A stretch of 64,000 bases of DNA, taken from the IMG/VR virus record IMGVR_UViG_3300031951_000010. The stretch is one strand, 5' to 3'. Position 1 is the stretch's first letter; each line of letters starts with the position of its first letter. Origin of the DNA: a virus. A program made the position numbers and the translations under genes. Of the stretch, positions 1-64,000 are shown in pieces. Below the pieces are notes generated by a model, which was given only the letters and a program-made list of their open reading frames with translations, was not told where the DNA came from and made no database searches.

Positions 1-168
1 CCGAATCATGCCATGAGTGATGCTTGCTGATTTAAGGAAGTTAGTTATCCTATCAGACTCTGCGTACAAACCGCGATTATCCAACTGTCGTGCATGATAA
101 AAAAGCTTCAAAAAAGTTGCGTTTGTAAACATATTAACAATATTGTTCTTAATCTTTCCAATCCATTC

Positions 169-1356
169 CTAGCAATAGCCAGCCATTGACAATCCATGAG
201 CGAGTGCCCATTTGCCCACAATGTTCTTTTCTCTGATCGTGGCCCGACGGTTCATCTTCCCCGCTATTTGCACAACGCTTTTTCTTTGCCTATTCACTTC
301 AATGGTTAAACGATCTTTTTCAATACCAGTGGAGGAATCACCCCCAGCACATTCGGAAAAACACCGCAGAGAGAAAATGCTCACTCGCTCATCAACACAT
401 GAAGTAACATAAGATGAAACACAATGTCTTTGCTTCTTCCCCTCATTGATCACATCTCTGTTGTTCAGCAATTCAATCATTTCCCAAACATAATTGTCAT
501 CAGTGTGTTTCCACTTTGGTATTTTAAGCCCTTCCCATTCAACATAACGGCCCATCTTGGCCTTTTGCATAAGGATATGCCATTCAGTGCTAAGCTTAAT
601 GATCGAGCTACCAGTCCGTCCCTTCATGGAAAAATTAGGGTCATTCCCCATCTTCCATGAAAGAAAATCAACAACTTCAATTAATGTATTTTTGTCCATT
701 TCGGCATGATAAACACCAAAAAACCTAATGACATCAATCAAACGACCGCGAGCTTCCGCGATAGGACAACGACGATTGAAAAACTTATCAATCAATATTT
801 CCTTAATCTGATTAGGCACGCCCGCGACTTCAAGCTTAGCCCACCAAACATTTACGTCAATTGCTTGATGAGAAGGCGCAATAAGAAATTTTGCACATTC
901 AGCACGAGTCATATAATCCTTTGCCAACTTGGGGAAGCTTTTACCCTGAGCTAAAGCAATAAACCAATCACGATATGGACAGTCCTTGTTCTCATTAGGG
1001 TTTCGACGATCTTGGGGAGCTATATAACATCGACCTGGTTTGTTAGAACGAATCATTGATTCATACATAAAAGATGGAACTGGGTACTTAACTAGCAAAT
1101 GCCTAATGAGATTTTCAATCTGACGATCACGATTATATGATCGCGGACTGAAATCATTTAATGATCGAATAAAGCTGCCCTCGTATTTTTCACAGTGAGT
1201 TTCACAAAGTAGCTCATCGGCACTCTTCTTCTTTTGTTTCTTATTTTGGCGCTGCAAAGCTAATTCTTTTTTTGATGAAACTAATACATTTGCGTATTTA
1301 GCATCTTTTTCATCAATCAAGGCTTGTCGCTTTTTAATAGCTGATGCTCTGGACAT
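169..1356 (-). CDS. PcfJ-like domain protein
   Basis: 395 aa; C-terminal EL..EGKKQRHCVSSY...SIFSLR...LTIEV pattern typical of PcfJ-like proteins. Confidence 0.7.
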   Translation of the reverse strand: MSRASAIKKRQALIDEKDAKYANVLVSSKKELALQRQNKKQKKKSADELLCETHCEKYEGSFIRSLNDFSPRSYNRDRQIENLIRHLLVKYPVPSFMYESMIRSNKPGRCYIAPQDRRNPNENKDCPYRDWFIALAQGKSFPKLAKDYMTRAECAKFLIAPSHQAIDVNVWWAKLEVAGVPNQIKEILIDKFFNRRCPIAEARGRLIDVIRFFGVYHAEMDKNTLIEVVDFLSWKMGNDPNFSMKGRTGSSIIKLSTEWHILMQKAKMGRYVEWEGLKIPKWKHTDDNYVWEMIELLNNRDVINEGKKQRHCVSSYVTSCVDERVSIFSLRCFSECAGGDSSTGIEKDRLTIEVNRQRKSVVQIAGKMNRRATIREKNIVGKWALAHGLSMAGYC

Positions 1357-1406
1357 TATATATTTACTACGATCATAAACGCGAATTAATCACCATGTGG
1401 ATATTT

Positions 1407-1481
1407 TGGCTGGTGCCCCGAGACTCGAACTCGGAACCATTCGATTAACAGTCGAACGCTCTACCATTGAGCTAGGCACCA
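1407..1481 (-). tRNA. tRNA-Asn(GTT)
   Basis: Canonical cloverleaf: TGGTGCC/GGCACCA acceptor, loop CTGTTAA, TTCGAGT T-loop, G73, encoded CCA. Confidence 0.95.
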
Positions 1482-1491
1482 GTATTTTTTA

Positions 1492-1565
1492 TGGGAGCAA
1501 CGGAGGGAATCGAACCCTCTCGTGAAGAAATATGAACTCTTACTGCACGTCCCGTGCTCGTTGCC
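1492..1565 (-). tRNA. Atypical tRNA-Met(CAT)-like RNA
   Basis: GGCAACG/CGTTGCT acceptor + C + CCA; T-arm GAGGG-TTCGATT-CCCTC; anticodon loop TTCATAT; short D-arm GCAC-GGGAC-GTGC with 1-nt linker. Confidence 0.75.
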
Positions 1566-1585
1566 ACGAAAATATAAATTTAAAC

Positions 1586-1620
1586 AAAAAAACAGAGAGA
1601 AACTTAGTGGCTCCTCTCTG
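1586..1620 (-). terminator. Attenuator terminator upstream of tRNA-Met/Asn
   Basis: CAGAGAGGAG-CCACTAAG-TTTCTCTCTG followed by T7 on the minus strand. Confidence 0.85.
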
Positions 1621-1649
1621 CGTGAAAACAATGATGCGAATTCTTTCGA

Positions 1650-1709
1650 TCACTGATCAGGAGGTCCACTAAAGGCCCACATATTATTATTCAAATTCAT
1701 ATTAAACAT
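1650..1709 (-). CDS. Met/Asn-rich attenuator leader peptide MFNMNLNNNMWAFSGPPDQ
   Basis: 3 ATG and 5 AAT in the first 10 codons; 3' end complementary to the terminator 5' arm; directly upstream of tRNA-Met-like and tRNA-Asn. Confidence 0.8.
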   Translation of the reverse strand: MFNMNLNNNMWAFSGPPDQ

Positions 1710-1800
1710 GTTTAATCACTATTCTTGCGATGAATGTAATCCACCTGCTTATTTATACGACGGCTTTGATAAAAAAGTTTCACGATGCCAATATTTTTAA

Positions 1801-3136
1801 AAAGTAACCTGCAAAAATTCCCCATCTGCTAGTCGGTGGGGATGAATTGCAGTAATTAGAAAATATTCTACTATTTTTCTAAAACATATAGGTGATAGTA
1901 AATATTAACTGTAAAAGAGACTTATATGCTAAAGGCATATAAGTTTTTGATAAAACCCACAAAGGAGCAAATTGAGATGTTTGAAAAACATTTTGGTGCT
2001 ACTAGGTTTGTCTATAACTGGGGATTAGAACAAAAAACAAAATCTTATCAAGAAGGGAAAAAGACATTGACTTTTCTTGGATTGGGTCCAGAACTTGTTA
2101 AGTTTAAAAAAGAAAACATCTGGATGAAGGAAGTAAATAGCCAATCACTATTGGCTTCTCTGAAAAATTTAGACAATGCCTATACTAGATTCTTCAGAGA
2201 AAAGAAAGGATTTCCTAAATTCAAATCAAAATATAATCCAAAACAATCCTTCCAGTGCCCTCAACATTGTTCTGTAGATTTTGATAACTCTGAATTAACA
2301 ATCCCAAAGATTAAAAATATCAAAACTATATTCCATAGACAATTTGAAGGGGATATCAAAACAGTAACTATTTCTAGGGTTCCTTCTGGCAAATACTATG
2401 TTTCAATTCTAGTGGAAGATGGCAAAGAATTACCAATTAAATCTAAGCTAACTAGAAACAATGCTGTAGGCATTGACATGGGATTGAAATATTTTGTAGT
2501 TACTTCAGATGGAGAAAAAATTGCTAATCCAAAGTATTTCAGGAAATCCGAAGAAAGACTTGCAAGAAAACAAAAGAAATTAAGCAAGAAAAAGAAAGGG
2601 AGCAATAATAGGAATAAACAAAAACAAAAAGTAGCGAAGCTACATGAAAAAATAGCTAATCAAAGAAAAGACTTTCTACATAAAGTATCTCATAAAATAG
2701 TTCACAAGAACCACGGAACGATTTGTGTTGAGGATTTGTGTGTTAAAGGGATGGTCAGAAATCATAAATTAGCTAAATCAATATCTGATGTAGGATGGGG
2801 AATGTTCTATAACTTTTTGAAATATAAATCAGACTGGTATGGAAAGAATTTTCTTGATATTGGACAATTTGAACCTTCTAGTAAAATGTGTTCAGTTTGT
2901 GGTAATATTAAATCAGATTTGACATTATCTGATAGAGAATGGACTTGTGAGAGATGCAACAACAAACACGATAGAGATATCAATGCTTCTATTAACATTC
3001 GAAACATGGCATTCACTGCTCAGAATTTGATAAGATGCATAGGGTTGGAACAACCCGAATCAACGCCTGTGGAATTGTTAGGTTACTAACGACTACGAAG
3101 CAGGAAGCCCCACCCTTTATGGGTGGGGTAGTTCAC
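1801..3136 (+). mobile_element. IS200/IS605-family (IS1341-type, tnpB-only) element
   Basis: Left-end hairpin CCCCATC...GGTGGGG and right-end hairpin CCCCACCC-TTTAT-GGGTGGGG ending TTCAC; TTTAA immediately 5' of the left end; no tnpA. Confidence 0.85.
1926..3089 (+). CDS. tnpB: TnpB RNA-guided endonuclease
   Basis: N-terminal MLKAYKFLIKP HTH, RuvC motifs GIDMG / VEDL / DRDINAS, and CSVC...CERC zinc finger. Confidence 0.97.
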   Translation: MLKAYKFLIKPTKEQIEMFEKHFGATRFVYNWGLEQKTKSYQEGKKTLTFLGLGPELVKFKKENIWMKEVNSQSLLASLKNLDNAYTRFFREKKGFPKFKSKYNPKQSFQCPQHCSVDFDNSELTIPKIKNIKTIFHRQFEGDIKTVTISRVPSGKYYVSILVEDGKELPIKSKLTRNNAVGIDMGLKYFVVTSDGEKIANPKYFRKSEERLARKQKKLSKKKKGSNNRNKQKQKVAKLHEKIANQRKDFLHKVSHKIVHKNHGTICVEDLCVKGMVRNHKLAKSISDVGWGMFYNFLKYKSDWYGKNFLDIGQFEPSSKMCSVCGNIKSDLTLSDREWTCERCNNKHDRDINASINIRNMAFTAQNLIRCIGLEQPESTPVELLGY

Positions 3137-3156
3137 ATTCATTCATAATACTATAT
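3040..3156 (+). ncRNA. Probable omegaRNA (reRNA) 3' scaffold plus guide
   Basis: Structured 3' end of tnpB through the right-end TTCAC; the flanking ~20 nt would be the guide, by analogy with known TnpB systems; 5' boundary uncertain. Confidence 0.6.
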
Positions 3157-3223
3157 ACGATCATAAAAGAAATACAGTTGCTGATCCAAGGAAGCAAAAT
3201 CATAAAACAAGAAATTAAACTGA

Positions 3224-3850
3224 ATGTGGTGGAGAAATCGATTCGCGCAATATCAGCAAAACTCAAGCTTTCCGAACATGAACGTCGAAGACAAAACAAC
3301 CGACGAGAAACAATTTTATGAATGGATGGAACAAGCTGATGAAGTCGCAGCAAATGTCGCGAATGAATTTTATAAACAACCAGATAAAAAACAATCGTGG
3401 CGATTAGTCCCAGCACCAAGAATCATCAAAATATGGAAAGACTTTGCTAAATTTGGATTTGTCCGCGATGAAAAAGGACTCGATCAAATCGCACAAATTA
3501 TGATCGAAAATACACAAAAACTTCACGCCAACACAATCTTCATGGAACATGAAGAAATGTCCGCGGAAAGCTATGCTGAAGGACTTGAACTAAACCACAA
3601 TTATGATCCAGAATTATATGATGAAAAATTCCCCCAGCACGTAGAAGATGAACATGGACAGTGGAGAATTAGCGATGTCGCATTAGCCCCGCTTGTCAAA
3701 GATAGCATGCAACTAATGGCAGAATCAGACCCAACTAGAAAATTACTGATCATAGACAGAATGCTGAATAGAATCCACGCAAGATCGGATATCGCAGCAC
3801 TCTTTATCGAAGGCGGAACACAAACGTTAAACCAAATGTTCGCGGGATAA
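3224..3850 (+). CDS. Hypothetical protein
   Basis: 208 aa ORF with plausible composition. Confidence 0.7.
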   Translation: MWWRNRFAQYQQNSSFPNMNVEDKTTDEKQFYEWMEQADEVAANVANEFYKQPDKKQSWRLVPAPRIIKIWKDFAKFGFVRDEKGLDQIAQIMIENTQKLHANTIFMEHEEMSAESYAEGLELNHNYDPELYDEKFPQHVEDEHGQWRISDVALAPLVKDSMQLMAESDPTRKLLIIDRMLNRIHARSDIAALFIEGGTQTLNQMFAG

Positions 3851-3855
3851 TTTAT

Positions 3856-4692
3856 CTACCCCGCGAAACGATTTGTTTGATAGGCACTCACCGCAGTCAC
3901 GATGTCGTGCAAATCCGCCGCATAAAATCCACTTGCGTTAAAACAATTACATTCTAATACATATAACTGCCCATTAGATGCACACACATCCATTACACAA
4001 ACTTCATGAGGCGTCCAGATAGAAGCCATTTCACGGCCAAAATCTAACACCGCAGCTGGAACATTTTCGTCCACAACAGGACGATAGCCGCTGGCAGCCA
4101 CAATCTCTCCCTGCACCACCACCAAACGCCACTCACCCTCTATCGGCTTAACACTCGCAAGACACACTTCGCAGTTGTGATTAAAAATATCTCCGCCAAC
4201 ATAATTGTCGCCCGAACCTTCTTTAATGTCCAAGAGATCACTAAAAAACAAAGTGCCTCCAGAAATTTGCTTACTGTCATCATTCACGCGAATAAATAAT
4301 TCTTCGCCTAAAGAATAATCCGTATCCTTAATGTCATCGATTTTTACAACACGCATATCCGCGTTAAAGTAGCGATCCTTATAGTGATAGAGATACTGAT
4401 CGGGACGAAAAGCGGAAGGATCGAAGAAAATCCCACGACGATATTTGCGCGATTTCCAAGCAATACGATTGAGCGTCGTACTCCCAATTAACACAAAAGG
4501 ATCAACCGCCCCCAATCGGGGCATCCGATCCAGAAAAGGAATTATATTAAAAGAATCAGACTGTATTCCTAAATCAGAACACACAACGTGAATCTTCTCA
4601 TCCACACCACGAGCAACATTCTTTTGTACATACCATTTACAAGCCATTTTGTCCATACTTATAATACGATTGAATGAAAAATAATTTCCCAT
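3856..4692 (-). CDS. ATP-grasp domain protein (DUF4343/R2K-like)
   Basis: EWRLVVVQGEIVAASGY...VMDVC...YVLECNCFNASGFY motif. Confidence 0.75.
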   Translation of the reverse strand: MGNYFSFNRIISMDKMACKWYVQKNVARGVDEKIHVVCSDLGIQSDSFNIIPFLDRMPRLGAVDPFVLIGSTTLNRIAWKSRKYRRGIFFDPSAFRPDQYLYHYKDRYFNADMRVVKIDDIKDTDYSLGEELFIRVNDDSKQISGGTLFFSDLLDIKEGSGDNYVGGDIFNHNCEVCLASVKPIEGEWRLVVVQGEIVAASGYRPVVDENVPAAVLDFGREMASIWTPHEVCVMDVCASNGQLYVLECNCFNASGFYAADLHDIVTAVSAYQTNRFAG

Positions 4693-4740
4693 GGACTTAG
4701 CCCCCTATAAACACAAACTAAACAAACCAATTATATAATC

Positions 4741-5214
4741 GTGAAAAACTTTATCCTAACAGAACTTAACTCCGAAGAGAAAATTCAAAAGGCATCCAAA
4801 ATCTTTGAAAATGAAATCAATAGGATATGGCGACAAACAGTTATCACACCAATACAAAATAAATTTGATGGCGAAAAACAACAAACAACAAAACAATTTC
4901 AAACTCAATGCCAATTCCAACTAGAAACAAATAATCCAGGCGTCCCGCTCATGTTCTCAAAACCTGGAATGATAAGAACGTTCAGAATACTCGAAAAAGA
5001 AATTATGAACATAATCATAGATACAGCGAAAACACAAGAAACTATCGATTATGAACATATACATGATGATCGTATCGCAAACCTGAATAATATCCGAACA
5101 ATGAAAGGACAATGCGATATTGCAGAAATTAACATATCCGCGAGCATTGAAGAAAAACACGACCGCAGATATGTTACGATGATCGCAAAAACACAAATAG
5201 ACCTAAACTGCTAA
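4741..5214 (+). CDS. Hypothetical protein
   Basis: 157 aa ORF. Confidence 0.55.
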   Translation: MKNFILTELNSEEKIQKASKIFENEINRIWRQTVITPIQNKFDGEKQQTTKQFQTQCQFQLETNNPGVPLMFSKPGMIRTFRILEKEIMNIIIDTAKTQETIDYEHIHDDRIANLNNIRTMKGQCDIAEINISASIEEKHDRRYVTMIAKTQIDLNC

Positions 5215-5244
5215 CCAACAAATGAATATGATCGTAGCCGCAGC

Positions 5245-5625
5245 TCACTCCGATTGTAATTCAAGCAAAGCCACGCAAAGATCATAAATACTCCAAGCAT
5301 CCTCCAAAGCAGCCGTGCGAGCCCCCTTCTCAGTATAACGTTCAGAATTATAATGATATTCCTTCAGTGACTTGCCATCCTTATCACGAAAAACTAAATA
5401 CCAATAAGGAGTGTACTGAGGATCACCCCGACGATTGTTATAACCAAAGTGAAAACCAATCGGGAACTCTAAACGATCACGATCCTCCAAATTAACAAGC
5501 CTCCGAAGATAATTAGCCTTCGAAGATAACATCTGCTTTTTATCATGATAATCACGATCCAAAACAGACTGCTCTTCCAATAAACGATCCAACTCAACAC
5601 GCGCAGATAAAATCTTATCACTCAT
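5245..5625 (-). CDS. Hypothetical protein
   Basis: 126 aa ORF in the minus-strand operon. Confidence 0.65.
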   Translation of the reverse strand: MSDKILSARVELDRLLEEQSVLDRDYHDKKQMLSSKANYLRRLVNLEDRDRLEFPIGFHFGYNNRRGDPQYTPYWYLVFRDKDGKSLKEYHYNSERYTEKGARTAALEDAWSIYDLCVALLELQSE

Positions 5626-5745
5626 AATCTAAAAAAACCCCCGATCAAAAACATGATCGTAAAATAATATGGGCAAACAATAACACACAATCTAGAGAAG
5701 AAAAAACTTTCGGGGAAAAGAGAATCTTTTTCCCGAAAAACAAAA

Positions 5746-6339
5746 TCAAATATTTGAACACGTAATGTCAGAAATATATAAATCATCATCGCAAGAAACA
5801 ATATGCATCTTAAACTCAAAAAAATCAGGATGCCATAAAGAATATAAATGATTTGCAAATTCTATAACGACAGAAGGAAGATAATCATACCCAGCAAAAT
5901 ATTCATACCCAGAATGATGGAAATTATAAGGCTGCAATGTTTTATTAACAAAAGAGACAACATAAACTGAATCAACAGGCTTATGACGAGAAATATATAA
6001 AGCAATATCTAAAAGATTGCTTAAACTAAAATTTAATGCACGAGCAAGCTTTGCTCCACGAACAGAATCAATTACACTGCTCATATCAATTTCACGTTTC
6101 AAATGATTGTATCTTAAATTCAACAAATCATTAAACGAAAGTCCATCATAATGATGAAATTGATGTATGTCCTGAAATATAAAAACATCCAGCATCTCAT
6201 TCAAGTCATAATCACTTTCGGAAAGATCACGAAAACTCGTCACGAATAAATCACTATGTAAATACAAATCACCATAATGACGAATCATATCAATGCAACT
6301 GACAGGATGCAAATAAGGCTGAATATACATAAAAATCAA
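5746..6339 (-). CDS. Tandem paralog 4 of an unknown family
   Basis: Shares CIDMIRHYGDLYLHSDLFVTS..DLSESDYDL and the C-terminal CDDDLYISDI motif with its neighbours. Confidence 0.8.
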   Translation of the reverse strand: MIFMYIQPYLHPVSCIDMIRHYGDLYLHSDLFVTSFRDLSESDYDLNEMLDVFIFQDIHQFHHYDGLSFNDLLNLRYNHLKREIDMSSVIDSVRGAKLARALNFSLSNLLDIALYISRHKPVDSVYVVSFVNKTLQPYNFHHSGYEYFAGYDYLPSVVIEFANHLYSLWHPDFFEFKMHIVSCDDDLYISDITCSNI

Positions 6340-6998
6340 AAGCCCAAATAAAAAATCAAACTCGATACGTAAAGCTCACCATCACAAATGCTAATCTCAT
6401 AAACATAAGACGGAACACCAACCCTGTGAGGAGAATACAAAGACTCTAAGTGATCAATAAAATCAATTACTTCCGCTTGTACTCCAAAAGGAATGTGATC
6501 AAACTTTGAAATACTACCGTTGCACATCTCAACACTAAAAGACCTTTCGACTCTCTTGAAAGAAGATAAATACAAATCGTCATTAGCACCAATCATTAAA
6601 CACTGATAAGGATTATCGGATAAATTGATCTTGATCACACCTACATTGTGACAATGCAATAACTTATAAAATAACATCGTATATACAATACTCTTTTCAG
6701 CAGGCTTGTCAAGATAACCCAAACAATGAACGTTAACAGGCTCGCCCAAATCATAATCACTTTCGGAAAGATCATTTAAACTTGTTAAGAATAAATCGCT
6801 GTGTAAATACAAATCACCATAATGATGAATCATCTCAATACAACTCATAGAACCATAAGACTTTAAATCATTGTTTAAAGCTGCAGGAGCGACATTGCCC
6901 ATGAATATAGGGACTCCATTCATATGACCAACCTTGGATGGACCACACCAGTTCGTCATATTACCCATAACACCATTTATATTCAAACCGTTTTTCAT
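6336..6998 (-). CDS. Tandem paralog 3 of an unknown family
   Basis: Same HSDLF..LSESDY block and YEISICDGELYVS. Confidence 0.8.
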   Translation of the reverse strand: MKNGLNINGVMGNMTNWCGPSKVGHMNGVPIFMGNVAPAALNNDLKSYGSMSCIEMIHHYGDLYLHSDLFLTSLNDLSESDYDLGEPVNVHCLGYLDKPAEKSIVYTMLFYKLLHCHNVGVIKINLSDNPYQCLMIGANDDLYLSSFKRVERSFSVEMCNGSISKFDHIPFGVQAEVIDFIDHLESLYSPHRVGVPSYVYEISICDGELYVSSLIFYLGF

Positions 6999-7017
6999 TT
7001 ATAGCACATCAACATTT

Positions 7018-7713
7018 TTATACATATCGGGACTTTAAGATCACATTAGATACGTAAAGATCACCAGAACAACGACTAATCTCATAAGCATAATCATTAA
7101 ACCCCAAAACCTGAGGGGAATAAATAGAATCTAAACGCCTTGCAAATTCTTTCACGCAAGAAGGATTACTCACATATGTCATAAAACCCCGATCATAACA
7201 AGAATCAAACCCCGAAAGATAAGGATCGGGATCGCCATGGGAAGGGAAAGGAGACATAAAGCAAATATGAGAGTCATAAGCAGCAACCCTGCAAACATTT
7301 TCAGTCGCCTTGAAAGAAGATATATATAAATCATCCAAAGGAGCAATATATAATTCAAAAGAATAGTCACTTGGGCAATTTATGCGAATCCCTCCATCTT
7401 TGCGACAATCTAACAAACGCGAAAAAGGCACAGAGAATAATTGACTTTGACCCATGGGGCGCTCCATAGAACCGAAGTTATGAACAGACACGATTTCATC
7501 CAAATCATAATCACTTTCGGAAAGATCATTTAAACTTGTTACAAACAAATCACTATGCAAATAATGAACACCATAATGACGAATCATATCAATACAATTC
7601 ATAGACATGTAAGGCGCTGGGCGATAATCATAACTAATAAATCCCGATTGATTTGCCAACACACTACCCAAAACACCATTCATGTGCGCACCATTTACCA
7701 TTTGTGACTCCAC
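7018..7713 (-). CDS. Tandem paralog 2 of an unknown family
   Basis: Same block; YEISRCSGDLYVSNV. Confidence 0.8.
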   Translation of the reverse strand: MESQMVNGAHMNGVLGSVLANQSGFISYDYRPAPYMSMNCIDMIRHYGVHYLHSDLFVTSLNDLSESDYDLDEIVSVHNFGSMERPMGQSQLFSVPFSRLLDCRKDGGIRINCPSDYSFELYIAPLDDLYISSFKATENVCRVAAYDSHICFMSPFPSHGDPDPYLSGFDSCYDRGFMTYVSNPSCVKEFARRLDSIYSPQVLGFNDYAYEISRCSGDLYVSNVILKSRYV

Positions 7714-7714
7714 A

Positions 7715-8368
7715 TTAATTATATAAATCCACGATCACATTAGACACGTAAAGATCACCATCGCAAACACTAATCTCATAAGCATAATGAAGAAAGTTAA
7801 ATATAGGATAATAATGACCTAAATAACAAACAAAATCAACCACTTCCGAAGGCAAAGTATCACGATTACAAATCACACCGTTGCGTAATTCAACCAAGTG
7901 AGTCCCATAAACATGCTTGTAAGAAGACAAATACAAATCACTATCAGAGCCAAGGAATAAATCGTGGCTTTTAATGTCATTACTGCCAGCCAAATTAACT
8001 GATTTAGAAATTTTTAACATCCCGTGTTTTGCATAATCTAACAATTTGTGAAACATTATACGAAATACTGGCTTGCTGTCTGAAATCTTATTCAACATAC
8101 CAAAATTGTGAATAGACACGATTTCGTCCATTTCATAATCACTTTCGGAAAGATTACTTAAACTAGTTACGAACAAGTCACTATGCAGATAATGATCACC
8201 ATAAGTTTTCATCATCTGCACACAATCTATACATTGAAAAAACATCCCGTCCATAGGGACTTCTTTACAAGGATTTTGTGCCACGTGAAAGGAACTAAGC
8301 GTATTTCCAATTAACATCCGCACCACCGCCAAGAAGTTCCCACTCGGGGCATCCAGGTATCTGACCAC
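7715..8368 (-). CDS. Tandem paralog 1 of an unknown family
   Basis: Same block; YEISVCDGDLYVSNV; start uncertain. Confidence 0.75.
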   Translation of the reverse strand: MVRYLDAPSGNFLAVVRMLIGNTLSSFHVAQNPCKEVPMDGMFFQCIDCVQMMKTYGDHYLHSDLFVTSLSNLSESDYEMDEIVSIHNFGMLNKISDSKPVFRIMFHKLLDYAKHGMLKISKSVNLAGSNDIKSHDLFLGSDSDLYLSSYKHVYGTHLVELRNGVICNRDTLPSEVVDFVCYLGHYYPIFNFLHYAYEISVCDGDLYVSNVIVDLYN

Positions 8369-8805
8369 TCTTCGTCACCAATGCGCCATGCGTTTTTGCG
8401 GGGAATGTAATAACCAGTGTCATAGATGTATCCCACATAATCCATTATCCTGAAATCTACTACTGGGCAAGTATCTTTGGGATATTTATCAAGGGGCTGC
8501 CACTCAGAATCAAAAGGTTTAATAAAAGCATCTTTTAAATCACTGCAATTGTTTTTTTCCGATTCCATGAGATCATCAGATGAAATATTCTTACACTCAT
8601 CCAAAATAGTATCAGCAATCTCACAACAATACTGAATCAAATTTTCAGGAATATTATCAAATTGGTCTAATGGCAAATCATAACGACACGAATCAGCACT
8701 TTCGTGAACATTGCCATTGTGCAAAGCAGCAAGCATTGGAGCCATCAATGTAGCAACTAACTGCGCACGATTATAATCATAATCACTACCAATCATCTCA
8801 TTCAT
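8311..8805 (-). CDS. Hypothetical protein
   Basis: 164 aa, first gene of the minus-strand operon. Confidence 0.65.
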   Translation of the reverse strand: MNEMIGSDYDYNRAQLVATLMAPMLAALHNGNVHESADSCRYDLPLDQFDNIPENLIQYCCEIADTILDECKNISSDDLMESEKNNCSDLKDAFIKPFDSEWQPLDKYPKDTCPVVDFRIMDYVGYIYDTGYYIPRKNAWRIGDEEWSDTWMPRVGTSWRWCGC

Positions 8806-8852
8806 ATAACTCTTCTACGATCATAAAACAAAAACATCACCAACACATAAAT

Positions 8853-8891
8853 AAAAAAGAGAGAGCACAGAAGCGTCCTTCTGGCCCTCTC
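8853..8891 (-). terminator. Intrinsic terminator
   Basis: GAGAGGGCCAGAAG-GACG-CTTCTGTGCTCTCTC followed by a T-run. Confidence 0.7.
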
Positions 8892-9663
8892 GGGATGCGA
8901 TGCTGGTAGTAAGGGAGAGTTGATCAACGCACCGACTTATCAAAACTAAAACTATGATTTTTAATGGTTTTTTGACATAGTATGAAAAAAGTATTGAAAA
9001 ATCTTAATCCACTAACTGAACAATAATAAAACAAACTCAAAAAACTAATCTTAAACAATAACCAGAAGTCTCAACCAATTCAAAGGAAATGATTGCGATT
9101 TTTTCTTGATCATCATTAGATCAGCACTCAAACAACTTAGTTTTACCACTCATTTTTTCCTGCTTCTGAGGAACATTTTTTTTGTTTTTTTAAGGGATAA
9201 TTTTGTTGCTTTTTCTTATTGATAAAGTAGATATTTTTTCTCTCGTTTTTTCTTCGTTCCTCACTATTGGAGGACACTTTTTAGATTCAAAATAAGTTCT
9301 TGAAGCACCTTCCTGATTGATGACTTTTTTTAAAAAAAGTTTTCTTAATGAGTGTGGGCGAGGGTGGTGAAATGATTGATTTATAAGGCCGTTTTTTATG
9401 ATCGGATGGGGCGGAAGAATGATGGGATTGTGGTCGAAAAATGGTTTAATTGTGATTGGAAAATGACTAGTCTGTGATCGGAAAATAATCTCAAAATAAT
9501 CGGCTCTGATCGGCCCGATTGTGCTTCGATCACGATTTTCGTTTTAGAATCGTAAAAAAGGGACCATATTGGGATGATATTGGGACGAAACTGGGATAAT
9601 CGTTCCTAAATGGAGTTATGGTGTGTTTGTTGGTTGTGATCGTGGAGTTTGTGGTTTTTAGGT

Positions 9664-9771
9664 TCAGTTTTTGCTGTTTTTCTTTTTATATTGATTTTCG
9701 ATCACGAAAGTGGACAGGAATGCTGTGATCGTTGCGATCACGATCACAGCTACGATAATGTCATTGTTCAT
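9664..9771 (-). CDS. Small membrane protein (35 aa)
   Basis: MNNDIIVAVIVIATITAFLSTFVIENQYKKKNSKN; ATGA overlap with the upstream ORF. Confidence 0.55.
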   Translation of the reverse strand: MNNDIIVAVIVIATITAFLSTFVIENQYKKKNSKN

Positions 9772-9884
9772 TTTTTATTTTTCCCGATTATGTAATTGAT
9801 TGTGATCGTGATCAGTGCGGTCAGTGTTGCTAGTGCCACGATAGTTCCGATGACTGCTGTTGTTAGGATAAAGATTTCTTTCAT
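9768..9884 (-). CDS. Small membrane protein (38 aa)
   Basis: MKEIFILTTAVIGTIVALATLTALITITINYIIGKNKK; SD-like GAGAAG upstream. Confidence 0.55.
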   Translation of the reverse strand: MKEIFILTTAVIGTIVALATLTALITITINYIIGKNKK

Positions 9885-9947
9885 GATTTTCTTCTCACCA
9901 TTGTTGCGATTATAATTCCGATGATAATAATGATCGATGCGATAGTA

Positions 9948-10313
9948 TCAGCCATTTCCATTTGTTTTGCTCCATCTTGTTCCTGTTCTTGGGTGCCATA
10001 CAAATTTTTTTTGTGTTGATTTAAGAATCCACCACATGTCTCCTGGCCAAACGTCTACGATTGTATTATTTTCGTCTACGAATTTATATCCCCCGAAAGT
10101 ATTTAATGTTCCGTCTTTGGGCATAATCATTGTTGCTTCATTCCATTTGTGGTATGGGACAATAAGATCATAATCTCTTGGATTTTGGTTTTCGGGGTTC
10201 GCGGGTGACCCAACGATCCACGCATCAAGTCCATGAGTTAGTTTTGTAACAATAGCAGGAAGTGTTCTCATTTTATTTGTGATACATTGTGTTGATCGGA
10301 TGTTTTTGTCCAT
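9948..10313 (-). CDS. Minimal nucleotidyltransferase-like protein
   Basis: WIVGS...RDYDL...VDVW (GS/DxD/D pattern). Confidence 0.55.
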   Translation of the reverse strand: MDKNIRSTQCITNKMRTLPAIVTKLTHGLDAWIVGSPANPENQNPRDYDLIVPYHKWNEATMIMPKDGTLNTFGGYKFVDENNTIVDVWPGDMWWILKSTQKKFVWHPRTGTRWSKTNGNG

Positions 10314-10740
10314 TGATCATAAGTTCTTTGGCATCATTATAGAGAAGATAATCTTGCAGAAATGTATCAATGCCTTTCCACTCGACGTTTTGCCATTTCT
10401 TGGCTGCTTTCACGAATGGAAATCTCACAGCCACGGTGTTGTAGATAAATTCTTTTGATATCGCGGATGGTTTAGCTAGGATAAGAAAAGTTCCATCGCT
10501 TGCTTGTACTAAGATTCTATTTTTCAATTTGGGTTGATTATCGAGATACATAATTGTGATCATCATGAAGAATGGTATTAGGACCATTGTGAAGTACAAT
10601 ATTGCTTTGATGTTTTGTGGATTTGTGTTACAGGCTGCGATCAGGCTTCCTATTAGTGTTGAAAATAAGATAATGATCGGGGCTAGTGTTCTGATTTTAT
10701 CGACTAGTAGCAGATATCCCACGAACATTGCGAATTTCAT
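10273..10740 (-). CDS. Membrane protein
   Basis: Several hydrophobic segments; likely start MKFAMF. Confidence 0.6.
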   Translation of the reverse strand: MKFAMFVGYLLLVDKIRTLAPIIILFSTLIGSLIAACNTNPQNIKAILYFTMVLIPFFMMITIMYLDNQPKLKNRILVQASDGTFLILAKPSAISKEFIYNTVAVRFPFVKAAKKWQNVEWKGIDTFLQDYLLYNDAKELMINGQKHPINTMYHK

Positions 10741-11024
10741 CGTGGTTCTCCGAATTGGATCATGCTTGCATACCACTGATAGTCGATCTCATTAGTATCC
10801 ATAGTTTGGATTTCATTTTTGTCCCATTGAATATCGGGGTTGATTTTGAAGCATTTTGTTTGTTGGGTATTTGTTTCGTCAGTGAAGATTTTTTGTTCTG
10901 TTGTGATGGCCCAAAGTTCATCTTCTCCCATTTGTATGAATTTAATATTTCCGATCAGATTCTGGTGAAAGACTTCTTTGAGTTCTTCTTTGTTCATATT
11001 CGAGAGTTGTTTTGCTGTGATCAT
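10737..11024 (-). CDS. Hypothetical protein
   Basis: 95 aa in a tightly packed operon. Confidence 0.6.
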   Translation of the reverse strand: MITAKQLSNMNKEELKEVFHQNLIGNIKFIQMGEDELWAITTEQKIFTDETNTQQTKCFKINPDIQWDKNEIQTMDTNEIDYQWYASMIQFGEPR

Positions 11025-11046
11025 TATATTTATTCTACGATGGTGT

Positions 11047-11769
11047 TTAATCGTTTGTTTCTCTTTTTGCGTTATAGATTTCCCAATCTGTTGCTGTCAT
11101 ATCTTCATATGTTGGTGTGTACATGTTTTTATGATCGGGGTGTTTCCATATAATCTTGCTATTGGGATTATGGTATGGAATTTCCATTGTGATTCTTTCT
11201 TGTTTTGGCCACGATTGTCTTCTAATTTCTTCTCCTTCTGTTAATGATCGTGAGGCATCGTACCATGTTCTTCCCTTATTTAGTCTTTTCATTTTTTCTT
11301 TCGGGATATACCATGTTGGTTGGATATAATCGGGGTATGCGTCATCTCCGTATAACGAAGGTATTTCCCAGTTCCACGATCCTGTGTGGCTTTGTTCATA
11401 TGATGCCCATTGCCATCGTCCATTGTAGACGAATTCTGTTTTTCTACAGTTTCCTTCCGTGTGTGTTTCATACCAATGGCTAATAGGAATTGCGTCTCTA
11501 GAGTCGATAAGATCGTAATGTTCTTTGGGTGTTTTTTCTGTATTGTTTTTATTTTTTAGATATTGTTTTGCTTGTGTTGGATTTTCTTGTTTAAGACATT
11601 TGACTACATCCATGCTAAATTCTGTATAGAGTCCTTTTTGGTGAAGCCATTGGATATAGTCTGTGTCTTTTTCCATAACTTCGATCACTGTATTTCCTTT
11701 ATAGTGTCCAAAGTCCAATATTGATTCCAGTGTAAGTATTCTGCGGTTTTTTGTCACAGTTTTTTCCAT
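11047..11769 (-). CDS. Protein with N-terminal DUF3820/ExoX-C-like domain
   Basis: LDFGHYKGNTVIEV...DYIQWL motif. Confidence 0.55.
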   Translation of the reverse strand: MEKTVTKNRRILTLESILDFGHYKGNTVIEVMEKDTDYIQWLHQKGLYTEFSMDVVKCLKQENPTQAKQYLKNKNNTEKTPKEHYDLIDSRDAIPISHWYETHTEGNCRKTEFVYNGRWQWASYEQSHTGSWNWEIPSLYGDDAYPDYIQPTWYIPKEKMKRLNKGRTWYDASRSLTEGEEIRRQSWPKQERITMEIPYHNPNSKIIWKHPDHKNMYTPTYEDMTATDWEIYNAKRETND

Positions 11770-11960
11770 TCCCAATTTGTCATAATATCCCACGCCCAAT
11801 TTTGTCGAACGGGGCCATTTTCATATATCACCCATCCATCTTTCGTTGCGATTAGAATTTCCCGATTAGGTCCAGTAAACGGATGTAGTTTTTGTGTTTG
11901 TTGAAAAGCGTTTAGACTTTGCACTTGTCCTTCCGTCCAGGGTGTATATATTTTATTCAT
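11754..11960 (-). CDS. Hypothetical protein
   Basis: 68 aa, WT..QV..LN..Q....HPFT phage-type motif. Confidence 0.6.
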   Translation of the reverse strand: MNKIYTPWTEGQVQSLNAFQQTQKLHPFTGPNREILIATKDGWVIYENGPVRQNWAWDIMTNWEWKKL

Positions 11961-12259
11961 CAGTTATCATCAATGAGTTTGTTTAGTTTTTTCTCTGATG
12001 TTGGAAAAACGAAGCAGTCTTTATCATCTTTTCTAATCGGGGCAAAATTGGCTTCTGTTAGTTCAGTGTACGTAAATCCAATCCCTATTTCTGTTGCGAA
12101 TTCGATTATATCAAGATCGCCCACAGTTCCTGTCCAATAAAGTTCTCCGAAAGTATAAATCGCCCATCTTGGTGGTCCAAAATCTTGAGAATCTATTTTG
12201 TAGAAATTTAGATTAAGGTGCGGTTCCACAGTATCTTTTCGTTCAACGTTTACGATCAT
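11960..12259 (-). CDS. Hypothetical protein
   Basis: 99 aa, coupled start/stop. Confidence 0.6.
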   Translation of the reverse strand: MIVNVERKDTVEPHLNLNFYKIDSQDFGPPRWAIYTFGELYWTGTVGDLDIIEFATEIGIGFTYTELTEANFAPIRKDDKDCFVFPTSEKKLNKLIDDN

Positions 12260-12543
12260 TTACTCATGGGCTCCAGCGGGGCTACAGTTACTTCTTCTTC
12301 TTCAACTCTTGCGAAATAAAGTTTGCCTTCAAATCGGAGTGTAGCAGAACATTTGGGAGTAGCATACTGCAAGTTTTGCGTATAGCCGATCATTTCTGCC
12401 CCAGGTAATATATTAGTCAATCGAGATCGGCATGCTTCGCCTTCTTTTCGCTTCTGTTCTTCCCATTCTTCAGCTGTGTAGCAACCGAGGCAGAGAAAAG
12501 CTGCAGCAGCGATGAGGCCAATGAATTTAATTTTCTGTTTCAT
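12256..12543 (-). CDS. Putative lipoprotein
   Basis: MKQKIKFIGLIAAAAFLCLGC lipobox-like signal. Confidence 0.55.
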   Translation of the reverse strand: MKQKIKFIGLIAAAAFLCLGCYTAEEWEEQKRKEGEACRSRLTNILPGAEMIGYTQNLQYATPKCSATLRFEGKLYFARVEEEEVTVAPLEPMSK

Positions 12544-12551
12544 TATTTGTA

Positions 12552-13763
12552 TTACGATATTGTTTTCTTGTTTATTTCTTGTTCATTGGGGTTGGCGATT
12601 TCTTTCCCGTTCATATAGAATTCTTCTGTACCGATCCATTCAGTAAATGCGGGCTTATTATTTTCTCTATGCAGGCATCCATCTTTGTGCCAAAACTTGC
12701 CCCTTGGTGATACAACCGATGGTTCATCATCGTAGCTATGTAGATATCCATCTTTTGTTGCAGTAGCATTACAGTTATTAGCTTTAATTTCTTTGATTGC
12801 TGGCAGCAGTCTTAGTTTTCTTACTGAAACTGTTTCATTGAAGTATTCTGAAGTATCTTCTGTCCAATCGATTTCCACGGGGAAAATTTGGATTCCATTT
12901 TCCTTCTTAACGCGATCCACGGGGCAATCCGTGACATGAAAGCCTGTGTAAAACAAGAAAATATCTCCTTCATAAATCTGCCATTCTCCTGGCTGATCAT
13001 CTTTAGGCAAGTCCCACGTGTGTTCTCCTCCGTTGAAAGATTTACCATTTTTTAGGACTTTATAATATTGTTTTTCTCGATTTGGAATAAGACTATTAGA
13101 ATTATCATTATGTGCTTTGTTCATTTCAATTGAGATTGTTTCTAATCGGGGTGAAAAATCTACAAAACGTGTTTTAGATAATCCTTGGTAATTCATTCTT
13201 ATCATTTCATTATATCTGAATTTTCTCTTCTCGATCTCACTGAATTCGATATTTAATCCATTTTCATTACAATAGTGTTCTCCTTCTATTAGCCACTGTT
13301 TTGTTCCGTTTGTGTGAATGATTGCTGGCAGGTTATTTTCTCGATGAATTTTCCCGTTTTTATACCAATATGTTCCATACGGGTTTGTGATCGCGGGTTG
13401 ATCATCGTAGCTATGCAGATATCCATCTTTTGTTGTAATGGTATCGTTCCCGATTTGAATTACTTTTACTGGAGTCAGCAGTCTCATTCTTTTAACTGCG
13501 ATTATTCCTCGATCTGTTTCTTTTTGTTCAGAAACTCCGCGGCTGTAATCGATTTCCACGGGGAAAATTTGATTTACTCCAGGATAGTTCCACTTTGATG
13601 GCTTACACGTGATATGAAATCCTGATTTCCATAGGGTGACATTTTCTTCATCAACTTCTTGCCACTCTCCTGGATTCCCGTCCTTAGGAAGAGAGAATTC
13701 AAAGTTTCCATTGTGCCAAGATTGACCATCTTTGAGCATGATATAGAATTGTTTTTCGAACAT
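12552..13763 (-). CDS. Duplicated-domain protein with HRxDxPA-type repeats
   Basis: Two copies of [LPKD..PGEW..GFH.T..QIFPVEID] + TKDGYLHSYDD.P + W.K.G..HRENN.PA; paralog of 26271..27284. Confidence 0.75.
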   Translation of the reverse strand: MFEKQFYIMLKDGQSWHNGNFEFSLPKDGNPGEWQEVDEENVTLWKSGFHITCKPSKWNYPGVNQIFPVEIDYSRGVSEQKETDRGIIAVKRMRLLTPVKVIQIGNDTITTKDGYLHSYDDQPAITNPYGTYWYKNGKIHRENNLPAIIHTNGTKQWLIEGEHYCNENGLNIEFSEIEKRKFRYNEMIRMNYQGLSKTRFVDFSPRLETISIEMNKAHNDNSNSLIPNREKQYYKVLKNGKSFNGGEHTWDLPKDDQPGEWQIYEGDIFLFYTGFHVTDCPVDRVKKENGIQIFPVEIDWTEDTSEYFNETVSVRKLRLLPAIKEIKANNCNATATKDGYLHSYDDEPSVVSPRGKFWHKDGCLHRENNKPAFTEWIGTEEFYMNGKEIANPNEQEINKKTIS

Positions 13764-13920
13764 ATAATTATTCTACGATCATTCTTCATTGATCATTTCT
13801 TCTCTGGGGATTTTTCAATGATCGTTTATATTTTGATGAAAATCGAGTAAAATTGTATTAATTTTTCGAAAAACTTTAATGATTGTTTATATTTTTCGAG
13901 TGATATTTTTGAATTTTCGA

Positions 13921-14223
13921 TCATACGTATCCTGCCCTTTCCATCATATCTTGTGCTGGGTGTTTTGCGCCTGAGTATCCTATTCGTGGAATTGCGACTT
14001 CTGTATGATCTTGGTTTGTCCAGAATGCGTATTTCCCGTGCCACCAGATTGTATCTCCGATTTGAATTTCGAGGGAATCTTTATTTCTTTCTACATACAG
14101 TGCGCACTGATCGTGGATACATTTTTCTCCACGACAAGTTGGTCTATAGCAGATATTGCTTTTGACGTTCACCCAGACTTTATTTCCGCAGTCAAGGGTT
14201 GTAATTATTGTGCCTCCGATCAT
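13921..14223 (-). CDS. Hypothetical protein
   Basis: 100 aa. Confidence 0.6.
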   Translation of the reverse strand: MIGGTIITTLDCGNKVWVNVKSNICYRPTCRGEKCIHDQCALYVERNKDSLEIQIGDTIWWHGKYAFWTNQDHTEVAIPRIGYSGAKHPAQDMMERAGYV

Positions 14224-14237
14224 GTTGGTTCTGTCTC

Positions 14238-14657
14238 CTATTGTGGGTTTTCGTCATTGACTTCCATCTGTATTTGTTCAAGCTCAAATCTGATTAGAAG
14301 AATAAATCCTCCATGTGTCAAAGTGTTGAAAAATATCCTTCCATCATCATTGCACAATGCGCCATTAGTTTGCAAAGGGTCTTCTATGCATTTTAATATC
14401 CAAGTATGATTTTCACTCTTCTTCCAGTTTGGCAAGAATTTTTCGAGTATATTTTCTATTTGATTTAAGTCTAAAGGCTCTTTTTCACAAGCAATGGCAA
14501 CCAACATTTCAAGCCTAAGATTATCCTTGTAAGTGCGACACATGTAAGATTTTAAATCAGTGTCAAAAACTCTTATCGGCCCACCGTCGCCAATAGTATA
14601 TTCTCTTTTATCGTCAGAAATTTTTTTCTCTATAATATATTTTAATTTATTTTTCAT
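14238..14657 (-). CDS. Hypothetical protein
   Basis: 139 aa. Confidence 0.6.
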   Translation of the reverse strand: MKNKLKYIIEKKISDDKREYTIGDGGPIRVFDTDLKSYMCRTYKDNLRLEMLVAIACEKEPLDLNQIENILEKFLPNWKKSENHTWILKCIEDPLQTNGALCNDDGRIFFNTLTHGGFILLIRFELEQIQMEVNDENPQ

Positions 14658-14806
14658 ATTTTTGTTTCACCTGGGGGGGCATTAATTGCGCCCTCATACA
14701 TACAATTCGCACGAGTTCACAAGTGGATATTTTTATTTACTGATTATAACGATTGAAATATGCCCTTTGTTTATCAGAGTCTATTCCAGCAACCTGGGGG
14801 TGGGGA

Positions 14807-15064
14807 TCAGGGAAGGATATAGACGAAGCTCTGATCGGGGCAATATTTCTCGGTGCCGTCGGGGAGAAGGATGTATCCGCCTTCCTGGACGCGGGCTTCC
14901 GAGGCGATACTACTATTACCAGAACTGTCATCCAACATGACGATAAGGTCCCCGTGATTTTCGAGTATGGATTGTAATTGATTGATTAAATGAGTGATTT
15001 TCATAGTGTCTATTTTTTTTTTTAGTTGTTGTGTGTTAGTGATCGCTGCATTCTTTTGATTCAC
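14807..15064 (-). CDS. Hypothetical protein
   Basis: MKIT.LI.QLQSIL..HGDL.V phage-type motif; start uncertain. Confidence 0.5.
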   Translation of the reverse strand: MNQKNAAITNTQQLKKKIDTMKITHLINQLQSILENHGDLIVMLDDSSGNSSIASEARVQEGGYILLPDGTEKYCPDQSFVYILP

Positions 15065-15069
15065 AATTT

Positions 15070-16164
15070 TTATTTTGCTCCAAATAATATGTCGAAATCG
15101 CGCCGTGGCATTGTCTTGCGTTGTGCTAATAAGTCTTCTTTTGGAAGAGATGGGTTCATAATCCAGGCAGGGAAGTCAAATTTACATGGTTCGTGAACTT
15201 CGCAATCTAGGAATTTAATTACTCTTACATTTTCTAAATTCGCTCCTAGATTCCAGTCTCTTTCTGCAACAAGCGTTTTGATATTTCTTGAACTTATGTC
15301 TTTACTATTACTTTCAGAAATGAAGGCTAGATTATCGTTTTGGAAGATTTTTGTAAACATGTGGTTTGATTGTATTTTTAGATTCCTATCTGGAAAGTTC
15401 TCTACCATTTTTTGTGCAAAGCTCAAAAGAGTTCTTGGGTCAGATTTCGAAAGATGTAATACGATTTGGTCTTTATCTGCATTATGATATAGTTCATATA
15501 TGGCACAAATTGCCCCAAGAAATGTTTGTCCTCCGCGCCTTCCTATACGTGTTATATGATAGGGTTTTGGTGTGTTTTCATCCGAAATATCCAGTATGTT
15601 TTGGAAGAATTTCAGTGTGTCTTCACTTAATCCATATAATTCTGGGATGGGATTGTACTTTAATTGACTTATGTCTTTCTCATCCACGCGCAAATCCTCA
15701 TTAAACTTTGTGCCAGCATACAATACTTTTAAAAATATTGCTTGCACAGGATGTAAATCACACTTCAATACTAATCGAGAAAAATCGAGGACATTTAAGG
15801 AGTCAATTTCTGCCCCGCTATAAAAAGTAATATAAGGTAGCCCTTCACTTGGGTCCACTCTAAAATGGATATTGTATCCTGATTCCTTTCCGTATTGTTT
15901 AATTTTTGCCTTCACTGTCTCGGCCACGGTTGTATTATCAGGCAGTGGAGAAAACCAAAGTGATGGCTGATAATTTCCAGGGAAAATTTGTTCATTAGAA
16001 AGCTTTAGTTTCGAAAAACTTTCTACATTGCATGATGAGATTAGGTGATTGTTTATAGCTTCACAAATATTTTGTATCAGCGGTTCTACAAGATTTGTAC
16101 GCGCATCCATCGCGCTTTGTTGTGTAATGATCATATTCATTTTTTTCCAGTCATTCTTCCTCAT
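15070..16164 (-). CDS. Degenerate terminase-ATPase-like protein
   Basis: RIGRRGGQT (Walker A K replaced by Q) and C-terminal PAWIMNP...FDILFGA resemble terminase-like ATPases. Confidence 0.45.
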   Translation of the reverse strand: MRKNDWKKMNMIITQQSAMDARTNLVEPLIQNICEAINNHLISSCNVESFSKLKLSNEQIFPGNYQPSLWFSPLPDNTTVAETVKAKIKQYGKESGYNIHFRVDPSEGLPYITFYSGAEIDSLNVLDFSRLVLKCDLHPVQAIFLKVLYAGTKFNEDLRVDEKDISQLKYNPIPELYGLSEDTLKFFQNILDISDENTPKPYHITRIGRRGGQTFLGAICAIYELYHNADKDQIVLHLSKSDPRTLLSFAQKMVENFPDRNLKIQSNHMFTKIFQNDNLAFISESNSKDISSRNIKTLVAERDWNLGANLENVRVIKFLDCEVHEPCKFDFPAWIMNPSLPKEDLLAQRKTMPRRDFDILFGAK

Positions 16165-16218
16165 TTGGAAACCCTCATCTGGGTGTTTTAGAGTGACGAT
16201 GTTTATTATACAGTTTGC

Positions 16219-16476
16219 CTATTTAGGTTTTAGTTGCTTTGGCCGCGTAAGTTTTTTCTCTCTGCCTCTGCGACTACGAACATTATTGTTGTTGCGTTCC
16301 ACAATAGCTCGTTTAGCAGATTCCTTTAATTCAGGCGACGAATGCCCTATGTGCCACATTTTGCATTTTCGGCATTTATATGAAGTCATAGTAAAATCAG
16401 CCAGGCTAGGACCAGCTATTGCCAAAAATGCATCTGCCTCTGTTTGGACATCAAAGGACCGCTTTTTACATCTCAT
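16219..16476 (-). CDS. Small Zn-binding phage protein
   Basis: C.KR.F....A...YKCRKCKMWHIGH. Confidence 0.6.
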   Translation of the reverse strand: MRCKKRSFDVQTEADAFLAIAGPSLADFTMTSYKCRKCKMWHIGHSSPELKESAKRAIVERNNNNVRSRRGREKKLTRPKQLKPK

Positions 16477-16492
16477 AAAGATACCAGATTAA

Positions 16493-16756
16493 TTAATTGT
16501 CATCATGTGAATCTTTTTCAATCTGAAGGACGGCGTCGAAATCTTCGACTGTCTTGAATTCTTCAGCCACGACTTCCAGATTTTCTCCAGAAGCGATCAC
16601 ATAGTATGGTTTGTCTTTAAGTGGTGGATATTTAAATACCATTAACCGATAGGGACCACTATCGGGTGTGTTGGGATCATTTTCTTCCTTGTAAAAGAGA
16701 ACACGATAGTTTTTATCAAGAAGTGATTGAATTTCTTTTATGTCTTTGATATTCAT
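16493..16756 (-). CDS. Hypothetical protein
   Basis: 87 aa. Confidence 0.6.
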   Translation of the reverse strand: MNIKDIKEIQSLLDKNYRVLFYKEENDPNTPDSGPYRLMVFKYPPLKDKPYYVIASGENLEVVAEEFKTVEDFDAVLQIEKDSHDDN

Positions 16757-16778
16757 GATATTATTCTAGTTTGTTTTT

Positions 16779-17216
16779 TTAAATTTTGACTTTTCTACAG
16801 TAGTCTATTCCACTGAGGAAATATCCGAAAAGATTTCCACGACTTGCTTTCACTCCAATAAAGGATTTTGAGGGCAAGATGTAAGCTTCATCATCTCCGA
16901 TGAATTCATTTATTAATATGTCGCGGCAATTTGATTCCTCTTTGAGTTTTTCGAAGTTTTTCGAGGAACACAATAATGTGATGGCCACAAGATCATATGC
17001 TTCAATCTCCTTACATGCTGCTTCAATATCGGGGGAGATTTTCGAGGTTTTAAGGCAGCCCCAAAGTTCTTCTTCAATGTCTTCTCCGATTTCTCTATTT
17101 AAGCTTTGGTGAATTTCATAGTCTTGATTGTGTTTTTCGAAATGAAATATCGCGGGATACCCTTCATCAATATAATGGTTTGAAAGCAGCACGTTTTCGA
17201 GTGAAGTATGATTCAT
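16779..17216 (-). CDS. Hypothetical protein
   Basis: 145 aa. Confidence 0.6.
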   Translation of the reverse strand: MNHTSLENVLLSNHYIDEGYPAIFHFEKHNQDYEIHQSLNREIGEDIEEELWGCLKTSKISPDIEAACKEIEAYDLVAITLLCSSKNFEKLKEESNCRDILINEFIGDDEAYILPSKSFIGVKASRGNLFGYFLSGIDYCRKVKI

Positions 17217-17431
17217 GGTTTGTTTTTCTTGATCATATCCTTAAGTTCTTCGATAGTTTCTGGGAGACACTCTGCGATTTCTCGATTGTCCATAAGATCG
17301 ATTTTCGAGTATTCTATTCCCAGAAACTCAAGTGCTTTTTCCGCGGAAATTGTATGATTTTGATAAGCCAATTTCCCATCGACATATAGAGCTGTCCAGT
17401 CATCCATTATTACGATAGTAGTATTCATCAT
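17213..17431 (-). CDS. Hypothetical protein
   Basis: 72 aa, DDWTALYVDGKL.YQNH motif. Confidence 0.6.
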   Translation of the reverse strand: MMNTTIVIMDDWTALYVDGKLAYQNHTISAEKALEFLGIEYSKIDLMDNREIAECLPETIEELKDMIKKNKP

Positions 17432-17605
17432 GCTCCATCATCCAATCGAAGATATCCGCAACAAGAACAAAGTACTCCTAGTCCAGGATATGTATATGTG
17501 TTTTTCGAGGAACATGATTTGCACTCGATCATAACATTTAATTCTTTTAGGTTGTATTGTGATGCATCGTTTGATGCATCACAATTGTTCGCGTTAGTGT
17601 TCATT

Positions 17606-18619
17606 TTATTTTACTGTTGTGCTTTGGTTATCGATTCGACCAACGAACATTGCTCCCTTGTCATGATGGGTGTATCCTGCGTCGATCAATCTTTCGATTC
17701 TTCCGAGTCTTGCATCAATTCCTGTTAGATTTGCTTCTGGGCGCGGCCCACGATCATGTCTCATTCCATATCTAAGTGTTCTCAAATGCGCACCCGAGTT
17801 TAATCGAACATGTGGGGTTTCGGCAACTTTTCTCACATGCAAAACTCCAGCATCAAGACTAATTTGCCCGCCGATAAATCCATTGAGTTCAACAACTGGG
17901 CTGCTTACTGTTTCCATGTGCGCATAGTGAACGTGGAAATTTGTCATGGTTTGTGATGTTTCTTTAATTCTCGAATCAGAATCAATAGAAATGTTTAGAG
18001 CTGGCACTCCTTCTCTTAAAGAATACGCAACAAGATATTCGATGCTGATTTCCTCCGCACTAACAACTTCAACAGCTGATTTTTCGAAGTGCCCATTGGC
18101 GTGCAGTCTTGCAAAGTGCCCCCATGGCTGCTTGTCTGATCCATCTTGAAATCCTTGTCTAAAGAGGATTCCATGCTTGGGCATTCCCGAAAGTGGAGTA
18201 CCAACTCCATGCACCGAAATGATCCCCGATTGTTCAATTCTCATTCCTTCAATCGTAAGCACAGTCTTGCCTGACCAATTAGGGTTTTGTTGATATGCTA
18301 ATGTGATCGTGCCTCGAAGCTCAACGATATTTTGATAATCATATGGCTTTGGCAATCCGCCGATATATTCAAAAACAACACCAGGTGGATTTACATAAAT
18401 AAGTCCATGGCCACAATCTAGTTCCACGACCAATGGAGCCACCACGCCCATCTTATGGGTCTCGTAAATTTCGAGGCGAAATTCTCTCATCTTTCGATTG
18501 AGTTTTTCGAAGATCGCAGTATTATGCTCAGCAGCTGTCGGATCATTAAGTATGATTCCTTTTCTTCCGATCTTAATGTCTCTGAGCTGAATTGTTCTAT
18601 CTGTTCCAAACCACTTCAT
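17606..18619 (-). CDS. Hypothetical beta-rich protein (possible beta-helix)
   Basis: 337 aa, G/I/V-rich; function unassigned. Confidence 0.55.
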   Translation of the reverse strand: MKWFGTDRTIQLRDIKIGRKGIILNDPTAAEHNTAIFEKLNRKMREFRLEIYETHKMGVVAPLVVELDCGHGLIYVNPPGVVFEYIGGLPKPYDYQNIVELRGTITLAYQQNPNWSGKTVLTIEGMRIEQSGIISVHGVGTPLSGMPKHGILFRQGFQDGSDKQPWGHFARLHANGHFEKSAVEVVSAEEISIEYLVAYSLREGVPALNISIDSDSRIKETSQTMTNFHVHYAHMETVSSPVVELNGFIGGQISLDAGVLHVRKVAETPHVRLNSGAHLRTLRYGMRHDRGPRPEANLTGIDARLGRIERLIDAGYTHHDKGAMFVGRIDNQSTTVK

Positions 18620-18997
18620 TGTTGTTCTCTGATTTATTTTCTTTTGAAAATATGTTCAAAAAATATTAGGTTAATGTAATGGGATTTTCGAGGAAGTATT
18701 TTAGGTAAATTTTCGAGGAAGTGTTCTTGAAGCTCAAATGATTAAAGTTTTTCGAGCAAGTGTTCTGAGATGCTTTTTAAGATCGCGGATAATTGTAGAT
18801 GCAACAGATGCAGTTTTGTCTTCGTATAAAAATTAGCTCTTGAGTACAAAGAACACATGATCGTGGATCATGTCCGCATTTTATGTTGTTGTTTTACTCG
18901 ACCAGTGATAAACTTTGTTGATCTTGTCTTTAATTTATATATGATTATATGACAAGAGAAATAGGGGATTTTTATTTATTAGAGAGCGTATAAAATT

Positions 18998-19573
18998 ATG
19001 AAACAAAAGTTAATCATCTATGATATCGATGGCGTTGTAGCGAATAGCCAGGCTAGATATCAGCGAAATGGCGGAGATTTTCCGCTGGTCAAGCATGACT
19101 ATAATGAATTTCGCAAGTGTATGGTTAGATATGCTGAAGATGTGCATGATGACCCAAGTTTAGAGGTAGGTGTGAGCATGATTAATCAGATTCGACTAGG
19201 CCTCGATGTTGACCGCATGGTCGCGGTCACTGCTCGGGGAGAAGAAGGAAGAGAAAAAACTCTTTCGTGGCTCCAGTCCCATATGCCGTGGGAAGTGAAG
19301 AATGAAGACTTGATTATGAGGCCTGCTTATGTTGAATACTCTCCAGGCGTATATTGGGTAGAAAGTGAAGAGAAATTTGATGCTGTGGAATTTAAGCGAA
19401 TGGTGGCTGTCGAATTGATGGAAAACTATGATGTTGTAATGGCATTTGATGATCATCATGATATTTCACATGCTTATTGGGAAATAGGAATTCCCTCTGT
19501 CTGTTTAATGGTTCCTGGAGTGGATCAAGGCACTCGAATGCAAGCTGCAATTTCGAATGTTGTTCAAGGATGA
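18998..19573 (+). CDS. HAD-family phosphatase (PNKP 3'-phosphatase-like)
   Basis: IYDIDGVVA, VTAR, K, and AFDD motifs. Confidence 0.8.
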   Translation: MKQKLIIYDIDGVVANSQARYQRNGGDFPLVKHDYNEFRKCMVRYAEDVHDDPSLEVGVSMINQIRLGLDVDRMVAVTARGEEGREKTLSWLQSHMPWEVKNEDLIMRPAYVEYSPGVYWVESEEKFDAVEFKRMVAVELMENYDVVMAFDDHHDISHAYWEIGIPSVCLMVPGVDQGTRMQAAISNVVQG

Positions 19574-19764
19574 GATTGCGTTGTTGTGTTTGTGGAAGAT
19601 GGATGGGATGCGATGAAGAAATTCGAGACATTTCATTATCATCGGAGAGTTATTATGAGGATGCAGTATGCTCGTTAGCACATCGATCATGTTTAGAGGA
19701 AGAGAATGATCGGGGCTATAAAGACGAAGAGCAATATAGCTGCTGTTTAGATTCTTTTCGGTAA
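19570..19764 (+). CDS. Small Zn-finger protein
   Basis: MRLRCCVCGRW...HRSC; overlaps the upstream stop codon. Confidence 0.5.
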   Translation: MRLRCCVCGRWMGCDEEIRDISLSSESYYEDAVCSLAHRSCLEEENDRGYKDEEQYSCCLDSFR

Positions 19765-19772
19765 GGAGTTAT

Positions 19773-21467
19773 ATGTCCAATATTAAAGAAATTAAAATCA
19801 GTGATGGAGTTTTTGCTATAGTAGATGAGCAAGATTACGAACGTGTTATCAGCGTTGGTAATTGGCATATGCTTAAGGGTAGAAAATTTGTGTATCACCG
19901 ATTTAAGAAAAATGGCACGCGGTCACGAACTTCGCTTGGAGCTTTTATCTTGGGTTGCGCAGAAGTAAAGCATATTAATGGTGATGCGTTGGACTGCCGA
20001 AGATCGAATCTGATCCCAAAATTAGACAATAAGTCAGAATTTGTTCGCGAAGATGGTATTATTGGACATGTTTTAGATTCTTATGGAAGCCAAATTGCTG
20101 TAATTGATTCTGCAGATATTCCTCGCGCTCGACTTGTAAGGTGGTGGAAGGATGATAGCCGAGGGGTCTTGGGCAAGCTATCGAATGGCAAGCAAATTAA
20201 TCTTCAGAGATGGATTCTAGAGCTTGAATCCAGTGACTCACGCGCTGTTTTTTTTAAGGACGGTGATTTTACGAATTGTCGCAGATCAAATATGCATATT
20301 GTAAAGAATCCCACAGCTTTACGTTCTTACGAAAGAAAATTTAATGATTTTTCAATCCAGGGTTCAACTGTTTACATTAAATCGTATTGGAAATCTTATC
20401 CATTTGAAGTTCAAGTAGACGTTTCTGATTTAGATATGATAAAATCATACGGAAGATGGTCTATTATAGGCAGTGCTGAGCCGTATTTGTATGCTGTTGG
20501 CTCTAATTCAAGTGGCAAACAGATTCGTATGCATCGATTAATTATGAATGCACAAAAAACAGAAATTGTTGATCATATTGATGGAAATACATTAAACAAT
20601 CAGCGTGCTAATTTAAGAGTTACGGATAACCGCGGTAATGCCTTAAATCGCAACGTTTCTTCAAAAGGTGTTTCTGGCGATTCTAATGTTTACTTTCTGA
20701 GTCATTTAAAATCAAGACAGTGGTTGGTGAATCTTCGAGAAAAAGGTAGAAGTCTACACTGGTCTAGGCACGAAGACTTAGACACCGCACGCGAAACAGC
20801 ACAGCTGGCAAGAGCCATGTATTATCCGACAAGTAAAGAAGGCACTGCGATCACTGTAAATCTTGGGGGTTATCTAGAGTCTAGTTTTGTTAATGGCCCA
20901 GGAAATCGATGTGTAGTATGGTTTGCTGGCTGCCGCCGTGGATGCGTGGGTTGTTTTAATCCAGAACTTTGGTCTTTCCAGCCTCAGAATTTAGTTTCTC
21001 CAGAATCTCTTGCCAGTCGCATTATCAATAGTCAAGTTCATGGGTTGACTATCTCAGGCGGTGATCCGATGGATTCTCCGCTGGCAACTTTCCGATTTTT
21101 GAGAGCATTGCATGATTCGAACGGGGAATTAGGGGATCGCTTACCAGGCGGAATTATTCTTTTCACTGGCATGGTAATTGAGGAGTTAAATTATGTTCAA
21201 CGCGAATGCTTGAATTACATTGATCTTCTTATCGATGGCCGATTCGAGCAAGACAAGAGAATCGATCACATCCTTGCTGGCAGCTCAAATCAGCGCTTCC
21301 ATTTTCTTGACAAACCTGGCCGCGGAAAAGACAGAATCAATCCCGACGAAGTAAAGATCGACCATGAAGTCGAAGTGCACGCTAGCTCCGATCATTTAGA
21401 GATCACGGGCTTCCCATTTGTCAAGCACCAATGGTTAAAACAACACGGTTTAAAAGTAATTAAATAA
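19773..21467 (+). CDS. nrdG: Fusion of HNH-endonuclease repeats with an NrdG-like radical-SAM activase
   Basis: Three HNH-like units (last intact: RMHRLIM..VDHIDGNTLNNQRANLR), then S.VNGPG.RCVVWFAGCRRGCVGCFNPELW, GLTISGGDP, DLLIDGRF, GSSNQR. Confidence 0.85.
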   Translation: MSNIKEIKISDGVFAIVDEQDYERVISVGNWHMLKGRKFVYHRFKKNGTRSRTSLGAFILGCAEVKHINGDALDCRRSNLIPKLDNKSEFVREDGIIGHVLDSYGSQIAVIDSADIPRARLVRWWKDDSRGVLGKLSNGKQINLQRWILELESSDSRAVFFKDGDFTNCRRSNMHIVKNPTALRSYERKFNDFSIQGSTVYIKSYWKSYPFEVQVDVSDLDMIKSYGRWSIIGSAEPYLYAVGSNSSGKQIRMHRLIMNAQKTEIVDHIDGNTLNNQRANLRVTDNRGNALNRNVSSKGVSGDSNVYFLSHLKSRQWLVNLREKGRSLHWSRHEDLDTARETAQLARAMYYPTSKEGTAITVNLGGYLESSFVNGPGNRCVVWFAGCRRGCVGCFNPELWSFQPQNLVSPESLASRIINSQVHGLTISGGDPMDSPLATFRFLRALHDSNGELGDRLPGGIILFTGMVIEELNYVQRECLNYIDLLIDGRFEQDKRIDHILAGSSNQRFHFLDKPGRGKDRINPDEVKIDHEVEVHASSDHLEITGFPFVKHQWLKQHGLKVIK

Positions 21468-21483
21468 TTAGGAGTATTCCAAC

Positions 21484-22353
21484 ATGACTAAAACTAAAAA
21501 AAGAAAAAACATGGCCGTAGTGCCAGAATCTTGTTCTCACATCTTCAAAGAGCCATCTAACAAGGCTTCTCTTTCATTAAAAAATGAATATGAAGTTCTC
21601 GGTTTATACAGAAACACTACTGATGAATATATAAAGAGAGAGATGCTAGACGAGCTTTTGTCCAGGCACAAGGATTTGTTAAGAAGGCTAGCCTGGAATA
21701 TGTTTTCTCGATACTCTGAGCGCCACGGCTTTGAGGATTTTGTTCAACACGCGGTGGTGGGAGCTATGCTCGCTTATAGCCGATTTGATTTTTCGAAGAG
21801 CAATAATGGCAAGAATCGTTTGTCAACATATGTGTACGCAACGGTAGAAAAGTATCTTCTTGACGCGATCAATCAAGACTCTTTCATACAGTGTCCTTCT
21901 CACCAACGCGCTATGCGATCATATCTAACGGGCAAATATGATATGAATCCAGAAAAGAAATCAAAATTCGAGCAAGAAAACGGGCTAACTGATGAAGCTT
22001 CACGTGATTTGGCTAGACAGAAATACATTGGCCTTACTCCAGAAATTGTCAGCTTCGAGAACGAGTTGTTTAATCAGAACAACAGTAGTGAATGTGGTGG
22101 TAGTTTTTTGGATTTGATATGTGATAATCGAGCTGCCTCTGAATCAGATTTAATTAATCGCATGGAAATTGAGCGTGCTGTTGAGTTTCTTTCTCCAAGA
22201 CAAAAGATGGTTTGTGATCTGATTATGTATCGAGAGCACACTGTTCCGTCTGTCGCGGACATTCTTACTGATCAGCTTGGAACAACTGTGACAACTAGTA
22301 TGGTGAGAAGCGATATACGTGCAATACGTAAGGCTTTTCAATCTGTTGCTTAA
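21484..22353 (+). CDS. Sigma-70-family factor
   Basis: Region 2 (EDFVQHAVVGAMLAYSRFD...LSTYVY) and region 4 (LSPRQKMVC..) patterns. Confidence 0.75.
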   Translation: MTKTKKRKNMAVVPESCSHIFKEPSNKASLSLKNEYEVLGLYRNTTDEYIKREMLDELLSRHKDLLRRLAWNMFSRYSERHGFEDFVQHAVVGAMLAYSRFDFSKSNNGKNRLSTYVYATVEKYLLDAINQDSFIQCPSHQRAMRSYLTGKYDMNPEKKSKFEQENGLTDEASRDLARQKYIGLTPEIVSFENELFNQNNSSECGGSFLDLICDNRAASESDLINRMEIERAVEFLSPRQKMVCDLIMYREHTVPSVADILTDQLGTTVTTSMVRSDIRAIRKAFQSVA

Positions 22354-22379
22354 TATTTCTGATCGGGGAAAATTTACTT

Positions 22380-22844
22380 ATGGATGAACTTAATTTTTCG
22401 AGCGGCGATAATGAATCTAGAATTCCGAGGAGGTTTCGAGACGTTGTGTTTTGGGAACATCCGATCATTGAAGACTACCAAGTGTACACGGACCTCCTGT
22501 TTTGCGGATGGTGGTACCGCCTGCGGCCCACCACCCCGTTTGATGACAGCTGTCCTGCTTCAGGCTTCCAAATCGAAGCTTTCGTATATGGAGAAAAATC
22601 TCCTCGATGCAACTTGGCCGATCTTCAAATTTTTGATTCTCTAACTTTGGTTGAAATTTTTGCATGTATTGCTGTAATGACTGAGGAAAACTCAGACCCC
22701 AGTTACCTGTTCAGCCATTCTCTTCGCGAAAACGAGCGTGTGCGCACAAGAATAAGAAAGTGGCTCGAACATCCTCCAGTCTGGCTTTGTAATTTGGTGC
22801 TGCCATACCCTGAGCCCAACGCCTCTGAAGATAGAAAGCCCTAA
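22380..22844 (+). CDS. Hypothetical protein
   Basis: 154 aa. Confidence 0.6.
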   Translation: MDELNFSSGDNESRIPRRFRDVVFWEHPIIEDYQVYTDLLFCGWWYRLRPTTPFDDSCPASGFQIEAFVYGEKSPRCNLADLQIFDSLTLVEIFACIAVMTEENSDPSYLFSHSLRENERVRTRIRKWLEHPPVWLCNLVLPYPEPNASEDRKP

Positions 22845-22887
22845 AAAATCCCTCTTTTTTTAGAGAGTGATCGGATATATGAACCCT

Positions 22888-23943
22888 ATGTTGACAGAAC
22901 GTTTTTCGAGAGCGATGAATTTGAGTTTTGATCTACACAAAGATCAAATTCGCAAGAGCACAAATAACATCCCGTATTTTTCTCATATTATGAGCGTGAC
23001 TGCTTTGGTTCAAGAGGCTGGAGCTGATGAAGATACTCAAATTGCTGCTTTGCTTCATGACGCTGTCGAGGATCAAGGCGGGGAAGAAGTGCTGCAGTTG
23101 ATCCGCGATCAGTTTGGGGATTCTGTTGCCGATATTGTTCTTTTCTGTTCTGATTCTGTCGAAAGAAATGAGAATGGTGAGAAAAAGCCGTGGCGAGAGC
23201 GAAAGGAAACCCATCTTAATCATCTCAAGGCTTTGAGTCGTTCCACTGGGCTTACGACAGAACAAAAAAATGGTGTTTTGATTATGATCGCTGACAAGCT
23301 TCATAATGCGTTGACTACTTACGAGGCCGTAATTGAACATGGCGATGCAGTCTATGAAAGATTTCGAGGCGGCAAAAATGGAATGTTGTGGTACCTTCGA
23401 AGCTGCGCAAATATTTTAACACAACTATATGGAGACTTTTCGATCACTCGAAGACTGAACGCAGCTGTAAGCGCTCTGGAAAATTTCAAACAGTACAGAA
23501 AGTTTCTTCATTTGACAATCCCAGGGATTGATGAGTCTTACTTTTATGATGCGTCTGATCCGATCATGGAAAATGAAGCTAAAAAGCGCATTGCTACTAT
23601 GTTGATTCGAGAAGAATATTTTGAAATGTATGATGATGAAACTTTAGCAAAGCTTCGTGCTCGTGTTCATGAAAGAGAGCTTGCTTTCAAGACATATGAT
23701 GCCCTCCCCGATTTTTGCAAAGAATATATTTCCAAAGATGAAAACCTTGATGAGCTTGAATTTTACACTGAAATGACGCAGCGTCTTCGAGCGTTCACAC
23801 GTGGTGATCATAACTCAGCCAATGAACTTCTTAAGTTCCTACGCGACAATGAAATGATTGAGCTTTGCGAATTGTATGTGGCCAACCCTATTGAAGGCAG
23901 TCCCGATGATGAATCTGAAGAAGACGACTTCGACGAAGAATAG
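22888..23943 (+). CDS. HD-domain (p)ppGpp hydrolase-like protein (RelA/SpoT HD_4) with C-terminal extension
   Basis: PYFSHIMSV..LV...DEDTQIAALLHDAVEDQGG..ADKLHN. Confidence 0.85.
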   Translation: MLTERFSRAMNLSFDLHKDQIRKSTNNIPYFSHIMSVTALVQEAGADEDTQIAALLHDAVEDQGGEEVLQLIRDQFGDSVADIVLFCSDSVERNENGEKKPWRERKETHLNHLKALSRSTGLTTEQKNGVLIMIADKLHNALTTYEAVIEHGDAVYERFRGGKNGMLWYLRSCANILTQLYGDFSITRRLNAAVSALENFKQYRKFLHLTIPGIDESYFYDASDPIMENEAKKRIATMLIREEYFEMYDDETLAKLRARVHERELAFKTYDALPDFCKEYISKDENLDELEFYTEMTQRLRAFTRGDHNSANELLKFLRDNEMIELCELYVANPIEGSPDDESEEDDFDEE

Positions 23944-24006
23944 GGCTGCCTGAGAAATGGGGGAAAAATCCCCCATTTCTCTTTCTCGATATTGATATAT
24001 AAAACG

Positions 24007-24480
24007 ATGAATATCCTTTTTCGAGCTGTTAACTTGAATCAAAACTCCTTTGGCGATCACACACCGATCACAAGTGCTTTGATCCGACTTTCTGAACAAG
24101 ATGTGCTTTTTATTAAAAAGGCCCTTGACAAATTGACTGAATTAAATGATTCTTGTGTTTTTGACCATCAAATGGTTGAAGCAGTTTTCTCTCTTGGTAA
24201 TCACGCATATTGGTTTAGAGAAATATGTAATTTTGATTACGAATCCCCAAACCCTCTCAATAAGCATTGTTGCATGGTTTCTGATCGAAGAACACAAGAT
24301 ATTCTTGCAGGAGCAAATCTTTATGAATCCATTGTAAACACTTTGGGGTGTGATGTGGCAATTGTTCCTGATGAAAATCGATTTTGCTTCCGCGCAATAG
24401 AAAAGCATACATACCACGTCTTCGAGACTCGGTCAATGACCTTAAAAGAACTTGAGGATTATGTTGCCCAAATTTCTTGA
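24007..24480 (+). CDS. Hypothetical protein
   Basis: Fronted by the promoter motif. Confidence 0.65.
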   Translation: MNILFRAVNLNQNSFGDHTPITSALIRLSEQDVLFIKKALDKLTELNDSCVFDHQMVEAVFSLGNHAYWFREICNFDYESPNPLNKHCCMVSDRRTQDILAGANLYESIVNTLGCDVAIVPDENRFCFRAIEKHTYHVFETRSMTLKELEDYVAQIS

Positions 24481-24490
24481 TCAGAATTGA

Positions 24491-24580
24491 AACTTTTTTG
24501 ATATTCTGATCGTATTATAATTGACGGTACGTGTGGTATTGTTATTTCATTTGTAGGGGGCGCAAGCCCCCTTTTCCTTT
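24491..24580 (+). ncRNA. sRNA cassette 1 (promoter + 32 nt + GCAA terminator)
   Basis: 33-nt conserved head, variable body, GGGGGCGCAAGCCCCC + T-run. Confidence 0.6.
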
Positions 24581-24630
24581 TAAAAAATCCCCTATTTTTT
24601 GATTTTTGTTTGCCTATATAATTCTCATAG

Positions 24631-25194
24631 GTGAATGAAATAATGAACAGAATCGATTTATTTGAATCTCTTGCTATCCAGCATCGCTCGCGCCTGATTA
24701 ATCAGGCGATGGTTTTGTGCCAGGATCACGATATGGCCGAAGACTTGGTGCAGATGACTTTGATTAAGGCTCAGAGACATTTCGATACGTATGACACAGA
24801 AAAAAGTTCTTTTATTAATTGGACTTTAAGAATTCTGCAGCGGACGTTTATTGATGAATTTAGGTCAAAGAAGCGCCGAAACGAAGTTTCAATCGAGGCA
24901 TTCTCAGCTTATGTTCAGGTAAGTGATGATGTTGAATTTGATTGCGAAGATATCAATGCTGACACCGAGGCTAAGATTATTCAGCTTGAAACTATGGCTG
25001 CTGTCAACGAGATGATTGATCGCCTTCCTGTCCAGTATGCTGAGGCACTCCGATTGTGCTTTATCGAAGGGGAAAGTTATGAGTCTATCGCAGAAAAGCA
25101 CAACACGACTATCGGCACGGTGCGTTCGCGCATCCACCGAGCAAGAAAGATGCTTGCAGAACAAAATGCAGAGCATCAAGTTGTCAACCTCTAA
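24631..25194 (+). CDS. ECF-type sigma factor
   Basis: AEDLVQMTLIKA..F..WTLRI..; LP..Y.EAL.L..IEG.SYESIAE....IGTVRSRIHRARK.L. Confidence 0.9.
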   Translation: MNEIMNRIDLFESLAIQHRSRLINQAMVLCQDHDMAEDLVQMTLIKAQRHFDTYDTEKSSFINWTLRILQRTFIDEFRSKKRRNEVSIEAFSAYVQVSDDVEFDCEDINADTEAKIIQLETMAAVNEMIDRLPVQYAEALRLCFIEGESYESIAEKHNTTIGTVRSRIHRARKMLAEQNAEHQVVNL

Positions 25195-25282
25195 AACATA
25201 GTGGAAAAATTTTCCACTATGTTTTAACACTCCGAATCGTGGGCATTCTTGTGAATGGCTAGCAGGTGGAGATTACATATAT

Positions 25283-26101
25283 GTGGAAAAACTTCACATC
25301 ATGTGTAATCTCTTCGAGCGACAACTACAAATCATAGATGGATTAATGCTTGGTGATGGTACGTTGGAGCGGAGAAAACCAACTCACAATGCTTCACTAA
25401 AGGTTCATCGATGCTTGCGAGATATTAGTTACCGAAATTGGTTAGCCAAAGAGCTTTCATCTCTTTTAACTCCAAAATCTTGTTATGAAAATGAAATTTT
25501 TGACAAGCGTACAAATAGAAAGTATTACCATGCTTCGTTTCGGTCCAAATGTTGTCCGTGCTTGACACCGATCTATGATCGCTGGTATCCAAATGGCATC
25601 AAATCTATTCCTAGTGATTTGAAGCTGAATCCGTTAACACTTGCGGTTTGGTTTGCAGACGATGGTTCTTTGTACAATCCCACTAATTATGCCCTGGACA
25701 TGAAATTTGCGACTCATGGGTTTACAGCTGCAGATGTTGAGAGGCTGAAAGATATTCTTCAGGATTATACAAGACGGGAATTTCGTGTGTATTATGAAAA
25801 GGGGCAACCGACCATTAGGGGTTTTTCTGATGCTTCAAGAGCGGTTTTGAGGATAATTGATGATGTGTTTCCCTCATTAGACAGAAAATCGGAAATCTGG
25901 CGGGCGAATAATTATCGGTTGTTTCATGGCAAGCCGATAAAGCCTGTATGTCCGCGGTGTACAATTGGCAAGGTGTATTCCTATGGGAGAACACGAAAGG
26001 GTGTGCAGAAGTTCAAGTGTGTGAGTTGCATGCACGCCTTTCAATCACAATACGAGCGCAGCATGCACAATGTCTATTATCCGACTCTTTCACGTCCATA
26101 A
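25283..26101 (+). CDS. LAGLIDADG homing endonuclease with C-terminal Zn ribbon
   Basis: IIDGLMLGDG and LAVWFADDG motifs; CPRC...FKCVSC. Confidence 0.85.
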   Translation: MEKLHIMCNLFERQLQIIDGLMLGDGTLERRKPTHNASLKVHRCLRDISYRNWLAKELSSLLTPKSCYENEIFDKRTNRKYYHASFRSKCCPCLTPIYDRWYPNGIKSIPSDLKLNPLTLAVWFADDGSLYNPTNYALDMKFATHGFTAADVERLKDILQDYTRREFRVYYEKGQPTIRGFSDASRAVLRIIDDVFPSLDRKSEIWRANNYRLFHGKPIKPVCPRCTIGKVYSYGRTRKGVQKFKCVSCMHAFQSQYERSMHNVYYPTLSRP

Positions 26102-26270
26102 CCAGAGAAATATCACAATGTGAAATAAAAATAAACGCGATTCCTAAGTAGGAATCGCAATACTGTGCACGCACACCTTTCTTTCAATCAGAATTTGAAA
26201 GGCTCACGGGAACAGATAATTCACCGATCACGACCGCTGATGGATTGCAAATCAAATCGTAGAAGATATT

Positions 26271-27284
26271 ATGGACGACATTAAAAACAGACAACACTAT
26301 AAGATTCTGATCGACGGCAAGTCTCCTAATGGCTCAGGTTATGAATGGTCTCTACCTAGTGAAGATCAACCAGGAGAATGGCATGAGTTCGATGGTGAGC
26401 TGATCGCCAATGTTTCGGGATTTCAGATTATTTCTGATATTTATCACGGTAGTTTTGAGAAGCATCTTCAAATTTTTCCTGTTGAAGTTGATTGGGATGC
26501 GGGTTATGAACCTGGGATAAGTGACACATGTGTTGTGAGGCGCTTAAGATTATTGCCGTCGCCAGAGGTTATTATCGTGGGCAATGTGAAAATTTATACC
26601 AAGGATGGAAAGTTACACCGTGATGGTGACCAGCCTGCGGTAATTTTATCTAAACGACATCAGCGTTGGTACAAAAATGGCCTTAAACATCGCGATGGAG
26701 ATCAACCTGCTGAAATTTTGCCTGACGGAACTAAGAAATATTGGCAGAATGATGAGCTTCATCGTGACGGAGATAAACCAGCAGTCATCAAGGAAGATGG
26801 TACTCAAATATGGTATAAAAACAATCAGCGCCATCGCGATGGTGATCAACCTGCCGTAATTCATTCTGACGGATTAACAATGTGGCTCAAGCATGGCGAA
26901 ATTCATCGCGATGGTGACAAGCCAGCGGTGATTGATCCTTGTGGCGTACAAATGTGGTACAAAAACGACCGCAAACATCGTGACGGCGATCAGCCCGCAA
27001 TGATTGAAGCCGACGGAACTCTAAGGTATTATCAACATGATGCCTTGCACAGAGATGGTGATCAGCCTGCAGTAATTTATCCTGACGGTGGACAAAGTTG
27101 GTACCAAAATGACACTCTTCACCGCGGTGGGGACAAACCAGCAATGATTGACAGCGATGGTGTGCAATATTGGTATCAATACGGCAAACCCAAGCGCGAA
27201 GGGGGCAAGCCCACTGTAGTATACCCCGATGGCTCTATACGTAATTATCGATTTGGGGACAAGTCAACTCCGAACTTATTTTAA
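26271..27284 (+). CDS. HRDGDQPA-repeat protein
   Basis: N-terminal domain shared with 12552..13763, plus about 9 tandem 23-aa repeats W..N...HRDGD.PAVI..DG. Confidence 0.85.
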   Translation: MDDIKNRQHYKILIDGKSPNGSGYEWSLPSEDQPGEWHEFDGELIANVSGFQIISDIYHGSFEKHLQIFPVEVDWDAGYEPGISDTCVVRRLRLLPSPEVIIVGNVKIYTKDGKLHRDGDQPAVILSKRHQRWYKNGLKHRDGDQPAEILPDGTKKYWQNDELHRDGDKPAVIKEDGTQIWYKNNQRHRDGDQPAVIHSDGLTMWLKHGEIHRDGDKPAVIDPCGVQMWYKNDRKHRDGDQPAMIEADGTLRYYQHDALHRDGDQPAVIYPDGGQSWYQNDTLHRGGDKPAMIDSDGVQYWYQYGKPKREGGKPTVVYPDGSIRNYRFGDKSTPNLF

Positions 27285-27377
27285 AAAATCCCCTAAATTT
27301 TTCGAGAAAATTGCCTATAATAAATTGGTAAAAGGACCAAACAGCGAAATGCTGTTTTCAAATAAAACAAAAACACT

Positions 27378-27821
27378 ATGAAGAACATTCTTTTGACTCT
27401 CGTTGCCCTCGTGGCTTTCGGCACTATGAGCTTTGCTCAATCGACCACCACGACTCGTCAGTCGGACGGCTTTACTGCTCAAAGTCAAAGCGTTGAACTG
27501 ACCTCGACTAGCCTGAATCTTGTCTATCTTCGAGACGGTTATGACAATTATGCTGCGTTCACTCTTCCCATGTATACTTTTTCTGGGACTGGTGGCCGTC
27601 TGAAGCTGAATACTTTCGGGGCTTTTGACCCGAATAACATTGAGCGACGTGCTTATCTCAGCACTGGTCTTTCTTTCGATGTCGTTGATCAAGACGGCTG
27701 GAAGCTGACCGTTTTTGGTGGGCCGAAGGGCTTTAATGTTGCGGACAACTTCCGTTTCCAAGACGGTAATCGTGGATGGGTGTACGGCGTCGGCATTTCA
27801 CTCCCCCTCTCTTCCAACTAA
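27378..27821 (+). CDS. Secreted/outer-membrane beta-strand protein
   Basis: Signal peptide MKNILLTLVALVAFGTMSFAQ; amphipathic strands; followed by a terminator at 27848-27886. Confidence 0.6.
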   Translation: MKNILLTLVALVAFGTMSFAQSTTTTRQSDGFTAQSQSVELTSTSLNLVYLRDGYDNYAAFTLPMYTFSGTGGRLKLNTFGAFDPNNIERRAYLSTGLSFDVVDQDGWKLTVFGGPKGFNVADNFRFQDGNRGWVYGVGISLPLSSN

Positions 27822-27884
27822 GACCAACAACACACTCAAGTAGACTAATCATCCCCGAATCATTTCTGATTAGGGGATGATTTT

Positions 27885-28181
27885 TTGTATAAAATTCATG
27901 TGAGCGAGATTGAACATTCATGTCTTCTGACAAAAGCTATTGATCGTCTGAAAGACGCGGCTAAATTTACCCCAGAATTCGCCCGAGGAGGAATGATCGC
28001 AAAATACATAGCGGAAGTGTCTTGTATTTTCGAGCCAAACAAGGTTGTTCGCGGAAATGTTTTATACGCTGTTGAAAAAGCATCTAAGAATTTCGAGCAT
28101 GATGCGCGTTGCATCGATATAATTTTATCAGCTATACAGCATATAGAAATGAATTTATGGATTTCAAATAATAGTCGATAA
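27885..28181 (+). CDS. Hypothetical protein
   Basis: 98 aa; start uncertain. Confidence 0.45.
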   Translation: MYKIHVSEIEHSCLLTKAIDRLKDAAKFTPEFARGGMIAKYIAEVSCIFEPNKVVRGNVLYAVEKASKNFEHDARCIDIILSAIQHIEMNLWISNNSR

Positions 28182-28194
28182 TTTCTGATCGTGC

Positions 28195-28285
28195 AACTTT
28201 TTTGATATTCTGATCGTATTATAATTGAGATAACGAACTGTATCTTATTTTCAAGTCGAGGGGGCGCAAGCCCCCTTTTTCCTTT
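28195..28285 (+). ncRNA. sRNA cassette 2 (32-nt body)
   Basis: Head and terminator hairpin identical to cassette 1. Confidence 0.6.
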
Positions 28286-28326
28286 AAAAATCCCCTATTT
28301 TCATATTCTGATCGGATATATGCGAT

Positions 28327-28623
28327 ATGCCTAAGAGCCAAATCACCCCGATCCCAAGCATGGATGTAAAGATTTCATATGAAAGAGTCCCGAATACGAA
28401 GTATGTGAATTTTTTTGCCACTTGCGCACTGGGACGAAAACAGATCGCAACCATGAAAAAGGAACGATACTCTTTCTATCTCGTGGGTGGCTATAAAAGA
28501 AGTGTGACATATTATCTTGATATGGAAGATCAGATTGAGTTTAATAGCATTGCAGAACGTCTTAAATGCGAAAGACAACCCTGGCGAATTGCCCAACATA
28601 TTGAAGAAGGAGGCTGGGAATGA
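28327..28623 (+). CDS. Hypothetical protein
   Basis: Fronted by the promoter motif. Confidence 0.65.
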   Translation: MPKSQITPIPSMDVKISYERVPNTKYVNFFATCALGRKQIATMKKERYSFYLVGGYKRSVTYYLDMEDQIEFNSIAERLKCERQPWRIAQHIEEGGWE

Positions 28624-28895
28624 AAAAAGTTTACAGACTCCCAGTTTACGACATTGTTGTTGAAATAGACAAAAAAGGCGGGACTATTGTATCCTCCCTG
28701 AAGGAGGATAATCCTTTTCATAAAAACCATACAATTGATGAAGATGAGATCATGCACGATGAATTCGATGCTTGTATGGATGGGATTGAAGCTTTAATTC
28801 TTTCTTGTGCCTGTAATGGCATTAATATTGCTTTACCTGAGTTTGTCAAATCCGTACAAGATGCTGTTTCTGCTGCAGAAAATCATTTTCTTTAA
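28620..28895 (+). CDS. Hypothetical protein
   Basis: 91 aa, DGIEALILSCAC.GINI phage-type motif. Confidence 0.65.
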   Translation: MKKVYRLPVYDIVVEIDKKGGTIVSSLKEDNPFHKNHTIDEDEIMHDEFDACMDGIEALILSCACNGINIALPEFVKSVQDAVSAAENHFL

Positions 28896-28904
28896 TTTTC
28901 TGGA

Positions 28905-29010
28905 AACTTTTTTGATATTCTGATCGTATTATAATTGGAACACAAAAGAGAAAAAGATAAATTTCGACGAGATGAGAGCAAGCTGGGGGCGCAAGCCCCC
29001 ATTGCTATTT
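28905..29010 (+). ncRNA. sRNA cassette 3 (47-nt body)
   Basis: Identical head and hairpin. Confidence 0.55.
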
Positions 29011-29052
29011 AAAAATCCCTCTTTTTCATTGTCCTGATCGGATATATGAACT

Positions 29053-29457
29053 ATGATTAATAAAATCAAAGAAATTTTTGAATGGGCAAAGTCAGATGTG
29101 CCCAACGTGGGCGATATGCCGTACACTGAAGGATATGTCGATGGACTGCGCATGGCGAAAGAGGCTGTTTTGGACATCCTTGGTGATGTGGAAGAACCGC
29201 TGAATGAAGAAGAACCAAAGCTCTCTTTAAAAATCGAGGGATTCGAGACAAGAGAACAGGCTGAAGCTTTTGTTTCATGGTATACAGGACAAGGCGAACA
29301 AGATGCAATTTTTTGGTTTGATGCCCGAGTAAATGAAGGCAATCTAGATGTTAACTTTATGCCCGTAGATAGTAAGCAAACATTTCCTTTGAAATTTGAA
29401 AACAATGAAGCAAAAGTTGTTCTTGAAATGTGCAAACCAGATTTTGACGAAGAATAA
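29053..29457 (+). CDS. Hypothetical protein
   Basis: C-terminal F.T.EQAEAFVSWYTGQGEQ motif. Confidence 0.7.
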   Translation: MINKIKEIFEWAKSDVPNVGDMPYTEGYVDGLRMAKEAVLDILGDVEEPLNEEEPKLSLKIEGFETREQAEAFVSWYTGQGEQDAIFWFDARVNEGNLDVNFMPVDSKQTFPLKFENNEAKVVLEMCKPDFDEE

Positions 29458-29875
29458 TAAAGCAGACCCGAAAGTGACTCATTGTGAGCTTTGCGAAGTT
29501 GGCAAAAAGTGGCTTGAAAGAAAAGGATATGTAGTTGCATTTTCTGAGTTAAGAAACATCCTAATGCATCAACACCCAGATGTGATTGGTTGGAGCTGCA
29601 GGGGTGTCTCTTGTTTGATCGAAGTTAAAATTTCGAGGTCGGATTATAATCGCGATGCTAAAAAGCCTCATGTCATTTCTCCAACCGTGGGTAAATCGCG
29701 ATACTATTTAGTTCCGAAAGGATTGATTAAACCTTGCGAAATACGCGATGGATGGGGATTATTGGAGTATGACGGAAAGCGCGTGCATAAAACAGTGGAT
29801 TCACCCGAACATTTAAAACGATCTGTAAATGACGAGTGCGCAATGTTAGTTTACGCATTGAGGAATCGGAGATGA
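29396..29875 (+). CDS. PD-(D/E)XK nuclease-like (MmcB-like) protein
   Basis: PDVIGW...LIEVKISRSD...RYYLVP..GWGLL; true start probably later. Confidence 0.65.
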   Translation: MKTMKQKLFLKCANQILTKNNKADPKVTHCELCEVGKKWLERKGYVVAFSELRNILMHQHPDVIGWSCRGVSCLIEVKISRSDYNRDAKKPHVISPTVGKSRYYLVPKGLIKPCEIRDGWGLLEYDGKRVHKTVDSPEHLKRSVNDECAMLVYALRNRR

Positions 29876-30068
29876 AAACAAAAGAAAAAATCACAAACAT
29901 TATGGGAAAAGCTTTGTGTCTGCTAGGTAAACATAACTGGTCATGGTACGAAGGATTGTCTTTTCGAGATGGAATGTATCAACGATGCAAAAGATGCAAG
30001 AGAGTGAATCCTAAAACTTGGTGACTTAAAAATCCCCTTTTTTCTTTTTCTGATCGGATATATGAAAC

Positions 30069-30512
30069 ATGAATAAAATCATGGTATCTGATGATCTTGG
30101 AAGATTTTGCTTTGTAGCCGAAGGCAGCCCCGATCATAAAAAGTTTCAAGATGCGAATGCGAATTTCGTGGATGAAAAATTAGAAACATGGTCCAAGCCA
30201 TTTGATGATTATGAGCTTTTAATATACAATGTTCCGAATGGCCGAGAATATGTTGATCTCGAACATTACGTGTTGTCAATTGATAGTTTTTCTTGTTTGC
30301 GAAGTGTTTATCATACAGACGGTATCGAAGGCGTAAGAAAAGAAATGCGATACCAATGTTTGCTTGACTACTATAGAGCTTCTGTTAGGAACCAATATAT
30401 TAGAGAAGGTAAAATTCAAGAACATGAAACCATGACTGATCAAGAAATTTTCAAAGCTGTTCTTGGGGATATGACCAAATACACATTTAATAAAGCGAAA
30501 CTGTTGAGTTAA
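30069..30512 (+). CDS. Hypothetical protein (paralog family with 31558, 32085)
   Basis: Shared W..PFDD..LIY and Y.CL.DY motifs. Confidence 0.7.
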   Translation: MNKIMVSDDLGRFCFVAEGSPDHKKFQDANANFVDEKLETWSKPFDDYELLIYNVPNGREYVDLEHYVLSIDSFSCLRSVYHTDGIEGVRKEMRYQCLLDYYRASVRNQYIREGKIQEHETMTDQEIFKAVLGDMTKYTFNKAKLLS

Positions 30513-30518
30513 ACGATC

Positions 30519-31148
30519 ATGCAAATTAAGTACCCCAGAACCATGCATCTGCCCTGGAGCAATCCATCTTCAGATGACAAAGTTATCAAAAGCCTTGAGT
30601 TTTTCGAGGGGCAAGATATTGTTGTGACTGAAAAAATGGACGGAGAAAATACAACGATGTATTGTGATTTTATTCACGCAAGATCGTTAGAGTATGCTCG
30701 CGGAGATGATCGCGGGTTCGTGAAATCACTTCAGGCGCAGATTGGATATAAAATTCCCGATGGTTGGAGAATTTGTGGAGAAAATCTTTATGCCAAGCAT
30801 TCAATCCATTATAACAACTTGCCAAGTTTCTTTTTGGTGTTTTCTGTATGGGATGAGAATAACGTTTGTCTTTCATGGGATAAAACCGTAGATTTCGCAA
30901 AGTCGCTTGATTTGCAAATGGTTCCTGTTTTGTATCGAGGAGAATGGAATGAGAAAGTTGTCCGATCATTATATAAAGAAGGAACAGAAGGATATGTTGT
31001 AAGACGATCAGATTCCTTTCATTATGACGAATTTCAGAATTGTGTTGCCAAATACGTTCGCGCCAATCATGTGACAACAGATAAGCACTGGCGACATACT
31101 CAAATTATTCCAAATCAACTTAGGGAGCAAAATCTCCCCGTTTTTTAA
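30519..31148 (+). CDS. RNA ligase (Rnl2-like)
   Basis: VTEKMDGEN motif I, HARS, ICGEN, EGYVVR, AKYVR. Confidence 0.9.
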   Translation: MQIKYPRTMHLPWSNPSSDDKVIKSLEFFEGQDIVVTEKMDGENTTMYCDFIHARSLEYARGDDRGFVKSLQAQIGYKIPDGWRICGENLYAKHSIHYNNLPSFFLVFSVWDENNVCLSWDKTVDFAKSLDLQMVPVLYRGEWNEKVVRSLYKEGTEGYVVRRSDSFHYDEFQNCVAKYVRANHVTTDKHWRHTQIIPNQLREQNLPVF

Positions 31149-31171
31149 ATAATGATCGGATATATAAGACA

Positions 31172-31516
31172 ATGAATGATTCTGCTGATAATTTCTCCGA
31201 GCCGCAAGAATTCGGCACCAAGCCGTTCATTTATTTTGAAGAGGGCGAGCCAGAAGACTACCCTCAAAGATATGGAGTAGTTCTTGTGCTTTCTGATTTT
31301 GCCCTGGCGGCAAAAGGGCTCGGCCCTGAAGACAAAGATGAATTACTAATTCGAGGCGCAGTGAGTTATCGTGAATGTCTTAATATGGCCAGGGCTAAAT
31401 GGAAACAAACCGTATTTTTTAAAGGTAAGGAAGGGAAAATGTATTCGAAAATCTCCATTGAAGGCCCCGATGTGAGAACTACATGGAATAGACCCGAAAC
31501 CCCGATCATTCCATAA
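31172..31516 (+). CDS. Hypothetical protein
   Basis: Fronted by the promoter motif. Confidence 0.65.
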   Translation: MNDSADNFSEPQEFGTKPFIYFEEGEPEDYPQRYGVVLVLSDFALAAKGLGPEDKDELLIRGAVSYRECLNMARAKWKQTVFFKGKEGKMYSKISIEGPDVRTTWNRPETPIIP

Positions 31517-31557
31517 AAAATCCCCTCTTTTCAGAATTCTGATCGGATATAAAAGGC

Positions 31558-32043
31558 ATGAATGATTTAATTCTCGTATATCTGGGCGAAGAAATTGTGA
31601 GCGTGGTTGAAGAAAATTCCGACATGCACAAAAGATACATTCAAAGAAACAAAGAATCAGCTCAAAAACGCATTACTGATTGGCGAAAACGCTTTGATGA
31701 TGCTCATATGATTTATCATAATTTTGCTCGGCATGGAAATAATCTGGCCGAATTCCTTGATAACGATTGTTCGCATTATTGTGATGCTTATATAACATAT
31801 AAAGAAAAAGGCCTTGATGCTGCTCGGGATTCATTGCCGTTTCAATGTCTTTATGATGTGAATTTCCATAACACAGCATTACGTCTTTATTATAAACAAA
31901 ATAAAATTAAAGATTTTTATAAATTCTTATCAAAATTCACTGATGAAGAATTCTATCGTGTTACTTTTGGCGAACCTGAAAATGATGGTGAGTTTCAGTT
32001 CGTGAAAGCACCTTATAATGTTGAGCCACCGATCATTCCATAA
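31558..32043 (+). CDS. Hypothetical protein (MNDLILV family)
   Basis: Paralog of 32085. Confidence 0.75.
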   Translation: MNDLILVYLGEEIVSVVEENSDMHKRYIQRNKESAQKRITDWRKRFDDAHMIYHNFARHGNNLAEFLDNDCSHYCDAYITYKEKGLDAARDSLPFQCLYDVNFHNTALRLYYKQNKIKDFYKFLSKFTDEEFYRVTFGEPENDGEFQFVKAPYNVEPPIIP

Positions 32044-32084
32044 AAAATCCCCTCTTTTCGTAAGACTGATCGTATATAAAAGAC

Positions 32085-32567
32085 ATGAATGATTTAATTC
32101 TCGTATCTCGCGGCAATAAGCCGCTGTGTGTAGTAGATGAAAGCTCTGATTTGTATCAAGAACTTGTCAGAGAAAACGAAGAGGCTATGCAAGGTGAAAT
32201 TAATCACTGGTTAACGCCCTTTGATGATGAATCTTTGATTTATTACAATTTTAACGAGTGGCCCGAAACAGAAAGCCTTACCGAATACATTGGAAACTTA
32301 ACGCTTGGTTCACATGCGGCTTTCTACAAAGATATGCTTAAAGAAAAGGGTATTGAAGCAGTGAAGAAATCACTTAAATACCGATGTCTTTATGATTATC
32401 ATCTTGCCACAGTCGGCTATGATATTTTTCTTAAACAAGATGAAATCAAGGATTTCAAAAAGTTTGCAAAAACTTTAACTCCTAAAGATATTTTCATACA
32501 ACTGTACGGAGACACTTCAAAATTGTTCAAGTTCACTGCAATCCCCTACAATACTTTTCCCGAGTAA
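32085..32567 (+). CDS. Hypothetical protein (MNDLILV family)
   Basis: Paralog of 31558. Confidence 0.75.
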   Translation: MNDLILVSRGNKPLCVVDESSDLYQELVRENEEAMQGEINHWLTPFDDESLIYYNFNEWPETESLTEYIGNLTLGSHAAFYKDMLKEKGIEAVKKSLKYRCLYDYHLATVGYDIFLKQDEIKDFKKFAKTLTPKDIFIQLYGDTSKLFKFTAIPYNTFPE

Positions 32568-32574
32568 ATAAAAT

Positions 32575-33183
32575 ATGAGCACATTTTTTACTGCCGATTG
32601 GCACTTATCAGAAACACGATTGGAAATTATGTCGCGAGACATTTTTGACAGCCCCGAACACATGAATGAATCTTTGATTAATCTTCATAACATCAACTCA
32701 AAAGTTAAGAAGAATGACGAAGTATATGTGATCGGAGATGTGATTTTTCGAGATGCTAATGTCGAAGAAACTCTTCCTTTGATCGAAAGATTTAACGGAA
32801 GAAAGATTCTTATTCGAGGAAATCATGATCGTCACATAACAGATGAACAGTTTAGCCCATTTTTCGAGGAAATCATCCCCGAGGGAGAAGGCATTGAAAT
32901 GATGATCGGAGATATTCCTTGTTATTTAACACACTATCCAACTCGGGGGAAGAAATATAAGTATAATCTAGTTGGGCACATTCATGGTGCATGGAAACAC
33001 CAACTGAATATGCTTAATGTTGGAGTCGATGTTCATCATTTTTGCCCCGTAAATGAAAAGTTTGTTTCAAAGTATTTCACAGCAATTACTGAATACTATG
33101 ATGAAGATGTTTGGGTGGCATATAATGAAATCAACTCGCGATATCGAAACAATCGAGGAAAGAAAGGTACATATTTCCCATGA
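32575..33183 (+). CDS. Calcineurin-like metallophosphoesterase
   Basis: ADWH, IGD, GNHD, THYP, GHIH motifs. Confidence 0.88.
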   Translation: MSTFFTADWHLSETRLEIMSRDIFDSPEHMNESLINLHNINSKVKKNDEVYVIGDVIFRDANVEETLPLIERFNGRKILIRGNHDRHITDEQFSPFFEEIIPEGEGIEMMIGDIPCYLTHYPTRGKKYKYNLVGHIHGAWKHQLNMLNVGVDVHHFCPVNEKFVSKYFTAITEYYDEDVWVAYNEINSRYRNNRGKKGTYFP

Positions 33184-33530
33184 GATCAGAAGAATTTGAT
33201 GAATATATGAGAGAAATTAGCAACGAATTGCGCGTAACGCTAAAGCTGCCACCAAAGTATTTAAAAGGCTTTGAACCCGAACATTGGTCATTTACGCAAT
33301 TAGAGCCGCTTAGTTTTGAAAAGCAACAAAAAATCAAGGAGCATTTCAGTAAAGAAATCCGAGACGCGCTTGACGACTATCTGAGTATTAAGGAAGAGTA
33401 CCCCGATTGTGTGTGGGCTATTCTCAACTCAATTAAAAGGCAGGCCTCAAGATATGGAAACAAAACTCTCTGGAGAGAAATTTTCGCCCCTCACCTCGAA
33501 GAAGAAAAACTCAAAGAAATTTTCCCCTAA
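33180..33530 (+). CDS. Hypothetical protein
   Basis: 116 aa. Confidence 0.6.
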   Translation: MRSEEFDEYMREISNELRVTLKLPPKYLKGFEPEHWSFTQLEPLSFEKQQKIKEHFSKEIRDALDDYLSIKEEYPDCVWAILNSIKRQASRYGNKTLWREIFAPHLEEEKLKEIFP

Positions 33531-33559
33531 ATTTCGAGTTATCCTTTGATATAAAAGGC

Positions 33560-33838
33560 ATGGACAAAGAAGCCATTAAACTAGCCATCTTGCCCCGTGG
33601 ATCAAAACTAATCGAGGGTGAAGAAATTAAGTATTATCTTGTTCTCGGGATCGTGGCCACGAACAAGGACATCAACTGGGAAAAAGACTTTGTGACTATG
33701 GAAAGCGCAATCGGCTCGCCGATCACAGATAAAATTGAGAAAATGACCAAGATGAAACTTGATGAAGATTGCGGAGACGCGAATTCTGTGTTAATGAAAC
33801 TTCATAACACCAACAGAAACGAACTTGAAGAACTCTAA
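33560..33838 (+). CDS. Hypothetical protein
   Basis: Fronted by the promoter motif. Confidence 0.6.
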   Translation: MDKEAIKLAILPRGSKLIEGEEIKYYLVLGIVATNKDINWEKDFVTMESAIGSPITDKIEKMTKMKLDEDCGDANSVLMKLHNTNRNELEEL

Positions 33839-34131
33839 TGGAACAAGACGTTTCTCAATATATTTTCATCTCACAAGAAAGCATTGACAAAGCTAAGAAA
33901 CTTATGAAAAAAGCTCCAGAATCATTAGAAGATTGGGCAGAAGAAAATTCGCGGAAAGAACGCCGATTAGAAACTCGACGCAGATACTATCGTGAAAACA
34001 AAATTCAAATCAATGTTCGACGTAAAGAACGAAAAGAAGAAATTCGAGCTGAACAGATTAGAACAGAAAAAGAACTATCGGACAAGCTTCAAATGACACT
34101 AAATTTTGATTCTGATCGTAGTAATAATTAA
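33838..34131 (+). CDS. Hypothetical basic protein
   Basis: 97 aa. Confidence 0.55.
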   Translation: MEQDVSQYIFISQESIDKAKKLMKKAPESLEDWAEENSRKERRLETRRRYYRENKIQINVRRKERKEEIRAEQIRTEKELSDKLQMTLNFDSDRSNN

Positions 34132-34132
34132 G

Positions 34133-35365
34133 ATGAGAAGTTTTTTGTCTCAGGATTTATATAAAATTACGATGAGCCAAGCAGTTTGGCGACTGTTTCC
34201 TAATGCCTGGGTGAAATATCACTATAAGCTTCGAACAAAAAACGTCAATCTTGCCCCGATTAAAGATCGAATTGATCGCAAAATTCATCAACTTCAAGGT
34301 ATTGGGCCGACGGCGCTAGAAATCAACTTTCTTCGATCATTGGGATATTTTGATCCGTCATTTTTGGCATCATTGGCACATTTCAAACTGAACCCAGATG
34401 CGTATGTGAAAACAAGCGTGGATCAAGGGCATTTTGATCTCGTGATCGAAGGACCTTGGTATGATACGATCTTCTTCGAAGTTATGCTGTTGCAAATCAT
34501 CTCGGAAACATATTTCGAAGATCACGCCCGCGAACACCCAGAGGTTTTCGAGGAAGGCAGACAGCGATTGAATGAAAAAATCGAGCACTTGCTTCACATC
34601 TACGATCAGTATACAGATCATTACGAAAGTCTAAGGGACCTTGAGGGCGGGGGAGAACTCAATCCTTTCTGCCTGATGGAATTCGGCACTCGTCGAGCTT
34701 TTTCAGAATCGTGGCAAGGAGAAGTTGTTGAAACACTTGCGCAAAAACTTCCGCGTGAAATGTTCCTCGGTACATCAAACGTGTATTGGGCACAACAACT
34801 TGGGCTTAAGCCACAAGGCACGATGGCGCACGAATATATCTGTGCTCATGGAGCGCTTTATCCCTTGCATGAGGCGCAAAAGCAAGCTTTCTACAATTGG
34901 AACAAGGTGTTCCAAGGCAAGCTCGGAACCGCGCTTTCAGATACATTCACTTTTGATCAATTCCTAAGAGACTTTGATTCGGGCTTGGCCAACTTGTTTA
35001 CAGGAGCTAGGCACGACTCTGGTGATCCGTTCGAGTGGGGCCACAAACTCATTGAACACTATCGAACACTGGGAATCAACACTCATACCAAAGTGGCTGT
35101 GTGGAGCGATAATCTAGATATCGAGCTGGCAGAAAAGCTTTGGAAAACTTTTGCCCCGAAAATTAAAACATCATTCGGGATCGGGACCAATTTGACTAAT
35201 GACATGGGGTTAAAGCCTTTGTCACAAGTCATTAAGCTTACTCATGTGAACAACATGCCAGTGATTAAGATTAGTGATGAACCCGAGAAAGTGATGTGCG
35301 AAGATGAAACATACAAGGCCTGGGCTTTGCGACTATTTACAGAAATTTTACCAAATCAATCATGA
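34133..35365 (+). CDS. pncB: Nicotinate phosphoribosyltransferase
   Basis: DLYKITM, MEFGTRR, GTSNV, GTMAHE, RHDSGDP, WSDNL, SFGIGTNLTND, IKISD..EK. Confidence 0.93.
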   Translation: MRSFLSQDLYKITMSQAVWRLFPNAWVKYHYKLRTKNVNLAPIKDRIDRKIHQLQGIGPTALEINFLRSLGYFDPSFLASLAHFKLNPDAYVKTSVDQGHFDLVIEGPWYDTIFFEVMLLQIISETYFEDHAREHPEVFEEGRQRLNEKIEHLLHIYDQYTDHYESLRDLEGGGELNPFCLMEFGTRRAFSESWQGEVVETLAQKLPREMFLGTSNVYWAQQLGLKPQGTMAHEYICAHGALYPLHEAQKQAFYNWNKVFQGKLGTALSDTFTFDQFLRDFDSGLANLFTGARHDSGDPFEWGHKLIEHYRTLGINTHTKVAVWSDNLDIELAEKLWKTFAPKIKTSFGIGTNLTNDMGLKPLSQVIKLTHVNNMPVIKISDEPEKVMCEDETYKAWALRLFTEILPNQS

Positions 35366-35784
35366 TCGTAGAAACTCCTCAGTTAAACGAAAGCGAACTT
35401 AATAATGAACAGCTCACATATTGGGCATACTTTACGTATCTGCCCCATATCGGACACTATTACCAACAATTTGCCTCATCGCAGATGGTCAAACATAAAG
35501 TGATTTCAGGAGTGATGCTTTTTTCAAGCCCCGAAGAATGTGAACGAGTATGTTCGTGGTCAGGAGCAGCTATAGGATCGGGGGCAGTGGAAATTACATT
35601 TCAAGAAGCCAAAGATCATTCGATCATGTCTCAAAAAGAGTATCCTCATATTACTCCAGTGATTTTCTTCTGTGACGGCATGATCGAGGCTTCATTTTTC
35701 GAAGAACACTCTATGGATGAAATTAAAAATCTTTCAGAATCAATTAAAGATAAAATGATCCCGAGTAAATTTGTATACGTGTAA
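35362..35784 (+). CDS. Hypothetical protein
   Basis: 140 aa. Confidence 0.6.
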   Translation: MIVETPQLNESELNNEQLTYWAYFTYLPHIGHYYQQFASSQMVKHKVISGVMLFSSPEECERVCSWSGAAIGSGAVEITFQEAKDHSIMSQKEYPHITPVIFFCDGMIEASFFEEHSMDEIKNLSESIKDKMIPSKFVYV

Positions 35785-35851
35785 AAATCCCCTATTCTTG
35801 TGGCCCAATTTGAATGTATAAAGGGATGAATACATTTATGGGAGGCGTGTT

Positions 35852-36097
35852 TTGAACTACGCTTGGGAAGTGACCGTTGACGATGTTTTTTATGCTATCA
35901 ATGCAAATGACATAAAAATCTCGTGGGAAAACGCAAACAAAATTCATGACATGCTTGATCATGATGAAGTCGTAGCTGCTGCGCTTTATGGCGAAGACAT
36001 GGACGATCAGGCCGCATATGCAAGCGATGAAATTCGCAATCAAGTCTTTGACGAAAGTGGAAACTTGCGCACAGAGTTTGCCTTCGCAGGGGGATAA
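35852..36097 (+). CDS. Hypothetical protein
   Basis: GGAGG SD before a TTG start. Confidence 0.6.
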   Translation: MNYAWEVTVDDVFYAINANDIKISWENANKIHDMLDHDEVVAAALYGEDMDDQAAYASDEIRNQVFDESGNLRTEFAFAGG

Positions 36098-36137
36098 AAA
36101 TCCCCTGTTTTCTTTCTTCTGATCGGATATATAAATC

Positions 36138-36575
36138 ATGACGCCAAGCGAACAACAATACAAAGAAGCTTCTTACAGTGTCCTTTTCCAGAAAGGATGT
36201 GTGATCAAAGACGAACGAGACATCATCAAGTATTATTCAAATACACTGAACGCAGATTATACGGAAACCAAACGAGCCTTAAAAGACCTCCAAGCCAATG
36301 GTATTAATATTGGGGAAAGCTCTTTGCCCTCTGATGGATATGGTTCTGTATTTAATGGAACTGACGCAAATAATATTGAAATTGAGTATATGAGCGCCAC
36401 GATAGTGTCTAATTCAGGTGCTAAGTATTTTTGGGCCGTGCAAGTAGGATCATTGTCCAAGGTCATCAAACTCTTGACAAATCCAATGTCTTTAGAGGAC
36501 GCCTTGTTTGTTTTGGCTCAGAGACTTGAACGAGTCAATGACAGCCAAGAACTTGCTTACAACTCGGGACTGTAA
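36138..36575 (+). CDS. Hypothetical protein (paralog of 37235)
   Basis: Shared L..GCVI...DII..Y...ADY...NGI block. Confidence 0.7.
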   Translation: MTPSEQQYKEASYSVLFQKGCVIKDERDIIKYYSNTLNADYTETKRALKDLQANGINIGESSLPSDGYGSVFNGTDANNIEIEYMSATIVSNSGAKYFWAVQVGSLSKVIKLLTNPMSLEDALFVLAQRLERVNDSQELAYNSGL

Positions 36576-36616
36576 AAAATCCCCCATATTCATAATCCCA
36601 ATCGGATATATAAAGC

Positions 36617-37192
36617 ATGGCTAAATACACGTTCACAACTTATCGACGAAAGCAAGGCACATCTGAATTCACGGTAGTAAATCAAGAAACCCTTGATCGT
36701 TATTCTGATTATCGCAATTGTAGTGTGCTTGATGATTTTGTGATTGTTCACAATCATAAAACTGGCACATATCATAATTTTTGCCGAAAAGACTTCTATG
36801 GCGATGTTGATGGGCAAATTATTTTCGGATGCAATCTATTTGGAGTTCCTGTTGTTGAACACAAAGATGATATGCAAATTCATTCTGTGACTTTCGCACA
36901 GGTAGCGACGTCGTGGCGCAATCGAGACGTCTGTGTTCATTTTGACCGCAGCATTCATCCGCAAGATTTTCAAGATGTCCATGCCCTCATCGCCGCTATT
37001 GAAAATGCGCTTAAGAACATTCATGGACAAAGCCAAGCTGCCAACCATGGAAGAATGTTGGCATGCGGAGGAGAAAATGCATATAGAGCCTATAACATGG
37101 GGGAAGTTTATTTTGCAATTTACCTTATACATCAGCGAACTGGCGCAAGAGTTGTCACACTTAATAATCGCGTGGGGATTTTTTACTACTAA
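36617..37192 (+). CDS. Hypothetical protein
   Basis: Fronted by the promoter motif. Confidence 0.7.
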   Translation: MAKYTFTTYRRKQGTSEFTVVNQETLDRYSDYRNCSVLDDFVIVHNHKTGTYHNFCRKDFYGDVDGQIIFGCNLFGVPVVEHKDDMQIHSVTFAQVATSWRNRDVCVHFDRSIHPQDFQDVHALIAAIENALKNIHGQSQAANHGRMLACGGENAYRAYNMGEVYFAIYLIHQRTGARVVTLNNRVGIFYY

Positions 37193-37234
37193 AAAATCCC
37201 CGATTTTCACCACTCCAATCGGATATATAATCAC

Positions 37235-37759
37235 ATGAACTTTGCTCACGAACTTAAAGCCAAGGTGTGTTGCATCCTTTTACAATCGGGATGTGTAATT
37301 CGTAACCCAGATGACATCATACAAACATATAGCCAACGAATTGACGCTGATTTTCGAGCCACGGAAATGGCTTATGAAGATTTCAAACAAAATGGAATTG
37401 ACCTAGAGGCATCGTCAACGATTGAAGATGGAACCGAGGGCGCATTTGATGGCTCATTTAATGAGCCTCTTCAAGTCCCTTATATTAAGTGCACGATTGT
37501 TTCCAACACGGGCATATCTTATCCTTTCGCGGCTCAAACAGGAGGAAAACTTGATAACTCACTATCGGCTATTATGAAACTTCTTTGTTCTAATCATGAT
37601 ATTAATGAGTCTCTTGAAGAACTCAAGACGCGATTAGAAGATGTTAAGAAGCAAACTCAGAAAATCGAGCGTGATGGACCCTACAAAGCCATGTTTGAAA
37701 GAGACTATGAGCTTATGCTCGATAGTCACTTGGCCTATGAGAGTTATTGCTATCTCTAA
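37235..37759 (+). CDS. Hypothetical protein (paralog of 36138)
   Basis: Fronted by the promoter motif. Confidence 0.7.
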   Translation: MNFAHELKAKVCCILLQSGCVIRNPDDIIQTYSQRIDADFRATEMAYEDFKQNGIDLEASSTIEDGTEGAFDGSFNEPLQVPYIKCTIVSNTGISYPFAAQTGGKLDNSLSAIMKLLCSNHDINESLEELKTRLEDVKKQTQKIERDGPYKAMFERDYELMLDSHLAYESYCYL

Positions 37760-37771
37760 AACAAAACAGAC

Positions 37772-38179
37772 ATGATTAAAAAACTAACAAAAGCACTCGA
37801 AAATAAAGCACAATTAAACTTTTCCGATGAAACCTTGGCACATATGCAACTAGGTCTCGCGATGATGCAAGCCGCGCAAATTTACCGTGACGCGATTAAA
37901 GCACTTCTTTCAGATCATGACGAAGAGGTTTTCGATGAAAGAATCAAAAGTGCCATGAATGAACACAACATCTGTGCATTAACGACTTTGATTGACTATA
38001 TGTATGATGGTGGAGAAAACTATCTTGATGTGAATCTCAGTCACCTTACAGATGAAGAAGTTGAAAAAATGCCACTATCAGAAACAAACATGTATCACTT
38101 CCTGTTTATCCCCGTGAAGAAAAATCCCCTAAATTTTTCACTAACAATGAATATAAAAGCCAATGATGAACCCCAATAA
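37772..38179 (+). CDS. Hypothetical protein
   Basis: 135 aa. Confidence 0.6.
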   Translation: MIKKLTKALENKAQLNFSDETLAHMQLGLAMMQAAQIYRDAIKALLSDHDEEVFDERIKSAMNEHNICALTTLIDYMYDGGENYLDVNLSHLTDEEVEKMPLSETNMYHFLFIPVKKNPLNFSLTMNIKANDEPQ

Positions 38180-38726
38180 TCTCGCACTTTATAAAGCATC
38201 CACAGAGTATTTTAAGCAAGACCCTAAAACACTCCAGTTTTACTCTGTGGATTTTGAAGATGACGACACATTGCGCACATTACAAGGCATCGGATCAGTT
38301 GTTGTCCGCACGCACCCGCGCACTGAACTGATTTCTTTCTATGCTGATTTTCGCAACAAAGAATTGCAATATGCGCTCGGAGTTAAAATGCTCGGGGTTA
38401 ATTTTGCCACGATCAGAGAACTAACTCCCAATTGCAGCTTTTTTGATGATGAATGTACGTTCTATTTTCATGCCGAAAATCCAGATCAATTAGGAGATGT
38501 ATATTTCCAAGAATACAGACGATATCACAATCTTAGAGACAATTTAGCACAAACATCAAAGCTCAGTCGAAAGAAAATCGCTAAAGAGCTTGAACATTTT
38601 GATTCTTATGAAGAATATCGAGCTTTTCGAGCTGGGGCAATTTTCTTCGTGATCTTTAACATCTGCCGAAAGTATAATATGACTTTTGTGCAAATCCCTT
38701 CATGCAGACTGGATCGAGCTTTTTAA
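38163..38726 (+). CDS. Hypothetical protein
   Basis: Fronted by the promoter motif. Confidence 0.65.
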   Translation: MMNPNNLALYKASTEYFKQDPKTLQFYSVDFEDDDTLRTLQGIGSVVVRTHPRTELISFYADFRNKELQYALGVKMLGVNFATIRELTPNCSFFDDECTFYFHAENPDQLGDVYFQEYRRYHNLRDNLAQTSKLSRKKIAKELEHFDSYEEYRAFRAGAIFFVIFNICRKYNMTFVQIPSCRLDRAF

Positions 38727-38727
38727 A

Positions 38728-39156
38728 ATGCAGACATTTCTTCCATATCCTGATTTTAAGAAAAGCGCACAGTCTCTCGATTATAGACGATTGCAAAACC
38801 AGATCGTTGAATGCCACCAATTGCTTAAAGCTCTCACGAGCCCCGAGCCAAGAGGGTGGCGAAACCACCCAGCTGCACTTATGTGGAAGGGGCATGAAAA
38901 GGCGTTAGCACAATATGCTGAAGCGTGCTGGGATGAATGGAAAAATCGAGGCTACGGCCCCGATCACAAATCCATTGTTAAAATTCGAGAAATAGCGCAA
39001 GCACTTCGATCAACAGACGAATCGCCCCGATGGATCGGTGATGAAGAATTTCATGCTTCTCATCGGGGAAATCTACTAAGAAAAGATTTGGCTTATTATA
39101 GCCAATACAACTGGACAGAAAGCCCCGATCTGGAGTATATCTGGCCAACACCATAA
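38728..39156 (+). CDS. Pyrimidine-dimer DNA glycosylase-like (DenV/MSMEG_6728 family)
   Basis: MQTFLPYPDF..SA..LD.RRL..QIVEC.Q...NHPA..MW.G...H..H..NL.RKD. Confidence 0.85.
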   Translation: MQTFLPYPDFKKSAQSLDYRRLQNQIVECHQLLKALTSPEPRGWRNHPAALMWKGHEKALAQYAEACWDEWKNRGYGPDHKSIVKIREIAQALRSTDESPRWIGDEEFHASHRGNLLRKDLAYYSQYNWTESPDLEYIWPTP

Positions 39157-39171
39157 AAGAGAACAAACATA

Positions 39172-39363
39172 ATGACCGATAACGAACGACAAGAACTAGA
39201 ACTCTTCCTTAAAGACATTGAAGTGCTTCAGGAAACTTTCACCACATTGCCCGATAAGATGCAAAGCACTATCGGCAAGGACATGGCGATTCAGATGGGC
39301 GATATTATGCAAGAGATTAAACGACTCAAAGCAGAAACGCTTGTTGAGCTAGGGTTGGTTTAA
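39172..39363 (+). CDS. Hypothetical protein
   Basis: 63 aa. Confidence 0.55.
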   Translation: MTDNERQELELFLKDIEVLQETFTTLPDKMQSTIGKDMAIQMGDIMQEIKRLKAETLVELGLV

Positions 39364-39368
39364 TTGAC

Positions 39369-39728
39369 ATGACAGAGCAGCAACAAATCAAACTTTTTCA
39401 AGAAATAGTCAAGATGGCAGCCAGTAATCCAACTGCTCATGAATTGGGTGAGTCCGTTGCTGAGTTGTTAAAAGAGAATAACGCGCTCGAATGGTGGGAC
39501 AAAAAAACCAACCGCACCACATTCACCAAAGAAGAACAAGAGGTTATTCACGCAGTAAAAAGTGGTTGGCAGTTTTATCGAATGGATGGTAAAAACTGGT
39601 ATTGGATGAATGATGTGGAAGACCCATGGACATGCCCGCGCATGCCGAATATAAGATATGTTTCTACGCGAATGATAAACAGGCTAAAAGCCTGCGGGCA
39701 GTTTCCCAAAAACTACAAATTCGCTTAA
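39369..39728 (+). CDS. Hypothetical protein
   Basis: 119 aa. Confidence 0.6.
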   Translation: MTEQQQIKLFQEIVKMAASNPTAHELGESVAELLKENNALEWWDKKTNRTTFTKEEQEVIHAVKSGWQFYRMDGKNWYWMNDVEDPWTCPRMPNIRYVSTRMINRLKACGQFPKNYKFA

Positions 39729-39743
39729 AAATCAATTCATATC

Positions 39744-40151
39744 ATGATCCTGTATCACATTAGCCATCAATACCTCGGGGAAAATCCAACTTTTTCCCCG
39801 AAAATCCCCGATCACCCAATGCCAGGGGAAAATGAAACCATCCCTCGAATTTGCACGGCTCCAACAATCTCGGGATGTTATCTTGCAATTTTGTCAGATT
39901 TCTATCTGCTCGCCAAAGAAGGACAAGACATCCCCGAATATTTCGTCTATGCAACTGAAACTGACAAAGCTGTTTTCGCAGGGGAAAATGTCCCCGATTC
40001 CAACATAACAGGAGAACACTGGATTAAGGAGCCAACACAATTTCATCTAATAGGCAAAGCACCTAGAATCAAAATCACAATGAAAAGATATGCCCAGAAA
40101 CCATTTCTTAACCAACTCAGAAAAACCGTGGATGAAACGATCACTTTCTAA
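39744..40151 (+). CDS. Putative ADP-ribosyltransferase-fold protein
   Basis: LYHIS...F.P.IP...EN..IPRIC.APTI.GC...TGEHW pattern. Confidence 0.45.
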   Translation: MILYHISHQYLGENPTFSPKIPDHPMPGENETIPRICTAPTISGCYLAILSDFYLLAKEGQDIPEYFVYATETDKAVFAGENVPDSNITGEHWIKEPTQFHLIGKAPRIKITMKRYAQKPFLNQLRKTVDETITF

Positions 40152-40192
40152 AAAATCCCCCTTTTCATAAACTCTGATCGGATATATAAATC

Positions 40193-40495
40193 ATGCCGAA
40201 ATTCAAAGTTGATTTCATTGTTCAGAACTTTCCCGATCCCGACGAGTCCGCATACCTAGCGACAAGAGAAGCTGTTCGCAATCAGCTCAAACATACTAAG
40301 GTCAAAACTAGGCAATGGAATAGGAGCACTACAACTATTGTCTATACAGAATTTTGTGATGATGCTGTGATCGGATATGAAGACTGGAAAGAAAAGTATC
40401 TCGAAAGCCTGATCGAAGAAGTCAAAGAAAAGGGAGTCGTGATCCGAAGTGTTGAGATCACTGCCACATCTTACGAATACATTATCCAAGACTGA
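40193..40495 (+). CDS. Hypothetical protein (paralog of 40813)
   Basis: Shared KTR.W...F.DD.VIGY.D..EKYL block. Confidence 0.7.
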   Translation: MPKFKVDFIVQNFPDPDESAYLATREAVRNQLKHTKVKTRQWNRSTTTIVYTEFCDDAVIGYEDWKEKYLESLIEEVKEKGVVIRSVEITATSYEYIIQD

Positions 40496-40502
40496 AAACA
40501 CT

Positions 40503-40805
40503 ATGCCTAAAACTAACACTCAAGAACTGCTTGATCAAATCGTAGAACAGTGCTTTAATCATCTAACCCCAGGTAAAAACATTCATCTTATCTACAGAGA
40601 AGGCAACCCAGTTCCATGGGAATTAAGAATTGATGATTTTGAAAGCTGGACACATTTGAAAAAAGGTATGTCTTTTATGGGAATGATGATGAAGGTAGCG
40701 CAAATTCTAGATTGCGAAAATGGCGACCAAGAAGTATACAAGACTTATGGATGCCCCACTTGTGGCTGCGGCGACAAAGACATGTATACGCTTAAATTCT
40801 GGTGA
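40503..40805 (+). CDS. Hypothetical protein with C-terminal GCPTCGCG
   Basis: Start at MPKTN. Confidence 0.6.
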   Translation: MPKTNTQELLDQIVEQCFNHLTPGKNIHLIYREGNPVPWELRIDDFESWTHLKKGMSFMGMMMKVAQILDCENGDQEVYKTYGCPTCGCGDKDMYTLKFW

Positions 40806-40812
40806 AAACACT

Positions 40813-41121
40813 ATGCCGAAAATCAAAATTGAACTCCAAATTAAAGACTCGCAAAATCATACTAATCCGCCGCATGTCCTGATTAGAAATGTCTTTCGCG
40901 ATCATATCAAGCACGCCAAGATTCAAACAAGAAACTGGAGGGCATATGCTCGATGGGGCTACTACTGGATGATTCTGAAATTCAATGATGATACAGTGAT
41001 CGGATATGATGATTTTAACGAAAAGTATCTCCGCGAAATTTTGGATGAAATCGAACAAAATGGTGTATGTGTCCCGAAGGCGGAAGTCACTGTCAAATCC
41101 AAAGAAACGATCACTTTCTAA
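40813..41121 (+). CDS. Hypothetical protein (paralog of 40193)
   Basis: Start at MPKIK. Confidence 0.7.
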   Translation: MPKIKIELQIKDSQNHTNPPHVLIRNVFRDHIKHAKIQTRNWRAYARWGYYWMILKFNDDTVIGYDDFNEKYLREILDEIEQNGVCVPKAEVTVKSKETITF

Positions 41122-41162
41122 AAAATCCCCCTTTTCATAAACACTGATCGGATATATAAATC

Positions 41163-41828
41163 ATGAAAAACATTATTGACGTACATGGAAACAAAACCAG
41201 AGCCATTTATCATATCACCATACGCGGAACTGGTGCATGGGCTCAAATTGATGTTAGATCAACTGGCCCTAAAGCGATCCCAGAATATACGATTGCAGTG
41301 GATGAGCCAGATCAATTAGTTAGTTGTATGACCAATGCGATTAATGCCGCAGAATTTCTAGTGCAGAAGGAAAGAGAAAAGGGTACGCTGTGCGCCAACA
41401 TTTCGCCCAACAATACTTTCATTGCAATTGACAACACATACCTTCGGGGCATTGATGTGAATACTATCGTTGAAATTTTGGAAACAGACTTCATTCACGC
41501 ATGGATTGAAAAAACAAACAATAGACTGTCAGCTAACATTAAAGTCAATGTAGAAATGCCCATTTTAGAGTTGCTGGGTTGCACTACAATTGATTATCGC
41601 TTTGTGAGCAATAAACACACCTCAATCCCTAAGCGCCGAATCAACTTCCCCGAAGGATTTATGTTGCGAGAAAACTCAATCGGAGACTGCAAATACTCTC
41701 TTGAAAATCTCACAAGAACGAGCATGGACGGTTGCTATATTGCCGATCTGCAAATTCCAGATTGGATGATGCCTCTCGTTGACGCATTCATGGACGAAAA
41801 CGCAGATTGGGTTAACAATCATCCCTAA
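41163..41828 (+). CDS. Hypothetical protein (paralog of 42177)
   Basis: Shared P.NTFI.ID, ILELL, KYSL, I..W.MP..D.FM.ENA. Confidence 0.7.
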   Translation: MKNIIDVHGNKTRAIYHITIRGTGAWAQIDVRSTGPKAIPEYTIAVDEPDQLVSCMTNAINAAEFLVQKEREKGTLCANISPNNTFIAIDNTYLRGIDVNTIVEILETDFIHAWIEKTNNRLSANIKVNVEMPILELLGCTTIDYRFVSNKHTSIPKRRINFPEGFMLRENSIGDCKYSLENLTRTSMDGCYIADLQIPDWMMPLVDAFMDENADWVNNHP

Positions 41829-41868
41829 AAATCCCCCATTTCACAAACCCCAATCGGATATATAAATC

Positions 41869-42177
41869 ATGCCAAAAGTTAACCTTACTGAACACGATAC
41901 CACAATTCTTAGAGAAGCCAAAGCCTCCTTAGAACGACTTGCTGAAATGATCGGGCCAACTGGGTTTTACCCCATCAACTTGGCTAATCAAATCCAAGGT
42001 ATCTTGGACAAAGCCGAACAAACCAAGACCGCAACCCCCGAGCTGATCGAACTTGCCCGACAACAATACCAGCAAGAAGGATATGTTGAAATTGATGACA
42101 ACGCGGAAGTTTCCGAAGGCAAAGATCAAGGCGTCTATGTGCAAGCATGGGTGTGGGTAGGCAAAGGAGAAGAATAA
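41869..42177 (+). CDS. Hypothetical protein
   Basis: EIDDNA.VSEG...G.YVQAWVWV phage-type motif. Confidence 0.7.
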   Translation: MPKVNLTEHDTTILREAKASLERLAEMIGPTGFYPINLANQIQGILDKAEQTKTATPELIELARQQYQQEGYVEIDDNAEVSEGKDQGVYVQAWVWVGKGEE

Positions 42178-42833
42178 TGGAAAACCATCTCGTTTACGGT
42201 GAAAAAGGAAAGACATATAGCATCACTTTGACTTTGCCTCGTCAAGATTGGCGATACGCTGACATTCACGTTGTTAATAACGCAAACTTACATCAACTGA
42301 ATATGAACGTTGACCACATAGCAGAGCTTTCCGAAAAACTGATGTACGCCGTGAGGGCAATGAATCTTGTTGCGCAAAAAACCAGAAATGAAGCTCGTGA
42401 CGAAGTGGCGAATGAATGGCCCGAAATGACCCCATACAATACTTTTATTGATATTGATTACGATGAAGATATGACGGTCAAAATTCTGAGAGAGATTGAA
42501 TATGAAACGATCAGCACATTCGTCCCCGAATGGCAAGCAAAACATCAAGAAAAAACCATGGGATCAAGACAGATCAAGCTGGATCAAACTATTGATATTC
42601 TTGAACTTTTGGACTTTAATAACCAAGAATATGAATGGGAGAGAGATGTGCCCCCTTATAAACGATCAGTAATGATCGGACCCAAAATCTATCTTCAAGA
42701 AAATGAAAAGGGGGAATATAAGTATTCATTAGTTAAATTTGTCTGGGTAGGAGAGCGCTCAGTTAAAAATCTCCCTATTCAAAAATGGCTTATGCCGATC
42801 ATTGATAAATTCATGAATGAAAACGCAAAGTAA
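42177..42833 (+). CDS. Hypothetical protein (paralog of 41163)
   Basis: Coupled start MENHL. Confidence 0.7.
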   Translation: MENHLVYGEKGKTYSITLTLPRQDWRYADIHVVNNANLHQLNMNVDHIAELSEKLMYAVRAMNLVAQKTRNEARDEVANEWPEMTPYNTFIDIDYDEDMTVKILREIEYETISTFVPEWQAKHQEKTMGSRQIKLDQTIDILELLDFNNQEYEWERDVPPYKRSVMIGPKIYLQENEKGEYKYSLVKFVWVGERSVKNLPIQKWLMPIIDKFMNENAK

Positions 42834-42886
42834 ACAAAAAATCATAGCCATTTGAAGCAATCCCCGATCTGAATTATGATCGGGGA

Positions 42887-43004
42887 TTTTTTATGACTTT
42901 CTATCACGATCTTTTTTATGACTTTCTATCACGATCTTTTTTATGACTTTCTATCACGATCTTTTTTATGACTTTCTATCACGATCTTTTTTATGACTTT
43001 CTAT
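42887..43004. repeat. 25-nt tandem repeat, ~4.7 copies
   Basis: TTTTTTATGACTTTCTATCACGATC x4 plus an 18-nt partial copy, between a terminator and the rIIA promoter. Confidence 0.95.
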
Positions 43005-43103
43005 GATCGGGTGCCACGGCGGGCTTATTTTCTAAAAAAATCCCCTTTTTTCATCTGCTCGATATACTATATAAACTACCTTTAATCAGGAATCCACCAG
43101 ATA

Positions 43104-45203
43104 ATGATTACTAACCAAACTAACAAGCCTGTTGAATCTCTTGGGGTTCAATCTGAAGCATTTTTCAACGTCAAGCAAGAAAACCTCGCGTTTATCTTTG
43201 GTATCCTCCGCAATAACCTTTACTCTGATAAGCCCCTGGCTATTCTGCGAGAGTATTCTGCTAATGCCAAGGATGCTCATGCTGAAAATGGTTGCCCTGA
43301 GCGACCGTTTGTCGTCACGATGCCCACGGCCTTGTCTCCGAATCTTAGCATCCGAGACTTTGGCAAGGGTCTGAGCGAAGAACAAGTCTATAATATTTTT
43401 GCATCGTATGGTGCGTCAACCAAGCGCGAAACCAATGACCAGATTGGGGGCTTTGGCATTGGCTCCAAGTCGGCTTTCTGTTATGTTAATGGTTTTACGA
43501 TTGTTAGCATCTTTGAAGGCAAGAAGTCTACTTATCGTGCCTACATTGATGAAACCAATATCGGTAAAATCTCTCGAATGGGCGAGCCTACTGACACCGA
43601 TGAAGAAAGTGGCCTTGAAATCATTGTTGAAATCAAGCAAAATGATATTCACTCTTTTGTTGCGGCTGGAAAGTCTCTCTTTAAGCACTTCAATCCCAAG
43701 CCGATTATTGTTTCTTGCCGCGATTTGAGCGAGTATATTGCTAACTATCGTCAGGGTGAAGTCTTGATCGAAGGCTCTGATTGGAGCATTGTGAAGCGTC
43801 AAAACTATGGTTCTTCCGAGGCTTATTGTGTTATGGGAGATATTCGCTATCCCATTCAGATCAACAAGATCACTTCTGATCGTAAGGGCTGGGTTGATTC
43901 ACTTTATGGTAGCACAATCAACATTGTCACTCCGATTGGGTCTGTGAAGATGAGCGCAAGCCGTGAATCACTTGAGTATGACGAGGTTACAATTGACTTT
44001 CTTAACAAGTCTGTCGAACGAATCTATGCCGAAGCCTGCCAAATGGTGACGAATGAACTCAAGAATTGCAAGACTCTTTGGGAAGCGCGAATTTACCTCA
44101 AGGAAATGGACAAAATTTACGGTAGCCTTAATGTTAAGGCTGAGTGGAATGGCGAACCTATTAAACTACCGCACGTCCATCTTGGGCCGAATGGTTCTGT
44201 TGGCGCGATTGAAGGTATTAGCCTTATTCGACGAGCAGAAAAGACCCGTAACGGGGACCTAAAGTGGTGCCGATGTGCTGATATTGTGCCTTCTAAGAAT
44301 GTCATTATCTTTACGGACAATGGCACGGTGAAGCGAAACACGCTCTTTTCGCGAATTAACAAGTACGTTGCTGACAACAACTTCGGGGGAACCTGCGTGC
44401 TTGCTCAATTCACTACGGCTGAGGCCCAGAAGGAGTTTGAGACTCACGAAGAAATCATCGGCGCGAATATCATTGATGTTGAAACCCTGGCTTATGTGCC
44501 TCCGATTCGTGCGAAGCGCATTAGCACTGGTGCGCGTGATAAGCAAAAGTGTTCGGCTTTCACTTACAATGGCAAGACCTATGCCAGCGTGAAGTCTCAA
44601 GCCTGGGACCCCGTGGAAGTGGACCTTGTTAATGATGGCGGGGTTTATGTTTACATTGACAAATTCTTGCCAGTCGGTTTTAGTGGCTTTGGACACCTGA
44701 AAAAGATCATTGAAGCATTGGGAGAATTAACTAATGAAACGATCATTGTTCACGGGTTCCGCGCAATGAAGAAAACCGAAAACCTTGGAAGCAATTGGGT
44801 TAGCCTTGAGGACAAAATCAAGAGTGTTATGCAAGATTGGGCCGCTGATGAGCAAACTAGCATGATGGTTGCTTCAAACTACGTCCATGATGAAACGGAA
44901 AGAATTTTTGATTATATTCAAGCGCACCGTGACTTACTTGATGATTCAAGTGTCGCCGCTGAGTTTGTAGACTTTATCAGTGAGTTTCCGACTGTGGTTG
45001 ATGAAAATGCTCTGGATAATCTGAAATACCTGTCTAATTATTCTTGTGATTTTTACAATACGTCTGATGTGGATGAGCATCGGAGTAAGTATAATGAACT
45101 CAAGAAAAAGGTCTGGGAAACTTATCCTATGCTGATATGCATTGCCCATAAGCATGAAGATCGGCGAGCTTTAGACTACATTGCTCTGGTGGACAAAAAG
45201 TAG
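43104..45203 (+). CDS. rIIA: rIIA-like protein (GHKL/HSP90-type ATPase domain)
   Basis: LYSDK..AILREYSANAKDAH, IRDFGKGL, YGASTK..N..IGGFGIGSKS. Confidence 0.85.
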   Translation: MITNQTNKPVESLGVQSEAFFNVKQENLAFIFGILRNNLYSDKPLAILREYSANAKDAHAENGCPERPFVVTMPTALSPNLSIRDFGKGLSEEQVYNIFASYGASTKRETNDQIGGFGIGSKSAFCYVNGFTIVSIFEGKKSTYRAYIDETNIGKISRMGEPTDTDEESGLEIIVEIKQNDIHSFVAAGKSLFKHFNPKPIIVSCRDLSEYIANYRQGEVLIEGSDWSIVKRQNYGSSEAYCVMGDIRYPIQINKITSDRKGWVDSLYGSTINIVTPIGSVKMSASRESLEYDEVTIDFLNKSVERIYAEACQMVTNELKNCKTLWEARIYLKEMDKIYGSLNVKAEWNGEPIKLPHVHLGPNGSVGAIEGISLIRRAEKTRNGDLKWCRCADIVPSKNVIIFTDNGTVKRNTLFSRINKYVADNNFGGTCVLAQFTTAEAQKEFETHEEIIGANIIDVETLAYVPPIRAKRISTGARDKQKCSAFTYNGKTYASVKSQAWDPVEVDLVNDGGVYVYIDKFLPVGFSGFGHLKKIIEALGELTNETIIVHGFRAMKKTENLGSNWVSLEDKIKSVMQDWAADEQTSMMVASNYVHDETERIFDYIQAHRDLLDDSSVAAEFVDFISEFPTVVDENALDNLKYLSNYSCDFYNTSDVDEHRSKYNELKKKVWETYPMLICIAHKHEDRRALDYIALVDKK

Positions 45204-45351
45204 TCTAGCATCGGGGAGCGGGCATAATGCCTGTCTCCCCATTTTTATGACTTTCTGCGATTATGCAGCACGATTAATCTTTTTTTAAAAAAATCCCCTT
45301 TTTTCGCAGAGAAACTTGCTATAATAAAGTATCGGAGACGTAGAATAAGTA

Positions 45352-46605
45352 ATGAAGATCACCGCATGTATTTACCAAACTGGCGATAGCCTCACAATCG
45401 CTTTTGACAATGGAAGTCCGCTGACTATCCATAGTTACGATGGCAATTTTAACAAGGCCGTTGAAGCCTATCGCAATGGGGATGTTGAAGAACTTTATAG
45501 TTTGATGAACATCCTCACATCTATCGAAAAGATGAGCGAATCTATTGATGACATTAAGGTTGTCGGCAATAGCGTTTATTATCGTGATGAAGAAATCCAC
45601 AACGTTATTGTTGATCGGATTTTGGACTTCCGTAATAATGGCTTTGACATTAAGCCGCTTGCGCGAATGTTGTCCAAGCTGATGCTGAACCCCTCTCGCC
45701 GCGCCGTGGAAGAACTCTACAAGTTCCTTGCCCACAAGAACCTTCCCGTCACCGATAATGGTAATTTTCTTGCCTATAAGGGCGTGACTTCGGATTATTG
45801 GAGCATTACGAGTGGTGATGCCAAGCTGATTAAGGGGACGGTTGATGATGGAGGCCGTATCTACAATGGTGTCGGTGAAGAAATCCAAATGCACCGCAAT
45901 AAGGTGGATGACAATAAGGACAATCACTGTTCTTATGGCCTTCATGCTGGTAGCCTTGAATACGCTGATAACTTCCGTAGTTACGGCGGCTACGGCGGAA
46001 AGCTGATGATCGTGGAAATTGACCCCGCTGATGTAGTGTCGATTCCTAGCGATTGTGGTTGCCAAAAGCTCCGAACTTGCCGCTATAAGGTTGTTGGCGA
46101 GTATGACGGACCTCTGACTCAGCCTCTGTACGAATCTAATTTTTCCACCGAAAATGACGATCTTTATGATGAAGATATTTTTGACGAAGATGATTGCAAC
46201 GAAGGTGACTACGACTATACTGAGCCCGAGGATTTTGACAATGAAGATGATTTAGGTGTCGTCACCGACCAGTGTGGGAATGTTCTTAATGATGGCGATG
46301 TTTGTCTGTCTGATGACGGCAAGTTGTACGCCTGGAATGAAAATAACAAGACGTTTGTTGACCTTGACGATTCTGAAAATGAGCTTGATAGCGCGATGTG
46401 GGAGAAGATGACCTATCTCGACCCCGATGCCCGAAATGATAGTGACTTTTTGGTACTGATTGATGGCATGATCTACGAGGACTCTTTCGGCAATAAACTC
46501 AAGTGGAATGAGACGGCTGACTTGTTTGAATATGTCAATACAACGTCGTGGCCCAAGCCTACTTATCTTCAGGCAATTCGCAATAAGATTGTTCGCGTTC
46601 AGTGA
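45352..46605 (+). CDS. rIIB: rIIB-like protein
   Basis: NPSRRAVEELYKFL...FLAYK.V...R..VDDN....CS.GLH.GS..Y...DVVSIP.D...K.R.C.Y.V; directly after rIIA. Confidence 0.85.
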   Translation: MKITACIYQTGDSLTIAFDNGSPLTIHSYDGNFNKAVEAYRNGDVEELYSLMNILTSIEKMSESIDDIKVVGNSVYYRDEEIHNVIVDRILDFRNNGFDIKPLARMLSKLMLNPSRRAVEELYKFLAHKNLPVTDNGNFLAYKGVTSDYWSITSGDAKLIKGTVDDGGRIYNGVGEEIQMHRNKVDDNKDNHCSYGLHAGSLEYADNFRSYGGYGGKLMIVEIDPADVVSIPSDCGCQKLRTCRYKVVGEYDGPLTQPLYESNFSTENDDLYDEDIFDEDDCNEGDYDYTEPEDFDNEDDLGVVTDQCGNVLNDGDVCLSDDGKLYAWNENNKTFVDLDDSENELDSAMWEKMTYLDPDARNDSDFLVLIDGMIYEDSFGNKLKWNETADLFEYVNTTSWPKPTYLQAIRNKIVRVQ

Positions 46606-46682
46606 ACAATCAAATAAGAAGAAAGGCCCCTAAAAGGGGCCTTTCTTTATGACTTTCTACGATTATGCGACAGCACAGCCGA

Positions 46683-46722
46683 TCACTCTCCAAGTCACTC
46701 TCCAAGTCACTCTCCAAGTCAC
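46683..46722. repeat. 12-nt tandem repeat
   Basis: TCACTCTCCAAG x3 + TCAC, directly before a promoter motif. Confidence 0.9.
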
Positions 46723-46767
46723 CAAAAATCCCCTTTTTTCTGGCAAGCAACACAATATATAGAAGTA

Positions 46768-47067
46768 ATGAAAGTCCGAGTTTATCACAACCCCGATGAT
46801 GTTTTTGATTTCACCAGCATTGAAGATATGATCGCTGTTGCAGACGTTGAGTGTGATGATATTGAGCACGCAATGGAATTGACCATGAGTATTGATGACG
46901 ATTGGTGGAAGAACAGCGGTGTGACCAAGTTATTTGAGGATGAAATTTGTCGCAGCACGAATGCTGGCGATGCGATTGTGAACTTGGATACTAATAAGAT
47001 TCATGTTGTTGAGTTGCTTGGTTTTCGCACGATTGAATCTGACGTAATCTTTACGGGGAAGGAATAA
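46768..47067 (+). CDS. Hypothetical protein
   Basis: Fronted by the promoter motif. Confidence 0.65.
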   Translation: MKVRVYHNPDDVFDFTSIEDMIAVADVECDDIEHAMELTMSIDDDWWKNSGVTKLFEDEICRSTNAGDAIVNLDTNKIHVVELLGFRTIESDVIFTGKE

Positions 47068-47069
47068 CA

Positions 47070-47285
47070 ATGCACGGTATTTTGTTGCTTGGTTTTTTAA
47101 TGATCGGCTTTGTGGTCATGGCTTGCGGCGTGACTGGTTGGATGATGGCTGGCGTGTTAAGTGACACTATTTTCAATGAGAAGTCCGAGATTGATTTTCA
47201 TAAGCGAATGGCTTTGATCGGTTTTATGATTATGGTGCTTACTGTTCTTATTGACTGGGCAATTGGAGGGTTCCCATGGGCGTGA
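47070..47285 (+). CDS. Small membrane protein
   Basis: Two hydrophobic segments. Confidence 0.6.
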   Translation: MHGILLLGFLMIGFVVMACGVTGWMMAGVLSDTIFNEKSEIDFHKRMALIGFMIMVLTVLIDWAIGGFPWA

Positions 47286-47608
47286 CACTTGAGTGTCGGT
47301 ATTTGACCGAAGAGCGGAAGGGAGGATATGTAAATTTCATAAACGACAATTGTTTTATTTTTGCCAAGTTGCCAATTAATGATACTGGGATTGACGCGAT
47401 TGGTAAAATGATTGTCCTTGAGGGTGATATCAGTAAGGTTGAAGAAGATCAACTTTTTGATTGGATCACAGGTGATATGGGAAGCCGAAAATATCACGAA
47501 GTGAAGTTTGTTGGGTCTTTTCAGCCAATTATCGAAGTAAAATACGAACCTTTGGAATTAGATCGGGTAAAAGAATATTTAAGTCTTTTGGAGAAAATCA
47601 ATGGATAA
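47276..47608 (+). CDS. Hypothetical protein (paralog of 47684)
   Basis: M.VTLEC...FVF.K.P...GKMI..EVK block. Confidence 0.65.
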   Translation: MGVTLECRYLTEERKGGYVNFINDNCFIFAKLPINDTGIDAIGKMIVLEGDISKVEEDQLFDWITGDMGSRKYHEVKFVGSFQPIIEVKYEPLELDRVKEYLSLLEKING

Positions 47609-47683
47609 TCTTGAAGCCATGACAGATTCACAAACGAATATTTGTGATCGGAATTCTTGTTTTCTAACTGGCAGGAGTTTAAC

Positions 47684-48058
47684 ATGAGTGTAACGCTTGA
47701 GTGCAGTTTTCTGGATTTTGGTTATCGTCACCCACTGCGATTCGGTGTGTTGATGCTTGGCGGATATGCAAAATACATCGAGGGCAATTATTTTGTTTTT
47801 GTCAAGGTTCCTCCGCACATTGGATGTGAATTTGTCGGGAAAATGATTAGTGAGTCGCATTTTCCTGATGATATAAGTAGCATGCGTGATGATGCTTTTC
47901 TTCGGTTGTTTAAGAACGATGCAGTTAAAGGTGAGTTTCGCGAAGTAAAGGTTACATCATCATCATGGCGTCATCAAACTATCGAAGTTGACGATGAGCC
48001 AATGCATCCCGATAAGCTAAAAAAATTCATAAAATTATTAAAGGAAAGAAATGGATAA
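47684..48058 (+). CDS. Hypothetical protein (paralog of 47276)
   Basis: GGAG SD; MSVTLEC. Confidence 0.65.
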   Translation: MSVTLECSFLDFGYRHPLRFGVLMLGGYAKYIEGNYFVFVKVPPHIGCEFVGKMISESHFPDDISSMRDDAFLRLFKNDAVKGEFREVKVTSSSWRHQTIEVDDEPMHPDKLKKFIKLLKERNG

Positions 48059-48431
48059 GTACGAACATCTTGAAACCATGACCGCGGAAGAATTGCGCTT
48101 CAGAATCCACTATTTGGAATCTGAGGTTGAAATGTTCCGTAGGCTTGGAAGAGACTTGCTTGAGCAGCGATTAAACTATCGTAGCTTAGTCAAGCATGCT
48201 ATAGAAACGGGCGAATTAGATGAACTGGAGCGGGCCTTGTATGAAACTCAGAGAGATGTTTCTGCTGACCCGCATGCTCATAAAGTGCTGCCAAATTCTC
48301 AATCGACTGTTTACACAGACGAAAAAGTCACAGTTCAATGGGACCCCGCTTGTTTCAATTACATCAAAGTGTATTTGCCCAGTGAGTTTTCAAAAAAGAA
48401 AGTTCATGTTCGTGTTCGCGCTGTAGAATAA
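48051..48431 (+). CDS. Hypothetical protein
   Basis: 126 aa. Confidence 0.6.
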   Translation: MDKYEHLETMTAEELRFRIHYLESEVEMFRRLGRDLLEQRLNYRSLVKHAIETGELDELERALYETQRDVSADPHAHKVLPNSQSTVYTDEKVTVQWDPACFNYIKVYLPSEFSKKKVHVRVRAVE

Positions 48432-48467
48432 TCCCCTATTTTTTCACTCTGAGTTGATATAAAAGAC

Positions 48468-48800
48468 ATGGAAGAACTTTTGTTTAAGCATTATGACTCT
48501 TTGCTCGGGGAAGAAAAGGCAAAGGAAGCTCGTGCTATGGGCAATACTGAAGAAGCTCGGGGCTGGCTGGCTTCCGCGATTATTCTTAATGTTGAGGCCA
48601 CGGACATTCACGAAAGTGAGCATGGGGACCCGAAGCGTCCCGAAAAGCTATTAAGTGCAGCCAAGTTACTGTATGATATAAAAGAATGGCGTCATGCAGA
48701 GCGACTTGCTGCTGAAGGCATTTCTTTGAATGCAGATAGGGACACGTTGGTATCGCTTCGCTCGTTGATGTTGGCGTGCCAAATTATGCTAGGGGATTAA
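48468..48800 (+). CDS. Hypothetical helical protein
   Basis: Fronted by the promoter motif. Confidence 0.65.
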   Translation: MEELLFKHYDSLLGEEKAKEARAMGNTEEARGWLASAIILNVEATDIHESEHGDPKRPEKLLSAAKLLYDIKEWRHAERLAAEGISLNADRDTLVSLRSLMLACQIMLGD

Positions 48801-48804
48801 TCCA

Positions 48805-49146
48805 GTGGAAAAACAAAGAATAAAGCACGATCTTGTTCAGATGGAGTGGGGCAATTATTATGGCAGAGAAGTCATCAAGAATGCTTTGAAAATTGTCAAT
48901 GACCCCGATCAGGCTGCGAGGAAAGAGGCCTCATGTTGTGTTCGTTGTTATTATGTTACTCAAGTCGGCGGTGCAGCTATGACAACTTGGTATTGTGGCA
49001 TTTGTGGAGCGAAGGACATGCATGGTAGCACCAATACACCTTGTTTGTGCAAGGCGTGTGCGAAAGATAATGGATTGTGTTTTCGCTGCGGAGCGGACAT
49101 GGAATTAAAGAATCGGAGAAAACAAAAATGGACGATAACGGACTGA
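48805..49146 (+). CDS. Cys-rich Zn-binding protein
   Basis: Four CxxC pairs. Confidence 0.65.
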   Translation: MEKQRIKHDLVQMEWGNYYGREVIKNALKIVNDPDQAARKEASCCVRCYYVTQVGGAAMTTWYCGICGAKDMHGSTNTPCLCKACAKDNGLCFRCGADMELKNRRKQKWTITD

Positions 49147-49440
49147 CATTAAAGTTTTTTACAGTCGGGCGGTTTTCCAAAGCTGCTTGGAATGAAATGG
49201 CAACTAAGTTTTTTGACCCTGGGGTTCAAACTACTATCCCGTCTTACACTCGCGCTGAGGCTTTGCGAACGAAAAAAAGAATGGCTAACAAGAAGATCAA
49301 CATCATCAATGGTGATGGTGAAGTAGTTGAGTCTGTCAACTTATACGATCACGTTGTCGTCAGGAATGCCAAGGGTAAGATCGTAGGCTAAGCCACTAAA
49401 AAATCCCCTATAAAATCGTGGGGATTTTCCTATATAAATT

Positions 49441-49704
49441 ATGATTGTTCATCAGAGTTCTTATCGGGGGTGGGACATCGAGATTCGTGAAGTTGATGGT
49501 GGGTTTACTGCTGTTTTCTCGAACGAGTTTGTTGAGAGTTCTTTCCCCGAAGGTGTTCAAAGTGTCAGTATTGAAGACTGCGTTCGGAAGGCACAGCGTT
49601 GCATTGATGTGAACGACTATCACGAGCCTCAGTATCGTTCTGCTTCTTATCGCGACGTTGAGCCTCCTGATATTGATGATTGGTTGATAGGTAAAGAAAA
49701 ATGA
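49441..49704 (+). CDS. Hypothetical protein
   Basis: Fronted by the promoter motif. Confidence 0.6.
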   Translation: MIVHQSSYRGWDIEIREVDGGFTAVFSNEFVESSFPEGVQSVSIEDCVRKAQRCIDVNDYHEPQYRSASYRDVEPPDIDDWLIGKEK

Positions 49705-50123
49705 AATGGTTTCCTCGATTTGCATGGCTGAAGAAGAATGGATTCACTTACAGGCAGGTCGAGGAATTTTCTATTCCTTTGATTGATGATTGTGTGGCGA
49801 AATTGTGTGCAGCTACGGGCACTCCGATTGTCATCAGTAGTGTTTTACTGGGCGGTAAGTTAAGTGTTCGTGGCCGCTTGATTCGTCAAGTTAGGGTTGA
49901 TGCTCGCGAGATTGATGGCTTTGATCGAGATACTCTGCCTCAGAGCGCGATCAAGTATTTCGATCAGTACGTGAATAGTGCTTCACAATCGGAGTTGCGT
50001 TACTCTGGCGAGTTTAATTGGGCTTTAATTGATTTGGATAATCGGACTGTTCAGCATATTCTTGGGCAATATGCTGAACATCTTCGCGTCCTTCATCCTG
50101 GTTGCGAGTTTATTGTAATTTAA
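49701..50123 (+). CDS. Hypothetical protein (related to the C-terminal part of 59911)
   Basis: Shared RYSG..NW.L and ..P(G)..I tail. Confidence 0.6.
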   Translation: MKWFPRFAWLKKNGFTYRQVEEFSIPLIDDCVAKLCAATGTPIVISSVLLGGKLSVRGRLIRQVRVDAREIDGFDRDTLPQSAIKYFDQYVNSASQSELRYSGEFNWALIDLDNRTVQHILGQYAEHLRVLHPGCEFIVI

Positions 50124-50556
50124 CCGCGAGTCCTTGTTCAACTTCTTTTACATATCTATCAAAGAAGTTGGCTGTGATTCTTTTCATAATCGCAGGAGTG
50201 ATTTCTTGTCCATGTGCCACTGCGTTATAAATCTCTGGCAATTCATTGAAATCCTTTTCATACATACTTGGCATAACCATATCTTCCGCTGTCGCTGATT
50301 GAATAATATTCACAATAATGATTGGGTTTCTTTCTATTTCGTCGATCAGAAAGCGATAAGCATGCTTTTTGATATGATATAGAACTTGAATATAGTCATC
50401 TTCCTGGATGTTGTCTGTGGAGAGGTCACAAATGGTTCCCCCGATCAATTTAACCAAAACTTCGCTCATTTGCTGCATTTGCATTATGTATTTGTTTGTG
50501 ACAGGAAAAATAGGGGATTTTTTGGAATACATAGTGGAGAGGACAGGAGAAGAACA

Positions 50557-51276
50557 ATGGCTCTTACAACTGCAAGTACATTTCAACCTATCGCTGAGGC
50601 CATTGGCGCAGCTGATCACAACATACAGAGCACTTTAGACTTGGGTTCTGCCAGCAGCGCGGCGTCTAAGATTACAGATGCTCGCGAAGCGATTGGGGCT
50701 GAATCCCTTTTGGCAGCCGTGGCTGACTTTGACGACATGAACACTTATGAGACGTCGATGCGCACATTGGAAAAGGACTTGGTTACACGTGTTCAACCAG
50801 CCGTGGCTGCTGCGATCACAGCGACACAAGTCTATTTCCTTGCGGAAACGGGCGCAAATTTTAGAGATTATTTTAATGCAACTACTAGTGGGAAAACATT
50901 TACATTTAACACGGACTTCAATCGATTCCGCACTGCCTGGCGCAGAGTAAGAAATGAAGAGTTAATCGTTCCCATTGGTAGTGTTACTCGATCTGCTGGT
51001 GTTTGGCCGACGTCCTTGACCACCGAGCAAACATTCTCTTTGCCCAGTTTGCTTGAAGTTCGTGCTGGTAGTTTGATCGGGGCTGCTGCGATCACTCTGA
51101 ATTTGACTTGTGTGCGTGCTGATGGGACAAATGATCTGATCGTTTTGAGCATCCCTGCCGCTACGCCCGATGGAACTCGCTTTTCTATTGGTGGGACGCA
51201 GAAATACACGAGTGTTACAACGGTCACTGCAACTGGTGGCACGAACGCTGATGTGCTCGAAGTCTGGATTCGTTAA
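50557..51276 (+). CDS. Probable virion structural protein
   Basis: A/T/G/V-rich 239 aa, strong SD, own terminator at 51302-51330. Confidence 0.55.
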   Translation: MALTTASTFQPIAEAIGAADHNIQSTLDLGSASSAASKITDAREAIGAESLLAAVADFDDMNTYETSMRTLEKDLVTRVQPAVAAAITATQVYFLAETGANFRDYFNATTSGKTFTFNTDFNRFRTAWRRVRNEELIVPIGSVTRSAGVWPTSLTTEQTFSLPSLLEVRAGSLIGAAAITLNLTCVRADGTNDLIVLSIPAATPDGTRFSIGGTQKYTSVTTVTATGGTNADVLEVWIR

Positions 51277-51372
51277 TTTTCTTGATCATGAGTCGATAGC
51301 AGAAGGGCGGAGATTTTCTCCGTCCTTTTTAATTTTCCCCTATTTTTCTAGGCTTTATTTGATATATAAAAC

Positions 51373-51648
51373 ATGAACGAAGTTTCAGAAAATCAAATTA
51401 TCGTAGATTGTTATGTTTATGAACAGGACCCTAATATGTGGTGTGTTCAGGGGCATCTGGTGACTGGAGGATTGTCTATGATGTTTACGGATGGTCTTGT
51501 AGACTGCACTGAGCATTTTGACGTGTATGTTGACCATTTGCGCACAATGGCCGAAAGCCTTGGAATCCCTTTTGTTCTTGAAAAAGATGCCGTAGAGATT
51601 CGGCAAGAACTGGAAGAAGAAGAAATGGGAGAAGAAAATCATGATTAA
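51373..51648 (+). CDS. Hypothetical protein
   Basis: Fronted by the promoter motif. Confidence 0.6.
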   Translation: MNEVSENQIIVDCYVYEQDPNMWCVQGHLVTGGLSMMFTDGLVDCTEHFDVYVDHLRTMAESLGIPFVLEKDAVEIRQELEEEEMGEENHD

Positions 51649-52041
51649 GGTCGGGCAAGTTGTTTACAACCGTGACAAATCTGAGGTTGGTGTTACCACT
51701 GGTTCTGGTCGTCGTTGTCAATCAAGTGGATGTTCTGGGTTTTGGATTATGGTTCGGTGGGATGATGGGAAAGTCACATGGCCTTGTCTAAAAGGAATGA
51801 AATTTGACCCTGATGCGAACTCTTGGCAAATTCTGTAAAAAATCCCCTTTCTTCTTGATTGTGATCGGATATATAAAGTATGCGATTTAAGATTATTGAT
51901 TTCAAGCCGTACTTCATTTTCGATGATGAAGATGAAGCCTATGGTTTTTACAATCGGATTCCCCGTTCTTTGCGGCGATTCTTCTTCTTTCAGTGTGTGG
52001 GCGGATATTACAACGCGGTGACGCTTCGCTACTAAGAAAAT

Positions 52042-52653
52042 ATGACTTACATTGTTAAGCCTTTGTGGGAAATCATGGTCCCCTATGTTATGGGCGATCA
52101 TGATGGAACAAATCCTGATTTACCGAAAAGAAATCGCAACATTCCCGTTCCCTATCATCAAGAATGGGATGAGTTTGTTCGCAATGTGACAGGCGGCTTA
52201 ACGATTCATCGCGCTGCTCGTGGTCAGTGGGAAGATCGTGACGGAAAACTTTACAAGGAAATTATGATTCCTGTGCGGATTGCTTGCACACAAGAGCAGA
52301 TCGCGGAAATCGCGGAATTTACAATTCAGCATTACAAGCAGAAGGCAGTTTTCGTTACCCTTGTTAGCGAAAAGACTCTGATCTTTTATGCCGATGGTGA
52401 AGCTCCTGAGCCAGACCCCAACACTATCGTTGCCGTGGCGTTTTACTGGGATGACTTGGAAGATATTGGTGGTTGGTGCTCCGATCTCAGTAAGGAAAGC
52501 CTCGATTATGAACGCAAAGAGTCCCCTGGCTTACGCTTCAAGCCCATCTATGCCAGCGATAAAGGACGATGGGAAAACGACATGGAAGATTGGACGTCAG
52601 ATTGGATAAATGAGCTTTGCTCTCGTCCTTTTGTATTTGATAAAAATGATTAA
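52042..52653 (+). CDS. Hypothetical protein
   Basis: WEIMVP...WDEFVR..TGGLTI...G.W..E.MIPVRI phage-type domain. Confidence 0.7.
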   Translation: MTYIVKPLWEIMVPYVMGDHDGTNPDLPKRNRNIPVPYHQEWDEFVRNVTGGLTIHRAARGQWEDRDGKLYKEIMIPVRIACTQEQIAEIAEFTIQHYKQKAVFVTLVSEKTLIFYADGEAPEPDPNTIVAVAFYWDDLEDIGGWCSDLSKESLDYERKESPGLRFKPIYASDKGRWENDMEDWTSDWINELCSRPFVFDKND

Positions 52654-53128
52654 GCCTCAGAAACCAAGTGCCCGATTAGGATGGATAGCGCCGAATGGTG
52701 ATTGGTATCCATGCGCTTATACTGCTCATCGACATTTAGCCTCGATCATTGGGCAGAATCTATTCCCAGACACATACTTTCATGACGAACTTCTTTTAGA
52801 GCAAAATGGATGGGTTTCTGTTCGATCTGGTGGCATGATTAGTAATGGCAAAATGATCACGCCCGATCAGATGAATACATTAAGGCTAATCGTGGAAGAA
52901 TTTGAATACATGGAAAGTGAAAATCCTAATATAAGTTGGGATGAAGAACTCTGTCGTAATCCAGAACTATATTTTCGCGTCCGCTGTTTCACTATGCCAA
53001 CAGAAGGCATGAAGGCCAGCTTTGCCAAAACACTACGATCACGATTTGATTACTTATCGGGGAATGATCATTCCTTGGTTGAAGAATCAAGATTGTCACG
53101 AAGAAATAACGTTCATCCAGGGGATTAA
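52610..53128 (+). CDS. Hypothetical protein
   Basis: GWIAPNGDWYPC...H motif; start probably MIKPQ. Confidence 0.6.
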   Translation: MSFALVLLYLIKMIKPQKPSARLGWIAPNGDWYPCAYTAHRHLASIIGQNLFPDTYFHDELLLEQNGWVSVRSGGMISNGKMITPDQMNTLRLIVEEFEYMESENPNISWDEELCRNPELYFRVRCFTMPTEGMKASFAKTLRSRFDYLSGNDHSLVEESRLSRRNNVHPGD

Positions 53129-53169
53129 AATATCCCCTTTCTTTTTGATTGTGATCGGATATATAAACC

Positions 53170-53529
53170 ATGGACTACAAGATCGAATTAAATGAATATT
53201 CTGGAATGCTTGTGGGGAATAGATGGTACGAGATTGACATCTTCTATTTAAGCGGCGGATGTTTCGTAGTTGCCATTAACTTTTTGGGATTTTATTCAAA
53301 AGGAACAAAATTGTCTCAGCACGGCAAAAAAGAAGTTGTTAAGAAGGCTTGTGGCTCGGTCAATGATGTGAAAGATTTTGTTTTGGCACATTTTGAAATG
53401 GAACAATCCACACATGGTGGTGATGTTGAATTCACTGGGGCGATGATTGATAATGAAGTCCTGACCAAAAGCAAAATCCTTGGTTTTTCGCGGCGCGAAA
53501 TTGTTATCCCTTCTGCGAGCTGCTGTTAA
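53170..53529 (+). CDS. Hypothetical protein
   Basis: Fronted by the promoter motif. Confidence 0.6.
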   Translation: MDYKIELNEYSGMLVGNRWYEIDIFYLSGGCFVVAINFLGFYSKGTKLSQHGKKEVVKKACGSVNDVKDFVLAHFEMEQSTHGGDVEFTGAMIDNEVLTKSKILGFSRREIVIPSASCC

Positions 53530-54452
53530 CTTTTTTGATTATCATCATTAGGGTTGGGATCGGGGAAGTTTTCTTGATCTTGAACAAAGTCTCTCAAATC
53601 TTCGGTTCGATTAAACCATCCTGGGTTTGCTTTGGCATGAGGTCTCGTCTTCAAATAGGCCTCTCGAAGATTCGTGATTTTAATTGCCAGCTCTTGGTCT
53701 TTTTCAGGTGTACTTGCGTATTCCCACGTAAGTTTCATCGTTGCAGGCCCAAGAACGCCTGTTTGTGGAGCCCCGACAATTCTTTGAAGCAGCCTTATAG
53801 CCCTTGTTGTTCCCCCATGATATCCCCAGTCGGCGAGGGCCACAGCAGTTCTTTCAGGAAGTTCATTTCCTCGAATGGGGTTCCAATACATCTTTTCCAT
53901 AATTTTATGGGCTTCATTCGGGGTCATTTTTCTCACGCTTTGTCTTGGTAAATCCATCGAATCTCGCCATTGATTGTATGTGTTTTGTGTGACGCCCATG
54001 TTTGTGGCCCCGCCTGGGTCAGCGGATTTCTTTCTGTGGACAAATCCGCCTTCTGCTGGCAGCGTGAATTGTTTGAATTTTTTCAGATCGCCACGATTTG
54101 GTTTAACTTGTTTTGCTGGAGCTGGTTTAGTTGCTTGTTGTGGTGCAATAGGCTTGGATGTCTCTTTTCTGATCGGTTCTGGTGCTTTGGCTGCTGGCTG
54201 AACAAATTCTGTCGTGATCTTAACTGGTTCTCGATTTGAATCATAAGCGGGCGTCATTAATGCTTGGCCTGCAAGCATTGCTGGCACGCCGTACATCAGC
54301 GCTTTTGCAAATGGGTTTGTTCGTTTTTTTCTTGATTGAGCAAGTTTAACTGCGATGTCGTCAAGATAGTCAGCCTCTGTATAATGCCCGATATTATCAA
54401 GATGGCTGGCTATTCTATTCAGCTCTCCGATCATAGCAGTAACGTCTCTCAT
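53526..54452 (-). CDS. GH108 lysozyme with peptidoglycan-binding tail and N-terminal extension
   Basis: EGGFV...DPGGATNMGVT, YW..I, D.G...AIRLLQ..VG...G..GP.T, GW.NR; start set at MRDVT. Confidence 0.88.
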   Translation of the reverse strand: MRDVTAMIGELNRIASHLDNIGHYTEADYLDDIAVKLAQSRKKRTNPFAKALMYGVPAMLAGQALMTPAYDSNREPVKITTEFVQPAAKAPEPIRKETSKPIAPQQATKPAPAKQVKPNRGDLKKFKQFTLPAEGGFVHRKKSADPGGATNMGVTQNTYNQWRDSMDLPRQSVRKMTPNEAHKIMEKMYWNPIRGNELPERTAVALADWGYHGGTTRAIRLLQRIVGAPQTGVLGPATMKLTWEYASTPEKDQELAIKITNLREAYLKTRPHAKANPGWFNRTEDLRDFVQDQENFPDPNPNDDNQKS

Positions 54453-54737
54453 ATTGGGCAATCTCCAGAACTTATATTTGGCGAAAATTCTGGCTCTCAC
54501 CTTTGAGGCTAGACGACATTTGAAAAATCCCTTATTTTCGAGGTTCTGATCGGATATATGAGCTATGGACATTTTGCGTTCGCCTATGACTCTCAAACAA
54601 ATCATTTCCATGTCTGAGAATGATGAAAATGGCTACGTTCATGGAATTGTGCCCTTTTCGCTTGATGAAATCATGAACAACGATTTCGAGGGTATGATGG
54701 ATTTGTTTTCGGAAAGACTCACTGCCACTGATCTTTA

Positions 54738-55013
54738 ATGGATATTCATTACGAGGCTGTTGGCTTTGCTAATGGAATGATCTTGATTAAAGTTACTGGC
54801 GACCCTGAAACGATCATTGAGGGTGAATTTGGTCTAAAGGATGAGTTTCCCTACAATCTTCAACCTGGCGACGAGGTTACTTGGAACGACCCCGATGATG
54901 GCCTTTGCAGTGTCACAGGTATTATTTCTGAGATTGAGTGGAATGGCGACTCTGCAACAATCATGTTTACCTCTGGTCAAGAGATTGAAGTATTGGCAGG
55001 AGAGCTTTCGTGA
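54738..55013 (+). CDS. Hypothetical protein
   Basis: GDEV.WNDPD.G.CS..G.I motif. Confidence 0.6.
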   Translation: MDIHYEAVGFANGMILIKVTGDPETIIEGEFGLKDEFPYNLQPGDEVTWNDPDDGLCSVTGIISEIEWNGDSATIMFTSGQEIEVLAGELS

Positions 55014-55540
55014 AGATTACTAAGTTTGCAGACATTCCTCAATACACCCGAGGGGCAAATTACGCAGTTAATGTTCCCTGGAGCCACTTGGAACGTGCGC
55101 TTGAAGCTTACAATGAGGGATGCACTAATCTTTATCTGGACCCTGATTTCCAACGCGGTCATGTCTGGTCACTTGATAAGAAGATTGCTTATGTTACATA
55201 CATTCTTCGCGGTGGTCAAGGCAGTCGTGAAATTAAGTTCAATCATCCTAATTGGTCAAATAGTGTCAAAGGAGATATGGTTCTTGTTGACGGTAAACAA
55301 AGACTTGAGGCTGTTCGTGGATTTCTTAGAGATGAATTCCCAATTTATGGTAGCTTGTTCAGTGAATTTACTGATGAATTGCGAATCATGCGATGCGATT
55401 TTGTTTTCCAAGTGAATGATTTGAAAACCAGAGAGGAAGTTTTACAATGGTATCTTGACTTGAATAGCGGTGGTGTTGTTCACACCGAAGAAGAGCTTAA
55501 TCGAGTCAGAGAAATGCTTGAAAAGGAAAAGGGGAATTAA
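55010..55540 (+). CDS. DUF262 / ParB-like domain protein
   Basis: LDPDFQRGHVW...VLVDGKQRLEA...LN.GG. Confidence 0.85.
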   Translation: MKITKFADIPQYTRGANYAVNVPWSHLERALEAYNEGCTNLYLDPDFQRGHVWSLDKKIAYVTYILRGGQGSREIKFNHPNWSNSVKGDMVLVDGKQRLEAVRGFLRDEFPIYGSLFSEFTDELRIMRCDFVFQVNDLKTREEVLQWYLDLNSGGVVHTEEELNRVREMLEKEKGN

Positions 55541-55580
55541 AAAATCCCCTTTTTCAGAATAATGATCGGATATAAGAAGC

Positions 55581-55928
55581 ATGAGTGAAGATTTTTTGAA
55601 CGGTTTTGCTATCGGTGCTGTTGCGATTATAGTTATTTGGGTTTGCTCGGCAATTAAGGCGAGTATTCCAAAACCTACAAACATGGGGTGGCTCGATGGA
55701 TCGGGTGATTGGATTGAGGTGGTTCGTATCGGTCACTCAGGAGTGACTGTGCGACATTGTGGGTATAATTCACGTAATTCACACTGGACATTTAGGCGCT
55801 GTGCAGAAGATGCTGGCTGGCCTCTTTCCAAGATGCTTGATTACCTGGGCCTTCCCGATGAAAAGACACTCAAGGAAGCTGACATGACCATGGGTGAATG
55901 GCTTTCACAAAAAAATAAAAATTCTTGA
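55581..55928 (+). CDS. Membrane-anchored hypothetical protein (paralog of 56430)
   Basis: CA.DAGW...M.D.LGLPDE..LKE..MT.GEWL. Confidence 0.7.
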   Translation: MSEDFLNGFAIGAVAIIVIWVCSAIKASIPKPTNMGWLDGSGDWIEVVRIGHSGVTVRHCGYNSRNSHWTFRRCAEDAGWPLSKMLDYLGLPDEKTLKEADMTMGEWLSQKNKNS

Positions 55929-55956
55929 AACTTTTCAAAGGTGATCGCCGTATAAC
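55927..55956 (+). promoter_or_regulatory. Promoter variant of an attenuated tRNA operon
   Basis: GAAACTTTT...GGTGATCGCCGTATAA; CGYCGTATAA also precedes the leaders at 1709(-) and 61725. Confidence 0.7.
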
Positions 55957-55996
55957 AAAAGAACATACACAAAGCAAAAGCTTTAAGGACACAATT

Positions 55997-56065
55997 ATGA
56001 CTCGCCGATATCTTTCACTGCTAGGACTCTTATCGCTTTCTCTTGAGAAAGCGGCGATTAGCTGA
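55997..56065 (+). CDS. Leu-rich attenuator leader peptide MTRRYLSLLGLLSLSLEKAAIS
   Basis: AAGGA SD; 7 Leu codons (6 CTN); 3' 20 nt complementary to the terminator 5' arm. Confidence 0.82.
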   Translation: MTRRYLSLLGLLSLSLEKAAIS

Positions 56066-56086
56066 TAGATTTTGCGATCAGTGTTT

Positions 56087-56127
56087 AATCCCCGATTTCT
56101 CTCAAGGAGTCGGGGATTTTTGTTTTT
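56087..56127 (+). terminator. Attenuator terminator upstream of tRNA-Leu genes
   Basis: AATCCCCGA...TCGGGGATT followed by TTTGTTTTT. Confidence 0.88.
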
Positions 56128-56138
56128 GCGTTTCACAT

Positions 56139-56223
56139 ACCGCTCTGGAGTAGCCAAACTTGCTACAGGCAACAGTCTTAGAAACTGTCTCTTTTCTGGG
56201 TTGGAATCCCAGGGGCGGTACCA
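56139..56223 (+). tRNA. Atypical tRNA-Leu(TAG)-like RNA
   Basis: ACCGCTC/GGGCGGT-A-CCA; ACAGT-CTTAGAA-ACTGT; T-loop TTGGAAT; GTAGC/GCTAC D-stem; no long variable arm. Confidence 0.7.
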
Positions 56224-56274
56224 ATATTGACAATAGAATAGAGGAAAGAGAAAATAGATTTTCGAGTGATAAAT

Positions 56275-56361
56275 GCGGACGTGGCGGAATTGGTTTACGC
56301 GCTACTTTGAGATGGTAGTCCCCGATTGGGGGTGTGGGTTCGAGTCCCACCGTCCGCACCA
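56275..56361 (+). tRNA. tRNA-Leu(GAG)
   Basis: Canonical type II cloverleaf, loop TTGAGAT, CCA. Confidence 0.93.
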
Positions 56362-56429
56362 AAAATCCCTCAAATTTTCGAGCCGCGATTGTATATATGA
56401 ATTATGAATGATTTTCATGGGAGTGCTCT

Positions 56430-56786
56430 TTGTCTAGTTGGCTGATCGGGTTGATTATCACGTTCTTTGTGATTTATTTTTTCTTCGGGAGTCAAAACCT
56501 TGATGATGAAGAAGAAGATTTAGAGTACTTACATTCTTGGAAAGATGGAAATGGCTTTACGACTAAAGTAATCCAAATCGGTCACGATAAGATCGTTGTA
56601 GAAAATTTTAGCAGAAAGCGCGGGCGAAAAGTTCGGGTGTGGACTGTTGAAGAATGCGCCAAAGACGCAGGATGGTCAGTTGAAAAGATGAGAGATCATC
56701 TTGGCCTTCCCGATGAAAGCGCTTTAAAAGAAGTTGAAATGACTCTTGGCGAGTGGCTTCACGAAAAGAATCAACATCAAAGATAG
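56430..56786 (+). CDS. Membrane-anchored hypothetical protein (paralog of 55581)
   Basis: Shared C-terminal block; start ambiguous (the promoter-predicted ATG at 56404 is out of frame). Confidence 0.6.
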   Translation: MSSWLIGLIITFFVIYFFFGSQNLDDEEEDLEYLHSWKDGNGFTTKVIQIGHDKIVVENFSRKRGRKVRVWTVEECAKDAGWSVEKMRDHLGLPDESALKEVEMTLGEWLHEKNQHQR

Positions 56787-56840
56787 AACCGATCAGTAAA
56801 AAATCCCCTGTTTTCGTGGGGGATTTTTGATAGATAAAGC

Positions 56841-57966
56841 ATGGCAACACGAGGCTGGGAGCCCACAGACTACAATCCGAACATTATTCGTGATGTTTCT
56901 AATCGAACCATTGAAGAATTTGAAAACGATATTCGATTTTCTCGTGACTGGGGCTTCGTACAAAGTTATGGCCTTGAAAGAGCTACTCAGCTTCTGGGTC
57001 GAGCCCCAGATACCCGAGCAGTTGAATTCTTTAATGAGTTCATGTCTCAGTATTCCCGAGCCGTCGAGCTTATGGAACAGCTAGGCATCAAAAAGAAGAT
57101 TCTGAAAAAATTCAAGCGATATCCGATTGCTCCTTGTCTTTATGCTGATTTGAATGAAGAATGTAATGATGTATTGACGGGATCGAAAATCGGTGGAATT
57201 CCTGACCAGCGCCAAGCTGGAAGTGCGCTGTCTTCAAGGCAATATTGTTAGTCGCATCAAGGCAGCTTGGCCCAAGGATTCAAATGGTAAATATATGATA
57301 TTCGTTGGCCAAATCAAAGTGCCTGGACACATCGTCGCTCCCTGGGATTATATCATGGGCGAGAAAATAGACAAGTATGGAAATTATGATCGACCTCTTA
57401 ATGGGTTTAGCCACGGGCAGAACATTTTTGAACAAGAGCATACTTATTTAATTTTTCGCAGTGCGCATGCACCAAATTTTGGAGACATGTTCGATTGTGC
57501 GATGGTGCATTCTCGCTTCGATGCCAATGAATCGGTAAAGGAAGATAAATATATTGAGGCTGTGAAAAAAGCTATTCCGCAGTATCGCCGAAGCAACATG
57601 GAAGACAATTGTCCAATTTGGAGTGATCGGTGTCACACGCTAACTGATTACCGAGTTAGCATGACGCTTGATTTAATTCGCGACTTTGAATGGGCAGGTG
57701 GGTTTGAAGGCAATGTATTTGATTACATAGATTCGTGGAGAGAACACTTCGGTTCTTATGGCACAATTCAAATTTTTGGCGATCCAAGATCACAACAGAC
57801 CCCACAGCGATTTGCTGAAACACGCACTGTTTACCGTCCTCGAATGATGCGCCCGTGGCTTGGAATGACAGACCTAAAGCACGATTACACTTGGCAATAT
57901 AATTTTTGTCACGAAGGTTTTCTGAGTGAATCAATTATGGGCAAAGTTGATGGAAGCTGTACCTAA
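56841..57966 (+). pseudogene. YwqG/DUF1963-like gene split by a frameshift (56841..57251 + 57193..57966)
   Basis: GSKIGGIPD in one frame continues as WPK...MIFVGQI in the +1 frame. Confidence 0.5.
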
Positions 57967-58010
57967 TTAAAAATCCCCTGTTTTTCATGGGGGATTTTGA
58001 TATATAAGGC

Positions 58011-58412
58011 ATGGCTGATTATTACACCCATTTTTCCTTTGTCGTTGACGTTAAGAATCGTGAACAAGCAGACGGTTTGAAGAAAATGCTCACCCAGGCC
58101 AAAAATGAAGAGCTAAATGAAGAAACTTTGTACACTCCTTGGAGTTGTGAAACTAAGGACGATTTAACTAGCTTTTGGTTTCACTCTGATGATTGTGGTC
58201 AGGTTGATCTTATTGTTGACATTTTGGCTAAATGGCAAGAAGACTTCAATTACGATCAGCCCATTTGTTTTGAGTGGGCGAATACTTGTAGTAAGCCCAA
58301 ACTGGATGCTTTTGGTGGTGGGTCAGTTCTGATTTACAAGGGCGAAGCTCATTACACGAACACTTTTGATTGGTTGACTAAAAAGAAAGCCGAACTTGGA
58401 ATCGTTGACTGA
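58011..58412 (+). CDS. Hypothetical protein
   Basis: MADYYTHFSF...FEWANTCSKPKLDAFGGG phage-type family. Confidence 0.75.
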   Translation: MADYYTHFSFVVDVKNREQADGLKKMLTQAKNEELNEETLYTPWSCETKDDLTSFWFHSDDCGQVDLIVDILAKWQEDFNYDQPICFEWANTCSKPKLDAFGGGSVLIYKGEAHYTNTFDWLTKKKAELGIVD

Positions 58413-58457
58413 CTAAAAAATCCCCTGTTTTTCAATAGGGGATTTGATATATCAATT

Positions 58458-58594
58458 GTGCCAAGAAGCACTTGAAGTGCAGTCTACGGATATGCCTTAT
58501 TAGGGCATGTGATTACTGCGTAGGAAGGACAGGGTGTAATGAAGTACGGTCGCGACGAAAAGTTACATCGGGTTAAAATCCCAACTTGGCACCA
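58458..58594 (+). ncRNA. 137-nt tRNA-like RNA
   Basis: Starts at the promoter-predicted +1; GTGCCAAG/CTTGGCAC terminal stem, ends ...CCA; GCAC-N5-GTGC-AGT arm; GGG-TTAAAAT-CCC T-like arm. Confidence 0.65.
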
Positions 58595-58616
58595 AATTGA
58601 AAAATGAGAATCTAAT

Positions 58617-58917
58617 CGGGGCGTGGCGAAATGGCAGACGCAGGGGACTTATAAAATGAGCACTTGTTTGTGAAAGCTGCAAGTGAATGCAATCAAATTC
58701 GGTGAAACCTTAACAGTTAGGCTGATGGCAATACCGAGCCAAGCTAACTCAAAACAGAGTTAGAAGGTGTAGAGACTAGATGGTTGCTGCCTAAGTCGAA
58801 AGATATGGCAAAGGTATAGTCCAGACCACAAAATCCTTTGGGATCGTAGTGAAAGCTATAGTGGTATGAAAATCCCTTAGTAGCAATACTGTGTGGGTTC
58901 GAGTCCCACCGCCCCGA
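58617..58917 (+). tRNA. tRNA-Leu(TAA) with group I intron
   Basis: Exons 58617-58650 and 58869-58917 rebuild loop CTT|AAAA; CCA not encoded. Confidence 0.9.
58651..58868 (+). ncRNA. Group I intron (trnL/IC3-like), 218 nt, no ORF
   Basis: P AAATTCGGTGAAAC, Q AATACCGAGC, R GTGTAGAGACTAGATGG, S AAGGTATAGTCC; terminal G; inserted after U34. Confidence 0.9.
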
Positions 58918-58946
58918 TTAGGTTATATATTGATTACTAATGCGCT

Positions 58947-59465
58947 TTGTGTGCTTTTAGTATAAGAATGTTTGTGTCACGTTTGCAAAAATATACCCTA
59001 GAGGAGATAAAAGAAATAATATCTAAATCAAAATCTTATGCTGAAGTAATTCGATCTATTGGTTTAATTCCTGCTGGTGGAAATTACAAAACATTGCAAA
59101 GTTTTGTACATGAATACCGAATTGATACTTCGCATTTTCTGGGCTCAGCTTGGGGGCGAGGAAACCAATTGGATTATCTCCACAATAGCAATAGAAAATC
59201 ATTAGAAGATGTTTTTTCGGGAAAAGTAGCTTATAAATCAAGCCATAAATTAAGGCTTCGGCTGATTAAAGAAGGATATTTTGAGCATAAATGCTATAAA
59301 TGTGGACTAAAAGAGTGGCAAGGACACGAAATACCCTTGGAATTAGAGCATATAAATGGAGATCATTGTGATAACAGTCTCGAAAACCTCATTATTCTTT
59401 GCCCCAACTGTCATGCTCAAACAGAAACTTATGCTGGTAAAAACAAAAAAAGACGATTAGGTTAA
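58947..59465 (+). CDS. Free-standing HNH endonuclease
   Basis: CYKC...LELEHINGDHCDNSLENL..LCPNCH. Confidence 0.9.
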   Translation: MCAFSIRMFVSRLQKYTLEEIKEIISKSKSYAEVIRSIGLIPAGGNYKTLQSFVHEYRIDTSHFLGSAWGRGNQLDYLHNSNRKSLEDVFSGKVAYKSSHKLRLRLIKEGYFEHKCYKCGLKEWQGHEIPLELEHINGDHCDNSLENLIILCPNCHAQTETYAGKNKKRRLG

Positions 59466-59505
59466 AAATCCCCTAAATTTTTCTTCAGATTTCGATAAAT
59501 TAATT

Positions 59506-59754
59506 ATGATCGATGACAAAAGAACTTCAGAATGTGTTATTCTTCATATTGAAGTTGATGTTGAGTACCCTGAAGGAATGCATCTTGGGGTTGTTCTATC
59601 TGGTTTGCAAAACAATGCGAAAATTGCCATTACTGAACTTGATGACGATAGGGTCCAAATCACAGCAAATAGAATCACAGCAGTTGAACATTTTGTTACT
59701 GGAGAAATTTTAGAAGATTACCAGTGGAAAAAGAAAAAAGAATCTCCTCGATAA
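59506..59754 (+). CDS. Hypothetical protein
   Basis: Fronted by the promoter motif. Confidence 0.6.
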   Translation: MIDDKRTSECVILHIEVDVEYPEGMHLGVVLSGLQNNAKIAITELDDDRVQITANRITAVEHFVTGEILEDYQWKKKKESPR

Positions 59755-59758
59755 ATGT

Positions 59759-59842
59759 GCCGCAGTGGTGGAATGGTAGACACGGCAAGCTCAAACCTTG
59801 CTGCCGAAAGGCGTGAAGGTTCGAATCCTTTTTGCGGCACCA
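59759..59842 (+). tRNA. tRNA-Leu(CAA)
   Basis: Type II cloverleaf, loop CTCAAAC, CCA. Confidence 0.93.
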
Positions 59843-59910
59843 TATTTTCACATATGCATGACTATGTGAAAAATCCCCTGTTTTCTCTTTCTTGATCGGA
59901 TATATAAATC

Positions 59911-60540
59911 ATGTTTAATATGAATGTGATTCTTTTCAAGAACAATTCTATCGAAGAAAATTATCTTTTCTCTGGTGAAAATTCTGAAGATGTTGCGAAA
60001 AAGGCAGAAAGCAAAATGATTGAAATTCTTCGTTCAGAAATGTCTAACTTTGACGAATACACGTCGGAAGATATTGACAACATTTTGGAAGATGGATATG
60101 AATCCTTTGGAAATGGAGCGGTTTTTATTACGTGGCCTGACATTGTTGATGTTGATAAGGAGATTGATTCGGAAAATAATTTTGTTTTTCGTGGCACTAT
60201 TGAATACTCCATCCCGCACATTGATTCAGAAGTAGTTCGCCTGTGCGCCGCACTAAATGAGCCCATTGAAGTTGGTCTACAGTGGGAATCACATTATCGC
60301 AATGGTAATGGCTACGCTGTCCGCGTTAATGCAGATATCTACTCAGTTGATGAAGAACTTGCTGCCGAGGAATTTAGTGATTATTGGGATTCAGGATGCG
60401 ATGATGAAATTCGCTATTCTGGGGACTACAATTGGTCCCTTTTGGGCAAAGACTATAAAGAGGCCATCAGTATTCTCCAAAAGTATGTTGATGAGCAAAA
60501 GCGTCGTTACCCAGGCTACGATATTAGAATTAGCAAATAA
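59911..60540 (+). CDS. Hypothetical protein
   Basis: Fronted by the promoter motif. Confidence 0.7.
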   Translation: MFNMNVILFKNNSIEENYLFSGENSEDVAKKAESKMIEILRSEMSNFDEYTSEDIDNILEDGYESFGNGAVFITWPDIVDVDKEIDSENNFVFRGTIEYSIPHIDSEVVRLCAALNEPIEVGLQWESHYRNGNGYAVRVNADIYSVDEELAAEEFSDYWDSGCDDEIRYSGDYNWSLLGKDYKEAISILQKYVDEQKRRYPGYDIRISK

Positions 60541-60577
60541 TCCCCTGTTTTCTCTTTCTTGATCGAATATATAAATC

Positions 60578-61000
60578 ATGACAATTGACGGAAAGTTGCT
60601 TAAAAGACTAATGTGTAGCAACGAGGCTTTTGATATTTTGGGTGACATCGTAAGTTGGAATTCTGGAGGTTGCTGGATTCTTGCCGAAGCTCTGCGCCGA
60701 TTCATTGGCGATCAGGCTACTATCGTGGCCATCGCTGATGATCGCTGCCAACACCAACATATTGTCGTGAAAGTGGGGAATTTGTATTATGACGCCGACG
60801 GAGAGTCGAACGAAGGGCGTCTGCTGCATCGCTGGATGGATTATGAACGACTCCGTAATCCTCGAATCGTAGGTTTTGATCCAGAACTGGCCGCTGATTT
60901 AGAAATTCCTTGCGAAGAAGAACTTGTAACGCAAGTCTATAACTTGCTGAACTCGCGTCTGAAAAATCCCCTTTTTTCACAATCGGGAGCGCATATATAA
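60578..61000 (+). CDS. Hypothetical protein
   Basis: GGCWILAEAL...H.VVK....YDADG motif. Confidence 0.7.
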   Translation: MTIDGKLLKRLMCSNEAFDILGDIVSWNSGGCWILAEALRRFIGDQATIVAIADDRCQHQHIVVKVGNLYYDADGESNEGRLLHRWMDYERLRNPRIVGFDPELAADLEIPCEEELVTQVYNLLNSRLKNPLFSQSGAHI

Positions 61001-61003
61001 ATC

Positions 61004-61210
61004 ATGGACCCATTTCTTTTTTATTCTACCTATTTTATCTTGGGACTTGGTTTTATGTTCGCATTGATGGCAATCGGAGCGCATCACTATACCAATGGCC
61101 CATCTCGTGAACAAGAACAAAAACAAAGAATCAAGTTTATTATTCTATCAGTGCTTTTAATAGCTAGTGCAATTTTTCTGGGCCGTTATGCTGCGGGTCT
61201 GCTTTTTTGA
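61004..61210 (+). CDS. Small membrane protein
   Basis: Two TM segments; fronted by the promoter motif. Confidence 0.65.
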   Translation: MDPFLFYSTYFILGLGFMFALMAIGAHHYTNGPSREQEQKQRIKFIILSVLLIASAIFLGRYAAGLLF

Positions 61211-61276
61211 TTTCATTCTCTTGAAATGGTTTTAAAAAATCCCCTTTTTTCAGAAAACCAAATCAATATAAAAAAT

Positions 61277-61597
61277 ATGCGAATTCGACCGCAATCCGAC
61301 CCGAACAAGGAATATCTCATCGACTTTTACTACCCGTATGGGAAGCAAGGACACAAGAAGAAGGGCACCAAGACTGTCTGCACTATCTCTGTCGGCCCTG
61401 TGGGTAGTCTCGACAAGGACAAGACCGAAGTCTCGACCACTACCGTTCGCCGACATAGTACCGATCAGGACAATCTTGTCGTAGCTCGTAATTATGCACT
61501 GGCCAAGGCCCTATCCCCGATTGAAGCTAGTGTCCGACAAGAGATTTGGGAACAGGCTCCGATTCGACGAGCAGACATTTCCCTGGAACTCGACTAA
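61277..61597 (+). CDS. Hypothetical protein
   Basis: Fronted by the promoter motif; terminator-like hairpin at 61615-61648. Confidence 0.65.
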   Translation: MRIRPQSDPNKEYLIDFYYPYGKQGHKKKGTKTVCTISVGPVGSLDKDKTEVSTTTVRRHSTDQDNLVVARNYALAKALSPIEASVRQEIWEQAPIRRADISLELD

Positions 61598-61724
61598 ACT
61601 CCAAAAACATTCTCATTGAGGGAGAATTTAATCCCTCAATGAGAAAAAACAAAAAACTGCTAACAAAAAGCAGGTGATCGTCGTATAATAAGAGAAGAAA
61701 CTGAAAAGCACAAAGAGCTATATT

Positions 61725-61847
61725 ATGAATCATCTCTTATCGACGACAATATGTGGAACAACAGGAACCTCAACAAGAGGAATCCTTTCCCTTGGCGTTA
61801 TCGGCAAGGATAGTGATTCTGATTCAGGAGAACCCATCGAATCGTAG
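61725..61847 (+). CDS. Thr/Gly/Ser-rich attenuator leader peptide (40 aa)
   Basis: MNHLLSTTICGTTGTSTRGILSLGVIGKDSDSDSGEPIES; ACA x4 and GGA x4; end complementary to the terminator arm. Confidence 0.78.
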   Translation: MNHLLSTTICGTTGTSTRGILSLGVIGKDSDSDSGEPIES

Positions 61848-61867
61848 CTTTACTGTGATTACAGAAC

Positions 61868-61908
61868 AAAGAGGCTCGATTCGATAAGATCGAGCCTCTT
61901 TTCTTTTT
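61868..61908 (+). terminator. Attenuator terminator upstream of tRNA-Gly/Ser/Thr
   Basis: 13-bp stem AAAGAGGCTCGAT/ATCGAGCCTCTTT followed by a T-rich tail. Confidence 0.9.
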
Positions 61909-62037
61909 AGATATGATGTCTGGGAAGAGAAAGATCGAATATTGAAAATTTCATACAGGTATAGATATAAAAGTGTTAGGGGGTGTTGGATCGATCTTTG
62001 ATCGCAGGCCTCACCCCCTTGATCGAGACACATTTTC

Positions 62038-62111
62038 GCGAGATTGGTATATGGGTTGTGCCCTAGCCTTCCAAGCTAGAGAAAAGGGTTCGAATCCCTT
62101 ATCTCGCTCCA
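62038..62111 (+). tRNA. tRNA-Gly(TCC)
   Basis: Cloverleaf, loop CTTCCAA, U73, CCA. Confidence 0.93.
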
Positions 62112-62162
62112 ATTTAAGACACATTTCTTTGTGCTGCCAATGGGCAGCTTTCAAAAGAAAAC

Positions 62163-62249
62163 GGATGGGTGACAGAGCGATCTATTGTAGCGGTCTTGAA
62201 AACCGCCGTGCCAAAAGCACCGTGGGTTTGAATCCCACCCCATCCTCCA
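62163..62249 (+). tRNA. tRNA-Ser(TGA)
   Basis: Type II, loop CTTGAAA, CCA; U73 is atypical for Ser. Confidence 0.9.
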
Positions 62250-62276
62250 TTTTGTAACAAAATCATAAAATTCAAA

Positions 62277-62310
62277 GCAGGTGTAGCTCAGTGGTAGAGC
62301 GCCCGCCGCG
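62277..62310 (+). pseudogene. Orphan tRNA 5' half
   Basis: GCAGGTG-TA-GCTC-AGTGGTA-GAGC; acceptor pairs 6/7 with CTCCTGC at 62869-62875. Confidence 0.65.
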
Positions 62311-62347
62311 AAGGTTGATGGTTGCAATATCGATAAATAGATTATGT

Positions 62348-62764
62348 ATGGCAATAACAAAATACAAAGGAGCCGTCGGGCTAACTAATGTAATGGCCTG
62401 TCTTGTCAATCAAAAAGCAAAAATCTTTGTTCCAATAGACGAAGACTGTCAATATGACCTGGTGGTAGATTATCAAAATTATCTTTACAGAGTGCAAGTT
62501 AAATATGCTGAGGCAAAAAATGGCAAGATCGTTGTAAAGACGCGCTCAACGAATAACTATTGTGAAATTCGTTATACTAAAGATCATTTTGACGTGATTG
62601 CTGTTTGGGACAATGTTGGCAAAAAAGCATATTTTATTTCATCGAATTTAATCACAGAAGGAATGACGGAAATGACCTTGAGATTAGATGCACCAAAAAA
62701 CAATCAAACTAAAAACATAAGATTGGCTCGTAATTATGAGCAATTTAATGCTGCGGTCGCATAG
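62348..62764 (+). CDS. PD-(D/E)XK endonuclease (I-Ssp6803I-like)
   Basis: TK.KG...P......YDLVVD....YRVQVK...Y....FD..AV; 3' end overlaps tRNA-Thr. Confidence 0.85.
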   Translation: MAITKYKGAVGLTNVMACLVNQKAKIFVPIDEDCQYDLVVDYQNYLYRVQVKYAEAKNGKIVVKTRSTNNYCEIRYTKDHFDVIAVWDNVGKKAYFISSNLITEGMTEMTLRLDAPKNNQTKNIRLARNYEQFNAAVA

Positions 62765-62832
62765 TGGTCGATTGCACCTCTCTTGTAAAGAGGAACTCCA
62801 CACCGTGGGTTCGAATCCCACCCGTAGCTCCA
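62750..62832 (+). tRNA. tRNA-Thr(TGT)
   Basis: GCTGCGG/CCGTAGC, loop CTTGTAA, CCA; 11-nt variable region. Confidence 0.88.
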
Positions 62833-62845
62833 TTTTTCGCACATA

Positions 62846-62876
62846 TGTGTCAGGGGTTCGAATCCCCTCTCCTGCT
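62846..62876 (+). pseudogene. Orphan tRNA 3' half
   Basis: TGTC-AGGGG-TTCGAAT-CCCCT-CTCCTGC-T. Confidence 0.65.
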
Positions 62877-62946
62877 TTGAGTTGAGTGATGATATCCGAT
62901 CATAAAAAATCCCCCTTTTTCTCAATAGTGATCGGATATATAAAGT

Positions 62947-63545
62947 ATTGCTGTGAGCTAAATCAATTGACACAGCATGATGAAACCAAAATCATCTAAA
63001 AACAATAAGGTGCTCCATATACGTCTGGGAAAGATAAATTAGACGTGGACACACTGTGATGTGGACTAATCACAGCGCACTGGGGCATGTGTGCAAGCCC
63101 GAAAAGCCTATCTTTACTGATATAGTTAAAGAGAAAGAGCAGAGAGTTAAGGCTTAAAATAAACTCCATGCGTTCGTAAGGATGAACTCAAAGACGAGTT
63201 CAGTTATGACTAGGATACGAGAGGAGGGAGGCAATGAGTTTCTCTCCTCTCCCCGACAAAGCGATTTCCGACTGCTCATCGGAGAAGTGATCTAGTAAAA
63301 CACTCAGAAAAACACTAGCGTAGGAAATGCGTTAATCCCTGATTTTTTATCGGTTTTTAGAGACAAAAAACTGTTCGTATAGGGCTTGCGGTAAGCCTCT
63401 TGTTTTAGCTAGGTGATCCTGTATGTAAAAACCAAGCGGATGGAACAAATCAATTTGTTTTCGCGAGCAAATGATCCATTGACTTTGGGGAACAGCGTAA
63501 GAACGTTTCGCCATGAGGCTTTGAGCAAAGTCTCGTTCCCCAAAA
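62947..63545 (+). ncRNA. Large (~600 nt) highly structured ncRNA
   Basis: Own promoter motif whose +1 is not an ATG; no credible ORF; more than 12 consecutive hairpins; ends GGGGAAC...GTTCCCC before tRNA-Asp. Confidence 0.7.
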
Positions 63546-63558
63546 ATAAAAAGATTCT

Positions 63559-63635
63559 GGGTATGTAGTTCAGTTGGTTAGAGCACCTGCCTGTCACGCA
63601 GGAAGTCGCGAGTTCAAGTCTCGTCATATCCGCCA
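63559..63635 (+). tRNA. tRNA-Asp(GTC)
   Basis: Canonical cloverleaf, loop CTGTCAC, G73, CCA. Confidence 0.95.
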
Positions 63636-63655
63636 AAATTTCCAAAGGAGACAAA

Positions 63656-63871
63656 ATGAATAGACAAATAGAAAGCCTCGATCATCTGGTGTCTCTTGGG
63701 CTACTGACATCATATGAGTTTGTAAACGTGTCAGCCAATAACATTGAGGGCGAGATTTCAGAACATCATAATTCTGATCGATTGAAACTCATATTCCCGA
63801 ATGGGTTGGAAGTGAAGATCACTGCGATCACAACAGGCATGGAAGAAGATGCTCTTTTGAGATTGGAATAA
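63656..63871 (+). CDS. Hypothetical protein
   Basis: GGAG SD; 71 aa. Confidence 0.6.
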   Translation: MNRQIESLDHLVSLGLLTSYEFVNVSANNIEGEISEHHNSDRLKLIFPNGLEVKITAITTGMEEDALLRLE

Positions 63872-64000
63872 AAATCCCCCATTTTCAGAAGAGTGATCGG
63901 ATATAAGAAGTATGGAAGCAAAGATTTATCGCCAGGCTCATCCCCAGGATGAAAATCGTCTTTCTGTTGCCGCTGATATTTTTGCACGGCGGCACCGCCT

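Follow-up and report, generated by a model that had tools for sequence, protein, structure and literature searches.

We identified in the genome of an uncultured phage of about 421 kb three tRNA operons, R1, R2 and R3, which are best read as being controlled by ribosome-mediated (leader-peptide) transcription attenuators that sense tRNA supply, and we consider this reading probable. All three are built alike: a non-standard promoter leads into a short ORF, and a strong intrinsic terminator stands between this ORF and the tRNA genes (Table 1). In each operon the leader codons are those of the tRNAs behind it and the stop signal appears switchable, so that the phage probably makes these tRNAs only when a shortage is felt at the ribosome. 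The initial annotation had already described three tRNA operons of one design, with a promoter variant, a leader ORF, a terminator and tRNAs, and the features found unit by unit confirm it. Its span, 1407-62876, is an envelope around three separate units of the window (the whole 64,000-nt stretch of DNA that was analyzed), and the DNA between them is mostly unrelated. When compared with each other, the sequences of R1, R2 and R3 display no paralogy beyond the promoter, and the shared design is thus not a simple duplication.

Table 1. Coordinates of the features of the three units in the window.
Unit	Feature	Position	Strand	Description
R1	Whole unit	1781-1407	-	
R1	Promoter	1753..1781	-	GAAACTTTT (1781-1773) and CGTCGTATAA (1762-1753); predicted start ~1745
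R1	Leader ORF	1650..1709	-	19 codons + stop, MFNMNLNNNMWAFSGPPDQ
R1	Antiterminator 5' strand (predicted)	1657..1673	-	TTTAGTGGACCTCCTGA, leader codons 13-18; partner 1621-1604
R1	Intrinsic terminator (predicted)	1583..1621	-	12-bp stem 1621-1592, T-tract, dG -16.7 kcal/mol
R1	tRNA-like RNA, anticodon CAT	1492..1565	-	Non-canonical, short D arm, CCA end; first behind the terminator
R1	tRNA-Asn (GTT)	1407..1481	-	ARAGORN and Rfam, 70 bits
R2	Whole unit	55927-56361	+	
R2	Promoter	55927..55956	+	GAAACTTTT and GGTGATCGCCGTATAAC; predicted start ~55960
R2	Leader ORF	55997..56065	+	22 codons + stop, MTRRYLSLLGLLSLSLEKAAIS
R2	Regions 1 and 2	56033..56060	+	Region 1 TCGCTTTCT (56033-56041), region 2 GAGAAAGCGGCGATTA (56045-56060)
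R2	Intrinsic terminator (predicted)	56087..56128	+	14-bp stem (56087-56118), T-tract, dG -20.1 kcal/mol
R2	tRNA-like RNA, TAG	56139..56223	+	Non-canonical; anticodon loop CTTAGAA, discriminator A, CCA end
R2	tRNA-Leu (GAG)	56275..56361	+	ARAGORN and Rfam
R3	Whole unit	61673-62832	+	
R3	Promoter	61673..61689	+	GGTGATCGTCGTATAAT; predicted start ~61693
R3	Leader ORF	61725..61847	+	40 codons + stop; 6 Thr, 6 Gly, 7 Ser
R3	Antiterminator 5' strand (predicted)	61835..61852	+	CATCGAATCGTAGCTTTA, across the stop codon; partner 61870-61886
R3	Intrinsic terminator (predicted)	61868..61911	+	14-bp stem (61868-61901), T-tract, dG -21.1 kcal/mol
R3	tRNA-Gly (TCC)	62038-62111	+	ARAGORN and Rfam
R3	tRNA-Ser (TGA)	62163-62249	+	ARAGORN and Rfam
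R3	tRNA-Thr (TGT)	62750..62832	+	ARAGORN and Rfam

Promoters and tRNA genes

The promoters of R1-R3 differ from standard sigma-70 promoters. The shared variant CGYCGTATAA that had been proposed is indeed present at 1762-1753 (minus strand), 55946-55955 and 61679-61688, and these three sites, from which the motif was derived, are its only ones in the window against 0.14 expected. The motif is a modified form of the GATCG...TATAA core common to the other promoter classes of the phage, and the transcription start of R1 was inferred from the spacing in the standard promoters of the phage. Putative bypass promoters were also noticed behind the terminators of R2 (TTGACA-17-GAAAAT, 56227-56255) and R3 (TTGAAA-18-TATAAA, 61942-61971).

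The tRNA-like RNAs of R1 and R2 both adopt a cloverleaf fold. The CAT-like RNA was called by ARAGORN only at a lowered threshold and had no Rfam match; the TAG-like RNA lacks a long variable arm, was called at relaxed thresholds only and scored 25 bits with the Rfam tRNA model, under the cut-off of 29. In R3, tRNA-Thr lies 500 nt behind tRNA-Ser, past an inserted ORF, and the interval contains a split tRNA remnant together with this PDDEXK_5 ORF.

Leader codons match the downstream tRNAs

The leader ORFs begin 32-37 nt past the predicted transcription starts. A good Shine-Dalgarno site is found in R2 only (AAGGA, 55985-55989, 7 nt before the ATG), those of R1 (AGTGA) and R3 (AAGAG) being weak; the majority of the genes of this phage look leaderless. 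The three leaders are putatively translated.

Five AAT and two internal ATG codons occupy codons 3-10 of the R1 leader. The seven Leu codons of the R2 leader are CTT (three times), CTG, CTA, CTC and TTA, with TTG absent, and codons 6-19 of the R3 leader read TCG ACG ACA ATA TGT GGA ACA ACA GGA ACC TCA ACA AGA GGA. Measured against the codon usage of the phage, cognate codons are enriched in R1 (7/18, binomial P 3.7e-4), in R2 (CTN, 6/21, P 2.3e-4) and, counting strictly cognate codons, in R3 (13/39, P 3.4e-6). Counting amino acids instead of codons likewise gives a significant enrichment for R2 (Leu, 7/21) and for R3 (Thr, Gly and Ser, 19/39, P 6e-6). Ranked against 568 short ORFs picked at random in the window, the codon match reaches empirical ranks of 0.0018, 0.0035 and 0.011 for R1, R2 and R3, respectively, with a product of about 7e-8. 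Pairing each leader with the tRNA set of another unit gave P > 0.2 in all six combinations, and the other reading frames of the leaders contain just 0-2 cognate codons. The enrichment for the amino acids of the downstream tRNAs noted in the initial annotation is therefore both significant and unit-specific.

In the same phage, the ORFs just before the terminator-less tRNAs Leu-CAA, Thr-GGT, Met and Lys show no enrichment (P 0.77, 0.55, 0.77 and 0.06, respectively), and at least five tRNAs outside R1-R3 are devoid of such a control. Likewise, in 80 distant rIIB-phage loci with about 87 tRNAs, no strong terminator was found in the 350 nt preceding any of these tRNAs.

Terminators and antiterminators

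The terminator stems of R1-R3 are GC-rich, and they would be expected to stop the polymerase that uses the R1-R3 promoters. We compared the 5' arm and loop of each hairpin with the upstream 70 nt, using shuffled controls. Of 17 terminator-like hairpins in the window, those of the tRNA units occupy ranks 1-3 for upstream complementarity (z -3.9, -3.1 and -2.2), the remaining 14 ranging from -0.7 to +1.4. The complementarity of the last leader codons to the terminator 5' arm is thus real and, among these 17 hairpins, unique to R1-R3. The predicted antiterminator duplexes reach -18.0 kcal/mol in R1 (z -3.1) and -19.9 kcal/mol in R3 (z -3.9). In all three units the antiterminator and the terminator are mutually exclusive, and this exclusivity, like the layout, the codon match and the positions of the helices, is written in the sequence itself.

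In R2, regions 1 (CGCTTTCTC) and 3 (CGATTTCTC) are similar to each other, and region 2 is complementary to both, its alternative partners being region 1 or the terminator 5' arm (56087-56102). The 1:2 helix is clear, with 9 bp predicted between 56033-56041 and 56046-56054. The predicted helices of R2 make up the textbook 1:2/2:3/3:4 arrangement of four regions. Folding of R1 did not reveal a 1:2 helix, and the full-length fold of R3 contains only a weak pairing of the 5' UTR with region 2. Since a clear 1:2 helix is missing in R1 and R3, an untranslated leader would there allow read-through.

One could also assume that the promoters drive independent short units, small RNAs or micropeptide genes, which lie before tRNAs by chance and are merely ended by the terminators; transcription of the tRNAs would rely on leak-through or on further promoters, and chance or composition would account for the codon match. 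The promoter class of R1 and R2 (GAAACTTTT...GATCGT..TATAA) is indeed found in other cassettes made of a promoter, a short body and a terminator, at 24489, 28193 and 28903, with no tRNA behind, but these small RNA cassettes contain no ORF. The promoter-like sites behind the R2 and R3 terminators would fit such units, as would the R2 peptide, which is hydrophobic, Leu-rich and similar to a small membrane peptide, although its hydrophobic stretch covers just about 12 residues. However, neither the product of the three codon-match ranks nor the confinement of upstream complementarity to these three terminators is expected from independent units, and we regard this explanation as unlikely.

Proposed mechanism and modelling of ribosome positions

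In the attenuator reading, transcription would start about 32-37 nt ahead of the short ORF. A ribosome that quickly reads through to the stop codon would cover the RNA at the 3' end of the ORF, the terminator would form and transcription would stop short of the tRNA genes. Stalling at the control codons (AAT/ATG in R1; CTN in R2; ACA/ACG, GGA and TCA/TCG in R3) would instead leave the 3' segment of the ORF free to pair with the terminator 5' arm, and this antiterminator would let the polymerase continue into the tRNA genes. Slow decoding would thus turn tRNA production on, and fast decoding would turn it off. Since each terminator is followed by the tRNAs that decode the control codons ahead of it, the functional supply of precisely these tRNAs would be under negative feedback, and tRNA shortage, through starvation or host anticodon nucleases, could be the physiological trigger of the circuit.

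For each ribosome position, we modelled how much of the terminator 5' arm is sequestered, expressed as a fraction. In R2, this fraction is 0.12-0.19 for a leader that carries no ribosome; it rises to 0.70-0.82 when the A site is placed on codons 2-13, where five of the seven Leu codons lie, and is 0.01-0.2 for positions from codon 15 onwards, the stop included. In R3, it is 0.85 up to codon 35 and drops to 0.02-0.08 for the final codons and the stop; when the base-pair span is unlimited, the R3 5' arm pairs with distal partners in the folding. The R1 switch is the least clean, with 0.66 sequestered up to codon 10, lower values afterwards and still 0.52 once the ribosome occupies the stop codon. 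In all three units, a ribosome stalled at the control codons is placed so that the antiterminator strand stays free, and at the stop codon it is predicted to mask this strand. The modelling thus gives the expected switch pattern, with the antiterminator predicted upon a stall at the control codons and the terminator with a ribosome at the stop.

These models also bear on the idea that R1-R3 sense whether any translation takes place, and thereby overall translational or ribosome capacity or infection timing, rather than particular tRNAs, the codon content of the leaders being secondary. In the modelling, the antiterminator of R1 and R3 forms by default without a ribosome and termination requires a ribosome on about the last five codons, so that any block of translation would give read-through. 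Nevertheless, sensing of general translation accounts neither for the restriction of each leader's codon enrichment to its own tRNAs, without cross-match, nor for the termination predicted in R2 when its leader is untranslated. We therefore give this idea little credence.

Comparison with known attenuators

In trp/leu/thr-type attenuators, a ribosome at the stop codon blocks the antiterminator, whereas a stalled ribosome leads to read-through. The initial annotation had likened the tRNA operons to this layout; the likeness is supported, every sequence-level prediction that could be tested having been borne out. The trpL, leuL, thrL, hisL, ilvL and pheL attenuators of enterobacteria likewise combine a short ORF with clustered control codons, an intrinsic terminator, an antiterminator that shares its 5' arm and the ribosome position as selector. 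R2 possesses the full set of 1:2, 2:3 and 3:4 pairings of these attenuators and R3, with Thr, Gly and Ser, is multivalent like thrL (Thr/Ile) or ilvL. Unlike the amino-acid operon attenuators, R1 and R3 comprise three regions only and would be on by default when untranslated. R1-R3 also differ in being phage-borne and in regulating tRNAs rather than enzymes, so that their output would feed straight back on the sensed quantity. No Rfam amino-acid leader family (Thr_leader, Leu_leader, His_leader, Trp_leader and others) matched at the gathering threshold, the lone sub-threshold match being Thr_leader, with 22.7 bits for a cut-off of 55, antisense to the R3 terminator.

Given that their architecture is that of trpL, leuL and thrL and that the enrichment of R2 and R3 holds for amino acids as well, one would also wonder whether R1-R3 are classical amino-acid-sensing attenuators, which would respond to starvation for Asn/Met, Leu or Thr/Gly/Ser through the charging of host tRNAs, the tRNA genes being mere cargo. 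However, extra tRNA would not relieve an amino-acid shortage. Moreover, the leaders favour codons of those isoacceptors whose genes lie behind them: TTG is absent from the R2 leader even though the phage carries Leu-CAA at another locus, and five of the six Thr codons of R3 are ACA or ACG even though Thr-GGT is likewise encoded elsewhere, each of these biases being weak alone. Altogether, sensing of amino acids appears very unlikely.

Two other systems resemble the tRNA-sensing attenuators that we propose. The pheST attenuator of Escherichia coli (pheM leader) is a host-encoded leader-peptide attenuator of phenylalanyl-tRNA synthetase. It shares with R1-R3 the control of a decoding component for the same codons as in the leader, but its output is a synthetase protein and theirs is the tRNA itself. 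T-box riboswitches are also cis-acting terminator/antiterminator switches that report the status of one specific tRNA; they bind the uncharged tRNA directly and without an ORF, whereas R1-R3 carry leader ORFs. To our knowledge, T-boxes do not control tRNA genes, and a search of positions 1-2500 and 55800-64000 gave no Rfam T-box match at E <= 1.

A partly verified parallel exists in phiCbK, whose lineage is unrelated to this phage and without any sequence similarity to it. Its layout is shared: a promoter, a short ORF made of the amino acids of the downstream tRNAs, a terminator and tRNAs. The ORF gp083 (45 aa) is followed by a GenBank-annotated terminator and 10 tRNAs, and 31 of its 44 codons belong to the amino-acid set of these tRNAs (P 8e-7); a second phiCbK unit has an antiterminator z of -2.9. 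By comparison, R1-R3 are each narrow (1-3 amino acids), which yields a clean 3x3 specificity matrix, and two of them open with non-canonical tRNA-like RNAs. The initial annotation knew of no description of attenuation for phage tRNA genes, and our literature searches likewise found none for tRNA genes.

A further hypothesis, which we put forward more tentatively, is that phages carry codon-specific leader-peptide sensors that monitor the functional tRNA pool in real time and turn on replacement tRNAs only when decoding of the codons concerned slows, including shape-variant tRNA-like RNAs that could evade host nucleases. Such slowing could follow, for instance, from the loss of a tRNA to host anticodon nucleases or host shut-off. 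If true, codon-specific sensors would constitute a general layer of translational homeostasis and counter-defence in phages, one not described so far.

Relatives and genomic context

The relatives that we recovered are 97.6-100% identical within the units. In one diverged relative (L102), the promoter, leader and terminator are 98.5% identical as compared with 91.7% nucleotide identity for the flanking gene, and the sole ORF difference in the R2 leader is a synonymous Leu change, CTC to CTA. Finally, R1 reads towards genes for PTH2, peptide deformylase and RNA ligase, which suggests that the phage invests in keeping translation running.

Layout of the three tRNA units

The initial annotation had described three tRNA units, R1, R2 and R3, sharing a layout of promoter, short leader ORF, intrinsic terminator and tRNA genes, and every element was recovered at the positions that it gave (see the table). 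Alignment of the three units revealed the promoter as their sole common sequence; the common design is therefore not the product of a recent duplication, and paralogy of the units was rejected.

Positions of the elements of R1, R2 and R3 and of a gene cluster left of the window, with the cognate-codon content of the leaders (rank among 568 ATG-ORFs)
Feature	Position	Strand	Remarks
R1 leader ORF	1709-1650	minus	cognate codons 7/18; binomial P 3.7e-4; rank 0.0018
R1 terminator	1621-1592	minus	
R1 CAT tRNA-like RNA	1565-1492	minus	behind terminator
R1 tRNA-Asn	1481-1407	minus	behind terminator
R2 leader ORF	55997-56065		cognate codons 6/21; binomial P 2.3e-4; rank 0.0035
R2 terminator	56087-56118		
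R2 TAG tRNA-like RNA	56139-56223		behind terminator
R2 tRNA-Leu(GAG)	56275-56361		behind terminator
R3 leader ORF	61725-61847		cognate codons 13/39; binomial P 3.4e-6; rank 0.011
R3 terminator	61868-61901		
R3 tRNA-Gly	from 62038		behind terminator
R3 tRNA-Ser	from 62163		behind terminator
R3 tRNA-Thr	from 62750		behind terminator
Tad6, NUDIX, methyltransferase, PTH2 (peptidyl-tRNA hydrolase), peptide deformylase and RNA ligase genes	contig L112, 7225-12449, left of the window	same as R1	downstream of the R1 tRNAs; precomputed Pfam

The CAT and TAG tRNA-like RNAs were called by neither ARAGORN nor Rfam at default settings; ARAGORN called both once its threshold was relaxed. They adopt cloverleaf folds with a 7-bp acceptor stem, a T arm, a U33-NNN-A37 anticodon loop and a CCA end. 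A further tRNA-like gene is split into a 5' part (acceptor and D arm, 62275-62311) and a 3' part (T arm and acceptor, 62846-62878) about 535 nt apart, between which lie a PDDEXK_5-family ORF (62291-62764, phrog_5018) and tRNA-Thr. It looks like a tRNA gene interrupted by an inserted cassette, and Rfam detected no intron at 62275-62878.

Codon content of the leaders

Control codons were counted with wobble-cognate sets fixed by the downstream anticodons alone, using the long ORFs of the window as background and the 568 ATG-ORFs of 15-60 codons as the rank test set. Each leader is enriched, as had been claimed, in codons of its own downstream tRNAs, and none of the six mismatched pairings of leader and tRNA set showed enrichment (P 0.21 to 1). 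Cognate codons number 0-2 in the two other frames of each leader. Enrichment was also absent from the four ORFs that directly precede terminator-less tRNAs (Leu-CAA, P 0.77; Thr-GGT, 0.55; Met, 0.77; Lys, 0.06). TTG is missing from the R2 leader, yet the phage encodes a Leu-CAA tRNA elsewhere; likewise, 5 of the 6 Thr codons of the R3 leader are ACA or ACG, yet a Thr-GGT tRNA is encoded elsewhere. Synonymous choice in these two leaders thus leans toward the downstream tRNAs, each bias being weak when taken alone. One could read the same counts as a chance match in unrelated short transcription units, which we consider unlikely.

Proposed antiterminator and modelled ribosome position

For all 17 terminator-like hairpins of the window, the best pairing of the 5' arm and loop with the 70 nt upstream was compared with shuffles. 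The three units occupy ranks 1-3 (z -3.9 for R3, -3.1 for R1 and -2.2 for R2) and the 14 others range from -0.7 to +1.4, in agreement with the proposal that the last leader codons are complementary to the terminator 5' arm. The partner strands of this antiterminator are the 3' ends of the ORFs (1673-1657, 56044-56060 and 61835-61852), the one of R3 covering the stop codon.

We then modelled the nascent transcript folded up to the terminator loop, keeping about 30 nt under the ribosome single-stranded for each A-site codon and reading out how much of the terminator 5' arm is sequestered, as a fraction. Under equilibrium folding with no limit on base-pair span, distal pairings blur the R1 and R3 switches, and both versions were computed. 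In this model R2 follows the textbook scheme of an attenuator. When no ribosome is present, region 2 is paired to region 1 (TCGCTTTCT) and the terminator arm stays free (0.12-0.19). A ribosome placed on any of codons 2-13, among which are 5 of the 7 Leu codons, would leave region 2 to pair with the arm (0.70-0.82), and once the ribosome has reached codon 15, and up to the stop, the arm is again predicted to be free (0.01-0.2). Region 1 (CGCTTTCTC) and the terminator arm (CGATTTCTC) are nearly identical. With the base-pair span capped at 90 nt, the R3 arm is sequestered (0.85) until codon 35 and released (0.02-0.08) with the ribosome at the last codons or the stop; this release requires the cap, and in its absence a distal segment can replace the antiterminator strand. 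R1 follows the same trend less cleanly, with 0.66 up to codon 10 and 0.13-0.52 thereafter.

The control codons of all three leaders fall within the zone where a stalled ribosome is predicted to permit the antiterminator. No convincing helix between regions 1 and 2 was found in R1 and R3, and according to the model both would read through when the leader is untranslated. The three units might accordingly be thought to sense translation in general, a reading to which we give little credence.

Promoters

The standard phage promoter is very regular: AAAAATCCCCT, about 13 nt and GATCGGATATATAAA, with the ATG just 2-4 nt beyond, which implies leaderless mRNAs for most genes. At least 25 copies are present in the window (for example at 30030, 36098, 51840 and 59871, plus strand), some with a hairpin AAAAATCCCC...GGGGATTTTT. 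The promoters of R1, R2 and R3 keep GATCG/TATAA, lack the AAAAATCCCCT element and read CGYCGTATAA, a variant noted in the initial annotation that occurs in the window exactly in these three units (3 copies vs 0.14 expected). From the spacing of the standard promoter, transcripts should start at about 1745 (R1), 55960 (R2) and 61693 (R3), and the 5' UTRs should therefore be 32-37 nt long.

GAAACTTTT is common to R1, R2 and three plus-strand cassettes composed of a promoter, a short body and a terminator (24489-24580, 28193-28285 and 28903-29010). These cassettes have an identical promoter, GAAACTTTTTTGATATTCTGATCGTATTATAAT, of the class of R1 and R2, differing short bodies devoid of an ORF and the same GGGGGCGCAAGCCCCC terminator. 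The R3 terminator and tRNA-Gly are separated by 136 nt, which contain a stable plus-strand hairpin, GGGGGTG...CACCCCC (61973-62030, about -26 kcal/mol including flanks), preceded by a sigma-70-like TTGAAA-18-TATAAA (61942-61971); this arrangement may act as a bypass promoter or in processing.

Relatives and outside controls

Megablast and blastn searches of INPHARED returned tRNA-level matches or none. IMG/VR queries with two flanking proteins, rIIB, the promoter 16-mer and the standard-promoter pattern gave chance matches or T4-like phages of about 40% identity that do not carry the design. All that a pattern scan of metagenomes recovered were pieces of this same phage, including contig L099, contig L098 being the same genome; protein searches in which the flanking genes and the 40-aa R3 leader served as queries yielded near-identical sequences or nothing. 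In the metagenome contigs the three units are 100% identical (R1 in 10 contigs, R2 and R3 in 4-5), apart from one 97.6% relative of R2. In one relative, L102, the R2 promoter-leader-terminator segment is 98.5% identical, the sole change in the leader ORF being a synonymous CTC to CTA, while the upstream gene is 91.7% identical (nucleotides) and the downstream gene 99.7%. This conservation argues weakly for selection, the case being weak because of the identity of the downstream gene. On the whole, the comparative power of the recovered relatives is poor.

About 87 tRNAs were examined at 80 loci of distantly related phages that carry rIIB, and none is preceded by a strong terminator in the 350 nt upstream. 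The layout is hence no general feature of phage tRNA clusters. To the right of the window (contig L109, 10888-19646), Thr-GGT, Met-CAT, Arg-TCT and Lys-TTT tRNAs each directly follow a small protein gene or a standard promoter, with neither leader nor terminator. The same stretch also encodes PARP-like and Macro-domain proteins.

In the Caulobacter phage phiCbK (GenBank), annotated terminators lie directly upstream of three tRNA blocks. Before one of them, 31 of 44 codons of gp083 (45 aa) specify A, K, L, P or S, the amino acids of the 10 tRNAs that follow (P 8e-7). In the second unit the antiterminator z is -2.9 and the codon match modest (P 0.16), and the third displays neither signal. R1-R3 are thus one more example, an unusually clean one, of a design that appears to recur and for which we found no published description.

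Interpretation

Phage tRNA genes are usually seen as constitutive helpers of codon usage and, more recently, as decoys against tRNA-cleaving defences. From their sequence features, R1-R3 are best explained as leader-peptide attenuators, which we regard as probable. Their architecture is that of trpL, leuL, thrL, hisL, ilvL and pheL. No match to the Rfam leader families or to the T-box was obtained, and both identities were rejected. Classical amino-acid sensing, as in these leaders, is for the phage units a very improbable reading. The closest system in logic is the pheM-pheST attenuator, whose output is a synthetase. The trigger of R1-R3 could reasonably be starvation or a host tRNA-cleaving defence. 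The mechanism itself is already known; what is new is the target and the feedback logic. As the initial annotation had anticipated, a full-text literature search of incomplete coverage turned up no account of tRNA genes, phage or bacterial, under leader-peptide attenuation, which amounts to absence of evidence.

If the attenuator reading is correct, a cis-acting sensor would tie tRNA transcription to the decoding speed of its own codons, making phage tRNA supply feedback-regulated, and the phage replacement of a tRNA should be induced when that tRNA species is depleted. Leader-peptide attenuation would then extend to an output of a new type: the very molecule that is sensed. Such short leaders could also serve as portable codon-specific sensors in synthetic biology, and would provide a simple annotation rule for small ORFs preceding phage tRNA arrays.

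Genome setting

The window belongs to the genome of a large phage and encodes rIIA, rIIB, HNH endonucleases, a TnpB-like transposase and an nrdG-like gene interrupted by an HNH insert. No close relative was found in INPHARED or IMG/VR, and many environmental metagenome assemblies contain near-identical contigs. One contig of 420,993 bp (L104, L112; ENA ERZ27248008 k141_2421192) carries the left end of the window at about 409 kb and its right part at about 43 kb; this megaphage therefore probably has a circular or circularly permuted genome of about 421 kb.

The direction of R1 transcription leads to genes matching PcfJ and to a cluster with roles in the maintenance of translation, in RNA repair and in counter-defence (see the table). 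A phage with peptidyl-tRNA hydrolase, deformylase and RNA ligase plausibly defends its own translation capacity; this neighbourhood fits a tRNA-supply sensor and does not prove one.

The R1 promoter adjoins an IS605-type OrfB/TnpB (Cas12f-like) gene (1926-3089, plus strand). In another strain (L099, 51-1270) a copy of about 70% identity lies elsewhere, between window positions 35815 and 36094; the element is therefore mobile within the phage population. A 564-aa ORF (19773-21467, plus strand) fuses an HNH endonuclease domain (residues about 185-357) to a C-terminus (365-514) resembling an anaerobic ribonucleotide reductase activase/small subunit.

Other RNA elements

A stretch of about 600 nt behind a standard promoter (62947-63545, plus strand), with no credible ORF and no Rfam match at E <= 1, ends just before tRNA-Asp (63559-63635). 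A group I intron (58640-58843; Rfam 58 bits, above the gathering score) is followed by an HNH endonuclease ORF (58947-59465), and just upstream of it, behind a standard promoter, lies a 137-nt RNA (58460-58594) closed by a terminal stem of 8 bp and ending in CCA.

Follow-up and report, generated by a model that had tools for sequence, protein, structure and literature searches.

Two tRNA genes of an uncultured phage appear to be gated by a ribosome-mediated attenuator of the trp/his style, in which the speed of translation of a short leader ORF rich in Asn codons would decide whether an intrinsic terminator forms ahead of the genes. We put the probability of this reading at about 0.68; the regulation is inferred from the anatomy and statistics of the locus only, without covariation or expression data. 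The DNA analysed is a stretch of 64,000 nucleotides (hereafter the window), which belongs to a ~421-kb circular-looking ENA contig from the phage, encoding rIIA/rIIB, a sigma factor and NrdG. As part of the attenuator reading, the region 1781–1407 on the minus strand is probably one transcription unit (unit 1; Table 1), comprising a promoter, the leader ORF, a switchable intrinsic terminator, a tRNA(CAU)-like gene and tRNA-Asn(GUU). The sequence elements themselves, their non-random composition and complementarity, and a three-fold parallel design, with two further units in the same window, are observed. We regard attenuation as somewhat more likely when the three units are taken together than for unit 1 alone.

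Table 1. Coordinates of unit 1, its neighbors and the parallel units 2 and 3 within the window
Feature	Position	Strand	Description
Promoter-like element GAAACTTTTTTATCAAAGCCGTCGTATAAAT	1781–1751	−	Class B variant GAAACTTTTTT...CCGTCGTATAAAT; transcription start not mapped
Presumed 5′ UTR	1710–1744	−	~35 nt; SD-like GUGAU 8–12 nt 5′ of ATG
Leader ORF MFNMNLNNNMWAFSGPPDQ	1650–1709	−	ATG at 1709 to TGA at 1650 (TGA 1652–1650); 19 codons plus TGA
Control codons (codons 3–10)	1680–1703	−	AAT ATG AAT TTG AAT AAT AAT ATG
Segment 2, antiterminator 5′ strand	1658–1672	−	UUAGUGG-A-CCUCCUG; within codons 13–17
Internal hairpin enclosed by antiterminator	1629–1655	−	Starts in last sense codon and stop codon (1655–1650); present in all predicted folds
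Segment 3, terminator 5′ arm and loop	1604–1620	−	Alternative partners: segment 2 or terminator 3′ arm
Intrinsic terminator	1582–1621	−	Stem 1621–1592, 12 bp, 6-nt loop; then TTTTTTTGTTT / U-tract UUUUUUUGUUU to 1582
tRNA(CAU)-like gene, non-canonical	1492–1565	−	74 nt, encoded CCA, anticodon loop UUCAUAU
tRNA-Asn(GUU)	1407–1481	−	Canonical; found by ARAGORN; Rfam tRNA 70.3 bits
PcfJ-like protein gene	1356–169		Next protein gene past tRNA-Asn
tnpB, IS605-type	1926–3089	Opposite to unit 1	Upstream of unit 1; in all strain contigs
Unit 2	55927–56361	+	Promoter, Leu-rich leader, terminator, two tRNA-Leu
Unit 2 leader MTRRYLSLLGLLSLSLEKAAIS	55997–56065	+	
Unit 2 terminator	56087–56118	+	
tRNA-Leu(UAG)-like, unit 2	56139–56223	+	
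tRNA-Leu(GAG), unit 2	56275–56361	+	
Unit 3	61668–62832	+	Promoter, leader, terminator, tRNA-Gly(UCC), tRNA-Ser(UGA), split tRNA, tRNA-Thr(UGU)
Unit 3 leader MNHLLSTTICGTTGTSTRGILSLGVIGKDSDSDSGEPIES	61725–61847	+	Thr/Gly/Ser/Asp-rich
Unit 3 terminator	61868–61901	+	
tRNA-Asp(GUC)	63559–63635		Past the unit 3 range; counted as cognate

Organization of the locus

The elements of unit 1 all lie on the minus strand, at the positions assigned to them in the initial annotation of this DNA, and no ORF of at least 60 aa overlaps 1357–1925 on either strand. The PcfJ-like gene that follows is preceded by a promoter-like sequence of its own (GATCG...TATATAATG), and unit 1 therefore appears to end at tRNA-Asn. 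Genes for a peptidyl-tRNA hydrolase and an RNA ligase are located near by.

The promoter variant that had been proposed upstream of the leader is present in the sequence at 1781–1751. The GAAACTTTT element of unit 1 is common to unit 2 and to three small-RNA cassettes; these short non-coding cassettes, at ~24489, 28193 and 28903, carry the variant GAAACTTTT...GATCG/CCGTCG...TATAA, as do the three leader units. The sequence CGYCGTATAA occurs three times in the 64-kb window against 0.14 copies expected, and each copy heads a leader/tRNA unit, the leader of which matches its own downstream tRNAs. The variant of the leader units differs from the class A motif of the phage (AAAATCCCC...GATCGGATATATAA), which is very frequent (19 copies on the plus strand) and usually lies a few nucleotides before an ATG. 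That one variant is common to leader units and non-coding cassettes supports a real promoter, and it also feeds the rival view that the leaders are small terminated RNAs, considered below. A sigma-70 promoter at 1781–1751 was rejected; a consensus scan gave no such site, and the GAAAC–TATAA spacing is unsuitable.

The initial annotation placed a tRNA-Met-like gene and a tRNA-Asn gene behind the terminator. The canonical tRNA-Asn stands, and so does the presence of a gene with a CAU anticodon, the predicted minimum free energy (MFE) structure of which is a cloverleaf with a G1–U72 pair and an atypical, compact D arm (5-bp stem, 3-nt loop); its Met identity does not stand as established. The gene is missed by ARAGORN at default settings and by the Rfam tRNA model (RF00005), and is called tRNA-Met(cat) by ARAGORN at an 80% threshold. 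The encoded RNA may be of the elongator Met or the Ile2 type and may not accept Met, its identity not being established. An unrecognised promoter in the AT-rich spacer (1591–1566, ~27 nt) before this gene cannot be excluded.

Leader composition and codon matching

The unit 1 leader is the sole ORF starting with ATG in the interval from the −10 box to the terminator; stops close the two remaining frames. Its first ten codons comprise three ATG and five AAT, just as had been read from the sequence initially. After the start codon, Asn accounts for 5 of 18 codons (all AAT) and internal Met for 2 of 18. Stop-free dinucleotide shuffling of the ORF, a comparison that takes its AT-richness into account, gives P = 7e-4 for Asn and P = 4.5e-4 for Met and Asn together (7/18), and comparison with windows of the phage's own long ORFs gives P = 5e-4. 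Both the Asn and the Met-plus-Asn enrichments are restricted to the leader reading frame. The enrichment of Met alone is not significant (P ~0.08, a binomial estimate with a Met background of 0.027). The Asn part of the reading is solid. The Met part is tentative, given a marginal ATG enrichment and a CAU RNA that departs from the canonical form and has no proven identity. The original proposal of a Met/Asn attenuator agrees with all the computational tests applied here; it is supported for Asn, by the codon statistics together with the switch pairing and the parallel units described below, and is weak for Met, and the regulation itself remains inferred.

Translation of the leader is likewise inferred, in the absence of ribosome data. 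The duplex of the SD-like GUGAU with the anti-SD tail has a predicted energy of −6.2 kcal/mol, among the best ~16–21% in the window; we regard this SD as only moderate and its role as an SD as an inference, SD use being weak throughout the phage.

Units 2 and 3 enabled the relationship between leader codons and downstream tRNAs to be analyzed beyond Asn. Residues cognate to the downstream tRNAs account for 7/21 of the unit 2 leader and 22/39 of the unit 3 leader (empirical P < 5e-6 each, against real ORF windows). When each leader is scored against each tRNA set, the matched combinations on the diagonal are enriched 4.5-, 4.2- and 2.4-fold over background, whereas the off-diagonal combinations reach 1.3-fold or less, and Fisher combination of the binomial P values of the three units gives ~2e-9. 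The match extends to synonymous codons: in units 2 and 3, 19 of the 26 Leu, Thr, Gly and Ser codons are read directly by the downstream anticodons, compared with 12.5 expected (P = 0.007, conditional on amino-acid content). Synonymous choice that favors the downstream anticodons suggests that decoding, rather than a function of the peptides, is what matters in these two leaders.

The design was also searched for with a pipeline in which ARAGORN tRNA clusters were inspected for a terminator up to 420 nt upstream and for an ATG ORF of 10–70 codons with its end no more than 70 nt upstream of, or 10 nt into, the terminator hairpin, the ORF then being compared with the amino acids of the cluster by a binomial test. 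Within the window the pipeline picks exactly units 1, 2 and 3 and no other tRNA cluster, with P values of 0.0035, 0.00094 and 0.00062, respectively, when only canonical tRNAs are counted. The pipeline was also applied to LR756511.1, an unrelated, uncultured 595-kb phage with 60 tRNAs by Rfam, and none of its 27 tRNA clusters has such a unit. Recovery of the three units in the window and of none in LR756511.1 implies that the design is neither an artefact of the pipeline nor general to phage tRNA arrays. It is not general within this phage either; the majority of its other tRNAs, the canonical tRNA-Met included, lack such a unit. Those without leader units are Leu(CAA), an intron-containing Leu(UAA), Ser(GCU), Thr(GGU), the canonical Met(CAU), Arg(UCU) and Lys(UUU), and the leaderless tRNAs sit behind ORFs or class A promoters. 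The 10 kb beyond the window contain five more tRNAs and no further leader unit.

A terminator with two possible partners

The terminator that had been placed at 1620–1586 is borne out as a 12-bp stem with a U-tract (Table 1). The predicted free energy of its hairpin alone is −17.3 kcal/mol, and there is no U-tract on the opposite strand; its efficiency in cells is an inference. The ~14-bp pairing proposed between the 3′ part of the leader and the terminator 5′ arm and loop is found as written, with 7 + 4 + 3 bp formed between 1672–1658 and 1620–1604. The duplex energy of this pairing has a z-score of −3.34 relative to dinucleotide shuffles of the upstream 70 nt, none of 300 shuffles being as good. 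The antiterminator of unit 3, which spans the stop codon of its leader, has a z-score of −3.25, and units 1 and 3 have the two best pairing z-scores among the 58 terminator-like hairpins in the window.

Folding of the alternative structures, which the initial annotation had put forward as a check, agrees with a switch. The antiterminator is the predicted MFE structure of the unit 1 nascent RNA before the terminator 3′ arm exists, and a ribosome footprint at the stop codon yields the terminator form. The antiterminator and terminator forms have similar predicted energies (−26.2 versus −29.0 kcal/mol, respectively), so that the outcome is set by which of them folds first. The mutually exclusive antiterminator helix in unit 1 is nevertheless an in silico prediction only.

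We modelled a ribosome footprint of ~30 nt at each leader codon. With the ribosome at codons 1–11 of unit 1 the antiterminator is predicted to remain intact, and all seven control codons (within codons 3–10) fall in this zone, upstream of segment 2. With the ribosome at codon 12 or beyond, or at the stop codon, segment 2 would be covered and the terminator would result. The stop codon is located 6 nt past segment 2, and the terminator stem follows the stop codon at a distance of 29 nt. At this distance a ribosome that has reached the stop cannot block the terminator directly, which favors hairpin competition over a mechanism of the pyrBI type; direct ribosome block was rejected for all three units, the stops of which are 21–29 nt before the terminator stems. 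In the same model, the unit 2 antiterminator forms only with the ribosome at codons 1–12, a range that covers five of the seven Leu codons. In the untranslated nascent RNA of unit 2 the terminator 5′ arm is predicted to be unpaired, so that the terminator can form, consistent with the 1:2 protector feature. Unit 1 has no clear 1:2 protector hairpin, and its untranslated nascent RNA is predicted to antiterminate.

The mechanism that we propose for unit 1 is as follows. A ribosome would start on the 19-codon leader before RNA polymerase has finished transcribing it. Given ample Asn-tRNA (and perhaps Met-tRNA), the ribosome would reach the TGA and cover segment 2; segment 3 would then pair with the 3′ arm to form the terminator, and transcription would stop before the tRNA genes. 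If decoding of AAU (or AUG) is slow, the ribosome would stall within codons 3–10 and leave segment 2 free to capture the newly made segment 3, so that no terminator forms and the polymerase reads through into both tRNA genes. The phage would in this way supply these tRNAs on demand. Two further points are inferred, namely that the tRNA genes lack a separate promoter and that the extent of read-through depends on how fast the control codons are decoded.

Strain variation and relatives

The unit 1 region is identical over 574 nt in 12 strain contigs except for a G>A difference at 1511, a purine-for-purine change in the T loop of the tRNA(CAU)-like gene at what we take to be tRNA position 57; the leader-to-terminator switch is identical in 12/12. 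Units 2 and 3 are represented in four contigs, with few differences, all in the 5′ UTR and spacer and none in the ORF or switch. The copies available are almost the same in sequence, and no diverged relative carrying a unit was found, so that there is no covariation signal. Samples in which the phage occurs include ENA ERZ27248008, ERZ27247954 and ERZ4239544 and JGI 3300031963 and 3300032093.

Searches of IMG/VR with promoter, tRNA-like and class A promoter patterns returned only chance matches in coding DNA or unrelated tRNAs, and a search of JGI metagenomes with GAAACTTTT-N10-CGNCGTATAA gave 41 loci, none with a tRNA within 1.2 kb downstream. An IMG/VR contig with an rIIA relative (L004, 38% identity) has tRNAs and no leader-plus-terminator units before them. 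Three contigs with relatives of the GH108 lysozyme (53–59% identity) and three with relatives of the PcfJ-like protein have no tRNAs. No close relative was found among cultured phages, in which rIIA identity is ~33% or less and no DNA match was obtained, and the flanking protein at 57193–57966 has no homologue outside the strain cluster.

Alternative explanations

The leader and terminator might instead constitute an independent gene for a small RNA or small protein (an RNA of ~150 nt with its own terminator) that lies beside the tRNAs without any sensing of codons; leaky read-through, or a promoter that has gone unrecognised, would then account for expression of the tRNAs. The combination of promoter, short RNA and terminator is indeed a common module in this phage, and the promoter family GAAACTTTTTT...GATCG..TATAAT drives three short, terminated, ORF-less RNAs in the window; moreover, other tRNAs of the phage are placed directly behind class A promoters or behind ORFs, and the spacer between the unit 1 terminator and the tRNA-like gene is AT-rich. 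Such a gene, however, leaves unexplained why the leader residues match the downstream tRNAs in three units, and the exact codons in units 2 and 3, and why the complementarity between the 3′ end of the ORF and the terminator 5′ arm so far exceeds that of shuffled sequences. We consider this explanation unlikely. Chance is a poorer candidate, and we regard it as very improbable that an AT-rich intergenic stretch merely happens to contain an ORF with AAT repeats beside an unrelated terminator. The first 30 nt of the leader are 90% A+T, AAT is among the few stop-free codons made of A and T only, and there are no diverged homologues to show selection; yet the Asn enrichment persists against stop-free shuffles that keep the composition, the complementarity is not equaled by any of the 300 shuffles, the design is repeated in two more units with different amino acids, and the control phage gives no false positives.

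Another possibility is that translation of the leader does control the tRNAs, but without competition between the 2:3 and 3:4 hairpins, for example through Rho loading, RNase processing or precursor stability, or polymerase pausing coupled to the ribosome. The codon match links the units to decoding and leaves the mechanism unspecified, and two features have no assigned role in the proposed switch, namely the internal hairpin (1655–1629) and the purine-rich, SD-like character of the 5′ arm of all three terminators. Against this, the intrinsic terminator is strong and the antiterminator is exceptional by statistical criteria, and the distance of the stop codons from the terminator stems in the three units makes occlusion of the pyrBI type unlikely. 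A mechanism without hairpin competition thus seems to us quite unlikely, and attenuation by competing hairpins remains the preferred reading of unit 1.

Possible implications of the proposed codon-specific attenuation

A wider and distinctly tentative suggestion is that the phage runs codon-specific feedback circuits, in which the decoding speed of individual codons is measured and the matching phage tRNA genes are switched on; we regard this as possible, though doubtful on present evidence. Circuits of this kind would provide an on-demand tRNA supply that could answer a loss of host tRNAs caused, for example, by host shut-off or by anticodon nucleases. Units 1 and 2 each place a shape-variant tRNA first after the switch (CAU-like in unit 1, UAG-like in unit 2), and these variants might escape such nucleases; the nearby peptidyl-tRNA hydrolase and RNA ligase genes would fit a theme of translation maintenance or tRNA repair.

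Were the units real, the virus would be gauging, for each codon separately, how well the infected cell can decode it, and topping up only the scarce tRNAs. This bears on the long-standing question of why large phages carry tRNAs at all, for which the candidate answers are compensation for codon usage, replacement of degraded host tRNAs, or counter-defence against tRNA-cleaving systems. The units would also represent compact (~160–215 nt), testable natural sensors for Asn, Leu and Thr/Gly/Ser decoding, and could serve as annotation markers of functional tRNA sets and as evidence on the identity of odd tRNA-like genes.

Comparison with known systems

Known RNA families (T-box, amino-acid leaders, PyrR) were ruled out for the units by Rfam. 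The Rfam models for the Trp, His, Leu, Thr and Phe leaders and for the T-box gave no match at the gathering score anywhere in the window, nor any with E values of up to 10 or 5 around the three units; the sole Thr_leader match (22.7 bits) was on the wrong strand and over a terminator. T-box riboswitches are similar to the proposed units in that a terminator/antiterminator switch reports the status of tRNA for one amino acid. In T-boxes the uncharged tRNA is itself the ligand, bound by way of a specifier codon and the conserved T-box sequence; translation is not needed, and the genes controlled are synthetase, biosynthesis or transporter genes. Unit 1, in contrast, has an ORF with many control codons and no T-box match.

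With respect to other phages, LR756511.1 is, like the phage studied here, large and rich in tRNAs, but has no unit combining a short ORF and a terminator. The tRNAs of L004 lie behind a promoter-like TATAAT, without a leader ORF and switchable terminator in between.

The closest parallels are the enterobacterial attenuators. In common with trpL, hisL, leuL, thrL, pheL, ilvL and pheM of pheST, unit 1 has a short ORF with clustered codons for the amino acid that would be sensed; as in the enterobacterial systems, the terminator 5′ arm can alternatively pair with a segment that overlaps the end of the ORF, and the stop codon is positioned so that a terminating ribosome would mask segment 2. Unit 1 thereby meets the features of the trpL/hisL type with respect to a codon-clustered ORF, a terminator before the genes, an exclusive antiterminator and the placement of control codons and stop. 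A feature that it lacks is the 1:2 protector hairpin of the trp attenuator, which is not predicted. Leaders that sense more than one amino acid exist; thrL senses Thr and Ile, and the ilv leader senses Ile, Leu and Val.

What differs from the trpL/hisL type is what stands behind the switch, i.e. tRNA genes (tRNA(CAU)-like and tRNA-Asn) rather than biosynthesis or synthetase genes, and that the switch is in a phage. In contrast to the enterobacterial attenuators, the quantity sensed would be the supply of the very tRNA that is made. To our knowledge, leader-peptide attenuation is known for amino-acid biosynthesis and synthetase genes, and not for tRNA genes or in phages; a full-text search of the literature turned up no description of tRNA genes controlled by leader-peptide attenuation. 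The novelty of the units described here lies in the genes behind the switch, which encode tRNAs, and in their occurrence in a giant phage; a codon that is decoded slowly would thereby induce its own tRNA.

SD-like runs and a tRNA-like RNA in the leader units

All three proposed attenuator units, with Asn/Met (unit 1), Leu (unit 2) and Thr/Gly/Ser/Asp (unit 3) leaders, carry a Shine-Dalgarno (SD)-like purine run in the 5′ arm or loop of the terminator, and no start codon follows these runs in any of the three. In unit 1, segment 2, the 5′ antiterminator strand, bears CCUCC, which is complementary to the SD-like run of its terminator.

The 85-nt tRNA-like RNA behind the Leu leader has a perfect acceptor stem, a CCA and the T loop UUGGAAU, and lacks a long variable arm. 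It was not called by ARAGORN at default settings, and the Rfam tRNA model matched it only partially (25 bits). The Leu leader is followed first by this UAG-type RNA, paralleling the odd CAU RNA that comes first behind the Asn leader.

Features in and around the window
Feature	Position	Strand	Details
SD-like run, unit 1	window 1613-1619		GAGAGGAG
SD-like run, unit 2	window 56101-56106		AAGGAG
SD-like run, unit 3	window 61868-61873		AAGAGG
tRNA-like RNA	window 56139-56223	+	anticodon loop CUUAGAA (UAG, Leu)
IS605-type tnpB	window 1926-3089	+	HTH_OrfB_IS605, OrfB_IS605, Cas12f1-like TNB domains
Small cassettes	window 24489-24575, 28193-28280, 28903-29005	+	common promoter head
Class A promoters (examples)	window 31154, 36121, 40176, 59894, 62930	+	
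ORF-free, hairpin-rich stretch	window 62947-63545	+	long; class A promoter-driven
ORF-free, hairpin-rich stretch	L084 7170-7810		long; class A promoter-driven
Gene row	L074 5225-9188		Tad6-like, NUDIX, methyltransferase, PTH2 peptidyl-tRNA hydrolase, peptide deformylase, RNA ligase
WGR/PARP-domain and Macro-domain protein genes	L084 12928-16029		~6.4-9.5 kb past window end
Apparent split tRNA	window 62280-62876	+	halves ~530 nt apart
tRNA-Leu(UAA)-like gene	window 58620-58910	+	group I intron
HNH-type ORF	window 58947-59465		3′ of tRNA-Leu(UAA)-like gene
L074 and L084 are loci reaching past the window start and end, respectively.

Promoters, small RNAs and neighbouring genes

The promoter heads of the three small cassettes are near-identical (GAAACTTTTTTGATATTCTGATCGTATTATAATTG; the 28193 copy starts GCAAC) and their GGGGGCGCAAGCCCCC hairpin is identical; the 32–47-nt bodies are mutually unrelated and without an ORF. 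Directly 3′ of each cassette lies a class A promoter, a motif (AAAATCCCCNNTTTT...GATCGGATATATAA) found in 19 copies on the window + strand versus 0.2 expected. Because the ATG usually stands just 2–5 nt past the class A TATAAA, many phage genes are suggested to have leaderless or near-leaderless mRNAs. The two ORF-free stretches, situated inside the tRNA region, are possibly large structured non-coding RNAs; a window scan at the Rfam gathering score, which did not cover the L084 stretch, gave no match to that at 62947-63545.

The tnpB gene is divergent from the Asn/Met leader unit, with a hairpin (CCCCA...TGGGG) at its upstream end (1800-1925). It occurs in every strain contig extending to its position, and a homologue is present in a related phage contig (L028). 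Past the window start, downstream of a PcfJ-like gene, the L074 row is a translation-related cluster, possibly with a role in tRNA repair. The proximity of the WGR/PARP and Macro genes in the phage suggests an ADP-ribosylation writer/eraser pair.

Interrupted and apparently split tRNA genes

The halves of the apparent split tRNA (5′ half GCAGGTGTAGCTCAGTGGTAGAGC..., 3′ half ...GGGGTTCGAATCCCCTCTCCTGC) flank an insert containing a PDDEXK_5-family ORF and, nested within, tRNA-Thr(UGU). The tRNA-Leu(UAA)-like gene, not called by ARAGORN, contains an Rfam Intron_gpI match of 58.2 bits at 58640-58843; the group I intron interrupts the anticodon loop, an arrangement shared with the tRNA-Leu of cyanobacteria and plastids.

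Follow-up and report, generated by a model that had tools for sequence, protein, structure and literature searches.

In the 64-kb window analysed here (64,000 nucleotides of the IMG/VR virus record IMGVR_UViG_3300031951_000010), three short cassettes share the same head and the same hairpin around different bodies (Table 1). Exact copies of a 33-mer lie at 24491, 28195 and 28905, all on the + strand (N = 3; 0 expected by chance), and exact copies of a 16-nt hairpin, GGGGGCGCAAGCCCCC, at 24556, 28260 and 28985 (N = 3; 0 expected), separated by bodies of 32 nt in cassette 1, 32 nt in cassette 2 and 47 nt in cassette 3. Consistently with an earlier note made from the sequence alone, which had described an identical 33-mer, unrelated bodies and a promoter belonging to the next gene, the bodies could not be aligned save for TTTC and a few scattered bases, and each hairpin was followed, after ~10 nt, by the standard promoter of the phage (AAAAATCCCC ... 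TGATCGGATATAT ... ATG), in a variant form after cassette 1. This standard motif had ~39 matches in the window, compared with 0.56 expected. The flanks of the three cassettes have diverged while promoter and hairpin are exactly triplicated, and no fourth copy of the 33-mer was found in the 64-kb window with up to three mismatches allowed. Just downstream of cassette 1 lies an ECF sigma factor gene, whose product contains sigma regions 2 and 4 only; an anti-sigma gene is not evident beside it.

Table 1 Cassettes, neighbouring genes and promoters of the same class in the 64-kb window.
Feature	Position	Strand	Details
Cassette 1 promoter	24488..24523	+	-35 TGAAAC 24488-24493 and T-tract; -10 CGTAT 24511-24515; predicted +1 G 24523
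Cassette 1 RNA, predicted ~53 nt	24523..24575	+	5' hairpin, single-stranded UUAUUUCAUUUGUA, hairpin 24556-24571, UUUU; fold and terminator scan
Sigma gene proximal variant promoter (family D4) and short leader bearing a Shine-Dalgarno	24583..24642	+	hairpin 24604-24640
AAUGAAAUAA, sigma gene 5' UTR and start	24634..24643	+	perfect complement of the single-stranded part of cassette 1 RNA; 24631-24646 with G-U
ECF sigma factor gene, 183 aa	24643..25194	+	Pfam Sigma70_r2 and r4_2; TIGR02937 sigma70-ECF, 87 bits (cut-off 42.9)
Cassette 2 promoter	28192..28227	+	TGCAAC; CGTAT 28215-28219; predicted +1 G 28227
Cassette 2 RNA, predicted ~54 nt	28227..28280	+	hairpin 28260-28275, UUUUU; fold and terminator scan
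Standard promoter (family D5), gene after cassette 2	28286..28329	+	ATG 28327, no Shine-Dalgarno
Cassette 3 promoter	28902..28937	+	GGAAAC; CGTAT 28925-28929; predicted +1 G 28937
Cassette 3 RNA, predicted	28937..29010	+	purine-rich unstructured 5' part; extended hairpin 28977-29006 containing the 16-mer 28985-29000; tail AUUGCUAUUU
Standard promoter, gene after cassette 3	29011..29055	+	ATG 29053, no Shine-Dalgarno
Same-class promoter, tRNA-Leu operon	55926..55953	+	TGAAAC-N17-CGTAT
Further same-class member	1755-1781	minus	motif
Further same-class member	3155-3180	minus	motif
Further same-class member	18803-18827		motif
Further same-class member	61662-61686		motif

The putative promoter signal of the 33-mer consists of a TG(A/C)AAC-like element with a T-tract and of CGTAT, placed 17 nt after AAC; the -35 elements of cassettes 1, 2 and 3 (TGAAAC, TGCAAC and GGAAAC) each run into TTTTTT. 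The motif AAC-N17-CGTAT occurred at eight sites in the window (1.07 expected), and the enrichment was specific to this register, [AC]AAC with CGTA[TA] giving seven matches at the 17-nt spacing and 0–3 at spacings of 15, 16, 18 and 19. Three phage tRNA operons have their promoter among the five sites outside the cassettes. A G is found at position CGT+12 in five of the eight aligned sites, a position that falls on the final base of the 33-mer in the cassettes. The cassette motif fits the published ECF/sigW-type consensus, tGAAACnTTTt with CGTA, and its spacing falls inside the 14–17 bp given as optimal for ECF promoter spacers (PMC5758882). Judged from these features, the 33-mer is very probably an ECF-sigma-type promoter, and its most likely reader is the ECF sigma that the phage itself encodes directly behind cassette 1. 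Transcription is predicted to begin at the final G of the 33-mer, so that conservation would end where the RNA begins. The promoter spacer is 100% identical across the three cassettes. This goes beyond the needs of a promoter, as tRNA-operon promoters belonging to this class carry different spacers, and it weighs against the explanation favoured below.

The earlier note had pointed to TATAAT within the 33-mer, and a perfect TATAAT is present at 24516–24521 and at the matching positions of both other copies, with A/T-rich sequence upstream, as would suit a host sigma-70 early promoter followed by a terminator, with a coincidental ECF likeness. This reading is very unlikely: no usable -35 lies 16–18 nt upstream (TTGATA stands too close, at 12 nt, and the sequence at 17 nt is CTTTTT), a sigma-70-type scan did not list the cassette sites, and in the other five promoters a TATAA-like hexamer lies 3 nt nearer the CG, whereas AAC-N17-CGTAT keeps one register in all eight. 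The functional signal probably lies in the TGAAAC...CGTAT pair instead of this hexamer, in register with the tRNA-operon promoters.

The hairpin is of the generic C(GCAA)G tetraloop type and extra-stable. In cassettes 1 and 2 it has the canonical features of an intrinsic terminator (stem of 6–8 bp, GCAA loop, UUUU(U)CC); cassette 3 has an extended stem, but its tail AUUGCUAUUU makes a weak U-tract, short of what an intrinsic terminator carries. All three hairpins topped the list of terminator-like structures in a scan of 19–38 kb. Hence the identical terminator proposed earlier held for the 16-mer itself but not for its function, since cassette 3, lacking a proper U-tract, does not match cassettes 1 and 2 in this respect. 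The RNA would run through the unconstrained 32–47-nt body into the C(GCAA)G hairpin, which together with four or five U residues would terminate it in cassettes 1 and 2; for cassette 3, whose extended stem is coupled to a poor U-tract, the 3' end is uncertain and the product would be ~65–75 nt long or partly read through. The same hairpin would also terminate transcripts of the upstream gene, a layout in which an sRNA gene is embedded in a 3' UTR. Bodies 1 and 2 form a 5' hairpin in the predicted fold, with an unpaired UUAUUU(U)CA behind it, as had been noticed before, but the arrangement was not distinguishable from chance: folded alone, the body-1 hairpin was marginal (z = -2.25) and that of body 2 no better than chance (z = -0.26), body-only folds of cassettes 2 and 3 did not exceed chance in the shuffle comparison, and 34% of shuffled bodies yielded a 5'-anchored hairpin with at least six pairs. 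An Rfam covariance-model search returned no match, its only three hits (E 1.7–8.5) lying far under the gathering scores.

Since each unit joins the same promoter to a differing transcribed stretch of 33–48 bases and the same stable hairpin, the phage probably makes three short RNAs from these cassettes. The modular sRNA chassis envisaged in the earlier note was borne out in its anatomy, namely a self-contained promoter, body and terminator with a predicted RNA of ~50–70 nt whose ends are fixed and whose body is free. The best explanation, which we favour with some reserve, is that each element is a small, self-contained transcription unit and that the three are paralogues. Behind cassettes 2 and 3, each gene has a standard promoter of its own, with the ATG at the customary fixed, leaderless-type distance from it, and lacks a Shine-Dalgarno, so that a read-through transcript would serve these genes poorly and the units are best read as separate small-RNA genes sharing the terminator of the upstream gene. 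A precedent is the jumbo phage phiKZ, in which terminators placed right behind promoters yield short RNAs in abundance, one of them ~71 nt long (Putzeys et al. 2024, PMC10914365).

The 33-mer could instead be a second, ECF-dependent promoter of the downstream genes, with a hairpin that throttles transcription or that an antiterminator overrides, and with the short RNA as a by-product; in cassette 1 it would then serve the sigma gene as its classical autoregulatory promoter. The autoregulatory PsigW promoter of B. subtilis reads TGAAAC-N16-CGTA, and cassette 1 resembles promoters of this type in its -35 TGAAAC with T-tract, its -10 CGTA and its place shortly before an ECF sigma gene. It differs in that a strong terminator and then another promoter stand between it and that gene, the spacing is 17 instead of 16 nt and no anti-sigma gene follows. 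ECF sigma genes usually carry their own promoter just upstream (PMC5758882), the U-tract of cassette 3 is weak, and the remaining promoters of this class in the window lead into leader-peptide attenuators and then tRNAs. In phiKZ, >90% of the transcripts started at one promoter of this layout end prematurely at the 5'UTR terminator while the rest enter the genes (PMC10914365). Conditional termination of this kind is nonetheless unlikely here, as each downstream gene already has a promoter between hairpin and ATG, placed at the leaderless-type distance where the Shine-Dalgarno is missing; in the read-through transcript a local hairpin (24604–24640) is predicted to sequester the Shine-Dalgarno of the sigma gene; and the 32-nt leader has no alternative structure competing with the terminator. 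With the short 5'UTR-residing RNAs of phiKZ and other Pseudomonas phages the cassettes share a jumbo-phage promoter and a near-immediate terminator, a layout that yields an abundant RNA of <250 nt upstream of a gene in those phages and would yield a short RNA here; in phiKZ the downstream gene needs read-through, whereas the cassettes have a separate promoter between terminator and gene, the promoter classes differ, and a triplicated identical chassis does not figure in the portion of the text consulted (PMC10914365).

A further possibility is that the cassettes act as DNA, either as portable terminator/promoter units similar to the PeSLs of T4-type phages or as boundary insulators, kept identical by recombination and marking the joints of exchangeable modules, with an RNA that has no role. 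They flank a sigma/homing-endonuclease module (24.6–28.2 kb) and a two-ORF module of unknown function (28.3–28.9 kb), and other promoter units in the window form near-identical pairs, such as a 62-nt pair with 98% identity (family D2). PeSLs and PmSLs are likewise short repeated regulatory units, set between small accessory genes in a large phage with rIIA/rIIB, and have a stem-loop before the next promoter (Arbiol 2010, PMC2839356; Comeau 2014, PMC4122927), and the order of stem-loop terminator and promoter found at their module joints is that of hairpin and standard promoter here (PMC4122927). The order is right, but the standard promoter is not sigma-70-like and lacks a Shine-Dalgarno, and where a PeSL has a stem-loop upstream of one sigma-70-like promoter, Shine-Dalgarno and ATG, the cassettes have an extra promoter and a transcribed body upstream of the stem-loop. 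A role in DNA alone is distinctly unlikely, for it leaves a promoter firing into a terminator unaccounted for, and the identity breaks off precisely where the RNA is predicted to start (+1) and returns precisely with the hairpin, whereas conversion tracts would not skip 32 nt in the middle of a unit.

The earlier note had also raised RNA anti-CRISPRs. The 32-nt body and the 3' GC hairpin are reminiscent of the shape of a type I crRNA, and could be taken as a 'spacer' with a repeat-like hairpin in an RNA anti-CRISPR, a solitary repeat or a crRNA-like decoy. We searched one genome from each of 185,579 species for the exact hairpin recurring every 52–80 nt. This gave seven loci, of which the two inspected were tandem satellite repeats without variable spacers; no CRISPR array with the hairpin was seen. 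Given what these two loci showed, for a hairpin of a generic type, together with the absence of a second repeat, of a conserved 5' handle and of any Rfam match, and with the 47 nt of body 3, a CRISPR-related role is extremely improbable.

For paralogous units of a common design, the most likely role would be that of sigma-dependent riboregulators in which the variable part is the working part, and we propose tentatively that the RNAs may act in trans. In cassette 1 the stretch UUAUUUCAUU can pair with AAUGAAAUAA at the start of the sigma gene, through 10 Watson-Crick pairs (p = 0.0013) or 16 pairs including G-U (p = 0.001, or ~0.01 after allowing for the nine RNA-by-start-region pairs tested); the other eight pairs were not significant. 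Hybridisation energy singled out no standout target in the 64-kb window, the energy-based scans for cassette 1 did not place the sigma start region among their highest-ranking sites, and no target was found in the window for cassettes 2 and 3. The cassette 1 RNA would pair with the region from Shine-Dalgarno to AUG of the sigma mRNA, a negative feedback in place of an anti-sigma factor, and such a loop seems somewhat unlikely at present. The fuller scheme is rather more doubtful: a jumbo phage would carry modular riboregulators on one chassis, made of a promoter for its own ECF sigma and an extra-stable terminator, with cassette 1 as an RNA 'anti-sigma' blocking translation of the sigma factor, the others seeded against phage or host mRNAs, and the bodies acting as slot-in parts.

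Enterobacteria possess sRNAs that depend on the ECF factor sigma-E, such as MicL, RybB and MicA; the MicL promoter lies inside or behind an upstream gene, the terminator of which MicL shares, and the activity of sigma-E is in turn subject to feedback from these sRNAs. The cassettes repeat the succession of ECF-type promoter, short RNA and intrinsic terminator, with a terminator shared with the upstream gene as for MicL. In contrast, there is no sequence or Rfam relationship, the predicted cassette RNAs are phage-encoded and would be far shorter (~53 nt), they form three paralogues with identical promoter and terminator but unrelated bodies, and the feedback proposed from complementarity would act directly on the sigma mRNA.

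No relatives carrying the cassettes were found in phage records, IMG/VR or JGI metagenomes, so that the swappable guide suggested in the earlier note gained no support; the only relative obtained, of 2.8 kb (L003), covers 35.8–37.5 kb, outside the cassettes. If the RNAs are real, this would apparently be the first phage-encoded ECF sigma with a non-coding RNA regulon, comprising tRNA operons and mini-RNAs, and possibly a case of RNA-based negative feedback on a sigma factor without an evident anti-sigma partner beside its gene; the cassettes would also provide a natural minimal programmable sRNA scaffold, in which a promoter of 36 bp and a terminator of 20 nt enclose a free slot of 32 nt. Irrespective of the RNA question, two promoter classes paired with two phage sigma genes offer a map, open to testing, of how this uncultured phage of ~421 kb programmes its transcription.

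The identical 33-mer that opens each cassette occurs in three exact copies (24491, 28195 and 28905, + strand; none more at up to three mismatches, none expected), and the common 16-mer hairpin GGGGGCGCAAGCCCCC in exactly three (24556, 28260 and 28985). As the earlier note had described, the bodies enclosed between the two (32, 32 and 47 nt in cassettes 1, 2 and 3, respectively) are unrelated, with a multiple alignment pairing only TTTC and scattered bases, and in every cassette the next gene's own promoter follows the hairpin. A stop codon lies about 10 nt upstream of each cassette, which occupies the gap up to the promoter of the next gene. The cassette anatomy is real and non-random. In the multiple alignment the flanks and tails right beside the cassettes have diverged, so that a very recent duplication seems unlikely. 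No window gene resembles the bodies over an extended stretch; a 14-nt identity between body 2 and 10659-10672, co-directional with a membrane-protein gene and not extending further, was attributed to chance. Mini-ORFs were likewise discarded, as they have no consistent start or frame among the bodies, and the AUG of body 3, whose 21-codon frame runs through the hairpin, has no Shine-Dalgarno.

The TATAAT of the 33-mer, to which the earlier note had pointed, is present, but without a sigma-70-type -35 at 16-18 nt upstream: TTGATA lies 12 nt from it, and the cassette sites are absent from the sigma-70-type scan list. Together with its preceding bases, the 33-mer reads TGAAAC (TGCAAC, GGAAAC), TTTTTT, and then CGTAT 17 nt after AAC, fitting the ECF/sigW-type consensus of B. 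subtilis, tGAAACnTTTt with CGTA (PMC5758882). AAC-N17-CGTAT has 8 sites in the window vs 1.07 expected, and [AC]AAC with CGTA[TA] gives 7 matches at the 17-nt spacing and 0-3 at spacings of 15, 16, 18 and 19 nt. With the eight sites aligned in register, position CGT+12 is a G in five of them, with purines after it; the 33-mer of the cassettes ends on this G (24523, 28227 and 28937), so that conservation stops exactly at the predicted transcription start. Given the consensus match and the adjoining ECF sigma gene, we infer that the 33-mer is probably an ECF-type promoter served by the phage's own ECF sigma.

Promoters of the same class as the cassette promoter, and the rII genes of the phage
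Feature	Position	Strand
Same-class promoter, tRNA operon	1779-1755	minus
Same-class promoter (TGCAAC-N17-CGTAT) beside IS element	3179-3155	minus
Same-class promoter, divergent-promoter region	18803	
rIIA	43104-45203	
rIIB	45352-46605	
Same-class promoter, tRNA operon	55929	
Same-class promoter, tRNA operon	61662	

Identity at 33 of 33 positions in three copies exceeds the need of promoter function alone, since the same-class tRNA-operon promoters have other spacers. Gene-conversion tracts would not skip the body. Every position may be constrained, with an extra factor site or GATC in the spacer, which includes ATATTCTGATCG, present in standard promoters too; alternatively, bodies could really have been exchanged between fixed ends. 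The idea of a swappable guide, as such, is unsupported. Gene 33838-34131 contains within its end a degenerate relative of the 33-mer (34094-34135, GACAC-N17-CGTAG, sharing TTTTGAT..TCTGATCGTA), which is 4 nt ahead of the ATG (34133) of a nicotinamide phosphoribosyltransferase-like gene. At 18803-18915, 160 nt ahead of the first + strand gene, a same-class promoter precedes a well-folding stretch of about 80 nt (-22.4 kcal/mol, z -2.9) and a U-rich run; this may be a further short RNA or a leader.

The gene directly 3' of cassette 1 (ATG at 24643, to 25194) encodes an ECF sigma factor with regions 2 and 4 only (TIGR02937, 87 bits vs a cut-off of 42.9); the protein has a 99%-identical cluster in Logan/ENA (P0001, 4 contigs), and the gene is followed by a homing endonuclease. 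The second sigma gene (21484-22353, 289 aa) has weak FliA/SigF-type matches, and the phage has two promoter classes alongside its two sigma genes. Standard promoters, a very abundant family, number about 40 in the window (e.g. 36096-36140) and consist of AAAAATCCCC, about 15 nt, TGATCGGATATAT(A/G) and, at a fixed distance, an ATG that lacks a Shine-Dalgarno; the window has 39 matches to the AAAAATCCC-type motif vs 0.56 expected. The -10 box of sigma-28/sigma-D-type promoters is GCCGATAT/AA. The standard -10, TCGGATAT(A), is similar to it, the -35 part AAAAATCCCC being off that consensus, and because of this resemblance the standard family may be read by the 289-aa sigma. Directly upstream of the rIIA promoter, the 25-nt unit TTTTTTATGACTTTCTATCACGATC is repeated 4-5 times in tandem (42887-43011); the repeats could be an iteron-like or binding array.

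From the predicted start, cassettes 1 and 2 fold into a 5' hairpin, 10-12 unpaired nt with UUAUUU(U)CA, a C(GCAA)G hairpin and U4-5, giving predicted RNAs of about 53 and 54 nt, respectively. Their C(GCAA)G hairpins are canonical intrinsic terminators and top the list of terminator-like structures for 19-38 kb. The 5' mini-hairpin and unpaired stretch that the earlier note had remarked in bodies 1 and 2 are thus predicted, but the mini-hairpin is not statistically distinguishable from chance: a 5'-anchored hairpin of at least 6 pairs also arises in 34% of shuffled bodies, which rules it out as evidence of structure, and body-only folds reach z -2.25 for body 1 and -0.26 for body 2. Cassette 3 has no 5' hairpin, and there the common hairpin is extended by AGCAA/UUGCU; its tail, AUUGCUAUUU, makes a poor U-tract, which leaves the 3' end and termination efficiency uncertain, and the predicted RNA measures about 65-75 nt. 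Rfam had no match for the cassette RNAs.

The main rival to self-contained units is conditional read-through into the next gene, chiefly at cassette 3, with its poor U-tract, and as sigma autoregulation at cassette 1. Each gene downstream of a cassette has a promoter between hairpin and ATG. Those that follow cassettes 2 and 3 lack a Shine-Dalgarno and start at the standard family's fixed distance from their own promoter, so that a read-through RNA would hold an internal AUG without a ribosome-binding site. The ECF sigma gene has a short leader bearing a Shine-Dalgarno, which in the read-through RNA is predicted to pair with 24604-24617, upstream of the proximal promoter's start, in a modestly supported 14-bp hairpin (24604-24640, -10.6 kcal/mol, z -2.1). 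With this hairpin, only promoter-proximal sigma transcripts would be translatable; comparable discrimination between transcripts occurs at T4 e/soc-type genes. With the order stop codon, promoter, body and terminator, transcripts of the upstream gene stop at the same terminator, and the layout is like that of 3'-UTR-embedded sRNA genes such as MicL, a sigma-E-dependent sRNA embedded in a 3' UTR with its own promoter. In the jumbo phage phiKZ, terminators right behind promoters give abundant short RNAs, e.g. of about 71 nt with >90% termination (PMC10914365), a precedent for the cassettes. The downstream promoters, the absent or predictedly buried Shine-Dalgarno, the MicL-like layout and the phiKZ precedent together favour self-contained small-RNA units over read-through. 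The hairpin and standard promoter also resemble PeSL, the terminator-promoter cassette of T4-type phages in which a stem-loop lies upstream of a promoter (PMC4122927); the 33-mer and body are additional in the cassettes.

An anti-CRISPR role, also raised earlier, is unsupported, the hairpin not being a detectable mimic of CRISPR repeats: when one genome per species (185,579 species) was scanned for the exact hairpin repeated with CRISPR-like spacing, 7 loci came up, and the two inspected, in Planctomycetota and Lentisphaeria MAGs, were tandem satellite repeats without variable spacers. The satellites of these MAGs that contain the GGGGGCGCAAGCCCCC hairpin (L046:2400-2790 and L049:1080-1420) have 70-85-nt tandem units and are unrelated to the phage.

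None of the searches for relatives found the cassettes. Megablast of 24000-29500 had no match among 50,697 phage records; in IMG/VR and JGI metagenomes, exact and degenerate 33-mer patterns gave 0 matches; in IMG/VR, standard-promoter patterns gave 0 or only single chance matches, and the sigma protein found no relative. The standard-promoter search of JGI metagenomes yielded one true relative, a 2.8-kb contig (L003) that is 95% identical to 36094-37472, the cassettes lying outside its span. With rIIA as the query, the only phage recovered (L001) is 38% identical, and its promoter units are quite unlike those of the window; the nearest rIIA among phage records is <30% identical.

The window comes from a large phage and also contains 7 tRNA genes, a LAGLIDADG endonuclease and an nrdG gene with an HNH insert. 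The 564-aa ORF at 19773-21467 has an HNH endonuclease domain (233-353) followed by an anaerobic ribonucleotide reductase activase (radical SAM/Fer4_12, 373-510). The 337-aa ORF at 26271-27284 contains seven 72-nt (24-aa) repeats, each opening with a CATCGNGATGGNGAT-type stretch, and has no Pfam or PHROG match. An IS200/605-type element (about 1830-3139; transposase phrog_506, 1926-3089) lies just downstream of the 3179-3155 promoter, and the hairpin behind that promoter, considered as a fourth cassette, is the end of this element (CCCCACCC...GGGTGGGG). The relative L003 has an approximately 70%-identical copy (L003:56-1395) at another place, where it substitutes for window 35816-36093; this copy, too, lies a few bases behind a promoter -10 and behind (T/A)TGAAT.

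Neither duplex scans of both strands of the window, with whole bodies or with seeds and unpaired parts, nor cofolding with 116 start regions gave an energetically outstanding partner, and no candidate target for body 2 or 3 emerged within the 64-kb window. For cassette 1, the unpaired UUAUUUCAUU has a perfect complement in AAUGAAAUAA (24634-24643), which lies between the Shine-Dalgarno and AUG of the ECF sigma gene, 110 nt downstream; when G-U pairs are allowed, the duplex grows to 16 contiguous pairs covering GUG...AUGA. In composition-preserving shuffles this pairing has p 0.0013 (Watson-Crick run) or 0.001 (with G-U), about 0.01 after correction for nine tests, the other RNA and start-region combinations being unremarkable in 8 of 8 cases. 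On the + strand of the window, TGAAATAA has just two occurrences. Further 9-nt matches of the cassette 1 seed, at AAAUGAAAU start contexts (47063 and 49699), may partly reflect start-codon composition.

We hypothesize from this complementarity a feedback loop in which the ECF sigma would drive an RNA that blocks translation of its own sigma mRNA, an attractive model because no anti-sigma gene is evident beside the ECF sigma gene. Judged from the sequence, the cassettes are best read as three paralogous small-RNA units under an ECF-type promoter, akin to known kinds, namely ECF-dependent sRNAs and the short promoter-proximal RNAs of phages.

Follow-up and report, generated by a model that had tools for sequence, protein, structure and literature searches.

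In the genome of a large uncultured phage, a leucine-rich mini-gene, a hairpin switch and an intrinsic terminator stand ahead of two tRNA-type RNA genes. Our in silico analysis indicates that this arrangement is probably a ribosome-mediated leader-peptide transcription attenuator gating a tRNA-like RNA with anticodon UAG and a tRNA-Leu(GAG), so that these RNAs are probably made only when leucine codons are read slowly. The unit lies in a stretch of 64,000 nucleotides of IMG/VR record IMGVR_UViG_3300031951_000010 that was analyzed as a whole (hereafter, the window) and that comes from a freshwater phage with a genome of no less than 421 kb; among the other genes of the window are those for a GH108 lysin, an NAPRTase, and rIIA-like and NrdG-like proteins. 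Two more units in the window share the design of the Leu unit (unit B), namely unit A (Met/Asn) and unit C (Thr/Gly/Ser), and the support for attenuation comes from this internal replication together with statistics. An attenuator had already been proposed for the Leu unit in the original prediction, and this reading is now supported by the ranking of terminators, by the enrichment of codons matching the unit's own anticodons and by folding under a ribosome mask.

The anatomy of the Leu unit is complete and its parts follow each other in the right order (Table 1): promoter, Shine-Dalgarno site, an ORF opened by the first AUG, hairpin 1:2, antiterminator 2:3, terminator 3:4 with its U-tract and, finally, the RNA genes. 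The leader ATG is the first AUG past the promoter in the predicted transcript, and a Shine-Dalgarno sequence AAGGA is found 7 nt upstream of it (55985-55989; TAAGGAG or TAGGAG at other phage genes). As originally predicted, 7 of the 22 leader codons specify leucine (CTT three times and CTG, CTA, CTC and TTA once each) and TTG is absent. Codons 6 to 11 include CTT, CTG, CTA and CTC once each, the full CTN set that anticodons GAG and UAG read, and TTA follows as codon 12. It also holds true that tRNA-Leu(CAA) belongs to a different unit; it sits behind a separate ORF. The proposed pairings are likewise present in the DNA: the segment at 56042-56061 (CTTGAGAAAGCGGCGATTAG) is complementary to 56085-56106 (TTAATCCCCGATTTCTCTCAAG) and can alternatively pair with CGCTTTCT at 56034-56041. 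The terminator separates the leader ORF from the next gene, the tRNA-like RNA, which starts 11 nt past the U-tract (at 56139) and has no promoter of its own.

Table 1. Features of the Leu unit and related elements in the window.
Feature	Position	Strand	Remarks
tRNA-unit class promoter, TTGAAACTTTT upstream element and GGTGATCGCCGTATAAC core	55925-55956	+	Variant of TGATCGGATATAW
Predicted 5' UTR, ~34 nt	55963-55996	+	From predicted transcription start; 40 nt between promoter and ATG
Leader ORF, MTRRYLSLLGLLSLSLEKAAIS	55997-56065	+	22 sense codons and TGA
Hairpin 1:2, CGCTTTCT / loop CTTG / AGAAAGCG	56034-56053	+	Putative anti-antiterminator or pause hairpin; arms 56034-56041 and 56046-56053; 8-bp CGCUUUCU/AGAAAGCG hairpin present in minimum-energy fold
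Segment 2, upstream antiterminator strand	56041-56062	+	Ends 1 nt short of stop codon (56063)
Small apical hairpin CUGAU...AUCAG, between segments 2 and 3	56062-56081	+	Fold of 56030-56110
Segment 3, terminator 5' arm, loop and first 3'-arm bases	56085-56106	+	Partner is segment 2 or segment 4
Intrinsic terminator, 14-bp stem, CUCA loop, then TTTTGTTTTTG	56087-56128	+	Stem 56087-56118, -20.1 kcal/mol
Non-canonical tRNA-like RNA, anticodon UAG	56139-56223	+	A73, encoded CCA; cloverleaf is minimum-energy fold
Sigma70-like promoter match TTGACA-17-GAAAAT	56227-56255	+	Between the two RNA genes; consensus match only
Canonical class II tRNA-Leu(GAG)	56275-56361	+	Encoded CCA; ARAGORN tRNA-Leu(gag); Rfam 57.6 bits
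tRNA-Leu(CAA)	59759-59842		Behind separate ORF
Unit A terminator	1621-1592	-	
Unit C terminator	61868-61901		

The standard promoter of this phage is very regular (AAAAATCCCC-N14-TGATCGGATATAW; 29 sites compared to 2.5 expected) and is usually followed by an ATG after only 6 to 7 nt, so the mRNAs made from it are probably leaderless. The Leu unit stands behind a variant of this promoter with the sequence CGYCGTATAA, of which there are exactly three occurrences in the window (1762-1753 on the minus strand, 55946 and 61679), and each of these sites precedes a mini-ORF, a terminator and tRNAs. Three short terminated cassettes elsewhere (24508, 28212 and 28922) are not followed by a tRNA but are driven by promoters that belong to this class, too (GAAACTTTT...GATCG...TATAA). 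In addition, the sigma70-like match between the two RNA genes could possibly feed tRNA-Leu(GAG) independently of the attenuator and act as a bypass; matches to this consensus number 31 in the region, with 20.5 expected.

Among the sister units, unit A (1745-1590, minus strand) has the leader MFNMNLNNNMWAFSGPPDQ ahead of a CAU tRNA-like RNA and tRNA-Asn GTT, and unit C (61695-61910) has a leader of 40 codons ahead of tRNA-Gly TCC, tRNA-Ser TGA and tRNA-Thr TGT. In 3/3 units, the antiterminator has an upstream strand that either stops at the leader's stop codon or extends across it: this strand covers 56041-56062 with the stop at 56063 in unit B, 1674-1650 with the stop at 1652-1650 in unit A, and 61835-61857 with the stop at 61845-61847 in unit C.

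To model the ribosome, the transcript up to the terminator loop was folded with a 28-nt ribosome footprint held single-stranded at every A-site position, and the 1:2 / 2:3 / 3:4 arrangement that had been predicted for the Leu unit was reproduced in this way. With no ribosome on the transcript, hairpin 1:2 forms, segment 2 is sequestered and the terminator arm is free. An A-site at codons 2 to 13, including the Leu codons 6, 8, 9, 11 and 12, results in the 2:3 antiterminator with 11 to 12 of the 14 arm bases paired upstream, and the terminator arm is free again when the A-site is at codons 14 to 19 or at the stop codon. In this model, unit B reproduces the logic of trp-type attenuators. The remaining two of its seven Leu codons (14 and 16) lie within the arm of hairpin 1:2, and a ribosome stalled there would be predicted to favor termination. 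At equilibrium, the full unit B transcript always folds into the terminator, meaning that the choice would have to be made kinetically, as it is in classical attenuators. The outcome of the mask model is less clear-cut for units A and C, which adopt the antiterminator by default when no ribosome is present.

These folds are mutually exclusive, and we infer that the ORF is translated and that stalling on it affects read-through, most plausibly as follows. Transcription would begin at the special promoter variant, and the first AUG would open the 22-codon ORF. Scarcity of CUN-reading Leu-tRNAs would then cause the ribosome to stall at codons 6 to 12 (CUU, CUG, CUA, CUC and UUA), and because a ribosome at this position covers segment 1, segment 2 would pair with the 5' arm of the terminator and let the polymerase read into the tRNA genes. 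With fast decoding, the ribosome would instead reach codons 14 to 22 or the stop codon and cover segment 2, which would allow the 14-bp terminator to form and transcription to end at around 56125. If the leader were not translated at all, hairpin 1:2 would hold segment 2 and result in termination, too. The product of read-through would be more CUN-reading tRNA, which would relieve the stall and therefore establish a negative feedback.

Strong complementarity between a terminator and the sequence upstream of it is confined to the three units. We compared all hairpins of the window that have a dG of -12 kcal/mol or below and are followed by a T-run (n = 22), and scored the best duplex of the upstream 72 nt with the 5' arm and loop relative to 300 dinucleotide-shuffled versions of these 72 nt. 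The pairing of unit B reaches -16.8 kcal/mol (RNAduplex) compared to a shuffle mean of -9.7, which corresponds to a z of -2.8 and was attained by 2 of the 300 shuffles (p = 0.007); unit C scores -21.6 kcal/mol (z = -3.7) and unit A -19.7 kcal/mol (z = -2.7). Both by energy and by z, ranks 1 to 3 of the 22 terminators are thus taken by units A, B and C, i.e., by those with the CGYCGTATAA promoter that stand before tRNAs, and the chance of a prespecified trio taking these ranks is 1 in 1540. The other 19 terminators have z values between -1.3 and +1.6. This includes the terminators of cassettes for small RNAs behind the related promoter (z of -0.2 and +1.6), and there is no upstream complement at the ATCCCCGA/TCGGGGAT-type terminators at 27847 and 42860 despite their being of the same type as the terminator of unit B.

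A second line of evidence is the match between the codons of each leader and the anticodons encoded downstream, which we evaluated against codon usage in the long ORFs of the window and against all its ATG ORFs of 15 to 60 codons (n = 568). In the leader of unit B, 6 of 21 codons are CTN compared to a background of 4.4% (binomial p = 2e-4), a fraction reached by only 2 of the 568 small ORFs including this leader itself. The leader of unit A has 7 AAY or ATG codons (Asn/Met) among 18 (p = 4e-4), and the leader of unit C has 13 GGR, TCR or ACR codons among 39 (p = 3e-6), with no enrichment in any of the six off-diagonal combinations of leader and codon set. For its own codon set, each leader is found within the top 0.2% to 1% of the 568 small ORFs (rank 2 for B, 1 for A and 6 for C). 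Cognate triplets are concentrated in the reading frame of the leaders, with counts for frames 0/1/2 of 6/2/2 in unit B, 7/0/0 in unit A and 13/2/2 in unit C; for unit B alone, the frame specificity of CTN is marginal (p = 0.08). A leucine content of 33% is reached by 4 of the 568 small ORFs, with the Leu leader among them, showing that Leu-rich small peptides arise for other reasons, too.

Behind the terminator, the original prediction had placed two tRNA-Leu genes. This is accurate for the second of them, the canonical tRNA-Leu(GAG) that is recognized by ARAGORN and has an Rfam score of 57.6 bits, while the TAG gene at 56139-56223 is non-canonical, with an Rfam tRNA score of 25 bits that falls below the 29-bit threshold and no ARAGORN call. 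A canonical tRNA-Leu would be expected to score above threshold and to have the long variable arm of class II, G18G19 and a T-loop of the form TTCRANY. By contrast, this RNA has a variable region of 7 nt without a long arm, a D-loop without GG, the T-loop TTGGAAT and lengthened junctions, so it is not a canonical tRNA-Leu; an ACCA end is encoded. The leader design is missing from at least five further tRNA genes in this phage (Leu CAA, Thr GGT, Met CAT, Arg TCT and Asp GTC), most of which directly follow ORFs, with Asp GTC following a structured noncoding RNA; the design therefore serves three units and not all tRNAs. The 10 kb past the end of the window encode another three tRNAs and a single tRNA-like RNA, each located immediately after an ORF or a structured RNA, but contain no variant promoter and, therefore, no out-of-sample units.

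DNA identical to the window was found in no fewer than 14 metagenome runs (freshwater and “fungus”), and the contigs that carry such DNA are up to 420,993 bases long. Look-ups of protein clusters retrieved around 25 contigs (L084-L102 and L105-L107) that are each 99.85% to 100% identical to the window, and the only diverged relatives among the cluster contigs are L002 (96.5%) and L003 (91.9%). L003 stops within the 5' UTR, leaving L002 as the sole diverged relative that spans the Leu unit. In its leader region, L002 differs from the window by a change of CTC to CTA (Leu to Leu) as the sole and synonymous substitution in the ORF, by one extra T in the 5' UTR and by T56073C, which falls into the loop of the small apical hairpin; the tRNA-like RNA is unchanged. 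Changes in the Leu-unit region are thus sparse and leave every element intact, with neighboring genes diverged by up to 8%. No covariation is seen in the stems of the Leu unit, because none of the changes in L002 touches a stem, and the other contigs are close to 100% identical. The divergence of L002 is a mosaic of 0.3% to 8.3% per segment (8.3% in the upstream gene, 2% in the leader and 0.3% in the downstream gene), and how well the leader is conserved compared to its flanks is therefore no argument.

Searches for further relatives covered several resources. We found no close relatives of the window in INPHARED and no relative in IMG/VR using the flanking 115-aa protein, the exact leader or the 395-aa neighbor as queries. 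A GmrSD_N-like neighbor gene was also followed as a route to relatives, and its 80 IMG/VR loci turned out to be from unrelated phages with neither the promoter motif nor the unit. Similarly, a scan of metagenomes for the pattern GAAACTTT-N11-CGYCGTATAA gave 47 matches, all of them unrelated and arising by chance. In the only distant relative that was found, a phage contig with a related rIIA (L103), tRNAs stand behind plain sigma70-like promoters without a leader.

Expression of the unit design in nature is visible for unit C. We compared contigs of four freshwater metatranscriptomes with positions 54500-64000 of the window, and error-free RNA contigs span the leader of unit C in 4/4 of them, with most protein genes nearby having no RNA cover. 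These contigs start at 61706, 61709, 61723 and 61748, so that in two runs they begin 18 to 21 nt past the promoter's TATAAT (ending at 61688). Two of them end in or at the terminator (61892 and 61905) and two extend 50 to 80 nt beyond it (61959 and 61982), though the ends of contigs are no proof of transcript ends. The CGYCGTATAA promoter class and leader RNA of the unit C design are thus expressed in the environment. The four metatranscriptomes give no cover of the Leu leader, a gap that carries no weight as evidence, and the sole cover within 56085-56401 is the tRNA-Leu of other organisms with 4 mismatches.

Could the mini-ORF simply be a gene in its own right? The promoter, mini-ORF and terminator might constitute a self-contained unit for a hydrophobic peptide of 22 residues or a small RNA, with separate promoters or leaky read-through accounting for expression of the tRNAs, the leucines reflecting hydrophobicity and the 2:3 pairing being due to chance. 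Promoters of the same class indeed drive the three terminated cassettes without tRNAs, there is a sigma70-like promoter ahead of tRNA-Leu(GAG), and the peptide stretch LSLLGLLSLSL is amphipathic or hydrophobic. However, an independent gene leaves unexplained why strong upstream complements are found at exactly the three terminators that precede tRNAs and at 0 of the 19 others, and why three unrelated mini-ORFs each match the anticodons of their own downstream genes; moreover, the tRNA-like RNA begins shortly after the U-tract and lacks its own promoter. Taken as a whole, this explanation seems unlikely to us. Mere coincidence of an ordinary terminator, a chance ORF and chance complementarity without any function is very improbable. 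The statistics of unit B are moderate when taken singly (p = 0.007 for the pairing and 2e-4 for the codons) and comparative support is absent, but several independent features coincide, the pattern is replicated three times in one genome, and the few changes in L002 leave all elements intact despite the divergence of neighboring genes.

A different possibility is that the terminator/antiterminator switch is real but not read by leucine-specific stalling. It might instead sense translation in general via any coupled ribosome or respond to binding of the leader by a protein or RNA of the phage, and it might serve the timing of infection or the processing of tRNA precursors. Such a scenario would fit with the antiterminator being the default fold in units A and C, for which the mask model is less clean, and with a phage that uses a promoter system of its own, perhaps along with dedicated transcription factors. 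Yet codons are matched in three units that differ in their amino acids, which points to codon-specific sensing, and a search for T-boxes, riboswitches and known leader families gave no match at E ≤ 1. A switch of this kind is quite improbable in our view. A more far-reaching version of codon-specific attenuation would be that the three units form a circuit for the surveillance of decoding in which depletion of host tRNAs causes read-through and, thereby, the production of replacement tRNAs, the first of which would be shape variants that are maybe nuclease-resistant or act as decoys. The leaders may sample the codons of their own tRNAs, depletion may be caused by, e.g., anticodon-nuclease defenses or the codon demand of the phage, and the first products may be the tRNA-like RNAs with UAG in the Leu unit and CAU in unit A. 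We consider this circuit a tentative and rather doubtful idea.

Leader-peptide attenuation that depends on ribosome stalling is best known from amino acid biosynthetic operons of enterobacteria (trpL, leuL, hisL, pheL, thrL and ilvL). The Leu unit resembles systems of the trpL/leuL/hisL type by its promoter-proximal short ORF rich in regulatory codons, by the 1:2, 2:3 and 3:4 pairings and by a segment 2 that adjoins the stop codon, and leuL likewise uses CUN leucine codons. Unlike these systems, the Leu element is encoded by a phage behind a phage-specific promoter, its leader samples four CUN codons once each instead of a run of one codon, and the gated genes are tRNA-type RNAs and not enzymes; the output therefore would act directly on the sensed quantity, i.e., the speed of decoding. 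A search of positions 54000-64000 found no match to Rfam Leu_leader or any other curated leader family at E ≤ 1, and gave only weak matches of small RNAs over the terminator. By this measure, the element appears to share no homology with the curated leader families.

In functional terms, the closest precedent is the pheST attenuator (with its pheM leader), which controls phenylalanyl-tRNA synthetase in E. coli. It shares with the Leu unit that leader-peptide attenuation is applied to a component of the translation apparatus and not to amino acid synthesis, but differs in gating a synthetase and not tRNA genes. An attenuator was also considered for the tRNA-Phe genes of E. coli and was rejected, given that pheV has no upstream leader or terminator. 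T-boxes bind uncharged tRNA directly via a specifier codon and the T-box sequence with no need for translation. They are similar to the Leu unit in that a specific tRNA, through its state, decides between terminator and antiterminator, while the Leu leader differs by its length of ~100 nt and by having an ORF with a Shine-Dalgarno site. No T-box was matched at E ≤ 1 in 54000-64000, and the element is not a T-box.

Leader-peptide attenuation is known for amino acid biosynthesis and one synthetase operon, and we found no leader-peptide attenuator of tRNA genes in a full-text search of the literature; what is probably new here is the kind of gene that is controlled by a known mechanism. If real, it would mean that phages regulate their supply of tRNAs via direct feedback from the speed of ribosomes at the relevant codons, which bears on the question of why phages carry tRNAs, i.e., to compensate for codon usage or to replace host tRNAs destroyed by defense nucleases. 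It would also offer compact and codon-specific sensors of decoding speed that are testable and reusable, for which three units of different specificity in one genome would be built-in experimental controls. A similar layout can be seen in the Caulobacter phage phiCbK, an unrelated phage that differs by its promoter and by longer tRNA arrays. Judged by layout alone, annotated terminators are located directly before three of its tRNA blocks, and one of these three terminators follows gp083, a 45-codon ORF ahead of Pro, Lys, Leu and Ser tRNAs in which 23 of the 45 residues are P, K, L or S.

A promoter module specific to this phage, AAAAATCCCC-N14-TGATCGGATATAW, recurs at about 25 sites across the window. 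Gene ATGs lie 6 to 7 nt 3' of the module, a spacing that would leave most of the phage's genes with leaderless or nearly leaderless mRNAs, as predicted from sequence. The AAATCCCC promoter element is often also one arm of a terminator hairpin located just upstream. Among the three short cassettes, the body is short and variable, and the GGGGGCGCAAGCCCCC hairpin is identical in each. Antiterminator complementarity, scored for the sequence upstream against the terminator 5' arm relative to dinucleotide shuffles, is absent at the terminators of these cassettes (z of -0.2 and +1.6).

Features of the window and of a near-identical contig (L105) extending past its end
Feature	Coordinates	Remarks
Standard promoter sites (examples)	31541, 40176, 55564, 59894, 63895	
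Three short cassettes	24508, 28212, 28922	promoter GAAACTTTTTTGATATTCTGATCGTATTATAAT, related to tRNA-unit promoter
Paralogous genes either side of the Leu unit	55581-55928, 56430-56786	115 aa, 118 aa
Group I intron	58416-58923 (region)	Rfam match 58640-58843, 58.2 bits
ORF after group I intron	58947-59465	HNH-like Cys/His pattern
Apparent tRNA 5' half	62281-62315	GCAGGTGTAGCTCAGTGGTAGAGC...
Apparent tRNA 3' half	62850-62876	...AGGGGTTCGAATCCCCTCTCCTGCT
Non-coding region	62864-63507	~600 nt, downstream of standard promoter copy
WGR + PARP-catalytic domain protein	L105 16727-18007	
Macro-domain protein	L105 19247-19828	

The first 15 nt of the leader ORF in unit A, the sister tRNA unit for Met and Asn (ATGTTTAATATGAAT, 1709-1695 on the minus strand), are identical to the start of a 209-aa gene (59911-59925), which hints that this leader was derived from the 5' end of a gene. 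In unit C (Thr/Gly/Ser), the interval from the terminator to tRNA-Gly (61911-62037) contains GGTATAGATATAAAAG, which resembles a promoter, together with a long hairpin (GGGGGTG...CACCCCC), and RNA contigs passing the terminator stop within this interval. The paralogues flanking the Leu unit share a C-terminal motif (GW..EKM.D.LGLPDE..LKE..MT.GEWL); they match no Pfam family and have almost no homologues among 5.8 billion proteins. Near the tRNA region, 6 to 10 kb past the window end, lie the WGR/PARP and Macro-domain genes.

The group I intron has tRNA-like pieces on both sides, and 58467-58876 within its region is covered by error-free RNA contigs in metatranscriptomes. The roughly 540 nt separating the apparent tRNA halves hold a PD-(D/E)XK_5 ORF (~62348-62764) and tRNA-Thr(TGT). 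The non-coding region returned no match in an Rfam search. In three of the four metatranscriptomes its RNA exceeds every other RNA of the stretch in abundance by a wide margin (contig depths of 53 to 142).
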